Shown: positions 1-64,000 of the stretch, one piece after another
Numbering within the stretch: the stretch's first letter is position 1
Layout of the letters: the number at the start of each line of letters is the position of its first letter
NCBI RefSeq assembly: GCF_036365525.1
Contig: NC_090403.1
Span: 26,359,461-26,423,460 of the forward strand
Source of the DNA: Heterodontus francisci
Taxonomy: Eukaryota
Direction of reading: 5' to 3'
Length of the DNA stretch: 64,000 nucleotides
Translations under genes and position numbers: made by a program
The notes under the pieces: model-generated
Database searches by the model: none
Seen by the model: the letters and a program-made list of their open reading frames with translations, nothing else
What the model was told of the DNA's origin: nothing

Positions 1-1900
1 GCAGCTGAAAACTGGGCATCCATGAAGCACTGTGAGCCATCAGCAGCAGCAGAATTGTATTCAATCAGACTCTGTAACTGCATGGCCTGGCATGTCCCTC
101 ACTCTACCATCACCATCAAGCCCGAGGATCAGACCTGGTTCAATGAGGAGTTTAAGAGAGCAAGCCAGGAGCAGCACCAGGGATATCTAAAAATGAGATA
201 TCAACCTGGTGAAGCTACCACACAGGACAACATGCATGTTAAACAGCAGAAGCAGCATGCCATAGAGCTAAGAGATCCCACACCAATGGATCAGATCAAA
301 GCTCTGCAGCCCTGCCACATCCAGTTGTGTATGGTGGTGGACAATTAAACAACTGACAGGAGGAAAAGGCTCCACAAACATCCCCAGTGTCAATGCTGGG
401 GGAGCCCAGAACATTAGTGCAAAAGACAAGGCTAAAGTATTTACATCCATCTTGGCCTCCTCGTGAGGTCCCCAGCATCATAGATACAAATCTTCAACCA
501 ATTCAATTCACTCCACGTGATATCAAGAAATGGCTGAAGGGACAGGATACAGCAAAGGCTATAGGGCCTGACAACATCCTGGCAGTAGAACTGAAGACTT
601 GTTCTCCAGAATAAGCTGCACCCTTAGCCAAGCTTTTCCAGTACAGCTACAACATTGCGATCTACCCAACAAAGCAGAAAATTGCCCAGGTGTGTCATGT
701 GCACAAAAGACAGTTCAAATCCAATCTGGCCAATTTCCATCCCATCAGTCTGCTCTCGATCATCAGCAAAGTGCTGGAGGGTGTGGTCAACAGTTCTATC
801 AAGTGGCACTTAGACAGCAATAACCTGTTCACTGATGCTCAGTTTGGGTTCCAACAGGTCAATCCAGCTCCAGGCCTCATAACAGCCTTGGTCCAAACAT
901 GAACAAAAGGGCTGAATTCAAGTGGTAAGATGAGAGTGACTGACTTGACATCAAGGCAGCATTTGACTGAGTGTTGCATCAAAGAGCCCTAGCAAAATTG
1001 AAGTCAATGGGAATCAGGGGGAAAACTCTTCATTGATTGGAGTCATACCGAGAACAAATGAAGATGGTTGTGGTTGTTGACAGCCAAACATCTAAGCCCC
1101 AGGACATCGCTGCAGGAGTTTCACAGGTTCGTGTCCCAGACCAAACCATCTTCAGCCGCTTCATCAATTACTTTCCCACCATCAGAAGCTCAGAAGTGGG
1201 AATGTTCACTGATGACTTTTTTCAGTACCAACTGAGACTCCTCAGGTACTCAAGCAGTTCATCTCCACCTGCAGCAAGAGCTGAACAACATTCAGGCTTG
1301 GGCTGATAAGTGACAAGTAACATTCATGACCACAAGTGCCAAGTAATGACCATCTCCAACAAGAGAGAATCTAACCATCTCCACTTGATATTCAACAACA
1401 TTACTATCACTGAATATCCCACTATCAACATCCTGAGGGTTATCATTGACCAGAAACTTAACAGGACCAGTCATATAAATACTGTGGCAACAAGAGCAGC
1501 TCAGAGGCTGGTAATTCTGCGGGAGTAATTCACCTCCTGACGCCCCAATGCCAGTCCACCACCTACAAGGCACAAGTCAGGAATGTGATGGAATACTCTC
1601 CACTTGCCTGGATGAGTGCAGCTCCAACAACACTCAAGATGCTCGACACCATCCAGGACGAAGCAGCCCAATTGATTGACACCAGATCCAACACCTTCAA
1701 CATTCTCTCCCTCCACCAGCATTGCAGTGTGTAACTTGTACAAGATGCACTGCAGCAAATCACCAAGAATTCTTCGACAGCACTTTCCAAAGCTGCAACC
1801 TCTACCACAGCAGCTGCTTGGCAACACTATCACCTGCGTGTTCCCCTCCAAGCTACAAACCATCCTGACTTGGGAGTATATCGCCGTTCCTCCACTGTTA
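1..1900 (+). mobile_element. Decayed CR1/L2-group LINE in intron 2 of IFN copy A
   Basis: Frameshifted RT fragments (KAIGPDNI, PISLLSIISKVLE, QFGF, MFTDD); duplicate of ~15009-16905. Confidence 0.85.
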
Positions 1901-2107
1901 GAATTAAGGAGAAAGTAAGTGCTGTCATTGTGAGTGATGTAGTTAGTGAGTGAATGACTGAGTAGTTCTGCTGTCATTCTCACACCAATGGGCGGAAAAC
2001 ACTGGATTTAAATTTCCTGGTGTTGAAATTACTGATCAGGTTGATGATCTTACTCATACTCTCAATAAAACTCCAGTTCGAATAAAATAAACCCAGTGTT
2101 CACTCAC

Positions 2108-2504
2108 CTCGAATCCCTTCGAAAGTTTCATCAGGTTCAAGGGCTTGGTTTTCAGCGAGAGCCTCTGTTTTACACACTGTCGAGGAAAGGGACCGCCCTG
2201 AGAGGAGATAACAATCACTGTTACAATCAGCCCCAGAAACTGAAATACTACAGAATCACTGACTATTAATTAGCAAAATTATAAACTGCAAACTATTTCT
2301 CCTGATATGGCTTTTCACAACAAACAAACCCTGTGTGGTCCGGTTATGGTTCTGAATGTGTTTTAAACTCACCATTTCATTCAGTTTGCTCAGAGTCTCT
2401 GTGTTGAGAACTTGTTGTAACTGCAACCTCTCACAGCCCAGACTCAGGGTCCCGGGCAACAAGACCAACACCATCCAAAATCTCCAAACACTGGGGAAAG
2501 CCAT
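2108..2504 (-). CDS. IFN: Type I interferon, copy A (exons 1-2 only; the rest lies beyond the left window edge)
   Basis: Exon1 2504-2373 (MAFPSVWRFWMVLVLLPGTLSLGCERLQLQQVLNTETLSKLNEM, donor GTGAGT). Exon2 2197-2108 (acceptor ctctcag, GGPFPRQCVKQRLSLKTKPLNLMKLSKGFE, donor GTGAGT). Near-identical to exons 1-2 of complete copies B and C. Confidence 0.9.
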
Positions 2505-2590
2505 CCCAAGCGACCCAGAGTAAAACACTGATCTGAAGGATGAGTAACCGACGGCTTCGATGTTCAGCGCCAAAACGCTTCTTGTTCACT

Positions 2591-3545
2591 GACTGAAACT
2601 GTGAAAGTGGAAATGCAGCCGATTCTGATCCAGGAGCGACCGTCTGTGTTGCTGAATGGTGTGAGAGTGCGGCTGGATTCTGCTGGGATCTCTCACTGAC
2701 ACTGCCATGCTGTCGGATTTAATGTGTGGCATTACATTCGAAAAGTGAAAATATTCTGCAGGATTTTTGGAGTTTGTGCTATTTCTTTTTGATGTAAGGA
2801 ATCGAAAATCTGGAGACTCCAGAGCCAGCGACTGGAAAATCCCCGGTAGAAAAACATTGAACCAGCTCTCGATTCCAGTTCAATGTTGTGTGGGTTCAGA
2901 TCACCGGGGCATGAAGGGAGAGTCTGCATTGGGGGGAGTGTGAACATGTATTGGGGCTGTATTTTATAATCGGGTTTAGAGAGACACTGACAGCGGTAAT
3001 CCGGTGCCGCGGCTTTTAATGCTGACATTCGGCTCCAGAAAGAGCGATTCCCTTTTAAATCCACTCTCTCCCCGGTGTGCTCACATCGCGCTTTTCCTGT
3101 TCACACTTCGCAGGTTGGACATTGCAGAGACCCCGGGTCACAGCCCAGGGTCACCGCTTGATGCCGAATGTCTCCGCTCGGATTCACCTGTCGGAGAATC
3201 TGCTCATTCAGTGGAAGAAGTTTGTCATTTCTGGGCTCTTTTCTGCGGTCATTTTCAGAGTTTGTTTGAAAGAAAATTTAATCTGCTTCGACTCTGAGTC
3301 CCAAAGTGATCCCGCTCCCTTTTCTTTCATCATTTCTTTCTTGTATCCCTCCCGGGAAAGTGTCCGTGTCAGTTTCTCTGTGGAAATGAACCTTGTGTCA
3401 ATTACATCGAAAGTGAAAGTGTCTCAGGGAAAGTGACGAGTTTTGTCATTTCCGAAAGGGAGGAGAGTTTGTAAACAGAGCGGGTCACACTGAGAGGGCT
3501 GAGGGGGAGCTGCAACAGGGTTTGGGATATCCGGGATATCCCCGA
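2591..3545 (-). promoter_or_regulatory. Upstream regulatory region of IFN copy A (IRF and NF-kB motifs)
   Basis: GAAAGTGGAAA ~2603; GAAAAGTGAAA 2740; GGAAAATCCCC 2834-2844 (kB consensus GGGGATTTTCC on minus); GAAAGTGAAAGTG 3409-3421 (IFN-beta PRDI-like); GGGATATCCGGGATATCCCC 3524-3543; TATAAAA on minus at 2962-2968; CpG-rich. Confidence 0.7.
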
Positions 3546-4258
3546 TTCCAAAGGGAATGTCACAAAATCAATCTCATCTGAAACTGTGATCAAAAACTTC
3601 CGTCCGGGTGGATGTGGGACTGAGATCCCACGAGCACCAGCTTTAGCCGGGAGAAAAACTGCAATTTAGAATAATGCTGATGGTAACAGGATAATGGTGA
3701 ATAAAACTGTAGGAATTGTAAATAGTTTCGAATGGAGGCGGAAGGAGGGTTAGGGAATTTAAGGAGGAATGTTTAAAACACTGGTGGGTAACATAAAAGG
3801 AAGTAGCAAGGACTCTTAGCAGCGCGTCCATTATAATCTTACTCTGTACCTTTATCATTCTGCATAATTGGACTTCCTAATGTCAACATCTTGTCACCCC
3901 ATTGGGGTAGAGATTCCGCTTTGTAGGAATTCATGGGGAGAGCAAATAGATGGGTTTATCCCCAATTTTGCCTCATTGCGCTCCGAACGAAATTGGATGT
4001 TTTGAGATTTTGTTCTCGAGTTTCCGCTCAAATTCGTTTGCCAATCCCCAAACGCAAAATCTGCCATGAACCAACAAATCGGTCAGGGATTTCAAATGTA
4101 TTTTTAATAAAACTGCCTTAAACTGTTCGATTAGATATTTAAGAGTGGAAACAGTTGCAGTTTGATTCATACAGCAGAAAATGGATTTATCACAAAAAGT
4201 AAGCATTTTAAATGACACTATCAATCCTGCAGCTGTGAGATTTTAAATGACTGAAATT

Positions 4259-4788
4259 AAGAACAAAGAACAAAGAAAATTACAGCACAGGAACAGGCCC
4301 TTCGGCCCTCCAAGCCTACGCCGATCCAAATCCTCTCTCTAAACCTGTCGCCTATTTTCTAAGGGTCTGTATCTCTTTACTTCCTGCCCATTCATGTATC
4401 TGTCTAGATACATCTTAAAAGACGCTATCATGCCCGCGTCTACCACCTCCGCTGGCAAAGCGTTCCATGCACCCACCACCCTCTGCGTATAGAAATTTCC
4501 ACGCATATCCCCCCTAAACTTTTCCCCTTTCACTTTGAACTCGTGTCCCCTTGTAATTGAATACCCCACTCTGGGAAAAAGCTTCTTGCTATCCACTCTG
4601 TCTATACCTCTCATGATTTTGTACACCTCAATCAGGTCCCCCCTCAACCTCTGCCTTTCTAATGAAAATAATCCTAATCTGCTCAACCTCTCTTCATAGC
4701 TAGCGCCCTCCAAACCAGGCAACATCCTGGTGAATCTCCTCTGCACCCTCTCCAAAGCATCCACATCCTTTTGGTAATGTGGCGACCA
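4259..4788 (-). mobile_element. 5'-truncated young CR1 LINE, specific to the A-B spacer
   Basis: C-terminal ORF2 (QFWSPHYQKDVDALERVQRRFTRM...), (TTCTTTG)n tail, TSD AAATT (4254-4258 / 4789-4793). The empty site is visible at ~19260. Confidence 0.92.
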
Positions 4789-5155
4789 AAATTGGCATTT
4801 TAAAATATATAGGCCCATTTGTTAGTTATATTTGGGTGCAATAGTCATTTTCTTCGTAAAGTAAACTTGCCGAATCTTGTCCTTATTGCCCAAATGAAGC
4901 ACTTTAAGATTTGGATCCTCCGGAGAGGCCTGCAATTACAATGGTGATTAATTTATCCTGGCAATAAAGCCACTATTTTGGCACAAACTGCTTCCAGTGC
5001 AATTTTTTTTCTAAACTAGCGGTGAGAGTGGAAACTCAATTTGCCCTGGACGTAATTTGCAGGTAACAGCGGTCAATCTTTCACAGTTATTTCACTGACT
5101 TTGGGTGAGTTGCACTGAGCAAACCAGGACAAATAGTCATGTGGTAGTACAGAAC

Positions 5156-6297
5156 TTGAGAACTGCTAAAAATAGAGACATATTGTGGAAGCTTTTGTTC
5201 TTGCACTCATCAGGCCAACAGGCAAGAATAACCAATGTCAGGGGAAACAACAACTTATTCTGTATGAGAACAGAGTGCTGATTGGTTGGCAAGTGAAATC
5301 TGATTGGTAGAGGCTTTGACATGGAGCATGCACCAGTTTATGGTGACTGACAGTTAACTGTCAAGCTTTGTTTGAAATTTAAACCAGGCAGCTTGACTCT
5401 GGCTGGTCAAGGCATTTCTCTGAGGAATGAACCAGCAAATGGCTGAAACAGCGGCAATGTGTGTACATGTTCATTCTGTGTGCACCGAACAGAACCCTGC
5501 GTAATAAGATATGTAGCTTCCAGAACACACAAATGCGCCACACTGTGAGCCCGACTGACAATCTTCAGTTAGTTGTCAGTGTAATTCTTAGCACACTGCG
5601 GATTATTTAGCAAATGTTGTCCAATTGCAGAATCACATCTAATGTTGGACATTGTGTTCTGAGCTTTGCAACCTAGGGCTGGTTGGTTACGTCCTGTACG
5701 TTGCCTGCTGCAAACAGTGGAAGGGACAATTCACCAGTCTTTGGGATATGCAGCCTAAATACTTAGCATCACACTGGCATTGAAATTCATACATCACACA
5801 ACTCACTTGTGTGATAGGCAGGATGATGTTTGCCTTGACAGCAGCATCAGGTTAGTGGTGAACACCATGCGTGTTGCTACTGCATAGCGAACTTTACCTG
5901 TTGATCAATGTTTTGGGATACATTACCTCCAGGGTAATTTGAGGTAGACTGGGCATTTCTCAGGGCCACAAATAATGGCCTTACGCACGTTTCTATGTTT
6001 CCGTGATTTCCAGTGAGAAATGATCTGATCAGGGTCACCAATGTCACACAGGATTTCATTGATTCACCCTATTTCAGCATCAAGCTTGCATGGTGAGCAA
6101 ATGGCTCGGGCCCTATTTACGAGGTTGACCACAAAGTCAATCTTATAGCGCGTGGAACTGTAGGAATCCCAATACTTGTATTGAACAATGAAGTATAAGA
6201 TGTTGTTTTCCCTTACATTGGTTATTCCTGCGTGTTGTCCTGATGAGTGCAAAATGAAAAGCTTCGACAACATATCTCTATTTTAAGCAATTCTCAA
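5156..6297 (-). mobile_element. Penelope-like element remnant with ~105-bp inverted terminal repeats
   Basis: 5156-5260 is the reverse complement of 6193-6297. Internal remnants of the RT C-terminus (YWDSYSSTRYKI...LVNRARAICS) and GIY-YIG nuclease. Flanked by aaaccaggacaa / aaactaggacaa. Confidence 0.85.
6233..6272 (+). ncRNA. Minimal type I hammerhead ribozyme motif (Penelope-associated)
   Basis: TGTTGTC-CTGATGA-GTGCAAAAT-GAA-AAGCTT-C-GACAACA: perfect 7-bp stem I, intact core, weak stem II, palindromic AAGCTT stem III; predicted cleavage after C6265. Confidence 0.7.
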
Positions 6298-7815
6298 AAA
6301 CTAGGACAAGCGAGCGGAAAGTCCTCTTTGCTTTTTGTTAATTCTAAATTCCTATCCACCATTTATTTTGAGACTTGCATTATAAAATTGATGGTCTGAG
6401 TGCATAAAACAAGGCACTTCAGATGAAAAGAGGTAGAAATTATGATGTCACTTCGTGGGTGGGAGACAAAGGAATGAATAGAGGGTCGATGGAATGTTCG
6501 GGATGCAAAGCGGCAATAAACTGAACCATTTGGTCGCTGCGTAAAAGATAATGGGAGATTGACTAACAATTTAGGTGAAGCTGTTTGTCAGCATTTATCA
6601 TTGTAAATTGCTATGTTAGCATTTGAAATCCAATTTTGACATGGCAACTGCCAAACTGCCATGATATAATTGCAGCCTTTGGTCATAAGGTTGCTCTTTC
6701 CATATCTTTCTATTATTCGCTTGGAGAGAATAGTGCGAACTAATGGGAGGATTTGCAGGATGATTAACAGTCTGACAAATGGCGTCTTGAGCATTCCTTC
6801 CATGGCCATAAACATACCAATTGACAGATTGATCAGTCCAAGACAACAGGAGAGTATTATAGGCTCTCATAAACCATGCGGAGTATGGGGAATCCACTGG
6901 ATACATGTGCACACGTGGATGTCAACCCAGAATTCAGAACCAGAATTTGGACCCTCCATTGAGACACTCTGGGACATCCCATCCTCTGACCCGAGGCAGT
7001 AATCAAAATACTAAGCCAAAGGTTCACTCCAGGCCCTGGCGTGATCCTGTGGAATAAGTCTCTGAAGTTTTCCAACATGCATAGAAAAAATGTATATTGA
7101 TGAATTGACTGTGGACAAACCCAGGGGAAATGTATTCATAAGAAATGAGAGGATAGTCAGTGAAGGGCTGTGTGCACTTGTGGATGAATGAAGACTTGTG
7201 TTTGAACAAATGGTAGAAATATTGAGATGAATACACAAAAGCAAGGATGAAGTGCATATCAGTGGACCAAAGGGAAGGGAGGATAAAAACAAGTAAGTGT
7301 GAATGACAGTAGAAAATACACCAGGTCCAGATCATATGCAATCTAAGAAACTATGAAATAAGGTCAATGAGAGAAAGAACAAATCATAATTTTCCAATCA
7401 ACTTCAGAAACAAGTATTGTGCCAAAGGATTGCAGGGTGGCAAGATATTAGACTTAATTCAACTGTATGTAACTCTATGGAGTTCATAGTATGGGGTGAA
7501 ATAATTGAGAAGTCGGAGAAGCATGAGGGACAGTCAACACGAATCTGTAAATAATACTTGTGCTTGCAGAATACCGTTTAAGTTTTCAATAAGCTCACAT
7601 ACAAATCGACAGAAATGCAATCAGTGTTAAAGATATAGATTTTCAGAAGGTGTAAGACACTCCCACTTTTCACTCATTCTCACTCATCACACCCATTGAT
7701 TGATTTCCCCGTCTGTACTCTGTGTCAGATACTCCAGTCATCTCCTGCCGCCACCCATTCCTTTTCTCCGTCCATTTCCAATTGATGGCTTTATTTTGCC
7801 CTTTCCTGTTTAACA

Positions 7816-10716
7816 GGAACTGGTGGTCTGAGGTGTATTTGTTTTAATGCAAGAAGTGTAGTAGGTAAGGCAGATGAACTTAGGGCTTGGATTAGTACCT
7901 GGGAGTATGATGTTATTGCTATTACTGAGACTTGGTTAAGGGAAGGGCATGATTGGCAACTAAATATCCCAGGATACCGATGCTTCAGGCGGGATAGAGA
8001 GGGAGGTAAAAGGGGTGGAGGAGTTGCATTACTGGTCAAAGAGGATATCACAGCTGTGCTGAAGGAAGGCACTAAGGAGGACTCGAGCTATGAGGCAATA
8101 TGGGCAGAACTCAGAAATAGGAAGGGTGCGGTAACAATGTTGGGGCTGTACTATAGGCCTCCCAACAGCGAGCGTGAGATAGAGGTCCAAATATGTAAAC
8201 AGATTATGGAAAGCTGCAGGAGCAACAGGATGGTGGTGATAGGAGATTTTAGTTTTCCCAACATTGACTGGGATTCACTTAATGTTAGAGGTCTAGATGG
8301 AGCAGAATTTGTAAGGAGCATCCAGGAGGGTTTTCTAGAGCAGTATGTAAATAGTCCAACTCGGGAAGGGGCCATACTGGACCTGGTGTTGGGAAATGAG
8401 CCGGGCCAGGTGGTTGACGTTTCAGTAGGGGACTACTTTGGGAATAGTGATCACAATTCCGTAAGTTTTAGAATACTCATGGACAAAGACGAGAGTGGTC
8501 CTAAAGGAAGAGTGCTAAACTGGGGGAAGGCCAACTATACCAAAATTCGGCAGGAGCTGGGGAATGTAGATTGGGAGCAGCTGTTTGAAGGTAAATCCAC
8601 TTTTGATATGTGGGAGGCTTTTAAAGAGAGGTTGATTAGCGTGCAGGAGAGACATGTTTCTGTGAAAATGAGGGGTAGAAATGGCAAGATTAGGGAACCA
8701 TGGATGACAGGTGAAATTGTGAGACTAGCAAAGAGGAAAAAGGAAGCACACATAAGGTCTAGGCGGCTGAAGAAAGACGAAGCTTTGAAAGAATATCGGG
8801 ATTGTAGGACCAATCTGAAACGAGGAATTAAGAAGGCTAAAAGGGGTCATGAAATATCTTTCGCAAACAGGGTTAAGGAAAATCCCAAAGCCTTTTATTC
8901 ATATATAAGGAGCAAGAGGGTAACTAGAGAAAGAATTGGCCCACTCAAGGACAAAGGAGGAAAGTTATGCGTGGAGTCAGAGAAAACGGGTGAGATTCTA
9001 AACGAGTACCTTGCATCGGTATTCACTGAGGAGAGGGACATGACGGATGTTGAGGTTAGGGACAGATGTTTGATTACTCTAGGTCAAGTCGGCATAAGGA
9101 GGGAGGAAGTGTTGGGTATTCTAAAAGGCATTAAGCTGGACAAGTCCCCAGGTCCGGATGGGATCTATCCCAGGTTACTGTGGGAAGCGAGAGAGGAAAT
9201 AGTTGGGGCCTTAACAGATATCTTTGCAACCTCCTTAAACACGGGTGAGGTCCCGGAGGACTGGAGAATTTCTAATGTTGACCCCTTGCTTAAGAAGGGT
9301 AGCAGGGAAAGTCCAGGTAATTATAGACTGGTGAGCCTGACGTCAGTGGTAGGGAAGCTGCTGGAGAAGATACTGAGGGATAGGATCTATTCCCATCTGG
9401 AAGAAAATGGGCTTATCAGTGATAGGCAACATGGTTTTGTGCAGGGAAGGTCATGTCTTACCAACTTAATAGAATTCTTTGAGGAAGTGACAAAGTTGAT
9501 TGATGATGGAAGGGCTGTAGATGTCATATACATGGACTTCAGTAAGGCGTTTGATAAGGTTCCCCATGGTAGGCTGATGGAGAAAGTGAAGGCGCATGGG
9601 GTCCAAGGTGTACTAGCTAGATGGATAAAGAACTGGCTGGGCAACAGGAGACAGAGAGTAGCAGTGGAAGGGAGTTTCTCAAATTGGAGACGTGTGACCA
9701 GTGGTGTTCCACAGGGATCTGTGCTGGGACCACTGTTGTTTGTGATATACATAAATGATTTGGAGGAAAGTATAGGTGGTCTGATTAGCAAGTTTGCAGA
9801 CGACACTAAGATTGGTGGAGTAGCAGATACTGAAGGGGACTGTCAGAGAATACAGCAGAATATAGATAGATTGGAGAGTTGGGCATAGAAATGGCAGATG
9901 GAGTTCAATCAGGGCAAATGCGAGGTGTTGCATTTTGGAAGATCCAATTCAAGAGTGAACTATACAGTAAATGGAAAAGTCCTGGGGAAAATTGATGTAC
10001 AGAGAGATTTGGGTGTTCAGGTTCATTGTTCCCTGAAGGTGGCAACGCAGGTCAATAGAGTGGTCAAGAAGGCATACGGCATGCTTTCCTTCATCGGACG
10101 GGGTATTGAGTGCAAGAGTTGGCAGGTCATGTTACAGTTGTATAGGACTTTGGTTCGGCCACATTTGGAATACTGCGTGCAGTTCTGGTCGCCACATTAC
10201 CAAAAGGATGTGGATGCTTTGGAGAGGGTGCAGAGGAGGTTCACCAGGATGTTGCCTGGTATGGAGGGCGCTAGCTATGAAGAGAGGTTGAGTAGATTAG
10301 GATTATTTTCATTAGAAAGACGGAGGTTGAGGGGGGACCTGATTGAGGTGTACAAAATCATGAGAGGTATAGGCAGGGTGGATAGCAAGAAGCTTTTTCC
10401 CAGAGTGGGGGATTCAATTACAAGGGGACACGAGTTCAAAGTGAAAGGGGAAAAGTTTAGGGGGGATATCTGTGGAAACTTCTTTACGCAGAGGGTGGTG
10501 GGTGCATGGAACGCATTACCAGCGGAGGTGGTAGACGCGGGCACGATAGCGTCTTTTAAGATGTATCGAGACAGATACATGAATGGGCAGGAAGTAAAGA
10601 GATACAGACCCTTAGAAAATAGGCGACAGATTTAGATAGAGGATCTGGATCGGCGTATTCTTGGAGGGCCGAAGGGCCTGTTCCTGTGCTGTACTTCTCT
10701 TTGTTCTTTGTTCTTC
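7816..10716 (+). mobile_element. Young CR1 LINE with almost complete ORF2 (APE endonuclease + RT), specific to the A-B spacer
   Basis: Frame runs from CFNARS...ITETWL through KFADD to RRQI with one in-frame TAG at 9886-9888; (TTCTTTG)n tail; TSD TAACA 7811-7815 / 10717-10721; empty site at ~22190. Confidence 0.97.
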
Positions 10717-10986
10717 TAACACCTAAGGCTTAATCCTCTCTCATTTGGAGTGCGGATATGAAGTTGAGAAAAGAGTGGAAAATCAGGTAAATTGGGTTTG
10801 AAATGGATTGACAGCTTTGAGCAGTGAGGGAAAATCAGACAGCAGAGAGAGGAGACTTGAGCAGAGATTGTATCAGTAACAGACAGCAAGGAGAAAAATC
10901 CAGAGCATTTATAGTGAGTATGGAAAACTGATCAACACAAATGAGAAATAGATATTATTCTTGTAAATGTGAATTTTTGAAAACAA

Positions 10987-11575
10987 TTTATTTACACCAA
11001 CATATATTCATTCAGTATAAAAGATTTCCAGTTTACAAAAACATTGTCTATCCCACAACTCTTAATAAATATCAATAAGTTAATTTTTAAACTCACTTTA
11101 CACATTGTATAACACTGTAACATTTCATTATGTGAACAAATCACAACAATAAATATCAATGAATTAGGATGAATTGAGATGGATTGTAGTTTGGGCTCTT
11201 TGGAGAGCAGAATTGTAAAGGTCAGTGTGACTCAGGGTTCATTGATCTGCAAGCCTACACCCTTGAAAGCCCAATAGGGCATTCAAAACCAGACTCCCCA
11301 CAATGAGCCCTTTAGCATTTCATCACAGGAAGTTATCACAGTAATAAATATAAATAAATTAAAATAAATAATTAAATATGAAACAATATTAAGCCAGTCA
11401 TTCTTCTCTATCGGTCATTTTGCTGCCAATGGCATCATTACAGCAATCCAATTACATTAAAATATTAAATAAAATAAATATTGTTGAATAAAATATATGT
11501 AGTTATACATTTAAGGCATTTAAAATAAATATTTATTTTTTCCAGTCTGTACTGAAACATGTCTTTGGAAAGTCT
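10987..11575 (-). promoter_or_regulatory. 3' UTR of IFN copy B with AU-rich elements and candidate poly(A) signal
   Basis: Many ATTTA pentamers on minus (taaat on plus) clustered at 11341-11380 and 11461-11530; AATAAA on minus at 10987-10992. Confidence 0.7.
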
Positions 11576-14500
11576 TCAGTTTCTTCTTCTGATTTTTGCT
11601 GTTATAACAAGGATCTGTTGTAAACAGGCTCTGGTCTCAGTGCGGATTATTTCCCAGGCACAGTCACTGAATATCTGAAGGAAGGAAATATTCGGGAAAA
11701 TCCATTAGAGAATCAATAGATTTAAATGGGGTGAAATGAACTCCATGCTAGTAATTACACAGAAAATACCAATTGTCCCACCTTCTGTTTGAGAAACTTT
11801 TCCAGTTTCCTGAAGTATTTGTGAATGGCAGTCTTGCTCCTGGGCTTGGACTCTGATCTCAATTTCCAGACACATTCTTCCAGCTCTCCGAGTTGCCGAT
11901 CGAGGAGAAGACGAAAGTTTTCCACCTTGTCTCGGGGCCATGTAACTGAGCCCAGGTTCATGCTGTAGATCTTGTTGATGTGACGCAGGGTTTGATGGAC
12001 AATCTGGATGCTGTCCTGGGCCTGTGCACAACAGACACAATGACATTAGAGGGGGTCTTATACCTTTTCGGTTTAAAGTAGTTATGGAAAGGAACAAGGA
12101 ATAGGTCAACAGTAAATAAGCAACGGGAGGCTTTAATAGTGAAGACATCTTGGGTACAGACTGGGTTCATTCCTATGAAGCAGTAAGTAAGGACATGCAA
12201 AAATTCGAGCTCCGTGGATAGAGAGCTTAAATAGATAGTGAAAAGGAAGGCTTCTCATAAATATTAGGCTCATAATAACGTGGGGAACGAAGCTGAATAT
12301 AGACAGTACAGAGGAGAACTATCAAAGAAATGAGGGGCAGAGTGCATAAAAAATGGACTAGCTGCAAACAAAAAAGGGAAGCTACAAATCTTTTACAAGC
12401 ATGTAAAGGGAAAGAAGGGTTAGTAATTAGTGGCCGGAAAAGCAATTTTCTTCTGGAGCAGGGGGTACAGCTGAGGATCTAAATGATTAATTTGCACGTG
12501 TCTTCACTAAATAGGATGGTTCGAATATCACAGTAAAGATGGGTGTTTGGCAGAGGTGGAGGTAGAAGAAAAATTGGATAGGGTGAAAATAGATACAGAG
12601 GAGGTAGTTAAAAGATTGATAGCACTCTAAGTAGGAAAGTCACCCGGTCTGGATAGAATATGTCTCAGGTTGCTGAGGAAAGTAAGTGCTGAAATAATGG
12701 AAGTTCTGGCCACAATTTTCCAGTCCTCCTCAGATGTGAGAGTGATGCCAAAGGACTGGAAGTTTTCTTCCTGTTCAAAAAAGAAAGAGGGTAAACTTGA
12801 CAACCACAGGCCTGTTCGCCCTTCATGGGTGGCGGGAAGTTTGTCGACACTATTTTTCCAAGGTAAAAGGAATTGTCACTTACCAAAATATGACTTAGTA
12901 AATGTCAACCAGTAAAAATTTGTTAAGGTAAAATCATGTTGCCTAACTTGATTGAGTTATTCGATCAAGTAGCAGAAAGGATTGCTGAGGGAGGTGTGGT
13001 GATTGTTGTGTATGTAGATCTTCAAAATATCTGTATACGGTTTTGCTGAATTGATGGTGAAAAAATTCAATAATAGGTTTGAAAGGGAAATTGAGTAAAT
13101 AGTTGAAGAGGAAAGGTTTGCATGGCTATGGGAAATAGTGAGGGGAGTGGGAATAATTGGATAATTCATTCAAAGAGCCTGCACAAGCATGATGAGCCAC
13201 ATGGCCTCTTCTGTACCATTCAATGATTCTATGACGTAACCTGCCCTGATGGTGCAAACCACACAGCCAATCACTGTAGCTCAGGAGTGAGATGGTTAGA
13301 GGGAGGCAGATTGTTACATTGTGTAAGATGAATGGGTGAGTTTAAATAATTAGAGGAACTGAGATGATGAGAAGCAAAGTAATTTGACAAGATTCATGGT
13401 TAACATAGATGGAGGTTGTGAAATGGTTAAAAGAATGATTAGGGGACACTGGCGTACTGATAATGTTACTTGAATACTAATTCAGACGCCAGGAAAAAGC
13501 TCTGGGAACATGAGTCCAAATCCCACCAGAGTGGCTGGTGGAAATTAAATTTAATTATTAAATCTGCGGTTAAAAGCGAGTCTCATTTATGGTTACCATG
13601 AAACTATTGGATTGTCAATAAAAACACATCTATTTCATCATTGCCAAATCTACTGTCCTTACCTGGTCTGGCCTACATGTGACTCCAGACCTGACTCTGA
13701 AAGGGCCTAGCAAGCCATTCAGTTGTATCAAACCACTGTAGAAAAGTTGAATAAGAATAAAACTTGACAGATTGACCACAGCACCAGAAATGACAATGTC
13801 AGACTCTGACCAGTCAACCCTACAAAATCCTCCTTACTATTTATCTGGGGACCTGTGCCAAAATAAAGAGAACTGTCCCACAGACTGCACAAGTTTGCCT
13901 GGCAGATTCATACTCACTGAATCATACCATACAGCTATTGTCCCAGACTACTCCGTCATCATCGCAATGGGACAAGATATACCCACCAGAAGTAGTTGCA
14001 CAGTATTAAACAGTGGGGAGGGAGTGTGCTCAACATTGACTCCAGACCCCATGAATTCTTACACCATCAGGCCAAACATGGGCAAGGAAATCACCTGCTG
14101 ATTACCACCTAAAACCTCCCTCAGACGATCAAACTTGCTCTGCCACACAATAAGATCATGGCTGATCCGATTGTGACATTAACTCCACTTTCCTCCCTTA
14201 ACCAGCACCACCCCCATATCTCTTGTCTCCCCAGTAGATCAAAAATCTGTCTAACTCAGCCTTGAATATGTTCGGTGAATCAACCACCACTGCTCTCTGG
14301 GGAAGAGAATTCCAAATATTAAAGACCCTCTGAGAGAAGAAAGACCTCCTCGTTTCCATCTTAAAAAGAGACTCCTTATTTTACAATTGTGCCCCCTTGT
14401 CTATCTCATGAAGAAAAACATCCTGTCAGCATCTACGCTGTCAAGCCCCCTCAGAATATTATATGTTTCAATGAGATCACCTCTCATTCTTCTAATCTCC

Positions 14501-17500
14501 AATGAGTATAGCCCCAACCTCATCAACCTTTCCTCATAAGACAACCCTTTCATCCTAGGAATCAGCCCAGAGAGCTTTTGCTGAACTGCTTCCAATGCAT
14601 GTATATCCCTCAGATGATGAATCAGTACTCCTTCATGTTTGACACCACTTTGAGGAAGCAGTGTGGGTCGTAATGGCACTGAATGTACTCTTGGTGGAGA
14701 ACCTCAATGCCCATCACCAAGAGTGGCTCAGTAGCAGCACTACTGACCGAGCTGGTCCAGTCCTGATAGATGTAACATCCAGACTGGGCCTGCAGCAAGT
14801 GGTGATGATCCAGGAAAAAGGAAATTTGCCTGACATCGCCCTCACCAAGCGACCTGTTGCAGATGCATCTGTCCATGACAGTATTGGGAGGAGTGAGTAC
14901 CACATAGTCCTTATGGAGATGATGTCCTATCTTCACTCTGAGGATACTGTCCATTGTGTGCAATGGCACTACCACGGTGCTAAATGGGATACATTCAGGA
15001 CAGATCTAGCAGCTGAAAACTGGGCATCCATGAGGCACTGTGAGCCATCAGCAGCAGCAGAATTGTATTCAATCACACTCTGTAACTGCATGGCCTGGCA
15101 TATCCCTCACTCGACCATCACCATCAAGCCAGAGGATCAGACCTGGTTCAATGAGGAGTTTAAGAGAGCAAGCCAGGAGCAGCACCAGGGATATCTAAAA
15201 ATGAGATATCAACCTGGTGAAGCTACCACACAGGACAACATGCATGTTAAACAGCAGAAGCAGCATGCCATAGAGCTAAGAGATCCCACACCAATGGATC
15301 AGATCAAAGCTCTGCAGCCCTGCCACATCCAGTTGTGTATGGTGGTGGACAATTAAACAACTGACAGGAGGAAAAGGCTCCACAAACATCCCCAGTGTCA
15401 ATGCTGAGGGAGCCCAGAACATTAGTGCAAAAGACAAGGCTAAAGTATTTGCATCCATCTTGGCCTCCTCGTGAGGTCCCCAGCATCATAGATGCAAATC
15501 TTCAACCAATTCAATTCACTCCACGTGATATCAAGAAATGGCTGAAGGGACAGGATACAGCAAAGGCTATAGGGCCTGACAACATCCTGGCAGTAGAATT
15601 GAAGACTTGTTCTCCAGAATAAGCTGCACCCTTAGCCAAGCTTTTCCAGTACAGCTATAACATTGCGATCTACCAACAAAGCAGAAAATTGCCCAGGTGT
15701 GTCATGTGCACAAAAGACAGTTCAAATCCGATCTGGCCAATTTCCATCCCATCAGTCTGCTCTCGATCATCAGCAAAGTGCTGGAGGGTGTGGTCAACAG
15801 TTCTATCAAGTGGCACTTACACAGCAATAACCTGTTCACTGATGCACAGTTTGGGTTCCAACAGGGCTATCCAGCTCCAGGCCTCATAATAGCCTTTGTC
15901 CAGACATGGACAAAAGGGCTGAATTCAAGTGGTAAGATGAGAGTGACTGACTTGACATCAAGGCAGCATTTGACTGAGTGTGGAATCAAAGAGCCCTAGC
16001 AAAATTGAAGTCAATGTGAATCAGGGGGTAAACTCTTCATTGATTGGAGTCATACCTAGAACAAATGAAGATGATTGTGGTTGTTGACAGCCAAACATCT
16101 AAGCCCCAGGACATCGCTGCAGGAGTTTCACAGGTTAATGTCCCAGACCTAACCATCTTCAGCCGCTTCATCAATGACCTTCCCACCATCAGAAGCTCAG
16201 AAGTGGGAATGTTCACTGATGACGTTATTCAGTACCAACCGTGACTCCTCAGGTACTCAAGCAGTTCATCTCCACCTGCAGCAAGAGCTGAACAACATTC
16301 AGGCTTCGGCTGATAAGTGACAAGTAACATTCATGACCACAAGTGCCAAGCAATGACCATCTCCAACAAGAGAGAATCTAACCATCTCCACTTGATATTC
16401 AACAACATTACCATCACTGAATATCCCACTATCAACATCCTGAGGGTTATCATTGACCAGAAACTTAACAGGACCAGTCATATAAATACTGTGGCAACAA
16501 GAGCAGCTCAGAGGCTGGTAATTCTGCGGGAGTAATTCACCTCCTGACTCCCCAATGCCAGTCCACCACCTACAAGGCACAAGTCAGGAATGTGATGGAA
16601 TACTCTCCACTTGCCTGGATGAGTGCAGCTCCAACAACACTCAAGATGCTCGACACCATCCAGGACAAAGCAGCCCAATTGATTGACACCTGATCCAACA
16701 CCTTCAACATTCTCTCCCTCCACCAGCATTGCAGTGTGTAACTTGTACAAGATGCACTGCAGCAAATCACCAAGAATTCTTCGACAGCACTTTCCAAAGC
16801 TGCAACCTCTACCACAGCAGCTGCTTGGCAACACTATCACCTGCGTGTTCCCCTCCAAGCTACAAACCATCCTGACTTGGGAGTATATCGCCGTTCCTCC
16901 ACTGTTAGAATTAAGGAGAAAGTAAGTGCTGTCATTGTGAGTGATATAGTTAGTGAGTGAATGACTGAGTAGTTCTGCTGTCCTTCTCACACCAATGGGC
17001 GGAAAACACTGGATTTAAATTTCCTGGTGTTGAAATTTCGGATCAGGTTGATGATCTTACTCATACTCTCAATAAAACTCCAGTTCGAATAAAATAAACC
17101 CAGTGTTCACTCACCTCGAATCCCTTCGAAAGTTTCATCAGGTTCAAGGGCTTAGTTTTCAGCGAGAGCCTCTGTTTTACACAGTGTCGAGGAAAGGGAC
17201 CGCCCTGAGAGGAGATAACAATCACTGTTACAATCAGCCCCAGAAACTGAAATACTACAGAATCACTGACTATTAATTAGCAAAATTATAAACTGCAAAC
17301 TATTTCTCCAAATATGGCTTTTCACAACAAACAAACCCTGTGTGGTCCGGTTATGGTTCTGAATGTGTTTTAAACTCACCATTTCATTCAGTTTGCTCAG
17401 AGTCTCTGTGTTGAGAACTTGTTGTAACTGCAACCTCTCACAGCCCAGACTCAGGGTCCCGGGCAACAAGACCAACACCATCCAAAATCTCCAAACACTG

Positions 17501-17511
17501 GGCAAAGCCAT
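11576..17511 (-). CDS. IFN: Type I interferon, copy B; 4 coding exons, 186 aa
   Basis: Exons 17511-17380 (44 aa, hydrophobic signal peptide ending SLG|C), 17204-17115 (30 aa), 12021-11782 (80 aa, AQDSIQIVHQTLRHINKIYSMNLGSVTWPRDKVENFRLLLDRQLGELEEC...YFRKLEKFLKQK) and 11674-11576 (IFSDCAWEIIRTETRACLQQILVITAKIRRRN*). All introns are GT-AG and phase 0. The CAWE motif and YF..L..FL helix are type I IFN hallmarks. Confidence 0.95.
12170..13230 (+). mobile_element. Old degraded CR1 fragments in intron 2 of copy B
   Basis: Remnants resembling CR1 ORF2 (LRKVSAEIMEVLATIFQSS..PKDWK) and a CR1-like 3' end; duplicated at ~23650-24710. Confidence 0.65.
13640..16905 (+). mobile_element. Decayed CR1/L2-group LINE in intron 2 of copy B, with nested minus-strand CR1 3' fragment (~14135-14610)
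   Basis: EN/RT fragments (LNAHHQEWL, PISLLSIISKVLE, FINDLP, MFTDD). The nested piece encodes GLSYEERL..LGLYSLE.RRMRGDLIETY. Confidence 0.85.
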
Positions 17512-17597
17512 CCCAAGCGACCCAGAGTAAAACACTGATCTGAAGGATGAGTAACCGACGGCTTCGATGTTCAGCGCCAAAACGCTTCTTGTTCACT

Positions 17598-18552
17598 GAC
17601 TTAAACTGTGAAAGTGGAAATGCAGCCGATTCTGATCCAGGAGCGACCGTCTGTGTTGCTGAATGGTGTGAGAGTGCGGCTGGATTCTGCTGGGAACTCT
17701 CACTGGCACTGCCATGCTGTCGGATTTAATGTGTGGCATTACATTCGAAAAGTGAAAATATTCTGCAGGATTTTTGGAGTTTGTGCTATTTCTTTCTGAT
17801 GTAAGGAATCGAAAAGCTGGAGAGTCCAGAGGCAGCAACTGGAAAATCCCCGGTAGAAAAACATTGAACCAGCTCTCGATTCCAGTTCAACGTTGGGTGG
17901 GTTCAGATCACCGGGGCATGAAGGGAGAGTCTGTATTGGGGGGAGTGTGAACATGTATTGGGGCTGTATTTTATAATCCGGGTTTAGAGAGACACTGACA
18001 GCGGTAATCCGGTGCCGCGGCTTTTAATGCTGACATTCGGCTCCAGAAAGAGCGATTCCCTTTGAAATCCACTCTCTCCCCGGTGTGCTCACATCGCGCT
18101 TTTCCTGTTCACACTTCGCAGGTTGGACATTGCAGAGACCCCGGGTCACAGCCCAGGGTCACCGCTTGATGCCGAATGTCACCGCTCGGATTCACCTGTC
18201 GGAGAATCTGCTCATTAAGTGGAAGAAGTTTGTCATTTCTGGGCTCTTTTCTGCGGTCATTTTCAGAGATTGTTTGAAAGAAAATTTAATCTGCTTCGAC
18301 TCTGAGTCCCAAAGTGATCCCGCTCCCTTTTCTTTCATCATTTCTTTCTTGTCTCCCTCCCGGGAAAGTGTCCGTGTCAGTTTCTCTGTGGAAATGAACC
18401 TTGTGTCAATTACATCGAAAGTGAAAGTGTCTCAGGGAAAGTGACGAGTTTTGTCATTTCCGAAAGGGAGGAGAGTTTGTAAACAGAGCGGGTCACACTG
18501 AGAGGGCTGAGGGGGAGCTGCAACAGGGTTTGGGATATCCGGGATATCCCCG
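17598..18552 (-). promoter_or_regulatory. Upstream regulatory region of IFN copy B
   Basis: kB site 17841-17851; GAAAGTGAAAGTG 18417-18429; tandem GGGATATCC(CC) 18532-18551; same layout as copy A. Confidence 0.7.
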
Positions 18553-19627
18553 ATTACAAAGGGAATGTCACAAAATCAATCTCAGCTGAAACTGTGATCA
18601 AAATCTTCCGTCCGGGTGGATGTGGGACTGAGATCCCACGAGCACCAGCTTTAGACGGGAGAAAAACTGCAATTTAGAATAATGTTGATGGTAACAGGAT
18701 AATGGTGAATAAAACTGTAGGAATTGTAAATAGTTTCGAATGGAGGCGGAAGGAGGGTTAGGGAATTTAAGGAGGAATGTTTAAAACACTGGTGTGTAAC
18801 ATAAAAGGAAGTAGCAAGGACTCTTAGCAGCACGTCCATTATAACCTTACTCTGTACCTTTATCATTCTGCATAATTGGACTTCCTAATGTCAACATCTT
18901 GTCACCCCATTGGGGTAGAGATTCCGCTTTGTCGGAATTCATGGGGAGAGCAAATAGATGGGTTTATCCCCACTTTTCCCTTGGCGCACCGAACGGAATT
19001 TGCACGTTTTGAGATTTTGTTCTCGAATTTCCGCTCAAATTCGTTTGCCAATCACCAAACGCAAAATCTGCCATGAGCCAACAAATCGGTCAGGGATTTC
19101 AAATATATTTTTAATAAAACTGCCTTAAAATGTTCGATTAGATATTTAAGAGTGGAAACAGATGCAGTTTGATTCATACAGCAAAAAATAGGTTTATCAC
19201 AAAAAGTAAGCATTTTAAATGACACTATCAATCCTGCACCTGTGAGATTTTAAATGACTGAAATTGACATTTTAAAATATATAGGCCCATTTGTTAGTTA
19301 TATTTGGGTGCAATAGTCATTTTCTTACTAAAGTAAACTTGCCGATTCTTGTCCTTATTGCCCAAATGAAACACTTGACATTTTGGATCCTCCGGAGAGG
19401 CCTGCAATTACAATGGTGATTAATTCATCCTGGCAATTAAGCCACTATTTTGGCACAACCAGCTTCTAATGCAATCTTTTTTGTGAACTAGCGTCGAGAG
19501 TGGAAAGTCACTTTGCCCTGGACGTAATTTATAGGTAACAGGAGGCAATCTTTCACACTTATTTCACTGACTTTGGGTGAGTTGCACTGAGCAAACCAGA
19601 ACAAATAGTCATGTGGTAGTACAGAAC

Positions 19628-20691
19628 TTGAGAAGTGCTCAAAATAGAGATATGTTGTGGAAGCTCTTGGTCTTGCTCTCATCAGGACAACAGGCAAGAA
19701 TAACCAATGTAAGGGAAAACAACATCTTATTCTGTATGAGAACAGAGTGCTGATTGGTTGGCAAGTGAATTCTGATTGGTAGAGGCTTTGCCATGGAGCA
19801 TGCATCAGTTTATGGTGACTGACAGTTAACTGTCAAGCGTTGTTTGAAATTTAAACCAGGCAACTTGAACAGAGCCCTGTATATTAAGCCATGTAGCTTC
19901 CAGTAAACACAAATGCGCCACACTGTGAGCCCAACTGACAATCTTCAATTAGTTGTCAGTGTAATTCTTAGCACACTGCGGATTATTTAGCATATGTTGT
20001 CCAATTGCAGAATCACATCTAATGTTGGACACTGTGTTCTGAGCTTTGCAACCTAGGGCTGGTTGGTTACGTCCTGTGCGTTGCCTGTTGCAAACAGTGG
20101 AAGGGACATTTTGTTTGATACAATTCACCAGTCTTTGGGATGTACAGCCAAAATACTTAGCATCACACTGGCATTGAAATTCATACATCACACAACTCAC
20201 TTGTGTGATAGGCAGGATGATGTTTGCCTTGACAGCAGCATCAGGTTAGTGGTGAACACCATGCGTGTTGCTACTGCATAGCAAACTTTACCTGTTGATC
20301 AATGTTTTGGGATACATTACCTCCAGGGTAATTTGAGGTAGACTGGGCATTTCTCAGGGCCACAAATGATGGCCTTACGCACGTTTCTATGTTTCCGTGA
20401 TTTCCAGTGAGAAATGATCTGATCAGGGTCACCAATGTCACACAGGATTTCATTGATTCACCCTATTTCAGCATCAAGCTTGCATGGTGAGCAAATGGCT
20501 CGGGCCCTATTTACGAGGTTGACCACAAAGTCAATCTTATAGCGCGTGGAACTGTAGGAATCCCAATACTTGTATTGAACAATGAAGTATAAGATGTTGT
20601 TTTCCCTTACATTGGTTATTCCTGCGTGTTGTCCTGATGAGTGCAAAATGAAAAGCTTCGACAACATATCTCTATTTTAAGCAATTCTCAA
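19628..20691 (-). mobile_element. Penelope-like element remnant with inverted terminal repeats (second copy)
   Basis: ORF 20200-19949 reads VMYEFQCQCDAKYFGCTSQRLVNCIKQ (GIY-YIG-like); same inverted repeats as 5156-6297. Confidence 0.85.
20627..20666 (+). ncRNA. Minimal type I hammerhead ribozyme motif (second copy)
   Basis: Identical to 6233-6272. Confidence 0.7.
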
Positions 20692-22462
20692 AAACTAGGA
20701 CAAGCGAGCGGAAAGTCCTCTTTGCTTTTTGTTAATTCTAAATTCCTATCCACCATTTATTATGAGACTTGCATTATAACATTGATGGTCTGAGTGCATA
20801 AAGGAAGGCACTTCAGATGAAAAGAGGTAGAAATTATGATGTCACTTCGTGGGTGGGAGATAGAGGAATAAATAGAGCGTCTGTGGAATGTTCGGGATGC
20901 AAAGCGGCAATAAACTGAGCCATTTGGTCGCTGCATAAAAGATAATGGGAGATTGACTAACAATTTAGGTGAAGTTTGTCAGCATTTATCATTGTAAATT
21001 GTTATGTCAGCATTTGAAATCCAATTTTGACATGGCAACTGCCAAACTGCCATGATATAATTGCAGCCTTTGGTCATAAGGTTGCTCTTTCCATATCTTC
21101 AAATTATTCCCTTGGAGAGAATAGTGCGAACTAATGGGAGGATTTGCAGGATGATTAACAGTCTGACAAATGGCGTCTTGAGCATTCCTTCCATGGCCAT
21201 AAACATACCAATTGACAGATTGATCAGTCCAAGACAACAGGAGAGTATTATAGGCTCCCAAAAACCATGCGGAGTATGGGGAATCCACTGGATATATATG
21301 TCCACGTGAATGTCAACCCAGAATTTGGATCTTCCATTGAGACACTCTGGGATATCCCATTCTCTGACCCGAGGCAGTAATCATAATACTAAGCCAAAGG
21401 TTCACTCCAGGCCCTGGCCTGATCCTGTGGAATAAGTCTCTGAAGTTTTCCAACATGCATAGAAAAAATGTATATTGATTAATTGACTGTGGACAAAGCC
21501 AGGGGAAATGTATTAATAAGAACTAAAAGGACAGTCAGTGAAGGGCTGTGTGCGCTTGTGGATGAATGAAGACTTGTGTTTGAACAAATGGTAGAAATAT
21601 TTTGATGAATGCACAAAAGCAAGGATGAAGTGCATATCAGTGGACCAAAGGGACGGGAGGATAAAAACAAGTAAGTGTGAATGACAGTAGAAAATACACC
21701 TGGTCCAGATCATATGCAATCTAAGAAACTATGAAATAAGGTCAATGAGAGAAAGAACAAATCATAATTTTCCAATCAACTTCAGAAACAAGTATTGTGC
21801 CAAAGGATTGCAGGGTGGCAAGATATTAGACTTAATTCAGCTGTATGTAACTCTGTGGAGTCCATAGTATGGGGTGAAATAATTGAGAAGTCGGAGAAGC
21901 ATGAGGGACAGTCAACACGAATCTGTAAATAATACTTGTGCTTGCAGAATACCGTTTAAGTTTTCAATAAGCTCACATACAAATCGATAGAAATGCAATC
22001 AGTGTTAAAGATATTGATTTTCAGAAGGTGTAAGACACTCCCACTTTTCACTCATTCTCACTCATCACACCCATTGACTGATTTCCCCGTCTGTACTCTG
22101 TGTCAGATACTCCAGTCATCTCCTGCCGCCACCCACTCCTTTTCTCTATCTGTCCATTTCCAACTGATGGCTTTATTTTGCCCTTTCCTGTTTAGCATCT
22201 CAGGCTTAATCCTCTCTCATTTGGAGTGCGGATATGAAGTTGAGAAACGAGTGGAAAATCAGGTAAATTGGGTTTGAAATGGATTGACAGCTTTGAGCAG
22301 TGAGGGAAAATCAGACAGCAGAGAGAGGAGACTTGAGCAGAGATTGTATCAGTAACAGACAGCAAGGAGGAAAATCCAGAGCATTTATAGTGAGTATGGA
22401 AAACTGATCAACACAAATGAGAAATAGATATTATTCTTGTAAATGTGAATTTTTGAAAACAA

Positions 22463-23051
22463 TTTATTTACACCAACATATGTTCATTCAGTATAAAAGA
22501 TTTCCAGTTTACAAAAACATTGTCTATCCCACAACTCTTAATAAATATCAATAAGTTAATTTTTAAACTCACTTTACACATTGTATAACACTGTAACATT
22601 TCATGATGTGAACAAATCACAACAATAAATATCAATGAATTAGGATGAATTGAGATGGATTGTAGTTTGGGCTCTTTGGAGAGCAGAATTGGAAAGGTCA
22701 GTGTGACTCAGGGTTCATTGATCTGCAAACCTACACCCTTGAGAGCCCAATAGTGCATTCAAAACCAGACTCCCCACAATGAGCCCTTCAGCATTTCATC
22801 ACAGGAAATTATGACAGCAATAAATATAAATAAATTAAAATAAATAATTAAATATGAAACAATATTAAGCCAGTCATTCTTCTCTATCGGTCATTTTGCT
22901 GCCAATGGCATCATTACAGCAATCCAATTACATTAAAATATTAAATAAAATAAATACTGTTAAATAAAATATATGTAGTTATACATTTAAGGCATTTAAA
23001 ATAAATATTTATTTTTTCCAGTCTGTACTGAAACATGTCTTTGGAAAGTCT
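22463..23051 (-). promoter_or_regulatory. 3' UTR of IFN copy C with AU-rich elements and candidate poly(A) signal
   Basis: Same ATTTA clusters (about 22815-23010); AATAAA on minus at 22463-22468. Confidence 0.7.
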
Positions 23052-25660
23052 TCAGTTTCTTCTTCTGATTTTTGCTGTTATAACAAGGATCTGTTGTAAA
23101 CAGGCTCTGGTCTCAATGCGGATTATTTCCCAGGCACAGTCACTGAATATCTGAAGGAAGGAAATATTCGGGAAAATCCATTAGAGAATCAATAGATTTA
23201 AATGGGGTGAAATGAACTACATGCTAGTAATTACACAGAAAATACCAATTGTCCCACCTTCTGTTTGAGAAACTTTTCCAGTTTCCTGAAGTATTTGTGA
23301 ATGGCAGTCTTGCTCCTGGGCTTGGACTCTGATCTCAATTTCCAGACACATTCTTCCATCTCTCCGAGTTGCCGATCGAGGAGAAGACGAAAGTTTTCCA
23401 CCTTGTCTCGGGGCCATGTGACTGAGCCCAGGTTCATGCTGTAGATCTTGTTGATGTGTCGCAGGGTTTGATGGACAATCTGGATCCTGTCCTGGGCCTG
23501 TGCACAATAGACACAATAACATTAGAGGGGGTCTCATACCTTTCAGGTTTAAAGTAGTTATGGAAAGGAACAAGGAATAGGTCAACAGTAAATAAGCAAC
23601 GGGAGGCTTTAATAGTGAAGACATCTTGGATACAGACTGGTCTCATTCCTATGAAGCAGAAAGTAAGGACATGCAAAAATTCGCGCTCCGTGGATAGAGA
23701 GCTTAAATAGATAGTGAAAAGGAAGGCTTCTCATAAATATTAGGCTCATAATAACGTGGGGAACGAAGCTGAATATAGACAGTACAGAGGAGAACTATCA
23801 AAAAAATGAGGGGCAGAGTGCAGAGAAAATAGACTAGCTGCAAACATAAAAGGGAAGCTACAAATCTTTTATAAGCATGTAAAGGGAAAGAAGGGTTAGT
23901 AATTAGTGGCCGGAAAAGCAATTTTCTTCTGGAGCAGGGGGTACAGCTGAGGATCTAAATGATTAATTTGCACGTGTCTTCACTAAATAGGATGGTTCAA
24001 ATATCACAGTAAAGATGGGTGTTTGGCAGAGGTGGAGGTAGAAGAAAAATTGGATAGGGTGAAAATAGATACAGAGGAGGTAGTTAAAAGATTGATAGCA
24101 CTCTAAGTAGGAAAGTCATCCGGTCTGGATAGAATATGTCACAGGTTGCTGAGGAAAGTAAGTGCTGAAATAATGGAAGTTCTGGCCACAATTTTCCAGT
24201 CCTCCTTAGATGTGAGAGTGATGCCAAAGGACTGGAAGTTTTCTCCCTGTTCAAAAAAGAAAGAGGGTAAACTTGACAACCACAGGCCAGTTCGCCTATC
24301 ATGGGTGGCGGGAAGCTTGTAGACACTATTTTTCCAAGGTAAATTGAATTGTCACTTACCAAAATATGACTTAGTAAATGTCAACCAGTAAAAATTTGTT
24401 AAGGTAAAATCATGTTGCCTAACTTGATTGAGTTATTCGATCAAGTAGCAGAAAGGATTGCTGAGGGAGGTGTGGTGATTGTTGTGTATATAGATCTTCA
24501 AAATATCTGTATACGGATTTGCTGAATGGATGGTGAAAAAATTCAATAATAGGTTTGAAAGGGAAATTAAATAAATCGTTGAAGAGGAAAGATTTTCATG
24601 GCTATGGGAAATTGGGAGGGGAGTGGGAATAATTAGATAATTCATTCAAAGAGCCTGCACAAGCATGATGAGCCACATGGCCTCTTCTGTACCTTTCAAG
24701 GATTCTATGACTTAACCTGCCCTGATGGTGCAAACCACACAACCAATCACTGCAGCACAGGAGTGAGATGGTTAGAGGGAGGCAGATTGTTACATTGTGT
24801 AAGATGAATGGGTGAGTTTAGATAATTAGAGGAAGTGAGATGATGAGAAGCATGGTAATTTGACAAGATTCATGGTTAACATAGATGGAGGGTGTGAAAT
24901 GATTAAAAGAATGATTAGGGGACACTGGCGTACTGATAATGTTACTTGAATACTAATTCAGACGCCAGGAAAAAGCTCTGGGAACATGAGTCCAAATCCC
25001 ACCAGAGTGGCTGGTGGAAATTAAATTTAATTATTAAATCTGCTGTTAAAGGCTAATCTCATTTATGGTTACCATGAAACTAATGGATTGTCAATAAAAA
25101 CACATCTATTTCATGAATAAAAACAAGAAATGCTGGAACCAATCAACAGGTCTGGCAGCATCTTCAGACCCTTCTTCAGAACTTCGGTTCTCCAGGTTGA
25201 TGATCTTACTCATACTCTCAATAAAACTCCAGTTTGAATAAAATAAACCCAGTGTTCACTCACCTCGAATCCCTTCGAAAGTTTCATCAGGTTCAAGGGC
25301 TTGGTTTTCAGCGAGAGTCTCTGTTTTACACAGTGTCGAGGAAAGGGACCGCCCTGAGAGGAGATAACAATCACTGTTGCAATCAGCCCCAGAAACTGAA
25401 ATACGACAGAATCACTGACTATTAATTAGCAAAATTACAAACTGCAAACTATTTCTCCTGATATGGCTTTTCACAACAAACAAACCCTGTGTGGTCCGGT
25501 TATGGTTCTGAATGTGTTTTAAACTCACCATTTCATTCAGTTTGCTCAGAGTCTCTGTGTTGAGAACTTCTTGTAACTGCAACCTCTCACAGCCCAGACT
25601 CAGGGTCCCGGGCAACAAGACGAATACCATCCAAAATCTCCAAACACTGGGCAAAGCCAT
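23052..25660 (-). CDS. IFN: Type I interferon, copy C; 4 coding exons, 186 aa
   Basis: Exons 25660-25529, 25353-25264, 23497-23258 and 23150-23052; GT-AG phase-0 introns; intact frame with CAWE motif. Differs from copy B at L13F, Q31E, S78R, L121M and T166I. Confidence 0.95.
23650..24710 (+). mobile_element. Old degraded CR1 fragments in intron 2 of copy C
   Basis: Paralog of 12170-13230. Confidence 0.65.
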
Positions 25661-25747
25661 CCAAACCGACCCAGAGTAAAACACTGATCTGAAGGATGAG
25701 TAACCGACGGCTTCGTGGTTCAGCGCCCAAAACGCTTCTTGTTCACT

Positions 25748-26702
25748 GATTTAAACTCTGAACGTGGAATTGCAGCCGATTCTGATCCAGGAGCGACCGT
25801 CTGTGTTGCTGAATGGTGTGAGAGTGCGGCTGGATTCTGTTGGGAACTCTCACTGGCACTGCCATGCTGTCGGATTTAATGTGTGGCATTACATTCGAAA
25901 AGTGAAAATATTCTGCAGGATTTTTGGAGTTTGTGCTATTTCTTTCTGATGTAAGGAATCGAAAAGCTGGAGACTCCAGAGCCAGCGACTGGAAAATCCC
26001 CGGTAGAAAAACATTGAACCAGCTCTCGATTCCAGTTCAACGTTGTGTGGGTTCGGATCACCGGGGCATGAAGGGAGAGTCTGTATTGGGGGGAGTGTGA
26101 ACATGTATTGGGGGCTGTATTTTATAATCCGGGTTTAGAGAGACACTGACAGCGGTAATCCGGTGCCGCGGCTTTTAATGCTGACATTCGGCTCCAGAAA
26201 GAGCGATTCCCTTTTAAATCCACTCTCTCCCCGGTGTGCTCACATCGCGCTTTTCCTGTTCACACTTCGCAGGTTGGACATTGCAGAGATCCCGGGTCAC
26301 AGCCCAGGATCACCGCTTGATGCCGAATGTCTCCGCTCGGATTCACCTGTCGGAGAATCTGCTCTTTAAGTGGAAGAAGTTTGTCATTTCTGGACTCTTT
26401 TCTGCGGTCATTTTCAGAGTTTGTTTGAAAGAAAATTTAATCTGCTTCGACTCTGAGTCCCAAAGTAAATCGCTCCCTTTTCTTTCATCGTTTATTTCTT
26501 GTCTCCCCCCCGGGAAAGTGTCCGTGTCAGTTTCTCTATGGAAATGAACCTTGTGTCAATTACATCGAAAGTGAAAGTGTCTCAGGGAAAGTGACGAGTT
26601 TTGTCATTTCCGAAAGGGAGGAGAGTTTGTAAACAGAGCGGGTCACACTGAGAGGGCTGAGGGGGAGCTGCAACAGGGTTTGGGATATCCGGGATATCCC
26701 CG
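25748..26702 (-). promoter_or_regulatory. Upstream regulatory region of IFN copy C
   Basis: kB site 25991-26001; GAAAGTGAAAGTG 26567-26579; tandem GGGATATCC(CC) 26682-26701. Confidence 0.7.
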
Positions 26703-27159
26703 ATTACAAAGGGAATGTCACAAAATCAATCTCATCTGAAACTGTGATCAAAAACTTCCGCCCGGGTGGATGTGGGACTGAGATCCCACGAGCACCAGCT
26801 TTAGCCGGGAGAAAAACTGCAATTTAGAATAATGCTGATGGTAACAGGATAATGGTGAATAAAACTGTAGGAATTGTAAATAGTTTCGAATGGAGGCGGA
26901 AGGAGGGTTAGGGAATTTAAGGAGGAATGTTTAAAACACTGGTGGGTAACATAAAAGGAAGTAGCAAGGACTCTTAGCAGCACGGCCATTATAATCTTAC
27001 TCTGTACCTTTATCATTCTGCATAATTGGACAACATCTTGTCACCCCATTGGGGTAGAGATTCCGCTTTGTTGGAATTCATGGGGAGGGCAAATGGTTCA
27101 TCGAATTTTCGCCACTTTGTACCCCCACCTTCCCCGCCCAAAATTGCATCTGTATTAAT

Positions 27160-27300
27160 AACATAAGAACATACGAAATAGGAGCAGGAGTAGGCCATTC
27201 AGCCCCTCAAGCTTGCCCTGCCATTCAGTAAGATCATGGCTGCTCTGTCCCAGGCCTCGACTCCTTTTTCGTGCCTGCTCCGCCAAATCCTTGACTCCCG
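27160..27300 (-). mobile_element. CR1 3'-tail fragment
   Basis: acataagaacata..aaataggagcaggagtaggccattcagccc, a typical reverse-oriented CR1 3' end. Confidence 0.7.
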
Positions 27301-27449
27301 AAAGTTTTGGAAAGTTTTTGTTGCGTTTCTGCTCAAACTCATTTGCCAGTCACCAAACGCAAAATCTGCCATGAACCAGCATTGTCATTTTTAAAAATTG
27401 CTTTAAATATTCTTTTATACATTTTATACACTGATGCAGTTTTTTAAAA

Positions 27450-28220
27450 TTCATTCATGGGATGTGGGCCTTGCTGGCCAGGCCAGCATTTATTGCCCAT
27501 CCCTAATTGCCCTTGAGAAGGTGGTGGTGAGCTGCCTTCTTGAACCACTGCAGTCCATGTGGGGTGGGTACATCCACAGTGCTGTTAGGAAGGGAATTCC
27601 AGGATTTTGACCTAACGACAGTGAAGGAACGGCGATATAGTTCCAAGTCAGGATGGTGTGTGACTTGGAGGGGAACTTGCAGTAGGTGGTGTTCTCATGC
27701 ATCTGCTGCCCTTGTCCTTCTAGTTGGTAGAGGTCGCAGGTTTGGAAGGTGCTGTCTAAGGAGCCTTGGTGCATTGCTGCAGTGCATCTTATAGATGGTA
27801 CACACTGCTGTCACTGTGCGTCGGTGGTGGAGGGAGTGAATGTTTGCGGATGGGATGCCAATCAAGTGGGCTGCTTTGTCCTGGATGGTGTCAAGCTTCT
27901 TGAGTGTTGTTGGAGCTGCACCCATCCAGGCAAGTGGAGAGCATTCCATCACACTCCTGACTTGTGCCTTGTAGATGGTGGACAGACTTTGAGGAGTCAG
28001 GAGATGAGTTACTTGCTGCAGGATTCCTAGCCTCTGACCTGCTCTTGTAGCCACAGTATTTATATGGCTACTCCAGTTCAGTTTCTGGTCGATGGTAACC
28101 CCTAGGATGTTGATAGTGGGGGATTCAACGATGGGAATGCCATTGAATATCAAGGGGAGATGGTTAGATTCTCTCTTTTTTGAGATGGTCATTGCCTGGC
28201 ACTTGTGTGGCATGAATGTT
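27450..28220 (-). mobile_element. CR1/L2-group LINE 3' fragment
   Basis: ORF 28213-27695 (KCQAMTIS...ILGVTIDQKLNW...IYKAQVRSVME); same family as the intronic LINEs. Confidence 0.88.
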
Positions 28221-28544
28221 ACCGTTTGATTAATACAGCAGAAAATGGGTTATCACAAAAAGTGAGTAACCCGCTTTTAAATTACTGAAAATGTATTTAA
28301 AAATATACTGGCCCATTTGCTAGTTATGTTAAGGTACAATCGTCATTTTCTTGGTAAATTAAGAAGTGATACTGCAAACCTTCTAACTTATGCCTGTTAG
28401 TGCCCTTGTACCCAAAAGACCAGTTTAGTTTTTGGAGCCTCCTCAAAAGTCTGCAAACAATCACAATGATGATTCATTCATCATGGAGATGAGGCCAGTT
28501 TTGCGGGTGGGGCCAGCTTCAATTTTTTTTTAAGGATTCCATTC

Positions 28545-28905
28545 ATATGGCGTTGTTATGACCACAGTATGTCTCAACATGCTTTACAGCCAGTGAACAA
28601 CTTTTGAAGTGTAGTCGCTGTTGTAATGTAGGGAACATGGTGGCCAATTTGCACACAGCAAACTCCCACAAATGGCAATGTGATAATGACCAGATAATCT
28701 GTTTTTGTAATGTTGATTGTGGGATAATTATTGGCCAGGACGCTGGAGATAACCCACCTTCTATCCTTCCAAATAATGCAATGGAATCTTTTATGTCAAC
28801 CTGACAGGGCAGGTTCACATCTCATCTGAAAAATGGCAACTCTAACATTCCCTCAGTGAGGCTCAAATCCTGACTCAGAGGCACCAGCTGAACCACTGCT
28901 GACAA
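28545..28905 (-). mobile_element. DeuSINE (SacSINE1/AmnSINE-like)
   Basis: Reverse complement contains TTTGTGGGAGTTTGCTGTGTGCAAATTGGC...CCTACATTACAACAGCGACTACACTTCAAAAG...TGGCTGTAAAGC, recognised from memory as the DeuSINE 3' part. Confidence 0.7.
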
Positions 28906-29087
28906 AACTAGCACAAAAGAGAGTGGAAACTTGATTTGAACTGCATGTAATTGGCACTTAACATTTTGCAATCTTTTGTGCTGATTTCACTGATTTTGGG
29001 CAGATTGCACTGAAAAACCAGCACAACTAAGCAGAGTTTCATGTTTGCCTTTTGGCAATTATACATTTCTTTGCTGACATTTATTAT

Positions 29088-29296
29088 TACATAGAAACAT
29101 AGAAAATAGGAGCAGGAGTAGGCCATGCGGCCCTTCAAGCCTGCTCCGCCATTCAAAAAAGATCATTGCTGCTCGTCTAATTCAGTACTCTGTTCCTGCT
29201 TTCTCCCCATATCCCTTGATCCCTTTGGCATTAAGAAATAAATCTATCACCTTCTTGAATGTATTTAATGACTTGGCCTCCAATGCCTTCTTGCAG
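29088..29296 (-). mobile_element. CR1 3'-tail fragment
   Basis: catagaaacatagaaaataggagcaggagtaggcc... tail microsatellite. Confidence 0.7.
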
Positions 29297-30062
29297 GTGT
29301 GAGTTTGACAGTCTGATTGCACAAACCAGTCATGTACTTCAGATGAAAAGAGGTAGAGGTTATGACATTACTGAGTGGATGGAGCACTGAGGAATGAATA
29401 GTGGGAAGATGGAATGGTGGGGGATGCAAAGGGTTTAAAATGAGGAAAAACTGACCCATTTATCCTTTGCAGGGAAGATGGTAGGAGATTAACAAATATC
29501 TTAGGCCACAAACCTTACTGTCTTTGGTTAACATTTTTTGTCATGCTGTTTGTCAGCATTTATCATTGTAAATTGCTGTGTCAACCTTTGCAATCCAATC
29601 TTGATAAGGCAAGTGTCATGACGTAAGTGCAGTCTCTGACCATGAGCTTGCTGTTTCCGTGTCTTGACACTCTTTCCTTCAGAGAATAGTGAAAAGCAGT
29701 GGAAGGATTTGCAGGATGATGAACAGTCTGACAGATGGCCATAACCATCCTTCAACCAATTGATCGGGTGATCAGTCCCATACAATAGGAGTATTTTATG
29801 GGCTCCCACAACCCATATGGCGTGTGGGAAATCCACTGGATGCATGTATCCAAATGGATTTTAACCCAGAATTCAGAGCTGGAACTTTCATCTCCCACTG
29901 AGACAGTCTGGAACATAATTCAAACACTCCACCTTCTGACTTGGAGGCTGGAATGATAATACTAAGCCAAAGGTTCACTCCAGGTCCTCATGTGATCCTG
30001 CAGAATGAGTATCCGACATTTTTCCCACTTGCATATAAACAAATGCATATTGTTATGACCAA

Positions 30063-30408
30063 GGCGGGAATAATGCATTGTTAGCACCGCAGCTTCACAG
30101 CTCCAGTGACCCGGGTTCAATTCTGGGTACTGCCTGTGTGGAGTTTGCAAGTTCTCCCTGTGTCTGCGTGGGTTTCCTCCGGATGCTCCGGTTTCCTCCC
30201 ACATGCCAAAGACTTGCTGGTTGATAGGTTAATTGGCCATTATAAATTGCCCCTAGTATAGGTAGGTGGTAGGGAAATATAGGGACAGGTGGGGATGTGG
30301 TAGGAATATGGAATTAGTATAGGATTAGTATAAATGGGTGGTTGATGGTCGGCACAGACTTGGTGGGCCGAAGGGCCTGTTTCAGTGCTGTATCTCTAAA
30401 AAAAAAAA
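30063..30408 (+). mobile_element. HE1-type V-SINE (tRNA-derived)
   Basis: B box GGGTTCAATTC ~30113; V-domain TGTGTGGAGTTTGCAAGTTCTCCCTGTGTCTGCGTGGGTTTCCTCCGGATGCTCCGGTTTCCTCCCAC; CR1-like tail GGGCCGAAGGGCCTGTTTC; A-rich end. Confidence 0.88.
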
Positions 30409-31924
30409 TTCAGTCCTACTCCACAGGTCATAGCATATTAGTAAAGTTTCCCACCTACCAGAAAATAGCCACATTAATTATTTTGTTTGTTCCCCAGAAT
30501 AAAGCACAGCAAACTAGGTTTCTTTAAATAACAACAAAATTAACTATTTATTAATAAACAAAGTCTTAAACAATAATGAGATAACTCTATTTCTGAAAGG
30601 ATTCTTTTCAAACTTCTTATTTTTCCTAACCCTCATGCACACACGCATACATTCAAAAAGAAAACAGGAGAAAAGGATGTTTAAGTTTACATCTGTTTCA
30701 TAGGAATAATAAAATAACTGGGTTGTAACATTCTGGTAGGATATTTCCGAAGTCTCTCCAGGTAAGGTTGATGAACATTCTGTGATGGGTAGGCTTACAA
30801 AGCAATTTGTCTGCAGCAGGCATTACACAGATCTTTTAGCAAAGGGTGTAGCAACAGGTCTACTTAGGTTTTGAAATAGCAATCTAGTAATAGAAGCTTC
30901 CTTGAGAATTCAGAATCTCTGAAAACATAAGAGACCACAGGAATCACTCCTGAGGCAGAGATTTTTCAGAGACTGGAGGCCATAGGAATTGTCTGCATTT
31001 TAAAATGCAGGGCTTCCTCTCAGCAAAGACGCCTTTCTCCACAGAGAGCAGCAACTCCTCTTTTCCTGGGTCTTTTCCTCTCCAGGGGTCTTTTTCTCTT
31101 TCCAGGCAGACCACAGCCATCACATCAAATGTAGAAGTTCTTTTTACAAGACAGGCAAGCCTTCTTTTCTCAGGGAGAGGTCGTTTCCAATGGTCTGCAA
31201 AAACACAGGTCCCAGCCAGTTTGTTCTGTCTCCTTCCTGTCCAGCACTGGTCTTTCACAAAGCAAAAGTGAAACTGAACTTTAACAATACATCATGTGAC
31301 CTGTCATTTTCCTTGCTGTTGTTTGGAACAGGTATCTTGCAGTCTGTCCCACTCAGCTCAAACACCAAGTTTCAGCATTCAATCTTCACAGAAAATCCTT
31401 TTACTCAGTCTTTTAAAAACACACAGAACTCCAAACTTTTAAATAAAAAAAACAAAACACTTGTGACAATATTCATCAAGTAACTGTGGGGAAAGGCAGG
31501 GTAAATGTGTTAATAAGAACTAAGAAGATAATAAATGAAGGGCTTATAGATGAATGAGGACACGTTGTTCTTGAGTTTGAATTATCAGTAAAGGTCCATA
31601 ATCAGTATCATGCCTCAGTTGTGACCGAAGAAGGTGAAAATGAAACATGAGGGGGCTGTAGAATAGAACTAGTGAGATAAATACACAAAGCAAGGATGAA
31701 GTGAGTAACAGTGGACCAAAGGGGAAGGGCAGATAAAAACAAGTATATGCGAATGAAAGTAGAAAATGCACCAGGCGCATATCATATACAATCAAAGAAA
31801 GGACAAACCATAACTTTCTAACCAACAACTTCCACTCCATCATCTTCCATCCTGATTTTAAGTCCCCCACCACCCCTCACCTCCACGCCTGTTCAAAATG
31901 GCCCTGTTAAATTCCAGCTCCAGA

Positions 31925-32250
31925 TCATAGCCCAGGGTCACCAGTTAATGCCGACTGTCTCTGCTCGGATTCACCTGTCGGCAAATCTGGTCTTTAAGCA
32001 GAAGAAGTTCGTCATTTCTCAATTAATTTTTCTGCCACAACGTAATATGTGGTTGAGGTTATTTTATAAAGAATATTTAATATCCTCCAATACCCGAGCC
32101 CATTGTTCGTCTCTGATGCTGGTTTCTCCAGGTCGACCATCACCCTAGGGAACATTTCCTTGTCAATTCCAGAGTGAAACTGATCCTTGTGTCAATTTTA
32201 CTGAAAATGAAAGTGTCTCTGGCTCTTGTGATCACTTAGGGAAAGTGACA
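31925..32250 (-). pseudogene. Diverged relic of the IFN upstream regulatory region with no coding exons
   Basis: agcccagggtcacc...gctcggattcacctgtcgg matches 3142-3195; ccttgtgtcaatt...gaaagtgtctc...gggaaagtgac matches 3391-3437. Confidence 0.7.
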
Positions 32251-32399
32251 CAATTTTCCTTTTCCATTTTTCCCAGAAAAGTGAAGGGTGTCTTATGAAC
32301 AGAATGAGCATTGCTGCTGCAAGTGAGCACAGGTGAGCTGGAAAAAGGACAGGATAATTGGATACTTCCATGGTATGTTACCCAGAGCATGTTTTTTTA

Positions 32400-33240
32400 A
32401 ACTTTCATGGAATGTTAGTGTCACTGGCAAGGCCAGCATTTGTTGCCCACCCATGGTTGCTCTTGACAAGGTGGTGGTGAGCTGCCTTCTTGAAACACTA
32501 CAGTCCATCTGGTGTAAGTGCACCCACAGTGCTGTTAGGGAGGGAGTTTCAGGTTTTTGACCCAGTGACAATGAAGGAACGGCGATATAGTTCCAAATCA
32601 GGATGGTGTGTGGCTTGGAGGGGAACTTGCAAGTGGTGGTGTTACCATGCATTTGCTGCTCGTCCTTCTAGGTAGAAGAGGTCGCGGGTTTGGAAAGTTC
32701 TGTCGAAGGAGGCTTGCAGAGTTGCTGCAGTATACCTTTTATATGGTACACACTGCTGCCACTGTATGCCTGTGGTGGAGGGAGTGAATGTTGAAGGTGA
32801 AGATGGGGTGACGATCAAGCAGGCTACTTTGTCCTGGATGGTGCCGAGCTTCTTGAGTGTTATTGGAGCTGCACGCATCCAGGAAAATGGAGATTATTCC
32901 ATCACACCCCTGACTTGTGCCTTGTAGGTGCTAGATAGGCTTTGGGGAGTAAGGAAGTGAGTTACTCGTCGCAGAGTTCCCAGCGTCTGATCTGTTCTTG
33001 TAGCCACAGTATTTATATTGTTAGGCCTGAACTGGTAATGGAGGAGTCTAAGACTTGGCTGTGAGGTATGATTCAGTGAGTATGACTATGTCAGGCTGTT
33101 GCTTGACCAGTCTACGGGACAGCTCTCCCAATTCTGGCACAAGTCCCCAGATGTTAGTAAGGAGGGCTTTGCAATATCGACTGGGTAGGATCTGCTGTTG
33201 TCATTGTCATTTCTGGTGCCTAGATCGATGCAGGGTGGCC
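32400..33240 (-). mobile_element. CR1/L2-group LINE fragments
   Basis: Same family 3' end (aaggtggtggtgagctgccttcttgaa). Confidence 0.8.
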
Positions 33241-34989
33241 TGCCCAATTTTGTTCTGTCACAAAATTACCATTAGCTCCAAGTAAGCAAAAAGTGTGGGC
33301 ATCAAAATTCAGTCGATCGATGGGCAACAGAGCGGGAATGAACTTTAGAAAGAAATGTAAGGGACGTAGAACAGACAAAAACAATGAAAATGGTGATCAT
33401 CGTAATGGGACATATGCTGTGAGTTGCCTACACTTCCCCAGGTAGTAAAGCCCTGCTGACTTGTATTAAGTATTGGGGAGGGGCAACTTCAGTCAAGCAT
33501 TTCCACACAGGGAACAGCTGGAGTGAATGCAAGGGAGAGAAATTCATACTGGGCCATTTTGAACTCCTTCCAGTGTTCAATCACACAAGGTCAGAGACAA
33601 TGGCCTCAAATTAGGTTATTTGGGAATCCACTGAATCAGAAGTATGTGACTTAAGGGAAACCGGACCAAAGGGGACAGCAGGAAAATTAAATAACCTTAA
33701 AATATTGAAATGACTTTCAAAAATGCTTCAAACGTTAATTAATCCTGTCCAAATTGTTGTAAATGTGAGCTTGTATTGTAAAGCAAGATACTGCAATGGT
33801 TCTCTGCACTGCTAAGTTATAAACATCAACAGCTATTGTAAATCATATGTAACAAATAAATATAATATAGATGTTTACAATAAAATTGTAGATTAATGTT
33901 TACATATTATAAGAAGCTGAAGCAGGCCCAGGACCAATGGTCAATTAGACATACAGACTATAGCTTAAAACAAGTGATCTTTATTCAGCCATGGCAGTTG
34001 TGTTTTTAAGTGCAATGATGAATGAGACAGTAACAGGAATTACTTTCCAACCTATATTTCTCATTCTCAGTTCCTTCTTCTCCAAACTCCTCCACTCAAC
34101 TGAACTATTTTCCCATTTCCCTGTCTATTATCCTTCTAGGCCAGGAGTTGTTCCCATTAAAGGCAATTAAAGTCAAACATTTCTTAAAGCTGTACAACCT
34201 TGCTTTGGTCATTCTTAAAATTGTCCTCCTATCATGAATGCAGAACTCTCAAATGCCTACAGTTCACATATGGTCCCACTCTGTGTATGATGAACTGTGC
34301 ATGAGGTCTCAAAATCCAACCCATTAACTACTGGCAAGAGTCTTGTGCAGCATAAATGGCATCATTCAGTACTGGCATAGACCTCCGGGTGTTGCAAAGG
34401 TTGTTTTATCTGTGGTAGAATCTGTTAAGGGTAAATGTATGGTAATGCTAAATGCAGTGAGTGGTTAGGATCTGGAATGCATTGCCTGAGAGTGTGGTGG
34501 AGGCAGATTCAATGGAGGCTTTCAAAAGAGAACTGGATAATCATCTGAAAAGAAAAAAATTGCAGGACAATGGGGAAAAGGCAGGGGACTGGGAGTAGGT
34601 CAGTTGCACTTGCAGAGAACTGGCATGGACATGACAGGCAGAATGGCCTCCTTCTATGCTGTAATCATTCTGTGATTCTATGGTATCTGCCAATACCCTT
34701 TGGTAGACAATAAGTTAGCATTTCCCAGATGTTCAATTAGCTTGTCTACCTGTGTTTAAATTTCTAAAATCATTACAGTATCTCTATGCCCCATCGGGTT
34801 ATAGTAACAAAACTATCGGGTTTGACCATTCACTGTGAGATCCATCTATTACTCCTAGGTCTAGCATTGTCCGGACTTTTTGGGTGACCTCCTGTCACTT
34901 TACCTTGGGGATCCAGTATGGTTTCACTGAGACCGTTATCCCCAGAGGCATCATAATATCATGTTCAATAACATGAGTTTTTCCGAATC

Positions 34990-37900
34990 ATGAGGTAAAA
35001 ACATCCCTATTACTTTTGGCATGCCTTCCTTTGGCACATGACTTTAATGAGGTAGTTGCCATGGTTCTAAAGGTAGGGGATAAAGACAGAAATATTTGCA
35101 TTCTACATTCTATAGACCTGGCAACCAGATTTAGTCTTTCTTTAATAATACATAGCAAGGACAAAAGGGTGATTATAAACAAGATCATGGAGAAATGGAA
35201 AGGGACCAGACCTATCAGCAGCTAAGTTTCTGACTGATAATGGCGGCGGGGGGTGGGGGGGGGGTGGAATTTGATGGAGGGGAAATGCTGCCTTGATATC
35301 AAAGGCAATCACTCTCACCTCAGCGTTAATTCAAGCTATCAAGGCAACATTTGACCGAGTGTGGCATCAAGGAGTGCTAGCCAAATTGAAGTCAATGGGA
35401 ATCAGGGGGAAACTCTCCACTGGTTGGAGTCATACCTAGCACAAAGCAAGATGGTTTGCTTTTTGGAGGCCAATATCTCTGCTCCAGGACATTCCTGCAG
35501 TAGTTCATCAGGGTAGTGTGCTAGGCCCAACTATCTACAGCTACTTCATCAATAACCTTCTCTCCATCAGAAGGTCAGAATTGGGGATTTTTGCTGATGA
35601 TTGTACGATGTTCAGTACCATTCACAGCTCCTCAGATACTGAAGCAGTCCGTGTCCATATGCAGCAAGACCTGAACAACATTCAGGCTTGGGCTGATAAG
35701 TGGCAAGTGGCCACACAAGTGCCCGGCAATGATGACAAGAGAGAATATAACCATCTCCCCTTGACATTCAATGGCATTCCCATCGCTGAATCCCCTATTA
35801 TAAACATCCTGGGGGTTACCAGTGACCAGAAACTGAATTGGAGCAGCCACATAAATACTGTGGCTACCAGAGCAGGTCAGAGGCTGGAAATTCTGTGGCA
35901 AGTAACCACCTCCTGACTCCCCAAAACCTGTCCACCATCTACAAGACACAAGTCAGGAGTGTGATGGAATTCTGTCCACTTGCCTGGATGAATGTAACTG
36001 CAACAACACTCAAGAAGTTCAACACCATCCAGGACAAAGGAGCCTGCTTAATTGGCACCCCATCCACCACCTTAAGCATTCAATCCCTCGACCGATGCAG
36101 AGTGACTGCAGGGTGTACCATATACAAAATGCACTGCAGCAACTCACCTCGCCTCCTTCGACAGCACCTTCTAAACCCACGATCTCTTCCACCTAGAAGG
36201 ACAAGGGCAGCAGACGTGTGGGAACATCATCAACTGCAAGTTCCCCTCCAAGTCACACACCATCCTGACTTGGACATATTTCACTGTTCCTTCATTGTTG
36301 CTGGATCAAAATCCTGGAACTCTCTACCGCATTGCACTTGGGTGTACCCACACCAGAAGGACTGCAGCAGTTCAAGAAGGCAGCTCAGCGTCACCTTCTC
36401 AAGGGCAATTAGGGATGGGCAACAAATGCTGGCGTGACCAGCAATGCCCACATCCCATGAAATGGATAAAAAGAAAATTGCCAATGCTGAGTTCAGAGAC
36501 ATGTTTGAAAACATGAACATTATGCTCATGAATACCACAGCTGAGAGTCCTTTCAGCAATGGGCTCTGTGAAAGAAATCACGCAGTGACAGATGAAATGT
36601 TGCATAAAATCTTAGCTGATGAATCAAACTGTAAGTTGACCATCACCCTGGCTTAGACAGTTCATACAAAAAATTCACTTCAGATAGTTGGAGGGTATCG
36701 TCCCTATCAATTGGTCTATGGACAAAATCCCAAATTGCTTTCTGTGCTATGCAATAGTCCTCCTGCTCTAGTTGGTACACAATTACTTCCAATTTTTCTG
36801 CACATTTGAATGCTTTACATGCAGAGAAAAGGGCTTTCATCAAGGCTGAGGTCACGGAGAAAATTCAGAGTGCTTTGAGGACTCTCAGCTGTGGTATTCT
36901 GAAACAGAATTTAATTCAGGAGATTTGGTGTGTTATAAAAGAGAGGATCATAGAGAATGGAAAGGCCCTGGTAAATCATAGGTTGTAATGGTAAGACAGT
37001 AGTTATCAAACGTGGCAATCAAACTGTTAAAGTTCATTCCTCACCATTAATTGGGATTAATTACAAAATCTCAGAATCTGAGTAGCTGATAGAAGCAAAC
37101 AAGGCACTGTATATCTCAGATGCTCATGTGTTTTGTGATGAAGGTGATGAGAAACAGAATACGGTAGATCAAATGTTGGATTGTGGTAATGTGAGTGATT
37201 ATGATACGCAGGACAGAGCTATCCCATCCAAAGGCCAATTGCCCACAGTGGGTACGCGGGTGACATATATTTTAGATGGGTCTAATAAATGGAGAGATGC
37301 GACAATTGTGGGACGTGCAGGAAAATCTACTGGCAAATTTAAATATTGGTTGAATGTTCGGGATGATGGCCAAGAAGTGAGGTCAATGCACTGGCAGAAT
37401 GGGGTGAAAGAGCGGAGAGTAAGAAAGTGCAGTGCAAGTTCTCATAGTGGGTCTGTGGAAGTGACTCTTGCATTAGGAAATGATCATGTACCAGAGAAAG
37501 AACCTCTGACAGTGCAAGATGTAGATCTTGCAGTAGTAGTCCCAACAAACATAAAAGTGCAAGTAGAGGCCTTAGCTTGAATAGAGCACACAATGAAATG
37601 AAGGCTATGGAGCAGTCTTGCAATAGAACTAGAAGCAGAAGTCCTCATGACTGTGAAGTTTTGATGACTGCCAATAAGTCTGAGGATAAACTAATAAGAG
37701 AGGCAAAACAAAAGGAATTAGATAATTGGGGAGAGTCTGGTGTCTATTCTGAGGTATCACATAAGGGGCAGCCATCCTTGTCATATAGATGGATTTGAAA
37801 AAGTCTTTCAAATGGGACTTATAAGGTAAAGCAAGGTTAGTTGCTAGGGGTTTTGAAGCATGACTGGGTGTTACAAATGTTAGAGTGGACTCTCCCACAG

Positions 37901-38410
37901 CTGAAAAAGTAATCTTGAGAATCCTTTTAGCTCTTTTGGCCACATATTCATGGGAGTGCAGATCTATTAATATTAAAACTGTGTTTCTGCAGGGTTATAC
38001 TTTTCTAAGAGAAGTGTTTCTGAACCCACTCAAAGAGGCAGCAGATACAGAAGGAAAACTTTGGAAACTAAACAAATGCATCTAAGGCCTGAATGATGCT
38101 TCCAGGGTGTGGTATTTTCAGTGAGACCTGTTTGCTGAAAATAGGTTGTGTTTTACTAAAAGGAAATTCGCCAGTGTTTTATTGGTATCATAAAGGAAAG
38201 CAGTCAAACATCTTAATCATGCACATTGATGATTTCTTATGAGGTGGTACCATGGAATTTGAGAAATGTGTTAATAAGATTAGAGTAGAATTTAAGATTG
38301 AGAGTCAGGCTTGTGGGGCTTTTAAATACGTCGGTTTAGATATTAAGCAGCGTAGGTCTGGAATAAATTTAAATCACCAATCCTATTTAGAAAGTGTACT
38401 CCTATCTTGG
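34990..38410 (+). mobile_element. Decayed Ty1/Copia-like LTR retrotransposon pol, interrupted by a LINE
   Basis: Integrase (HDFNEVVAM.LK, IDLATRFS, TDNG, TTAESPFSNGLCERNH) precedes RT (YKVKQG/KARLVARGFE, DSPTA, IKTVFLQG, HIDDFL), which is Copia domain order; many stops. Confidence 0.8.
35330..36465 (+). mobile_element. CR1/L2-group LINE 3' part inserted in the Copia integrase
   Basis: QGSVLGP...FADD motif. Integrase sequence stops at ~35240 and resumes at ~36480. Confidence 0.88.
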
Positions 38411-38429
38411 TTAATCATGCAGTGCATCT

Positions 38430-38808
38430 TGTAGATAGCAGTGTGTACCATCTACAAGATGCACTGCAGCAATGCAGCAAGGCTCCTTAGACAGCACCTT
38501 CCAAACCTGCGACCTCTACCAACTAGAAGGACATAGGCAGCAAATACATGGGAACATCACCACCTGCAAGTTCCCCTCTAAGTCACATACCATCCTGACT
38601 TGGAACTATATCGCCATTCCTTCACTGTCACTGGGTCAAAATCCTGGAACTCCCTTCCTAACAGCACTGTGGGTATACCTACCCCAAATGGACTGCAGCG
38701 GTTCAAGAAGGCAGCTCACCACCACCTTCTCAAGGGCAATTAGGGATGGGCAATAAATGCTGGCCTGGCCAGCAAGGCCCATATCCCATGAATGAATAAA
38801 AAAAAAAC
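38430..38808 (+). mobile_element. CR1/L2-group LINE 3' end
   Basis: Family 3' terminus with atgaatgaat and A-rich tail. Confidence 0.85.
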
Positions 38809-39045
38809 AGCTACCTACTAAGTACTGTTTAGTTAATGTTGATTTTTAGTTTAGTAATTGTAGTAGAAGTCTTAAAATGTGAAATCTTGTCATGTAATTC
38901 TTGGAAGTTCATATCTCTTGTTTCAAAGTTAACAGTCTCTACTGAGGTCATAACACTACAAGATTTGATATGGTTAACCAAGCTGTCCTTCTCTAGTGGC
39001 TCTCCCCTACTATCCAGGTTTGTGGGGATGCTCTTGCATGCATGG

Positions 39046-39941
39046 TGTTACGACCCGGCGAGGAAGGTGTCCAGGGATCCCTCCCAGCCTTTGCCTGGTC
39101 TTACTGTAACATGGTTTAATTTTAAACATGTATTTTTAGCTCCCCCTTAGTGAATCCTTGTTCACTGCTTTCCAATAATAAGGCAAAGAAACCAGCACAA
39201 ACAGGCTTTCTTAGGTTTAAAGAAGAAAATTTTAAATTTATTCAACTTGAACTTAAACTCTAATTCGGTTGTGCCTATGGATACACAATGCGTCCCACGC
39301 TAGCATGCATACGCGATACACACATGCAAATGGAGACAGAAAAGAGCAGAAGAAAAATAAAGTGGAAAGATTTGAGGAAATATCTGAAGAGTTTTTGCTA
39401 CGGTTCTTCGAGCTCACTGTAGAGTCCTTGATTGTAGGTAGATCTTGCTTTTCGTTGGATCCAGTATTCTTCTTAAACCTAGTTCGCTGTAGGAGACTTT
39501 TCTCTCTTGGGGTTCATGTGTCTTCAGTGGATTTAGAGGCTTGTGAGAAAGAGATGGGAGCAGACAGGAGAGATCTTCTCAGTCCATGAGCAAACAGTCT
39601 TTCTGAGCTCAAACTCTCTGTGGCTAGTTCAAAAGACCCTGGAACAGTCAGTTCGACATGTGACCAGTTGGTCTAACCAGTTTTGGATTGTATCACCTTA
39701 GCAGTCTCTGGAATGCTCCTCTTACACACAATACCTGGTGATCAAGGTCCATTGTGGGTTGAATGTGTCAGGGAATGGTCCTTTGTCCTTCCAAGCACCG
39801 TCTGTTAATATGCAAATGTCTTTTCCAGCCTCGGCTGATCTGTTTAACAAGTAATTTCCTCACTCCAGCAACATTTTGAAATCCCTGTTCATGACAAAAT
39901 TAATGTGCCTCATTCTTGGCAGGTGGGGGCCTAGCATGACA
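39046..39941 (-). mobile_element. Solo LTR (Gypsy/Gmr1-like family)
   Basis: TGTTA...TGACA termini; 4-bp TSD ATGG; reverse-complement homolog of 44859-45721 and related to the LTRs at 59046 and 62500. Confidence 0.85.
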
Positions 39942-39959
39942 ATGGCTTTATTTGTACCT

Positions 39960-40610
39960 GTCTGAATTTCTCCAGCAATGGCTTCCTTTCTTGTTACAGT
40001 CACCTCTGGAGTCCTCCCAGAGATAGTTTTCACATATATGCAAATGACAGCCAGTTTTACCTCTCTCCATCACTTCTCTCGAACACCGTCAGCACCCACG
40101 AACCCGCACACCCTCCCCCCTCCCTCCCCCAACCCCCACCAATTGCTTCCTTGCCTCTGTGCTGCTGGAAAGCTTGGCTGACATCAACTTATGGGCGAGC
40201 CACAACTTCCTCCAGCTCAACATCACGAAAACCAGGGTAATAGTTTTCAGCTCCTATTACAAATTCTATTCCCTTTCCATTGGCTCCATTTCCTTTCCTG
40301 GCTTCCCTCGAAATCTGAGTCAGACTATTTATAACCTCAGTTCTTTTTTCAATCTTGAACTGACCTTTAAACTGTCCATCCTATACATCACCGCAATATC
40401 ACTTGCCTCTAATCCTACCTCATCCCCTTTGCCACCGAAACCATTATACCTCTAGACTCAACATTTCTATTGCTCTCCTTGCTGGCCTTCCATCCTCCAC
40501 CTTCCATATACTTCAACTTGTCCAAAGCTCTGCTGCAAGTATCTTGTCTCACATTATGTCCCGAATGCCCATCATATCCATTTTAACTTGCTTACATTGT
40601 CTCCCAGTTC
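39960..40610 (+). mobile_element. Old L2 LINE fragment
   Basis: WASHNFLQLNITKT; SRL...LLAGLPSST...LQLVQSSAA. Confidence 0.7.
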
Positions 40611-41369
40611 TGCTGTACAGAAGGGTCCTAGGGATGAAGTGTCAGCTTGTTCCTGGGAATCTTGGTGTTATCTCTCATGTTCCATTACTGTGGTGCTCTG
40701 AGGGGGATGTGCGAAGGCCTGGCATCTGCTGTTATCCTGAGAGATAGCAGTATCAGTCAAATGGACACTTCCCTTCCTGCATCAGCAGTATGGTCTAATG
40801 GCAGCTATCAGATCCTGAAATTGTGAGTATTATACCCTTAGGATTAACAATACAGAGAAAAGGAGTGGAAGGCCCTGTCTGCATGGTGCTTCACTGAATT
40901 GTCAGCATGACAGTGTAGATTGTGTTCCGTCAATAACTTAATGCTTGCCAAATACAGCTGACCACACCATCTCCCACAGCAAGCGCTCAGTGAGATTGTC
41001 TTGAAAGGGATGAGGGGATTAAAGACATAGATTACCCCCTCCAGTAGCCTGCATTTGAATTGCATTGTACACCAGTTTACCCAGCTAGAAGATTGAGTAG
41101 TAGCAGTTGAGGAATGTGTGGCAAGTGGCTTGGGGAAGGTGAAGTAAAAGATGTGGGGGTAACTGTTAAAGTGGAGGAAGGGGTTTTAGGGTTGTGTGTG
41201 TGAATAATTCGACCTTTCTAAGTGGGAACTCACTCCATGTGGTCTGGAATGTGATGTGGTTGGTGGCATCTGGCAAGCGCCAAGTTATTGACTGAGTCAC
41301 TGTGCAGCCATACTGCAGGATACCAGGTTAGAGCCACTCTAAAGTGCACTGTGAAGGGTTTGCTGTGCT

Positions 41370-41598
41370 AACACAAAAGCAAAATACTATGGTTGCTGGA
41401 ATTCTGAAATGAAAACAGAAAATGCTGCAAATGCTCAGCACGTCTGGCAGCATCTGTAGAGAGAGAGAAATAGAGTTAATTTTTCAGGCCTGTGAGTGAA
41501 CTGATGAAAGATCACAGACCTGAAACATTCACTCCATTTCTCTCTCCACAGATGCTGCCTGACCTGCTGAGTAGTTCCAGCGTTTTCTGCTTTTATTT
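41370..41598. mobile_element. Palindromic (hairpin) Penelope-derived short element with hammerhead-like core
   Basis: 41411-41495 pairs with 41511-41596 as an inverted repeat; centre CTGATGA-AAGATC-ACA-GACCT-GAAAC at 41501-41526. Confidence 0.7.
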
Positions 41599-43209
41599 AT
41601 TGTTGTGTAATACTGCTTTAAAAGGGTGAAGAGCATTCTCATGCCCAGAATGGAAAACAAAGAAAAGGAGAGAGATTCCAGTATGTTACCTCGCCAGTTG
41701 TAGTGAAATTGTTGGCAGTTTCATGGTGTTCTGAAGTCCTGAGGTAGAGGAAGCTGGCACTCAGTCCTAATGCCACCTGCCTCCTGGTAGCATGAATTAC
41801 ATTCCCGGCCGACTAAAGTGTAAATTTGCGTGTTTTTCTCCTGGGGCCCTTCCCTCTTGCTGTCTGACACAGATTGTGTGTCAGTGGTAATTATTCTGTA
41901 CAAATATAAAAACAATTGCTAAATCACGCAGTGAAGTTATTTGAGAGTGAACTGAAAGGGCCTAGCAATGATCCTCGTGTACCTGGTTGTCCCTCAGTCT
42001 GTTGCTGAAGAGTTCTGACTGAACTGGGTCATTTTAAAGATTTATGTAGGAGTTTCCATGTAGTTCAACTGCTCAAACCCATTTTACACAGGTTTTATGC
42101 CAATAGCTACATCAACAGATCCAGCAATCCAATGTGCAGCTCCCTCTACTGGTGGACACAAGCATTTTAATAAGGAGTCAGGTCCTGATCGACTCGAGAA
42201 GGAAACAGAGTGAGTCTGTTGGGAGATGTGAGACCACATGGACTGTAAATCAAGTGCAGAGTCAAACCTAGTCTACAAAGAGCTCAGACATTGTCTGGAC
42301 TGGACCCGATGAGCAATTCTTAAATCTGCCTTACTTCATTGTAAGTGTTTTTTAAGAGCAGGCATTCTTCTCTCTCTCTACACAGTTAAATTTCTAACCA
42401 TTAGGCAAGAGCACTATGAATGCATGTATACAGACATGTATGGAGCTCTCTTTTGGGCAGGACAGTCAGAGGTCCAGCTAGGTAGAGCCCAAAAAAGGAA
42501 ATAGGATTCTGCCTGTTGAAACCTGAATGGCAATTATTGGTCTGAGACCAGTAGCTGCAGTAAATACAGCCTTAAAACCAGCGATACTGAATTATGATGC
42601 AGAATCACCATTGCTCTCTGCGGAACTGCACTCACTGGAACCCAAATAATGGTTAACTTTACTGCCAAAAGGCAGCAGCGGAAGGAGTTGTCACTTCGCT
42701 AACTGAAAGAAAAAAGAAAATTAAGAGCTGCTGCCTGGGAACTTTGCTTCAGATCAGTTACAATGGAGTTAATTTTAATTTTGGGCACTAATGTAAAGCA
42801 GGCACTATCCAATCAGCCATCCATCATACATCCTCTCCTAATTTTCATTTCCATTGAAGTCCAGGGAAATCAATGGGTGGCTGATCCAATGTCATCCATT
42901 TCACACAAAGTCAAAACTATCCCAATGAGTTTATTCTCTGCCTGAAAGCACTGATCCCTTGCATTACTTCCACGACTCTCCCCCTCCTTCAGTTCCACAT
43001 GTCTCATTTCTGTACTTGCACTAAAATCTACTTGGCCATAGTTTACCAATTACCAATTAATATGTCTTTGTACAGATGATAGGTGCTGGCACCTGTTACT
43101 CTTTAATGTTAAATTAGCTTTTAGGATAATTTAAGAATCTCTCAATATTAGTTCACAATTAATTATTTGTGGTGCTGTAAAGTACCTCAATAGTTCTTGC
43201 AGTAAAAAA

Positions 43210-44858
43210 AAATTCTTGGGATGTGGGCATTGCTGGCAAGATCGGCATTCATCCCTAGTTGCCTTGAACAGGTGGTGGTAGACAACCTTCTTCTTCAACC
43301 ACTGATTTCCATGTGGTGAAAGTATTCTCATAATTCTGTTAGGTAGGGAGTGCCAGGATTATGGAATGGGGATATAAGTCCAAATCAGGTTGATGTGTGA
43401 ATTGGAGGGGAGCTTGGAGTTGATGGTGTTTCCATGCACCTGCTGCTATTGTCATTCAAGGTATTGGAGATTTTGGAGGTGCTGTTGAAGAAGCCTTGGT
43501 GAGTTTCTGAAATGCACCCCGTAGATAGTACACACAGCAGCTGTGTTACCCTGATGTTGGAGAGATTGAATATTTAGGCTAGTGGATGAGGTGCTGATCA
43601 AGTGGACTGTTTTGCATTGGTTTGTGTTGGACTTCTCAAATGTTGTTGCGGCTGTATCCATCCGGAAAATTATTCCATCATATTCCTGATGTGTCCTGTG
43701 AGGACTTAGGAAGTGAGCTACTTACTGCAGAATACCTAGCCTCTGATCTGCAATAGTATCCATGTCATTTATGTGGCTGGTCCAATTGAACATCTGGTCA
43801 ATGGTAACCCTCAGGATGTTAATGGTGGGGACTCAGTGAAGAAATCCATTGAACATTAAGGGAGGTGGTTATGCTGTCTTTTGTTTGAGATGGTCATTGC
43901 CTGTCAGTTGTGTGGCATGAATGTTACTTACGTAAACCCGGATGTTGCCCAAATCTTGCTGCATGCAGGCATGGACATGTTGACAACTCCTTCCATTACA
44001 TTGCTGATGATTAGAAGTGGCAAATGGGTCTTTTTAAAATCATTTCTTGGGATGTTAGCATCGCTGGAAAGACCAATATGTGTTGCCCATCTCTAATTGC
44101 CCTTGAGAAGGTGGTGGTGAGCTGCCTTCTTGAACCGCTGTCGTCCATCTGGTGTAGGTACACCAACAGTGCTGTTAGGAAGGGAGTTCTAGGTTTTTGA
44201 CCCAGCGACAGTGAAGGAACAGCGATATAGTTCCAAGTCAGGATGGTGTGTGACATGGAGGGGAACTTGCAGGTGGTGGTGTTCCCATACATTTGCTGCC
44301 CTTGTCCTTACAGGGGATAGAGGTCGTTGGTTTGGAAGGTGCTGTCTAAGAAGGCTTGGAGAGCTACTGCAGTGCATCTTCTACATGGTACACACTGCTG
44401 CCACTGTGAGCTGGTGGTTGAAGGAGTGAATGTTTAAGTTGGTGAATGGGCTGCTTTGTCTTGGATGGTATTGAGCTTCTTGACTGTTGTTGGAGCTGCA
44501 CCCATCCAGGCAAGTGGAGAGTATTCCATCACACTCCTGACTTGTGCCTTATAGATGCTAGACTGGCTTTGGAGAGTCAGGAGATGAGTTACTTGCCACA
44601 GAATTCCCAGCCTCTGACTTGCTTTTATAGACACAGTATTTATATGGCTGGTCCAGTTAAGTTTCTACTCAATGGTAACTCCCAGGACGTTGATGGTGGA
44701 GGATTCAGCAATGGTAATGTTGTTGAATGTCAAGAGGCGAAGACTAGATTTTCTCTTGTTGCGGATTGTTATTCCCTGGCACTTGTGTGGCGTGAATATT
44801 ACTTGCCACATTTCAGCCCAAGCCAGAATGTTGTCCAGGTCTTGTTGCATGTGGACAC
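43210..44858 (-). mobile_element. Two CR1/L2-group LINE 3' fragments
   Basis: Family signature sequences at 43210-43980 and 44040-44858; the second resumes at ~45726-45790 after the solo LTR. Confidence 0.8.
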
Positions 44859-45721
44859 TGTCATGCAGGCCCCCACCTGCCAGTAATGAGGCATATTAAT
44901 TTCGCCACATGGACATTAAATTTCAAATTGTTGCTGGGAAGAAGAGAGGCCTGTTACAAGGGCTGCCAAATCTTGGCTTGAAAAAAACATTTACATACTA
45001 ACAAACATTGAAGGTAGGGAAGCGCATTCCATTCCCTGCTAAGATGACACAATACACAAAGCCAAGATCTGGTCAGCCCAACAAGTCACATGACTAACCT
45101 GCTTGGCAACCTGGGGGTTTCTGAATTGTACAGTTTTAACTGAGAGCCTGCAGAAAGCAGAATGCTCCTGGACTGAAGAAGACCTCCTGTCTGTCTGTCT
45201 GCTCCCAACTCTTTCTCACAAGCCTCTGAATCCATTGAAGACACATGAACCCCAAGAGAGAAAAGTCTCCTGCAGCGAACAAGGTTTAAGAATAATACTG
45301 GTCCCCAACGAAAAGCAAGATCTACCTACAATCAAGGACTCTACAATGAGCTCAAAGAACCGTAACAACAACTCTGCAGATATTGCTTCAAACTTCTCCA
45401 CTTTATTTTTCTTCTGCTCTTTTCTGTCTCTACTTGCATATGTGTATCGCATATGCATGCTAGCATGGGACGCGGCGTGTATCCGTAGGTGTTAACCTAA
45501 TTAGAGTTTAAGTTCAAGTTTAAAAAATTTAAACTTTTCTTCTTTAAACCTAAGAAAGCCCGTTTGTGCTGGTTTCTTTACCTTACAATTGGAAAGCAGT
45601 GAACAAGGATTCACCATGGGGGAGCTAAAAACACGGTATGTTTAAAATTAAACCCTGTTACAGTAAGACCAGATGAAGGCTGTAAGGGAACCCTAGACCT
45701 CTTTCTCACCTGGTCGTAAGA
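44859..45721 (+). mobile_element. Solo LTR inserted in a LINE
   Basis: TGTCATGC...GTCGTAAGA termini; 4-bp TSD ACAC (44855-44858 / 45722-45725). Confidence 0.85.
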
Positions 45722-46149
45722 ACACGGACTGCTTCAGTATCTGAGGAGTCGTGAATGTTACTGGACACGGTGCAATCATCAGTGAACATTCACACTCACA
45801 CATCCAAAGTTCCATGGTCTTGAGAAAATCTAAGTAGAAAATCCAGGCTCTTGTATTTGCGATGTACATTGTACTGCCTGCTATATGATGAATATCATGT
45901 ATATCTGGTCAATTTCCTTCTTCCCCATCCGTAAGTCTTATTTTCTCCTCTCTAATTGGTCATTTCTATTTTTGTTATTTACCAATTATATTATGCAAAC
46001 ATTTCCTAATTTTAGTTTTCTCCCCATTACGTTTCACCTAAAAATATACCTAATCATATTTCACTGCAAAAAGTTACCCATTCATGTGCTTGCAAAAAAG
46101 AAATTCTTTATGACAGTTTTCCACCCATCCTACTATACATACAATGTAA

Positions 46150-48130
46150 ATTAAAATTTATTACATAGTGTAACAAACATGCAAAGATCACAAACTTAAT
46201 CATAAATTTGGCTCCACTTACTTTCACAAACCAATGTACTTTTCCGGGTCTCTGATCATCCTGGACTCTGGGTACATCCTCATCTCCATGCTTTGTTATC
46301 CCTGTACCACCAACTAACTTGCCATTTCCGAGGCCCCAGTGTAAAATTGCACGCAAACGAGTCCATTTTCAACAATTCTACAGCCCTGATATTCCAATGG
46401 TTTAGAGGGTCCTTAAACCCTTCTCTCCTGCCATTACTTACATTAAAAACCAAGCATAAGGAGCTTATGGATTTCTTAGCCACTGTACGAGAGATCGTCC
46501 ATTTGCTTGCCTCAGCTACCTTTCCACCTTCAGTTGCCACCACCTTAAAACTCTCCTCAGGCCCCTGAACCCCCATCTCTCCCTGTGTACTCTCCAAGCT
46601 TAGCTGAGATCTACCTCCCACTCCCTTGACCTCATTCCCATTAAACTGATGACCATTCAAATTTGTTTTTCTGCCTCCCAAGCTAGCTATTACTGTAAAT
46701 GATTCCCTCTCCTCAGGCATTGTACCCTGCCTCTCAAAATCACTGACGCAACCCCCCCTTCTGAAGAAAGTTTTTTATTCGTTCTTGGGATGCGAGCATC
46801 GTTGACAAGGCCAGCATTTGTTGCCTATCCCTAATTAGTCTTGAGAAGGCGGTGGAGAGCTGCCTTCTTGAACTGCTTCAGTCCATGTGCTGTAGGTACA
46901 CGCACATTGCTGCTAGGAAGGGAGGTCCAGGTTTTTGACCCAGTGACAGTGAAGGAACGGCGATATAGTTCCAAGTCAGGGTGGTGTATGACTTGGAGGG
47001 AAACTTAAAGCTGGTGGTGTTCTCATGCGTCTGCTGCTGTTGCTCTTCTAGGTGGTAGAGGTCACAGGTTTAGAAGGTGCTGTTGAAGGAGGCTTGGCAA
47101 GTTGCTGCAGTGCATCTTGTAGATGGTACACTCTGCTGCCACTGTGCGCCAGTAGTGGAGGAATTGAATGTTTACGGTGGTAGATGGGGTGCCAATCAAG
47201 TGGGATGCCTTGTCTTGGATGGTATTTGGCTTCTTGAGTGTTGTTGGAGCTGCACTCATCTAGGCAAGTGGAGAGTATTCCAACATATTCCTGACTTGTA
47301 CCTTATAGATGATGGACAGATTTTGGGGAGTCAGGATGTGAGTTACTCATTTCAGAATTCCCAGTCTCTGACCTGCATTTGTAGCCACATTATTTATATG
47401 GCTGGCCCAGTTAAGTTTCTGGTCAATGGGAACCTTCAGAATGTTGATGGTGGGGCATTAATCAATGGTAATGCCATTGGATGTCAAGGGGATATAAAAA
47501 CAAGAAATGCTGGAAACACTCAGCAAGTCTGGCAGCATCTGTGGAGAGAGAAGCAGAGTTAATGTTTCAGGTCAGTGACCCTTCTTCAGAATGTCAAGGG
47601 GAGATGGTTAAATTCTCTCTTCCCACCACTTCTTTGCCCTTGCAAATTATACCTGATCATCAACTTCCTTTTCCACTCCAAAGTCCTTGAGCATATTCTG
47701 TCTCTCCATTTCTGTGCATATCTCTACCCAAAGTGCTCTGTTTGAATTCGTCCAATGAGGTTTCCACTCTTCTTTCTCCTGGCACCAAAACAGCCCCAAT
47801 CAATATCATGAATTACAATCTTTGTGTCCATGACCATGTAGTATCCTTCTTCAACTTCTCTGCAGCCTTTGACAAACTGTCCTCCTGCAACCTCAATCCA
47901 GCTGTGGGACTGCCTTCACTTGGTTCTACTTTAACTTAACTGATCAGTCCAAAAACATCCTTACCAATAGTTTCTATTCTCAGCCCTACATCACCGCTTT
48001 AGGAGTCTCCCTTGATTCAATTTTTAGCCCCTTAAAAACTTGTATTATCCCATAACAGATACAGCTTCCTCATCACCCTGTTCTTGCTGATCAACATTGG
48101 CTACCTATCTGTCAGTGCCTCAGGTGTAAA
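46150..48130 (+). mobile_element. Old L2 fragments interrupted by a minus-strand LINE (46770-47620)
   Basis: Degraded L2-like RT remnants (FSAAFDKL); the inserted LINE has the family 3' end at ~46775. Confidence 0.55.
47493..47590 (-). mobile_element. Short Penelope-terminus insertion with hammerhead-like core
   Basis: One arm of the 41370 element; direct repeat ATGTCAAGGGGA at 47481-47492 / 47591-47602; minus strand CTGAAGA-AGGGTC-ACT-GACCT-GAAAC-ATT. Confidence 0.72.
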
Positions 48131-48142
48131 ATTTTCACCCTT

Positions 48143-48724
48143 GGGCTGAATTTTCGCTTTGGAGGTGGGAAACTGAGGTCGGGGCTGTTTCATGGTCCTG
48201 AACCCACCCCTGGGTGGGGGGGGGAAGAGTCACTGACCTGGAATTTTCACAGAGGTGCCACCTTAATTGGCATGGAGACAGATTTCCTGTCCAATTAAGG
48301 ATAGCAGGTGAGCTCTCGAAGCTGGAGGGCCAATCAGAGGCCTTCCAGCTTGTGAGGAGCAGCAGGCTGCAGTAAAGTGTTAGTACCTGAGAGGGTGCTT
48401 CCACATCGACCTCTCACCAACTTTTTTAAAACTTTAAATAAAAACCAGAAAAGCAGCCAGGCCAGCACTGTGGGAGGTGGGGCGTAATCCTTCTACAAGG
48501 TGGCCTTTGGAAAATCCCAGTCGGCCTCCTTAATCCTGATTAACAAGGCTCTTAACGAGCCTAAATGCCTGCCCGCCTCGTGGAGATGAGCTGGCTTGCC
48601 GGGCCCCGAATCTATGCTGGCCAAAATGTCCGATGCCGGGAATGGGGTTGGAAAAACGGCGTGCCGACCGACCTCATAATTTTCGGGCCCCGTCCACCAC
48701 TTTTGGGGCCTCAAAAGTGAGCCC
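48143..48724. mobile_element. MITE-like GC-rich element
   Basis: Imperfect terminal inverted repeats GGGCTGAATTTT...AAAAGTGAGCCC; similar termini at 49742/54364 and 58813. Confidence 0.5.
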
Positions 48725-49069
48725 TCAGTGTTTCATTATCCTCTTGCCTCACGTTTGATGAATTTCATGAAAATGGCCTTGAAATGTAAACCAAGTAGAC
48801 CTCCTATTATTCCCAGCTGAAACCTCAATTTGGTCTGACTACAATGAATGAGCCCAGTGAGCCCTTTCATTAAACCTCTCTGAAATCTCTCTGAAAACTA
48901 CATTGATGGCAGTTTCCGGGTATGGGTTGTTAACCATCCTTACATGATTTGGCATTCTGATCATATAGTTCTTTGAATATATCCAAGTTTCATGCCCTAG
49001 GTGGCTTCTCAATTTTACTTAGGCCAGGAAATTGTCATTTCTCACAGTGACTTTGCCTCCCATTACGGG

Positions 49070-49450
49070 TTTGGAGAAATGCAATCTAATTGAAGTGTTT
49101 AAGATGATCAAAGGAGTTAATGGGGTAGAGAGAAACTATTTGCTCTGTGGGGGGGGGGGGGGTGGAGCGGGCGCGGGGGTGGTCCAGAACAAGGGGACAT
49201 AACCTTAAATTACAGATAGGCCATTCAGGGGTGATATCAGGAAGCACTGCTTGAGCCATCTCTCACAAAAAGCTGTTCAGCCCAAATCAATTGAAAAGTT
49301 CAAAATTAAGATTGATAGATTTTTGTTAGGCAATTGTATTAAGGCTTATGAAACCAAGACAGGTAGATTGAGTTAAGATACAGATCAACTATGAATGGCA
49401 AAACAGTCTCAAGGTACTGAATGGGGTACTCCATTTCCTATGTTCTAACT
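49070..49450 (+). mobile_element. CR1 3' fragment
   Basis: Degraded (G)DLIEVFK...RGHNLK-like sequence and CR1 tail. Confidence 0.6.
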
Positions 49451-49867
49451 ACTTATCGAGCTTAGAATTTATACATTGATCACACTAAACCTTCCCATCA
49501 GTTTTACTTTTTATCTTGTATATACATATTTCAACATGTTGCATAGGCTGGGGATAGCCAAGTGGCCAAGCACCACATTCCATCCACCTGTTGCTTCAGG
49601 TCCTGCAGCCATCTAGCTAACTTGCTTTCTAGTGTTATGATATATCTTTAAGGGGCATATCTAAAAACTACTTTGCATCACCAGACAGGGTGCCATGTAT
49701 ATACTCATGCAACCATCAGGCAGAAGATAGGAGAAGTCCTAGGGCTGGATTTTAAGCCACCGCTGGTACAAAAAAATGGCAGCCAACACGTATGGGTCAT
49801 GTGCCACCATGTCGTCAAAATCTTGCATGTGGCAGCTCATTTAAATACCCCGGTCGGCCCAACACCC

Positions 49868-52800
49868 CGATTACGTATGGATCGGTTGGAGCAGCAATTG
49901 GATGCACTTAGGAGCATGCAGGTGGCAGAAAGCATCATAGACAGGAGTTTTAGAGACGTGATTACACCCAAGGTGCAGGCAGATAGATGGGTGACCACTA
50001 GAAGGGGCAGGCAGTCAGTGCAGGAATCTCCTGTGGCTATCCCCCTCTCTAACAAGTATACCATTTTGGATACTGTTTGGGGGGGGATGGCCTATCAGGG
50101 GAACACAACACCAGCAGCCAGAGCACTGTTGTTCAGCAGGGAGGGGCAAAGCACAGAAGAGCAATAGTTATAGGGGACTCTATAGTCAGGGGCACAGATG
50201 GGCGCTTCTGTGGACGTGAAAGAGACTCCAGGATGGTATGTTGCCTCCCTGGTGCCAGGGTCAAGGATGTCTCTGAACAGACAGGGGGCATTCTGAAGGG
50301 GAAGGGTGAACAGCCAGAGGTTGTGGTACACATTGGTACTAACGACATAGGCAGGAAGAGTGATGAGGTCCTGCAGGGGGACTTCAGGAAGTTAGGTAGA
50401 AAGTTAAAAGACAGGACCTCTTGGGTTGTAATCTCGGGATTACTCCCTGTGGCATGTGCCAGTGAGGCTAGAAATAGGAAGATAGTGCAGCTAAACATAC
50501 GGCTAAACAGCTGGTGTAGGAGGGAGGGTTTCAGATATCTGGATCATTGGGATCTCTTCCGGGACAGGTGGGACCTGTACAAGAAGGACGGGTTGCATCT
50601 AAACTGGAGGGGCACAAATATCCTGGCTGCAAGGTTTGCTAGCGTCACTCGGGAGGGTTTAAACTAATGTGGCAGGGGAGTGAGAACCAGAGCAGTAGGT
50701 CAGCAGGTGAAATAACTGAGGGGGAACTAGTAAATAAGGCCAGTAAGACTAAGAGGAAGAGCAGGCAGGGAGATGTTGCTGAGCACAGCGGGACTGGTGG
50801 TCTGAAGTGCATTTGTTTCAATGCAAGAAGTATAACAGGTAAGGCAGATGAACTTCGAGCTTGGATTAGTACTTGGAACTATGATGTTGTTGCTATTAAA
50901 GAGACTTGGTTGAGGGAAGGACAGGATTGGCAGCTAAATGATCCGGGATTTAGAAGCTTCAGGCAGGATAGAAGGGGATGTAAAAGGGGTGGGGGAAGTT
51001 GTATTGCTGGTTAAGGAGAATATCACAGCTGTACTGCGGGAGGACACCTTGGAGGGGTCATGCAGTGAGGCAATATGGGCAGAGCTCAGGAATAGGAAGG
51101 GTGCAGTCACGATGTTGGGGATTTACTATCGGCCTCCCAACAGCCAGCGGGAGGTAGAGGAGCAGATATGTAGACAGATTTTGGAAAGATGTAAAAGCAA
51201 CAGGGTTGTAGTGGTGGGTGATTTTAATTTCCTCTATATTGACTGGGACTCACTTAGTGCTAGGGGCTTGGATGGGGCAGAATTTGTAAGGAGCATCCAG
51301 GAGGGCTTCTTGAAACAAAATGTAGATAGTCCAACCAGGGAAGGGGCCGTACTGGACCTGGTGTTGGGGAATGAGCCCGGCCAGGTGGTCGAAGTCTCAG
51401 TAGGGGAGCATTTCGGGAACAGTGACCATAATTCCGTAAGTTTTAAGGTACTTGTGGATAAGGATAAGAGTAGTACTCGGGTGAATGTGTTAATTTGGGG
51501 GAAGGCTAATTATAACAATATTAGGCAGGAACTGAAGAATTTAGATTGCGGGCGGCTGTTTGAGGATAAATCAACATCTGACATGTGGGAGTCTTTCAAA
51601 CGTCAGTTGATTAGAATCCAGGACTGGCATGTTCCTGTGAGGATGAAGGATAAGTTTGGCAAGTTTCGGGAACCTTGGATAACGAGGGATATTGTGAGCC
51701 TAGTCAAAAAAAAAAAGGAAGCATTCGTAAGGGCCAGAAGGCTGGGAACAGACGAAGCCCTTGAGGAATATAAAGAAAGTAGGAAGGAACTTAAGCAAGG
51801 AGTCAGGTGGGCTAAAAGGGGTCATGAAAAGTCATTGGCAAACAGGATTAAGGAGAATCCCAAGGCTTTTTATACGTATATAAAGAGCAAGAGGGTAGCC
51901 AGGGAAAGGGTTGGCCCACTCAAGGACAGAGGAGGGAATCTATGCGTGGAGCCAGAGGAAATGGGCGAGGTGCTAAATGAGTACTTTGCATCAGTATTCA
52001 CCAAAGAGAAGGACTTGGTGGATGATGAGTCCAGGGAAGGGAGTGTAGATAGTCTGGGTCATGTCGTTATCAAAAAGGAGGAGGTATTGGGTGTCTTGTA
52101 AAGTATTAAGGTAGATAAATCCCCAGAGTCTGATGGGATCTACCCCAGAATATTGAGGGAGGCAAGGGAGGAAATTGCTGGGGCCTTGACAGAAATCTTT
52201 GTATCCTCATTGGCTACAGGTGAGGTCCCAGAGGACTGGAGAATAGCCAACGTTGTTCCTTTGTTTAAGAAGGTTAGCAAGGATAATCCAGGAAATTATA
52301 GGCCGGTGAGCCTTAAGTCAGTGGTAGGGAAATTATTGGAGAGGATTCTTCGGGACAGGATTTACTCCCATTTGGAAACAAATGAACTTATTAGCGAGAG
52401 GCAGCATGGTTTTGTGAAGGGGAGGTCGTGTCTCACTAACTTGATTGAGTTTTTTGAGGAAGTGAAGAAGATGATTGATGAAGGAAGGGCAGTGGATGTT
52501 GTCTATATGGACTTCAGTAAAGCCTTTGACAAGATCCCTCATGGCAGACTGGTACAAAAGGTGAAGTCACACAGGATCAGAGGTGAGCTGGCAAGATGGT
52601 TACAGAACTGGCTCGGTCATAGAAGACAGAGGGTAGCAGTGGAAGGGTGCTTTTCTGAATGGAGGGATGTGACTAGTGGTGTTCCGCAGGGATCAGTGCT
52701 GGGACCTTTGCTGTTTGTAGTATATATTAATGATTTGGAGGAAAATGTAGGTGGTCTGATTAGTAAATTTGTGGACAACACAAAGGTTGGTTGAGTTGCG

Positions 52801-53675
52801 GATAGTGATGAGGATTGTCAGAGGATACATACGGTTGGAGACTTGGGCAGAGAAATGGCAGATGGAGTTTAATCCGGACAAATGTGAGGTAATGCATTTT
52901 GGAAGATCTAATACAGGTGGAAAGTATACAGTAAGTGGCAGAACCCTTAGGAGTATTGACAGGCAGAGAGATCTGGGCGTACAGGTTCACAGGTCACTGA
53001 AAGTAGCAACGCAGGTGGATAAGGTAGTCAAGAAGGCATGCGGCATGCTTGCCTTTATCAGTCGGGGCATAGAGTACAAAAAGTGGCAAGTCATGCTGCA
53101 GCTGTACAGAACTTTAGTTAGGCCGCACTTAGAATATTGCATGCAATTCTGGTTGCCACACTACCAGAAGGACGTGGAGGCTTTGGAGAGGGTACAGAGG
53201 AGGTTTACCAGGATGTTGCCTGGTCTGGAGGGCATTAGCTATGAGGTGAGGTTGGATAAACTCGGATTGTTTTCACTGGAACAACGGAGGTGGAGGGGCG
53301 ACATGATAGAGGTTTACAAAGTAATGAGTGGCATGGACAGAGTGGATCGTCAGAAGTTTTTTCCCAGGGTGCAAGAGTCAGTTACTAGGGGATATAGGTT
53401 TAAGGTGAGAGGGGCAAAGTTTAGAGGGGATGTGCAAGGCAGGTTCTTTACACAGAGGGTGGTGAGTGCCTGGAACTTGCTGCCTGGGGAGCTGGTGGAA
53501 GCAGATACGATAGCGACGTTTAAGAGGCATCTTGACAATATATGAATAGGAAGGGAATAGAGGGATACGGTCCCCGGAAGTGCAGAAGGTTTTAGTTTCG
53601 ACAGGCATCAAGTTCGGCGCAGGCTTGGAGGGCCGAATGGCCTGTTTCTGTGCTGTACTGTTCTTTGTTCTTTGT
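49868..53675 (+). mobile_element. CR1 LINE with ORF1 esterase (SGNH/GDSL) domain and disrupted ORF2
   Basis: ORF 50077-50667 has IVIGDS, HIGTND and DGLHLN. ORF2 (50667-53545) EN+RT is broken by frameshifts and stops. (TTCTTTG)n tail. Confidence 0.95.
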
Positions 53676-54369
53676 ACATGGAGGGGGCAGGCTCTCCTAT
53701 GCCAGCAATGGCATCAGCTGCTTGTGTGCAGGCACTGGCATCATTTTAAGGGTAGCCAGCCCAGCCGGTAAATTTAAATTTTTCAAGGCAACCTCCTCCC
53801 ACACTGTTCAAATCAAAATTCTATCGTCCCTTTCCCACCCCGCCAATAACAATAAAATTAAGTTTCTGCGCTTTCCATCCCCAAAACACTTATCTTTCAA
53901 ATATGACCTATTGCCCCTATGACCCCCACCCCACCACCACCCCACCAAACCGAACAAAGTTTACAGATCACCCCTTCCCATCATCCCCTAAACTAATGAC
54001 AAAGCTTTGACCCCCATTTCCCCCCCACTCAACACTAAAAATCTCTCGCTCCGCCCTTCTCCACCACTGCTTTCCCCAGATGGGAAAATGAAGGCACGGG
54101 AGTGCCACATCAGCTCTGAAGATTGCGGCCCGACCGTTAGATTGCAGGTAAGTGTATTTAAATGTATGCATTTAGTTAATTACTATATGTTAATGCAGGT
54201 CCTGTTGCACAACAGCAGGGGTGGGGGTGGGCCGCCACGGAGCCTCTCTGCCGCCGGGAAGATCGTGTCTGGCCCTCGGGCTCAGTGGCGGGCCATTGCC
54301 AGAACAATCTTCCGGCCCCCCTGCCATGGAGTCTGACACCAGGAGCTCTGTAAAATCCCAGTCCGAGAG

Positions 54370-57300
54370 TCCAGGTGTGTTAAATAGCCTCCCAAATATT
54401 GCTGTATATGGTTTCATTGCTTCAAATAAAGAACCCACCTACTTGATTTACCAATCTTCTTTGTTGGTGTGTTTGTTTAAAGTAGAAAACACAATATGGT
54501 GACAGATGGTGGTGTTTGAAGATTTGAATTGAAGATTTTGCAGAACCCACAACATTGAACCCCTCCACATGCAACAGAATTCCAGTGTGCGGAAGTCTGA
54601 AGACCTAACAAGTACATCCGCAGTATTTACAGCAGTGTTGAAGTCTCTGAGTGAGTGATTCTGCAACAGCGTAGGTATCCATTACACAGCAGATTCATGT
54701 GGTCGGGACACCACATCCTGCTTCAACAGGCAAGCATTCAGTCCCAGTAAAACAACTGTAAATCGGGGGAGCCTAAGTCTGAGTCCAACATTTGCAACAG
54801 TTTGTGCAGGAACAATTGTCAGAGACTCCACTTGGTGTCTCCATAAACGGGAGCAACTACTTCTGCCGTGAGCCACCAGATTGGGAGTACCAGGGAGGGC
54901 GTGGAGGCGACCAAATGATCACTTCGGAGCCAGGTAAAAGAATCCATTGAGCAGCAGCCTCTAACAGCTTTAAGAAGGCTGAAAAAGCCATTAAACAATT
55001 TCTTTAGGCGTAGGGGCATGTTTGCGCCAAAACACAGTGACATGGGTGGGGGCCTAACAAAAACATAGGACAGCAGCAACAGTGCCATCAATCCTAAATC
55101 CAATCACAGGGTGCGGCCATAAAGAACTGCAAACCATTGCAGCCACAGAATATAATCCCTGAAGAACTGTGCAAGCCTGATTATTTGTTCCTGCCACAGA
55201 TATCACTGAAACTCCTGCAAATACCAACAGGATGATTACAAAATTCCCGTTGCTGAATTGGAAATCAGTGGATGTCCTCAAGGAATTCATTTTGTTCTGG
55301 ATGGAACTATGTTTTCTGGAAGTGGCTGTCTCTGAACCAGACAGAGCATCAAGAATCACCATAGGAAATGTAAGTCTCCACAGACTGAATGCATCAGGAC
55401 TGTCGGAAGATGACCTCAAAGACCCAAGCAAAATATAGTCTACACTTGAAGACCAGTTAAGAGTTAAGCTTCATTTCTGCATACACTGTCTTGAATTTAT
55501 GGAATTTATGTCTTTCAGACAGCAGCCCAAGGAGATGATAGATTAGTTTGTGAGTCGCTGCAGAGGTAAGGGGAGTGATTGTGACTTTTCAGAGGCAGAA
55601 CTGGCTGATAGAGTCTTCGAGGTTGTGAGACCTTCTACCCCTATCAAAGCATATCAAAAGCATCATTTGGACCAACCCAAAGGTTACAGCGTGGAAGTAT
55701 TGGACGCAAGTATGAAGCAATCCTTATGAGTGGACAGAGTTTACATGCTCTGTGCACTATGTCCACCATTGGCATGGTAGCCAATTCAAACAAACCTGGT
55801 AAGCCATGCAAACGGAGTGATCTCATACATGCACCCAGAAATTGTTTAGCTTTCCATGACATATGCAAGGCGTGCGGCGCCACAGGACAGTAGAAGCGCC
55901 AATGGAGGGAGCCAAAGCCAGAACAGGGGGCTCAACACCATGACAAGACACAGTCGGATGCAAGACTGGTACAGCATTCCAGTACTAAATACCACAAACA
56001 GCAAAATGACCAACTAGACTGCAAGGTTGGATGATGAGGATGACCACAGCATTAACACACAGTGAGCAGGCATTCCATATAGTCAACATCACAGAAAGTG
56101 TTGACTCTGTCGTACCATCCGAAGCCTTTGCCACTATTCACATTATAAGACCACAGAATCCTGGGAAATACACACTGTGGACAAAAATTGATACAGGTGT
56201 GAATGCATACTGCAAAGCATGTATCCACGGAAGTGGAAAGTGATAGCTCAGCCAAGCTCACAGCCTACAATGGCTCAGAGATTCTGTTCCTGCAATCCAT
56301 CACACTTGAATGTCGCTACAACAACTCACCGTAGTCATCTGAGATATTCTATATTGTGGACACCACAGGTCCAGTGATTGCAGGCCTACTGACGTGCAGA
56401 GACCTGACCATGGTTACCATTCATAGCATCGATATGACAACAGACCACAAGGATAACTCTATTACCTACGTAGCTGACCTAACGTTGTTATACCCAGATA
56501 GGTTTGACAGGATTGGAAGTTTCAAAGGTGATGCAGTATTGCATGTGCGTGCAGATGCCATTCCATCCATCGATCCTCCGTGTAAGTGTAGCATCTATAT
56601 CCAGAGTAATCTGATAATAGAACTGGATAAGATGGAGAGAGATGGCATAATCTGTGAAGTCCAGCACCACACTGATTGGTGTAGTTCCATCACATGCGTT
56701 GTCAAAAAAGATGGCTCTATGCAAGTTTGTTTAAACCCAGGTGTCTGAATGCAGTACTGAAACGTTGTTCACATAAAGTTCCCACTCGTCAGGAACTAAA
56801 CCCCAAGTTTGCAAACACTAAATTTTTCTCCAAACTTAACGCTAAAAGTGGATACTGGTCGGAACATTTTTAAAAGACCGCTCGGGCGCTAACGACATTC
56901 TGCACTCTGTTTGGGAGATACAGTTTCCAACGATTACCATTTTAGCCTTGCAAAAGCCAAGAAATTTTCTGACTCCACATGGACCATATCACGTGTGAAA
57001 TTCCAGGATGCATCTGTCTAGCAGATGACATTGCTGTTGTTGGCCAAACAAAACAGGACCATGATCGAAATTTGCAGCTCCCAATGGAAGCAGCAGGTTG
57101 AGAGGGACTGGTATCCAATAGCCAAAAAATATAACACTAATGTCCAACAGATCAACTTTTTCAGGTCAATATATTCAGCTGCTGGCATCTGTCCTGATCC
57201 CAAAAAATTGGAGGACATTAGTGCATTGCTCAACCCGTAGGATAAAAGTGATTTTCAACATTGCTTAGGTTTATTCAATTTTCTTTCACTATATGTATCA

Positions 57301-59045
57301 AATTTTGCACAGAAAGCTTTGTCTCTTCAAGAACTACTGAAAACGTACTGTTTTTCTGACAGGAGGATCATCAACACATGTCTGATGAGCTCATGAAGTC
57401 ATTGACCAAAGGACCATCAACACTTCAATTCTGCAACCCAGCAGAGGAAACTACACTAGAGGTTGATGTGTCACAAAAAGGCCTTGGAGCATGCATCCTA
57501 CAAAAAGGGAAGCCAATCGCTTTTGCTTCCAAGAGTCTATCAACAACCCAAGCTAACTTTTCAAATATTGAACGGGAAACCTTAGCCTTGGTTTTTGGAA
57601 TCCAACCTTTCCACACATATCTATATTGAAACGAGTTTATTGTGGAAATAGACTACAAACCACTCGAAATGATCTGGCATAAACCGTTAACTAGTGCACC
57701 ACCCAAATTATAGTGCTTGTCAAAATACAAGGCTACAACTGTGATATACATGACAAGCCAGGTAGTTCCATTGTCACATCCAATACTTTAAGATGTTTAC
57801 CTAACCCATCTAAAACTGTAGATATTTCTTAGATCTGCAAGTATATCTCATTGATACTGAAACAGAAGAGGTCATATATCAACCTCATGAGTTTCGGGCA
57901 GTATAGAGATGAGCTTGAGATATCCCACGATGTTATCTTCAAGGGCAAGTAAGTCCTTATTCCAGAATCCCTTAGAACTGACATCCGACAGCAATTGCAC
58001 CAAGAGCATATGGGGACAGATCGAACCAGAAATCTGTCTAGAGAAACAGGATACTGGCCAGGGATGAATCTAAATATTGAAACAGCCATGAGGAAATGTG
58101 AGGCATGCCAAGCCTATATGCCCAGTCACTACAAAGAACCATTATTACCTCACAACCTGCACATCCATGGACCAGAATTGCAATTGATATCTTCAGCATT
58201 TGTGGAGATAATTTCTTCGCTGTGACCATTTCTTGAAATTTCCCATTATTCATCAATTAAACGACAAATCGAGCACAGGTGGGGCCTTCATTTCAATATT
58301 AAAATTAAGTTAAAAAGATGCAAATAAACTCACCTTGTCCCGGCGGCCATCTCACACTGATATTCTGGCCACTGGCTAGAACTCCCACGCCTTTGGAACT
58401 CCGTTTGGAGTTTTGAGGTGTGACACTGGTAGGAAGGGGGTGAAATTATCAGGGCAGGGGGGTGTGGCAGTGAAAACACTTTGTATTGGCTGTGGGGCTG
58501 GTGGGAAGGGGTTAGAAGGCAAAGATAATGAGGTTGGGGGGAAAGCTTCCAGCTTTTATTTAAATTTTTAAATCACATTCACAATATTCACAATAATATC
58601 CCTTTAAACATTCAAATCTCACTGAAGGCTTGAAGCCCTTTAAAAATAGCACCGGATGCCATTACGTGGCTGCCCCCTCTACATCATCGGGAATGGCCAC
58701 TCCACCTCCTCCATTTAAATGAGCCCCTGCATCAGTGGTGGCGCATCGCGCCTTAAGACCACCAAGATGAGAGCATGCCATTGCGATTTGTGGCATGCTC
58801 AAAAATTCAGCCCACTGTGTTCAATCTTTAGCCTATTTGGGGCACTGCAAGAAGTTGTTTCAAACAACAGACCCCAATATACTGGAAAACCATTCAAGGC
58901 AATGTGTGAGAAGTGGGGAGTTGACCATACTACTTCATCAGCACACTATCCCAGGTTCAATGTCATGTGGAATATATGGTACATACCATAAAGTCTTTAA
59001 TCATTAAATGTTGGCAAACCTGCACGTCACAATGTTATACCTTCG
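54370..59045 (+). mobile_element. Decayed Ty3/Gypsy LTR retrotransposon
   Basis: LTR-end/PBS-like ...CACAATA-TGGTGACAG ~54497; protease KIDTG; RT ADDI; RNase H DVSQKGLGACILQKGKPIAFASKSL; integrase LHQEHMG..YWPGMN..CEACQ. Order PR-RT-RH-INT. MITE-like insert at 58281-58813. Confidence 0.88.
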
Positions 59046-62000
59046 TGTCATGCTGACCCTCACCTGCCACGAATGAGGCATATTAATTTTGTCATATGAA
59101 CATTGATTTTAAACTGTTGCTGGAGTGAAGAAATGTCTTGTTTGAAGATCCGATACTGGGTTGGGAGGACATTTGCATTGTAAGAGACACTCCTTGTGGA
59201 GACAAAGGACTATTCCCTGCTCCAATTAACTCAAATGGACTTTGATCACCAGACATTGAAGGTGTAAGGAAGTGCATTCCAGAGACTGCTAAGGTAATAC
59301 AATCTACAAACCTCACAGGAGAGACTGTTCCAAATAAGGAGCTAGTCACATGACTAACCTGTTGGGCAATCTGGGGTTTTTTGAAAATGCCACACAGAAA
59401 GGAACAGAAGATTGTTCGCAACTGAAGCGGGAACAAGCAAGTCTCTCGCCTGGCTGTCTCTCTCTCTTGCTTTCTCCCAAGCTACCGGACCCACAGAAGA
59501 CAAGTAAACCTCAAGAGAGAAAAGACTCCTACATCAAAACAAGTTGAAGCGTGAACTGGGCCCCAACCGACAGGGTATTGCGAGCAAAGCGATAATTGGA
59601 ATAGAGAAAACTTGAATTAGAGGAGAAAGAAAGAGAGAGACAGGAGTGAGAGAAAGAAAGAGCCTTCCAGAAGGAATGTGAAGAAAAAGAGAGAGGGGAG
59701 GGAGAGAAAGCAAGAGAGGAGAAAAAGAAAGACCCTTCCAGAAAAAATGCGAAGAGAGACAGCTGAAGTGGCTTGAGTTAACTAAGGAACGACAGAGTAA
59801 CCCCAGTTAAAGCATGGCCAATATGGAGGAGCGTAATTCAGGGCTGGGTAAGGAATTGTTAAAACTCTTCCAACCGATCCCAAAATTCAGTGATGGAGAC
59901 GTGGAAGCATTTTTTGTGCCTTTTGACAAAAAAGTGGCCAGCTGAGGCTTGGACTCTGTTGTTACAGTGAAAATTAGTAGGAAAAGCCCATGAGGTTTAT
60001 TCCATGTTGCCAGATGAGAGTTCATCAGATTATGAACTGACAAAAAATGCTATCCTCGGGGCATATGAGTTAGTAATGGAAGCCTATCGCCAAAAATTTG
60101 GAACCCTCAAGAAGCAAGCGAATCAAACTTACCTCGAGTTTGAGAGAAATAAGCAGCTGGCTTTTGACCAGTGGCTGAGGGCTCTTAAAGTATAGCTCAG
60201 CTATGAAAATCTCAGAGAAGTAATTTTGTTAGATGAATTTAAAAACTCTCTCCGGCTCTCCATAAAGACTCATGTGGAGGAACAAAAGGCTCATAAAGCC
60301 CGGCAGGCAACAGTCCTGGCCAATGAATTTGCTGTCATTCATAAGTCAGTTTCCCAGGGGAAAACCTTTCTGAATCACCTCCTCAAATTCCAAAAAGGAC
60401 AGAGGGTGGGAAGGTGATAGAAGCCCAAACAGTCCTGGGAGGAAAGGAAAAGCAGGTGACACAGGAGCCCCTCCTGTAGCCAAAAAAGGTGCTGTGAGTA
60501 GGAGTGAGACCCGAAGACCTGTGTGCTTCTATTGTAATAAAGCAGGGCACTTAAGAGCTGACTGCTAGAAACTAAAGGGAAAGCCTAAGGGTTAATCAGG
60601 GCACACCCGCTCAGTGAAGAAGGAACCCTGATGGAAAGCACAGCAGAACAAGCTGTGACTTTAGCTGCAGTAAGGGTGAGACCCAGGAAGTTTACCGCTA
60701 CAATTGCAGGAAAATTTAATAGGATTCCTCAGGGTTATCAGGGTTTTGTGTCTGAAGGGAGAGTAACCCCATACCCCTCGAGCGGGGCAAGCAAGCCAAT
60801 AGTAATCCTCAGGGACACAGGGGCCACTAGATCCCTTTAACTGGGAAAAGGCATGACTTTTCCCCCAGAGAGTGCCGTAAACTCCAGAATGGTGGTGAAT
60901 GGTATTGGAGGGCAACGTATGTCTGTACCTTTACACCGGGTGCACTTGGAGTGTGACCTAGTTTCGGGACCGGTAACCGTAGGGGATTGTCCCTTGTTTG
61001 CCTGTGAACGGGGCTGACCTGCTCCTAGGTAATGATCTGGCGGGGACGAAGGTGGTAGCTTCCCCAGTAGCGAAAGAGAGACCGCAGGATGTCAGAGAGA
61101 CAGGGCCGTGGCAGGAGACAGACCCCTGCAGTTTCGCTGAATGTGTAATGAATGAGGCCATGATCAAACCAGCTCCCCCAGAGGAGACTGAATTGGCACT
61201 GCAGGCAGATGGCCATGAGGTCTGTCTGTCTGAGACATTCTTTGGAAAGTTAGAAGACCCAGGGAATGAATGAAATGAATTTTTCCTAGCTGAGGCTCAG
61301 CAAGCTGACCCAGTATTGAAAGAGTTAGCACAGGCTGCCCAGTCTGAAATTGAAGCAGAGGGAGTCCCTGATTGCTAGAAGTGGAGTTTTCCTCACAGAC
61401 CTGAGAGCAAGGAGTAGACAGTGATTCACCAGTTAGTGCGCTGCCAAGGTACCGGAGAGAAATAGTAAGAATGGCTCATGAGACTACAGTGGCTGCACAT
61501 GTCAGTATACGATAAACCAAAGCCCGCAGAAGATAGCAGTTTGACTGGCCAAAACTCCACAAAGGTGTGGTGGAGTACTGTAGGAGTTGCCACATGTGCC
61601 AGGTTGAGGCAAAACCCCAACCTACAGTGAAATCTGCACCCCTAAGTCCTGTATCGATGGTTGGAGGACCCTCCAGCACAGGGCTGGCGAACTGTAAAGA
61701 ACCCCTGCCGAGAACAAAAGGGGACAGGTAGGCACAAGGTTGGCAACAGGTTAGAAAGGAATGGGGTAAAAGGGATCAGTTAAAGGAACTCCAGGAAGAA
61801 TCCCGGATGAAAACCCCTACTGTTCGGTCAGCCAACCCCGAAATATTTGAAAAGTTAGACCCCATATCCTCCTATGTAAAAGCAGACAGTAGAAGCACCC
61901 CACCAAAGTTGCTAACAGCATTTACAGGAACCTGCAGAGAAAAAGGACGTTCTCAAGAGGGCAGAGGAGCCGTGAGGGTGATGTCTCCCCTAGTAAAAGT

Positions 62001-64000
62001 GCCGCAGGGGAGTGCAATAGAATCTGAACAAACACCTGCAAGCAGGAGTGTCCCTGAGGACAAAGGGAAGACTAGTTAAGAATCCTCCCTCATAGTCAGG
62101 AAAAAGGGAACCCGCCATCCCCTGAGGTGAAAAGACCTTGCATGACTCATCAAAGCACTGAGAGTTCAGAGCCCACTGCCTCCATCCCTGAACAGAACTC
62201 CCACCTAGGGCTAATTAAACCTAGAACTCCCCCTACGGACCTCAACAAGAACAAAGACCCTTTAGGCAGTCATGGAAATGTGCAAACTGAAAAAACTTCC
62301 CCAAAAATCACGTTTTTTGGGGTGCCAAAAAGGGCCGTTTAAAGCAGCACTGATACCAAGAAAAGACAGACTGCAACAATTGTTAGGGTTCTGAATGAAT
62401 GAATTAGATGCATGTGTGTGTTCCTGTCCTTATCTTCTCTGTCGTCCCTTTTAATTAAATGCTTTTTATAAAAATCGCATTTAATTCCGCTGGGTGTGGT
62501 GTCATGCAGACCCCCACCTGCCAAGAGTGAGGCATATTAATTTTGTCATATGAACATTGATTTTCAACTGTTGCTGGCGTGAAGAAATGACTTGTTTGAA
62601 GATCACCAGCCACTGGGCTGGAAGGACATTTGCATACTAAGAGACGCTGCTTGTGGAGACAAAGGATTATTCCCTGCTTCAAACCCAATTAACCCAAATG
62701 GACTTTGATCATCTGACATTGAAGGTGTAAGGAAGTGCATTCCAGAGATTGCTAAAATAATACAATCCACAAACCTCACAGGAGAGACTGTTCCAAATAA
62801 GGAGCTACTCACATGACTAACCTGCTAGGCAACCTGGGGTTTATGAATTGTGCCACACAGAAAGGAACAGAAGCTTGTTCACAACTGAAGCTGGAACAAG
62901 TAAGTTTCTCGCCTGACTGTCTCTCTCACTTTCTCCCAAGCCATCAGATCCACGGAAGACACGAAAACCTTGAGAGAAACAACTCCAACATCGAAACAAT
63001 TTGAAGCGTGAACTGGGCCCCAACGAACAGGGGGATTTCCTGGCAACCAAAGACTCCACGTTGAACTTAAAGGACAGTAAATACCTAACAGAAATTGCCT
63101 CAAACTGTTCCCCTTAATTTTTTTCTAATTTTTCTGTCTCTATCTGCGTATGTGGTCATATATACATGCGAGCATGGTCGTGTCGCATATTCGTAGTTGT
63201 TAACTGGATTAGAGTTTAAAATGAATAAACCTCCACCATTCTTGTTTAAACTCAGGAAACCTGTCTGATTTCTTTGCCTTACAATTGAACACAGAAACAC
63301 AAAAGTCCGAGTGTATCAGGCCTATGTCCTCAGTACCTTGCTCTACGGCAGCGAGGCCTGGACAACGTATGCCAGCCAAGAGCGACGTCTCAATTCATTC
63401 CATCTTCGCTGCCTTCGGAGAATACTTGGCATCAGGTGGCAGGACTATATCTCCAACACAGAAGTCCTTGAAGCGGCCAACACCCCCAGCTTATACACAC
63501 TACTGAGTCAGCGGCGCTTGAGATGGCTTGGCCATGTGAGCCGCATGGAAGATGGCAGGATCCCCAAAGACACATTGTACAGCGAGCTCGCCACTGGTAT
63601 CAGACCCACCGGCCGTCCATGTCTCCGTTATAAAGACGTCTGCAAACGCGACATGAAATCGTGTGACATTGATCACAAGTCGTGGGAGTCAGTTGCCAGC
63701 ATTCGCCAGAGCTGGCGGGCAGCCATAAAGACAGGGCTAAATTGTGGCGAGTCGAAGAGACTTAGTAGTTGGCAGGAAAAAAGACAGAGGCGCAAGGGGA
63801 GAGCCAACTGTGCAACAGCCCCAACAAACAAATTTCTCTGCAGCACCTGTGGAAGAGCCTGTCACTCCAGAATTGGCCTTTATAGCCACTCCAGGCGCTG
63901 CTTCACAAACCACTGACCACCTCCAGGCGCGTATCCATTGTCTCTCGAGATAAGGAGGCCCAAAAGAACAATTGGCGCAGTGAACAAGGATTCACTGAAG
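59046..64000 (+). mobile_element. Internally deleted Gmr1-like (SCAN-domain) Gypsy element
   Basis: Related LTR starts TGTCATGC at 59046 and 62500. Gag with SCAN-like REVILLDEFKNSL, zinc knuckle CFYCNKAGHLRADC (~60523), protease ILRDTGA, integrase HHCC (AHE..AH..YCRSCHMCQ) directly after protease; no RT seen. Confidence 0.82.
63288..63967 (+). mobile_element. 5'-truncated RTE-clade LINE inserted in the 3' LTR
   Basis: Intact frame TLLYGSEAW...RRLRWLGHVSRMEDGRIPK...GRP with C-terminal CxxC zinc finger; TSD ACAATTG 63281-63287 / 63968-63974. Confidence 0.92.

Follow-up and report, generated by a model that had tools for sequence, protein, structure and literature searches.

A tandem array of intron-containing type I interferon genes in Heterodontus francisci, probably old and repeatedly overwritten

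Introduction

The type I interferon (IFN) genes of cartilaginous fish consist of four exons and three introns, according to the accessible text of PMC5332411, in which teleost IFN genes are assigned five. The cartilaginous-fish IFN locus is in synteny with growth hormone and CD79, and its described members include IFN1-3 of the elephant shark and the IFNs of spiny dogfish, little skate and catshark (Redmond 2019, Table S2). The Squalus, Leucoraja and Scyliorhinus rows of that table are of one sequence family with the genes described below, which are new genomic copies.

Here we describe three type I IFN genes, denoted A, B and C, in a 64-kb stretch of H. francisci DNA (hereafter the window). 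B and C have the same four-exon, three-intron organization, in contrast to the human IFNA cluster on chr9, in which the genes are intronless; the four-cysteine pattern is shared with that cluster at ~25% identity. The best sequence and structure matches are teleost IFNa/IFN-phi1 (PDB 7wkh and 3piv; 31% identity), which are also intron-containing but, unlike the IFNs of the window, show no second pair of aligned cysteines. Compared by eye, B and C do not resemble elephant shark IFN4 (the "new locus" row of Redmond 2019), and by elimination against that row we infer that an IFN-f-like expansion is a likelier home for them than the amniote-sister IFN1 lineage.

Gene structure

The genes lie head to tail on the minus strand:

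25529..25660, minus: gene C exon 1, ATG exon (candidate signal peptide and helix A, 44 codons)
25264..25353, minus: gene C exon 2 (AB loop, 30 codons)
23258..23497, minus: gene C exon 3 (80 codons, three helices; PF00143, E 7.8e-11)
23052..23150, minus: gene C exon 4 (CAWE helix, stop)
17380..17511, minus: gene B exon 1, ATG exon
17115..17204, minus: gene B exon 2
11782..12021, minus: gene B exon 3 (PF00143, E 2e-11)
11576..11674, minus: gene B exon 4
2373..2504, minus: gene A exon 1, ATG exon
2108..2197, minus: gene A exon 2 (the window edge excludes exons 3-4, to the left)
1..2107, minus: visible part of gene A intron 2, with a decayed-LINE block as in B (2.2% from B)
13639..17043, no strand: decayed LINE pieces forming a 3.4-kb block within intron 2 of B, and likewise of A

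The three ATG exons and the two C-terminal exons were recovered, and the protein comparisons of the sequence-only reading were confirmed. The exons measure 132, 90, 240 and 99 nt, each divisible by 3; the introns are in phase 0, and all seven fully visible introns are bounded by GT-AG. B and C each encode a full-length protein of 186 aa, with intact frames and splice sites, and differ at five residues (positions 13, 31, 78, 121 and 166) and 10 of 561 coding nt; pN/pS between them is 0.27 (P 0.042, a test based on 10 changes). A is truncated at the left window edge and differs from B at 2 of 74 visible residues and 3 of 222 coding nt. Its exon 3 is expected ~3.0 kb to the left, and the array would continue beyond the window, as had been proposed. 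The CAWE motif has two matches across the six frames of the window, only in B and C. The candidate signal peptide is marked by a hydrophobic peak at residues 9-17, with Cys24 aligned to the start of mature IFN-omega.

Searches of the window with B (tblastn) returned 24 rows, comprising the 10 known exons and 14 matches at E of at least 1.0, so no additional IFN exon or pseudo-exon was revealed. When the gene body was tiled and searched with nhmmer, no exon relic was detected at 27-64 kb. Rfam yielded no structured-RNA match and the tandem-repeat search three trivial rows. A Pfam scan of 207 frames of at least 45 codons, almost all of them outside repeats and between 27.1 and 64 kb, yielded retroelement-type domains and one weak match (E 0.007). 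Among these frames there is no neighboring host gene, nor is growth hormone/CD79 linkage visible in the window, beyond which those genes may lie.

Membership in the type I interferon family

Exon 3 alone matches the Pfam Interferon family (PF00143) with E 2e-11 in B and 7.8e-11 in C (44.8 and 42.8 bits, cut-off 26.8); the match of exon 4 falls just below the curated cut-off, and exons 1 and 2, searched singly, have no Pfam match. The best PDB sequence matches are interferons throughout (E down to 1.5e-23). The four cysteines of B and C align with those of human IFN-omega, and Cys 24, 52, 124 and 159, whose disulfide pairing is predicted, are kept in 36-39 of 39 alignment rows.

The nearest protein is a RefSeq-named H. 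francisci "interferon alpha-14-like" (P0002, 186 aa), 181 of whose 186 residues are identical to B and 178 to C; it shares the fifth cysteine at 171, groups with B and C in a clade supported at 100/100, and is identical to none of A, B and C. The model of this protein (pLDDT 82.7) served as structural proxy for B and has the five-helix fold of type I IFNs, to which it is closer than to other helical cytokines. In a Foldseek search, its top 11 matches are type I IFNs (TM normalized to the target up to 0.88), as are the 30 matches at E<=0.001 among those listed, and the first non-IFN match appears at rank 42 (E 0.087). By Pfam match and modeled fold, the genes belong to the type I interferon family, as first proposed.

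The proposal that the array is hidden or under-annotated finds no support, given that P0002 (97% identical to B) heads a 90% cluster of nine proteins, and 11 of 74 clusters are named elasmobranch clusters with 7-24 members each. Judging from these proteins, the IFN family of the window is already known, and sharks and rays commonly have clusters of this kind. The RefSeq "alpha" names imply no orthology to human IFNA.

Putative control regions

25661..27118, minus: putative upstream control region of C; far end is the limit of the ~97% tract
17512..18976, minus: putative upstream control region of B, with sites as in A
2505..3947, minus: putative upstream control region of A; IRF-element-like sites at -236 and -905, kB-like sites at -330 and -1029
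22193..23051, minus: 3' UTR/flank of C; ATTTA cluster, with AATAAA at positions +38 and +583 relative to the stop
10717..11575, minus: 3' UTR/flank of B; ATTTA cluster (2.0% from C)

With an IRF-element consensus pattern chosen once the sequence was already in view, all nine strict matches in the 64 kb fall within the three units, and two lie in the 1 kb upstream of B, a number reached in none of 1000 shuffles. The occurrence of the kB-like site does not exceed chance expectation (121 of 1000 shuffles), and a search within 400 bp revealed no canonical TATA box. Downstream, ATTTA occurs 11 times in 600 nt in C (0 of 1000 shuffles as many) and 10 times in B (1 of 1000).

These elements bear on the notion that the intact copies are in part silent spares or donors, with one alone being induced. 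The 2.9-kb and 535-bp CR1 insertions within the spacer upstream of A would fit such a situation, as would the relic at 31.9-32.4 kb, which suggests unit loss here; however, none of the three copies has lost the shared IRF-element-like sites, the splice sites or the open frame, and we consider silent copies very improbable. By analogy with known IFN biology, virus sensing would activate IRF3/7 (perhaps NF-kB), the induced copies would produce short-lived mRNA, and the secreted basic cytokine of 163 aa would act through IFNAR1/IFNAR2-type receptors and JAK-STAT, the near-identical copies chiefly adding dosage.

Extent of the duplication and retroelement insertions

The array turned out to be real but larger than the 2108-25660 originally delimited: the duplicated DNA runs from position 1 to ~27,118, and older paralogy reaches 32,359.

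3948..7815, no strand: intergenic spacer of A, 3-7% from the B spacer
7816..10716, plus: 5'-truncated CR1-type LINE between A and B (endonuclease and RT)
18977..22197, no strand: intergenic spacer of B
27300..31827, no strand: old collinear paralog of the B spacer, broken by other insertions (76-81% in the three blocks measured)
31888..32359, minus: gene-less relic of the distal IRF-element block (~67% to B 18104-18539, E 7e-36)

The copies are distinguished by four insertions, each present in some copies and absent from others and measuring between 92 bp and 3.4 kb; two carry apparent target-site duplications of 5 bp. The CR1-type LINE, with one stop in a frame of 950 codons, has its empty site at 22193-22197; the A spacer carries a 535-bp CR1 3' fragment (4255-4788) and a 92-bp insertion missing from B; and in intron 2 of C (1766 bp, vs 5093 bp in B) a different 78-bp short-repeat fragment (25115-25192) replaces the LINE block of A and B.

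The small coding differences would be compatible with assembly or haplotype duplicates of one or more copies. Given divergence of 1-7% and private retroelement insertions, however, A, B and C are paralogs rather than haplotypes: the flanks differ by 2-7% in addition to the four insertions, three versions are more than the alleles of one diploid, and shark diversity is reported as 0.002 for a different species, the epaulette shark (accessible text of PMC10587355), ~10 times below the intron divergence observed here. Haplotype duplication was accordingly rejected for A, B and C, and duplicates of either kind appear most unlikely.

The same source tempers the claim that the expansion is very recent. 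Neutral intron DNA differs by 2.2-3.5% between copies, and at the epaulette-shark mutation rate given in the accessible text of PMC10587355, 2.2% corresponds to 15.7 million generations (7.8-78.6 over the interval). Since the same rate turns the 25% divergence of the old paralogy into 179 million generations, which seems too old, the dating is kept as an order of magnitude only (millions of generations).

History of the array

A/B divergence is 1-2% across the gene and promoter and 6-7% immediately beyond, and is heterogeneous over seven segments (chi-square P 3e-13). The neutral intron block shows 44 differences in 2035 positions vs 63 in 909 in the DNA directly flanking the tract (P 1.4e-9). 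An identical A/B run of 393 bp was reached in none of 1000 permutations. The 97% identity of C stops where the A/B divergence jumps; beyond this boundary lies the collinear paralogy at 76-81% (0 matches in the reversed-sequence control), ending in the gene-less relic, which retains an IRF-element-like site at 32203-32213.

Several of these features could be explained by birth-and-death, in which a single 11.5-kb unit would have been duplicated in tandem, the copies would not have exchanged sequence afterward, and selection and local differences in mutation rate would have shaped the divergence. Gene and spacer together repeat cleanly head to tail; of 62 differences in the shared tract, 32 are private to C, 16 to B and 13 to A, as expected under ((A,B),C); B/C divergence over six segments is not significantly heterogeneous (P 0.10); and birth-death is favored for IFN1 overall in the accessible text of Redmond 2019 (PMC6640115). 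Against such a history, divergence in the retroelement junk of intron 2 is a third of that in the adjoining spacer, and the C flank past the tract is old paralogy, not the unrelated DNA that a single duplication would leave. We regard simple duplication as improbable, and homogenization, as judged from the sequence, fits the A/B/C divergence better than one recent duplication, in line with the earlier description of the array as actively homogenized. For the cluster, conservation of the shared part goes beyond selection, that part including neutral retroelement DNA and the estimate being uncorrected for orthologs; part of the low divergence may also be owed to selection on the promoter.

A tandem type I IFN cluster probably reaches its right-hand end in the window; it would be an old array in which units were duplicated, lost and repeatedly overwritten. 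Overwriting by gene conversion or unequal crossing-over, which are inseparable with three copies and no outgroup locus, would span the gene and ~1.45 kb of promoter, and the spacers would retain the older divergence and private retroelements.

Conflicting trees of exons 1-2 and exons 3-4

Among 32 shark interferons, the tree of exons 1-2 is incompatible with that of exons 3-4 according to constraint tests, and none of 200 random partitions is as discordant. One exon 1-2 lineage spans sharks of eight genera and sawfish, and in some species the C-terminal half matches paralogs of the same species. The sequences suggest that the two halves of shark IFN genes have different family histories. Whether elasmobranch type I IFNs are exon-block mosaics, in which exons 1-2 would be old allelic-like lineages, exons 3-4 would be repeatedly overwritten within a lineage and introns 1 and 2 would be the exchange boundaries, we consider an evenly balanced question. 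Exon-bounded mosaicism of this kind is impossible in the human IFNA cluster because its genes are intronless. Exons 3-4 include the IFNAR1-contacting helices. The region of exons 1-2 (helix A and AB loop) is the main IFNAR2 contact in humans (PMC8980424).

Implications

The array is ordinary for sharks and rays, and its value is that of a DNA-level example of a homogenized intron-containing IFN cluster, in which the tract boundary can be mapped, the flank shows older paralogy and a unit was probably lost. The disagreement between exon trees is relevant to the dispute, stated in the accessible text of PMC6640115, between birth-death and concerted evolution of type I IFNs, and predicts functional subtypes set by exons 1-2 that current RefSeq names miss. 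If the mosaic structure is true, birth-death and concerted evolution would work on different halves of one gene, whole-protein trees of shark IFNs would mislead, and that process would have left its mark on the DNA of the window as the sharp boundary of the tract and the enhancer relic that lacks a gene; sharks would then vary receptor tuning over a common C-terminal chassis.

Gene structure and family identity

In a six-frame search of the window, exon 1 occurs three times and the exon carrying the CAWE motif twice, in every case on the minus strand. Joining exons of 132, 90, 240 and 99 nt at GT-AG sites yields 186-aa frames for genes B and C, which differ by 5 aa and 10 nt in their coding frames; the sequence-only reading of three spliced copies is thereby confirmed, as is the difference of gene A, which the window edge cuts, from B at 2 of the 74 visible residues. 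Intron 2 of A extends past the left window edge and, by analogy with B, exon 3 of A would lie about 3.0 kb left of the window. In a self-comparison, gene and spacer prove to be duplicated together as one unit of ~11.5 kb, and the duplicated DNA spans base 1 to ~27,118. Upstream of C, over ~37 kb (27119-64000), the frames of at least 45 codons revealed no host protein-coding gene, and Rfam yielded no match anywhere in the window.

The type I interferon identity proposed from the sequence is borne out by the match of exon 3 to Pfam Interferon, above the cut-off. With exon 3 as the query, 39 of 65 candidate proteins were retrieved, every one from a shark or ray; the best match, the RefSeq-named "interferon alpha-14-like" protein of Heterodontus francisci (P0002), agrees with B at 181 of 186 aa and forms a clade with B and C (100/100 support), which makes Heterodontus the likely genus of the window. 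A profile built from 33 of the 39 matches solved interferons (E down to 1.5e-23), and in it cysteines 24, 52, 124 and 159 line up with cysteines of human IFN-omega. The structure model of the H. francisci protein, a proxy for B (pLDDT 82.7), has carp and zebrafish IFN as its best matches. The layout of four exons and three introns is that published for cartilaginous fish (PMC5332411, accessible part), and Table S2 of Redmond 2019 (PMC6640115, accessible part) already includes members of this family from dogfish, skate and catshark. Codon 171 of B and C (11626-11624 and 23102-23100) encodes a fifth cysteine, probably unpaired, which is common only to P0002; this residue is Arg in 31 of the 39 aligned rows. 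The array is a real tandem cluster, probably functional, of type I interferon genes of the cartilaginous-fish kind.

The array can hardly be called hidden, as had been supposed, given the RefSeq-named relative and the 11 named clusters (9 genera) of 7-24 members each among the 74 clusters, at 90% identity, of a wider search. Member numbers (basking shark 22, Hypanus 24, catshark 14, H. francisci 9) may take in isoforms or sister-species sequences and only suggest gene copy number. Such interferon clusters are not unusual among sharks and rays. No report dealing with the interferon loci of Heterodontus, or with mosaicism of shark IFNs at the exon level, turned up in a literature search that covered subscription journals thinly, so that this absence is weak evidence.

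Inserted elements and age of the copies

The copies are paralogs, not haplotypes: their flanks are 2-7% divergent, and insertions present in one copy have empty sites in another. The elements of the window are as follows.

Mobile elements and related features (window positions)
4255-4794, A spacer: CR1 fragment, 535 bp, same family as the 2.9-kb LINE
7816-10716, A spacer: CR1-type LINE, 2.9 kb, one stop in 950 codons
27441-47495: many 3′ fragments of an older LINE family, 65-93% alike, same family as the A/B intron-2 block
31,888-32,359: copy of the distal IRF-element block, ~67% identity, without exons beside it
49600-53700: longer CR1-type element with RT and a GDSL-esterase ORF1 (PF13472, E 5e-13); 78% identity to the LINE at 7816-10716
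56300-61750: remains of decayed LTR retrotransposons (RNase H, integrase zinc-binding and core, zinc knuckle, weak SCAN match)

The two CR1 members of the A spacer, in opposite orientations, differ at 26 of 537 bases (4.8%) and belong to a young family; each is bounded by what looks like a 5-bp target-site duplication, and the B spacer has an empty site at both positions. The A spacer also carries a 92-bp insertion. Intron 2 of A and B contains a 3.4-kb block of decayed LINE pieces, exactly in place of which C has a 78-bp short-repeat fragment (25115-25192), perhaps the mark of a deletion that accompanied an insertion; short repeats related to it are present near 41.4-41.6 kb and 47.5 kb.

The expansion had been proposed to be very recent or actively homogenized. 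At the mutation rate of the epaulette shark (7e-10 per generation; diversity 0.002; PMC10587355, accessible part), 2.2% divergence equals about 16 million generations and the oldest paralogy 179 million; because the latter figure is implausible, only the order of magnitude is retained, and it points to millions of generations, not to a very recent origin.

Probable homogenization and its boundary

Divergence between A and B is 1.1-2.2% over intron 2, the first exons and 1.45 kb of promoter, and beyond the promoter rises to 5.9% and 7.4%, then falls to 3.2% (heterogeneity chi-square P 3e-13). The low-divergence zone takes in presumably neutral LINE debris, which differs at 44 of 2035 positions, against 63 of 909 for the DNA just outside the tract (P 1.4e-9), and the longest identical A/B run, 393 bp, was reached in 0 of 1000 permutations. 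The 97% identity of C ends at the point of the A/B divergence jump. Farther out, the C flank is old paralogous sequence and not foreign DNA: tiles of the B spacer match 27,300-31,827 collinearly and on one strand (reversed-sequence control, 0 matches), and three blocks that were measured are 76-81% identical. In the distal copy at 31,888-32,359, the cores of the IRF-like and kB-like sites have diverged less than the sequence around them; this copy may be either what is left of an IFN unit that was deleted or a distal enhancer that has been retained.

The simplest reading is that of an old array in which conversion or unequal crossing-over would have overwritten gene and promoter, and in which the gene of one unit would have been lost. 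The proposed active homogenization is supported by patchy divergence, the long identical run and the shared tract boundary. Against this reading, in a comparison confined to A, B and C, a plain ((A,B),C) duplication history also fits the distribution of private differences, and the B/C patchiness is not significant (P 0.10). Overwriting of an old array would be a known kind of process, given that gene conversion is well documented among human IFNA genes (PMC3161012, accessible part); the accessible part of PMC13176653 mentions neither gene conversion nor sharks.

Candidate control elements and proposed function

The window was scanned with IRF and kB consensus patterns. It has nine strict IRF-element-like matches, each of which belongs to one of the three units; they lie near -236, near -906 and in intron 1 (2236-2245 in A, 17243-17252 in B, 25392-25401 in C); two such sites in the 1 kb upstream of B were reached in 0 of 1000 shuffles. 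The 600-nt 3′ flanks of B and C hold 10 and 11 ATTTA motifs, respectively (reached by 1 and 0 of 1000 shuffles). Sites resembling kB are present, not beyond chance (121 of 1000 shuffles), and no canonical TATA box was found within 400 bp upstream of the A, B or C starts. Four upstream ATGs lie within 400 bp of each start codon, at about -204 to -354. Of the 10 nucleotide changes between B and C, 5 are synonymous and 5 alter the amino acid (pN/pS 0.27, P 0.042). This anatomy fits inducible, short-lived transcripts that would encode a secreted cytokine (predicted 163 aa, pI 10.1), which may signal through IFNAR-type receptors; such receptors are present in elephant shark (PMC5332411, accessible part).

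Trees of the N- and C-terminal exons

B, C and 30 of the 39 exon 3 search proteins were aligned, the nine omitted being partial, divergent or batoid rows. In the tree of residues 1-74 (exons 1-2), lineage c, a group of 8 proteins from 8 genera, is distinct (bootstrap 100), and in that of residues 75-186 it is scattered. Lineage c was set from N-terminal motifs, so that only the C-terminal tests are independent; its monophyly is rejected on the C-terminal half (AU P 0.0012), and same-species grouping is rejected on the N-terminal half (P 1e-41). Splitting at the exon 2/3 boundary gains 128.5 in likelihood versus 45.3 +/- 12.3 for random splits (0 of 200 reach it). The breakpoint scan has its maxima at residues 44 and 70-74, where introns 1 and 2 fall, and the 10 residues diagnostic of c are all found within 3-72. 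Two sawfish proteins group with c in the N-terminal tree (100) and with rays in the C-terminal one (96), in trees of 45 of the 74 wider-search cluster representatives plus B and C.

The two exon pairs of these shark and ray interferons give conflicting trees, but the pattern is not universal. By C-terminal sequence, three of the eight c proteins (Heptranchias, only 7% apart, Heterodontus and Pristiophorus) are closest to a non-c gene of their own species, one to a non-c gene of another species, and four still to a c protein. Exon 1 of the N-terminal types a and b is closer within order than within type (0.15, 0.09 versus 0.29, 0.15); exon 2, on which the types were defined, retains their grouping. 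The sequences compared are cluster representatives at the protein level, taken from automatic gene models, both halves are short, and chimeric models in tandem arrays could be a source of such conflict; we consider the chances that the conflict reflects genuine exon-level mosaicism of shark and ray interferons to be evenly balanced. Redmond 2019 (PMC6640115, accessible part) favoured birth-death over concerted evolution at the family level, and the present data point to a role for both processes, each in its own part of the gene.

In the structure model, helix A and the AB loop come from exons 1-2; in human IFN, these parts and the last helix contact IFNAR2, and the middle helices contact IFNAR1 (PMC8980424, accessible part). 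By analogy, receptor tuning through exons 1-2 can be hypothesized. The main value of the array lies in the homogenization boundary and the exon-level tree conflict.

Follow-up and report, generated by a model that had tools for sequence, protein, structure and literature searches.

The cassette that lies upstream of two type I interferon genes is very probably a dead-on-arrival insertion of an endonuclease-positive (EN+) Penelope-like element (PLE), which was passively copied in a recent duplication of an interferon unit, and the activity of its plus-strand hammerhead motif is probably weak or absent, with no role for the host. In the window, by which we mean the whole stretch of 64,000 nucleotides that was analysed, one can directly see a single insertion with a 12-bp target-site duplication (TSD), a one-sided tail, a truncated open reading frame (ORF), an inverted copy of the 3' end and an empty site. 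All structural features of the cassette match described EN+ PLE insertions, and its origin is ordinary. As read here, it is one more decayed PLE copy of small consequence, and it is also a clean worked example, as TSD, tail, inversion junction and empty paralogous site are found within one window. The cassette agrees with a model in which PLE insertion uses two start sites, and it gives an order of events in the interferon array, with an older duplication followed by the PLE insertion and then by the recent duplication.

Anatomy of the insertion

A single old insertion of a 5'-truncated EN+ PLE on the minus strand makes up the cassette, which is present in units 1 and 2 of the duplication. The inverted repeats of about 105 bp that the initial annotation had described in both spacers are confirmed, coordinates included, as arms of 106 bp, and the Penelope origin had been recognised correctly, given the RT-thumb/GIY-YIG remnant and the pLTR end with its hammerhead. 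The start of the cassette had been placed at 5156 and 19628 and has to be moved outwards: the element begins at 5133 and 19605, with the tail outside the arm, and the true PLE span in unit 1 is 5133-6297. The features are as follows.

5121-5132, no strand: left TSD of unit 1, identical to 6298-6309 at 11/12 positions
5133-5155, minus strand: PLE tail, 23 bp, one-sided, the element's 3'-most end, between TSD and arm and the same in both units
5156-5261, minus strand: left arm of unit 1, the element's own 3' end (pLTR end), in the PLE sense direction behind the ORF stop and the 3' UTR
5181-5220, minus strand: decayed minimal hammerhead of unit 1, with C at G12 and G1.1 and A at 11.1
5262-5442, minus strand: 3' UTR/pLTR body; 90 bp of 5397-5486 are missing in unit 2
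5443-6192, minus strand: broken PLE ORF remnant of unit 1, RT end (thumb) and GIY-YIG, with stops and frameshifts, cut at 6192
5975-6367, no strand: 393-bp tract identical in units 1 and 2, covering dead ORF, arm and outside flank
6192-6297, plus strand: inverted 106-bp copy of the element's 3' end in unit 1, joined at the 5' truncation point, without tail
6233-6272, plus strand: minimal type I hammerhead motif of unit 1, with intact core, G10.1·U11.1 and palindromic AAGCUU; predicted cut at 6265/6266
6298-6309, no strand: right TSD of unit 1, 12 bp just right of the arm
19593-19604, no strand: left TSD of unit 2, identical to 20692-20703 at 10/12 positions
19605-19627, minus strand: PLE tail of unit 2, 23 bp, the same as in unit 1
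19628-19733, minus strand: left arm of unit 2, with a decayed hammerhead at 19653-19692 that keeps C11.1
19835-20586, minus strand: broken PLE ORF remnant of unit 2, with the same homology as that of unit 1
20586-20691, plus strand: inverted arm of unit 2, with the hammerhead motif at 20627-20666
20692-20703, no strand: right TSD of unit 2, partner of 19593-19604
29015-29026, no strand: empty site in the spacer upstream of gene C, a single 12-mer TSD copy where left- and right-flank alignments meet

In a random control of the TSDs with 20,000 draws, 18 matches reached the 11/12 of unit 1 and 83 the 10/12 of unit 2. The tail is found at one end only, with 23 bp on the left between TSD and arm and none on the right, and six contigs of run X16, which come from other loci, fit down to 5131. 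Copies of the arm occur only four times in the whole window, as two inverted pairs 14.4 kb apart; within unit 1 the arms (5156-5261 against 6192-6297) differ at 15/106 positions, and within unit 2 (19628-19733 against 20586-20691) at 11/106. The hammerhead of the minus arm is sense to the PLE ORF and follows the ORF stop on that strand. The homology to the PLE ORF breaks off precisely at 6192, the arm junction, which identifies the left arm as the 3' end proper of the element and the right arm as its inverted copy.

Units 1 and 2 share the same insertion site, which bears out the earlier proposal that the cassette was duplicated together with the interferon genes. Upstream of gene C, the third interferon gene, the left flank (5089-5135) aligns to 28984-29029 and the right flank (6298-6367) to 29015-29085, and no PLE similarity was found in 27100-33000. 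From this empty site it follows that the PLE inserted once and was duplicated passively, and since the site lies in an older paralogous spacer, the insertion falls between the older duplication and the recent one. A different short repeat (29085-29290), which is like 27158-27245 and LINE 3' ends, has inserted at a distance of about 60 bp from the empty site.

For EN+ PLEs of the Penelope/Poseidon type, which carry a C-terminal GIY-YIG, excerpts of PMC8557442 describe a tail at one end and an adjacent inverted truncated copy. The present insertion is alike in its 5' truncation, in the inverted truncated copy at its 5' end, in the one-ended tail, in the pLTR hammerhead and in the order of RT and then GIY-YIG. 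It differs in a tail of 23 bp instead of 30-40 bp and in having no upstream tandem pLTR, and the likeness is a structural one, the remnant being without RT core. In PAc, the Poseidon element of Anolis carolinensis, two RT start sites bound the tail, both strands are extended and the ORF start lies inside the hammerhead, according to excerpts of PMC11167929. The cassette resembles PAc in the hammerhead over the ORF start, the tail-separated ends and the AT-rich target, whereas its ends are 55 and 78 nt downstream of the ATG (RT of PAc starts 111-118 nt in) and this PLE copy is dead.

On this basis, the endonuclease would have made staggered nicks 12 nt apart. The first nick would have primed RT from the distal start, which includes the tail, via hammerhead, 3' UTR and GIY-YIG into the RT thumb, and the second would have primed from a start 23 nt further in and run for 106 nt, which would place the two start sites 78 and 55 nt after the core ATG. 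The two cDNAs would then have been joined at 6192. Both hammerheads would represent the element's own motif, each decaying neutrally from then on. A segmental duplication followed by patchy homogenisation between the duplicates, presumably by gene conversion, would explain why one arm is identical between the units and the other is not.

The coding remnant and its family

With a 98-aa open frame from unit 2 as query, 527 relatives were obtained at E <= 0.001. Ten of these were scanned with Pfam, which detected RVT_1 in two (one above the cut-off, P0135 with 30.8 bits) and GIY-YIG in five, all under the curated cut-off. The relatives P0135, P0046 and P0012, which bear RT and GIY-YIG, match in tblastn with E values of 1e-19 to 1e-37. 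The alignments of the longest relatives start on the minus strand precisely at 6192 (20586 in unit 2) and end at 5443-5449, and the remnant is colinear with the C-terminal 255-264 aa of P0135 and P0046. Pfam gave no match for the remnant alone, a word-based search among longer proteins yielded five candidates and none at E 0.001, and no obvious Zn-finger could be seen by eye in the translated linker.

The family was surveyed in four of 23 listed runs, with contigs that show at least 80% likeness to the cassette region. There were 7154 such contigs in X1 (organism A, which may be the source of the window itself), 495 in organism B, 30727 in organism C and 1196 in X16, which comes from the sample of X1. 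The PLE family is a dispersed repeat in these three organisms, and its edges match those of the cassette. In X1, the depth is 15-74 in the flank bins against about 1,400-77,000 inside the cassette, a depth not to be equated with copy number. In X16, a putative RNA run, the family contigs likewise lie inside the cassette and leave the flanks uncovered, and these contigs have no bearing on expression at the locus.

The survey also shows where the window departs from the family. At position 6253 in loop II of the plus motif, G accounts for 66,817/67,478 of the X1 depth (about 99%) and the window has A; at 6228, T accounts for 13,326/13,422 (about 99%) and the window has C. The minus arms keep the family base at both positions. 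As the family bases differ from the window here, the changes are private to the plus arm. Among the 40 of 252 family differences that were listed, to which 6255 does not belong, 16 fall in 5959-6137, and 13 of these are inside the identical tract, in its dead-ORF part. In organism B, a contig of depth 3.8 with 13 other letters spans the left junction (5085-5220), which hints weakly that the insertion is older than the split from that organism.

The hammerhead motifs

At 6233-6272 and 20627-20666 the plus strand has the same 40-mer, and all 11 positions of the core CUGAUGA/GAAA/UC survive. The description of an intact motif shared by both units thus holds for the core and for the identity; it does not hold throughout, as position 11.1 is U and 6253 is off the family base. 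Stem I, which had been called perfect, has seven Watson-Crick pairs and a terminal eighth pair that is G·U. Stem II consists of G·U and U-A only, and the stem III region is the palindrome AAGCUU, with a predicted energy of -4.3 kcal/mol for the 6-bp self-duplex. With this palindrome and a stem II of 2 bp, the motif was rightly assigned to the minimal type I hammerheads of the dimer-requiring kind.

The minus motifs (5181-5220 and 19653-19692) have lost G12 and differ from each other, as had been seen before; both carry C at G12 and also at G1.1, and the differences amount to 5/40 motif positions and 11/106 arm positions. Only the minus arm of unit 2 has G-C at the pair 10.1/11.1; the plus arms have G·U there and the minus arm of unit 1 has G·A. 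About two changes per arm predate the duplication, namely G12 and G1.1 in the minus arm and loop II and 11.1 in the plus arm, and the probability that two random changes spare all 11 core positions is 0.52. The core ATG (6243, 5210 and 19682) is likely the ORF start of the PLE family; its frame is open through arm and tail in the minus arm of unit 2. U11.1 (6255), which corresponds to C in that arm, has a CpG context, and it introduces a stop into the core-ATG frame. By parsimony and given the stop codon, U11.1 is probably derived. Excerpts of PMC4209133 call G10.1-C11.1 highly conserved in PLE hammerheads, and we read the missing pair as decay of this PLE copy. The papers searched gave no value for how G10.1·U11.1 affects the cleavage rate.

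A search with a hammerhead type I model, as suggested in the initial annotation, does not recover the motif: Rfam Hammerhead_1 (RF00163) gave 12.8 bits with E 3.4 on 201 bases, under the gathering score of 34 bits, and a whole-window Rfam scan returned no hammerhead at E 1. Chance controls still indicate that the motif is non-random, with 0 motifs having a stem I of at least 7 bp in 60 third-order Markov simulations of the window. The core pattern had 15 metagenome matches, which were all set aside as chance (stem I of 1-3 bp in 15/15, no similarity to the cassette), and 0 matches in viral contigs. Rfam matches to snoRNAs and miRNAs in the window were dismissed as chance as well, and so was an imperfect purine/pyrimidine-rich hairpin at 41455-41550, which matched mir-14 with 30 bits, far under the cut-off of 53.

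PLE hammerhead variants reportedly cleave as dimers, a finding ascribed to Lünse et al. In excerpts of PMC4209133, the minimal PLE motif has no activity as a monomer and low activity as a dimer, and in those of PMC11167929, the PAc hammerhead needed the protein of its element for cleavage, and RNA-seq ends at the cut site were not seen. Equilibrium modelling, as distinct from kinetics, puts the probability of stem I at 0.85 for the arm alone, at 0.01-0.02 once upstream sequence is included and at 0 for the complete cassette; the G10.1·U11.1 pair reaches 0.018 in the isolated arm and 0.001 in a longer context, and the arm-arm duplex has -126/-146 kcal/mol against -8.5 for the motif. According to this modelling, the plus motif would fold poorly in its context, and it is probably weak or inactive, with no host role.

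Compared with the metazoan PLE minimal hammerheads in excerpts of PMC4209133, the motif is alike in type I topology, intact core, palindromic 15.2-16.2/loop 3 and dispersed copies, and the same source reported in 2014 that minimal hammerheads from truncated PLEs occur as close pairs on opposite strands. It differs in a stem II of 2 bp and a stem I of 7-8 bp (7-8 and 4-5 in the Schistosoma motifs), in having no extra nucleotide between 9 and 10.1, and in the plus arm, where their G10.1-C11.1 is G·U. Non-LTR retrozymes, reported from one chondrichthyan in excerpts of bioRxiv 10.64898/2026.07.22.740005, share the intergenic location and a type I hammerhead of PLE pLTR origin; they differ from the cassette, in which there are no head-to-tail tandem units and opposite-strand motifs flank a coding remnant.

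The interferon array and possible co-option

The genes next to the cassette are type I interferons (Pfam PF00143, E 5e-12 with the exon-3 frame), and it is present at two of the window's three interferon genes.

2108-2504, minus strand: interferon gene A, exons 1-2 (2504-2373, 2197-2108), remainder left of the window
11576-17511, minus strand: interferon gene B, four exons (17511-17380, 17204-17115, 12021-11782, 11674-11576)
23052-25660, minus strand: interferon gene C, four exons (25660-25529, 25353-25264, 23497-23258, 23150-23052), no cassette upstream

The ATGs of genes A, B and C are at 2504, 17511 and 25660. As these genes are on the minus strand, the plus motif is indeed antisense to them, as had been pointed out, and it lies 3.7 kb (gene A) and 3.1 kb (gene B) upstream of the ATGs. 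Genes B and C each have four coding exons of 132, 90, 240 and 99 bp, and four exons are the layout given for cartilaginous-fish interferons in excerpts of PMC5332411. The tandem duplication that produced units 1 and 2 covers about 10.1 kb with 2.9% divergence (about 97% identical). The coding region of gene C and 1.4 kb upstream of it have 96-97% identity to A and B, and past 27118 its spacer is only about 70-85% alike, in pieces. This drop in identity (25193-32300) marks either an older duplication or a conversion boundary. Intron 2 measures 5.1 kb in gene B and 1.8 kb in gene C, because of LINE-like remnants common to genes A and B (13639-15008 and equivalents).

The asymmetry between the arms is best judged against this background. 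Inside the identical tract, the plus arm (0/106) stands beside the dead ORF (0/217) and the outside flank (0/70), and the minus arm has 11/106 differences against 29/361 in its adjoining flank, two copies being compared. In this comparison the arms are not conserved beyond the neighbouring neutral DNA, the outcome that the initial annotation had named as speaking against its functional proposal, and the asymmetry is regional and not confined to the motif. Of the 40-column segments of the duplication, 41% are free of differences, as are 13% of the 106-column segments. Divergence between the units is over-dispersed (2.5 vs 0.97 in 2000 permutations); the identical runs that rank second and third in length (275 and 254 bp) lie in the intron rich in LINE remnants. 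The 393-bp tract is the longest identical run in the 10.1 kb, with P 0.002 under uniform divergence, which counts against the passive reading. A three-way comparison of the promoter regions (62 variable sites) gave mixed patterns and no clear conversion tracts.

We think it improbable that the inverted arm was co-opted at the interferon locus, be it as a protein-assisted or trans-dimer ribozyme or as IRF-type DNA, with the 393-bp tract as a mark of selection or favoured conversion. If true, a transposon ribozyme would have been domesticated to tune antiviral genes; among the titles and abstract openings searched, no report of such PLE/hammerhead co-option at interferon genes was found.

The ribozyme form of this idea, in which the plus-arm hammerhead, acting as a trans dimer or aided by a protein, would cut divergent or antisense RNA at the promoters of the interferon genes, goes back in part to the initial annotation, and we rate it as very improbable. 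It could draw on a core, palindrome and stem I that are intact and identical in both units, on the position inside the longest identical tract, on an orientation that suits a divergent transcript, on the AAGCUU self-duplex and on the protein-assisted cleavage of a PLE hammerhead in excerpts of PMC11167929. However, the identity reaches over dead ORF and flank, and G10.1·U11.1, with a pair probability of at most 0.018, replaces a pair that excerpts of PMC4209133 call highly conserved; the same source has even family-type minimal motifs inactive as monomers and low in activity as dimers. A divergent transcript from an interferon promoter would also pass the left arm first and is predicted to lock the motif in the arm-arm duplex, the closest sense partner lies at a distance of 14.4 kb and is reached only through gene B in antisense, and gene C is without cassette. 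Given the decayed pair, the arm pairing and the example of gene C, exaptation appears unsupported as far as the sequence comparison goes.

Still less credence is given to the plus arm acting as DNA, with the two private changes having turned GAAA into an IRF-type site (6251-6259 and 20645-20653) and thereby into a distal interferon element. The AAANTGAAA match depends on both plus-arm-specific bases (6253 and 6255) and is on the same strand as matches upstream of all three interferon genes (2742, 3410, 17749, 18418, 25899 and 26568), and AAANTGAAA occurs 17 times in the window vs 7.8 expected. This excess is, however, inflated by the duplications, and AANNGAAA, the IRF-3/7 consensus in excerpts of PMC3167601, is at background (70 vs 66 expected). 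Moreover, the site is a single half-site that fails GAAANNGAAA, and it is missing from the gene C spacer.

Just as unlikely is a 1.1-kb non-autonomous element with terminal inverted repeats that is mobile as a unit. Inverted repeats and a TSD are present, but both copies have one insertion site and TSD, so that they stem from segmental duplication; the tail lies outside one repeat, four X16 contigs run at 6192 into 3'-UTR-like sequence and not into the ORF, and the depth along the cassette is very uneven. Least likely of all is a read-through RNA whose two arms pair as a double-stranded stem of 106 bp and so supply a substrate for RNA sensing or editing beside the interferon genes: 86-96 of the 106 arm positions are paired in the minimum-energy fold of either strand, but the arms are diverging (11-15 mismatches), which speaks against selection for pairing, and fold-back copies belong to the ordinary products of PLE insertion in excerpts of PMC8557442. 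The passively copied, dead insertion is the reading that we prefer.

Apart from the cassette, GAAANNGAAA has a match in intron 1 of all three interferon genes (2236-2245, 17243-17252 and 25392-25401) and a second one about 900 bp upstream of each interferon ATG (3409, 18417 and 26567). Broken frames at 56300-59000, 60900-62100 and 37000-38000 are presumably remnants of LTR retrotransposons, and Pfam gave no match for the frames 56335-56748 and 37086-37580. Unit 1 alone contains a 2.9-kb LINE at 7816-10715 with long endonuclease-RT frames, of which an inverted 536-bp 3' fragment with 95% identity is found at 4259-4794 and a 78% relative at 50790-53675.
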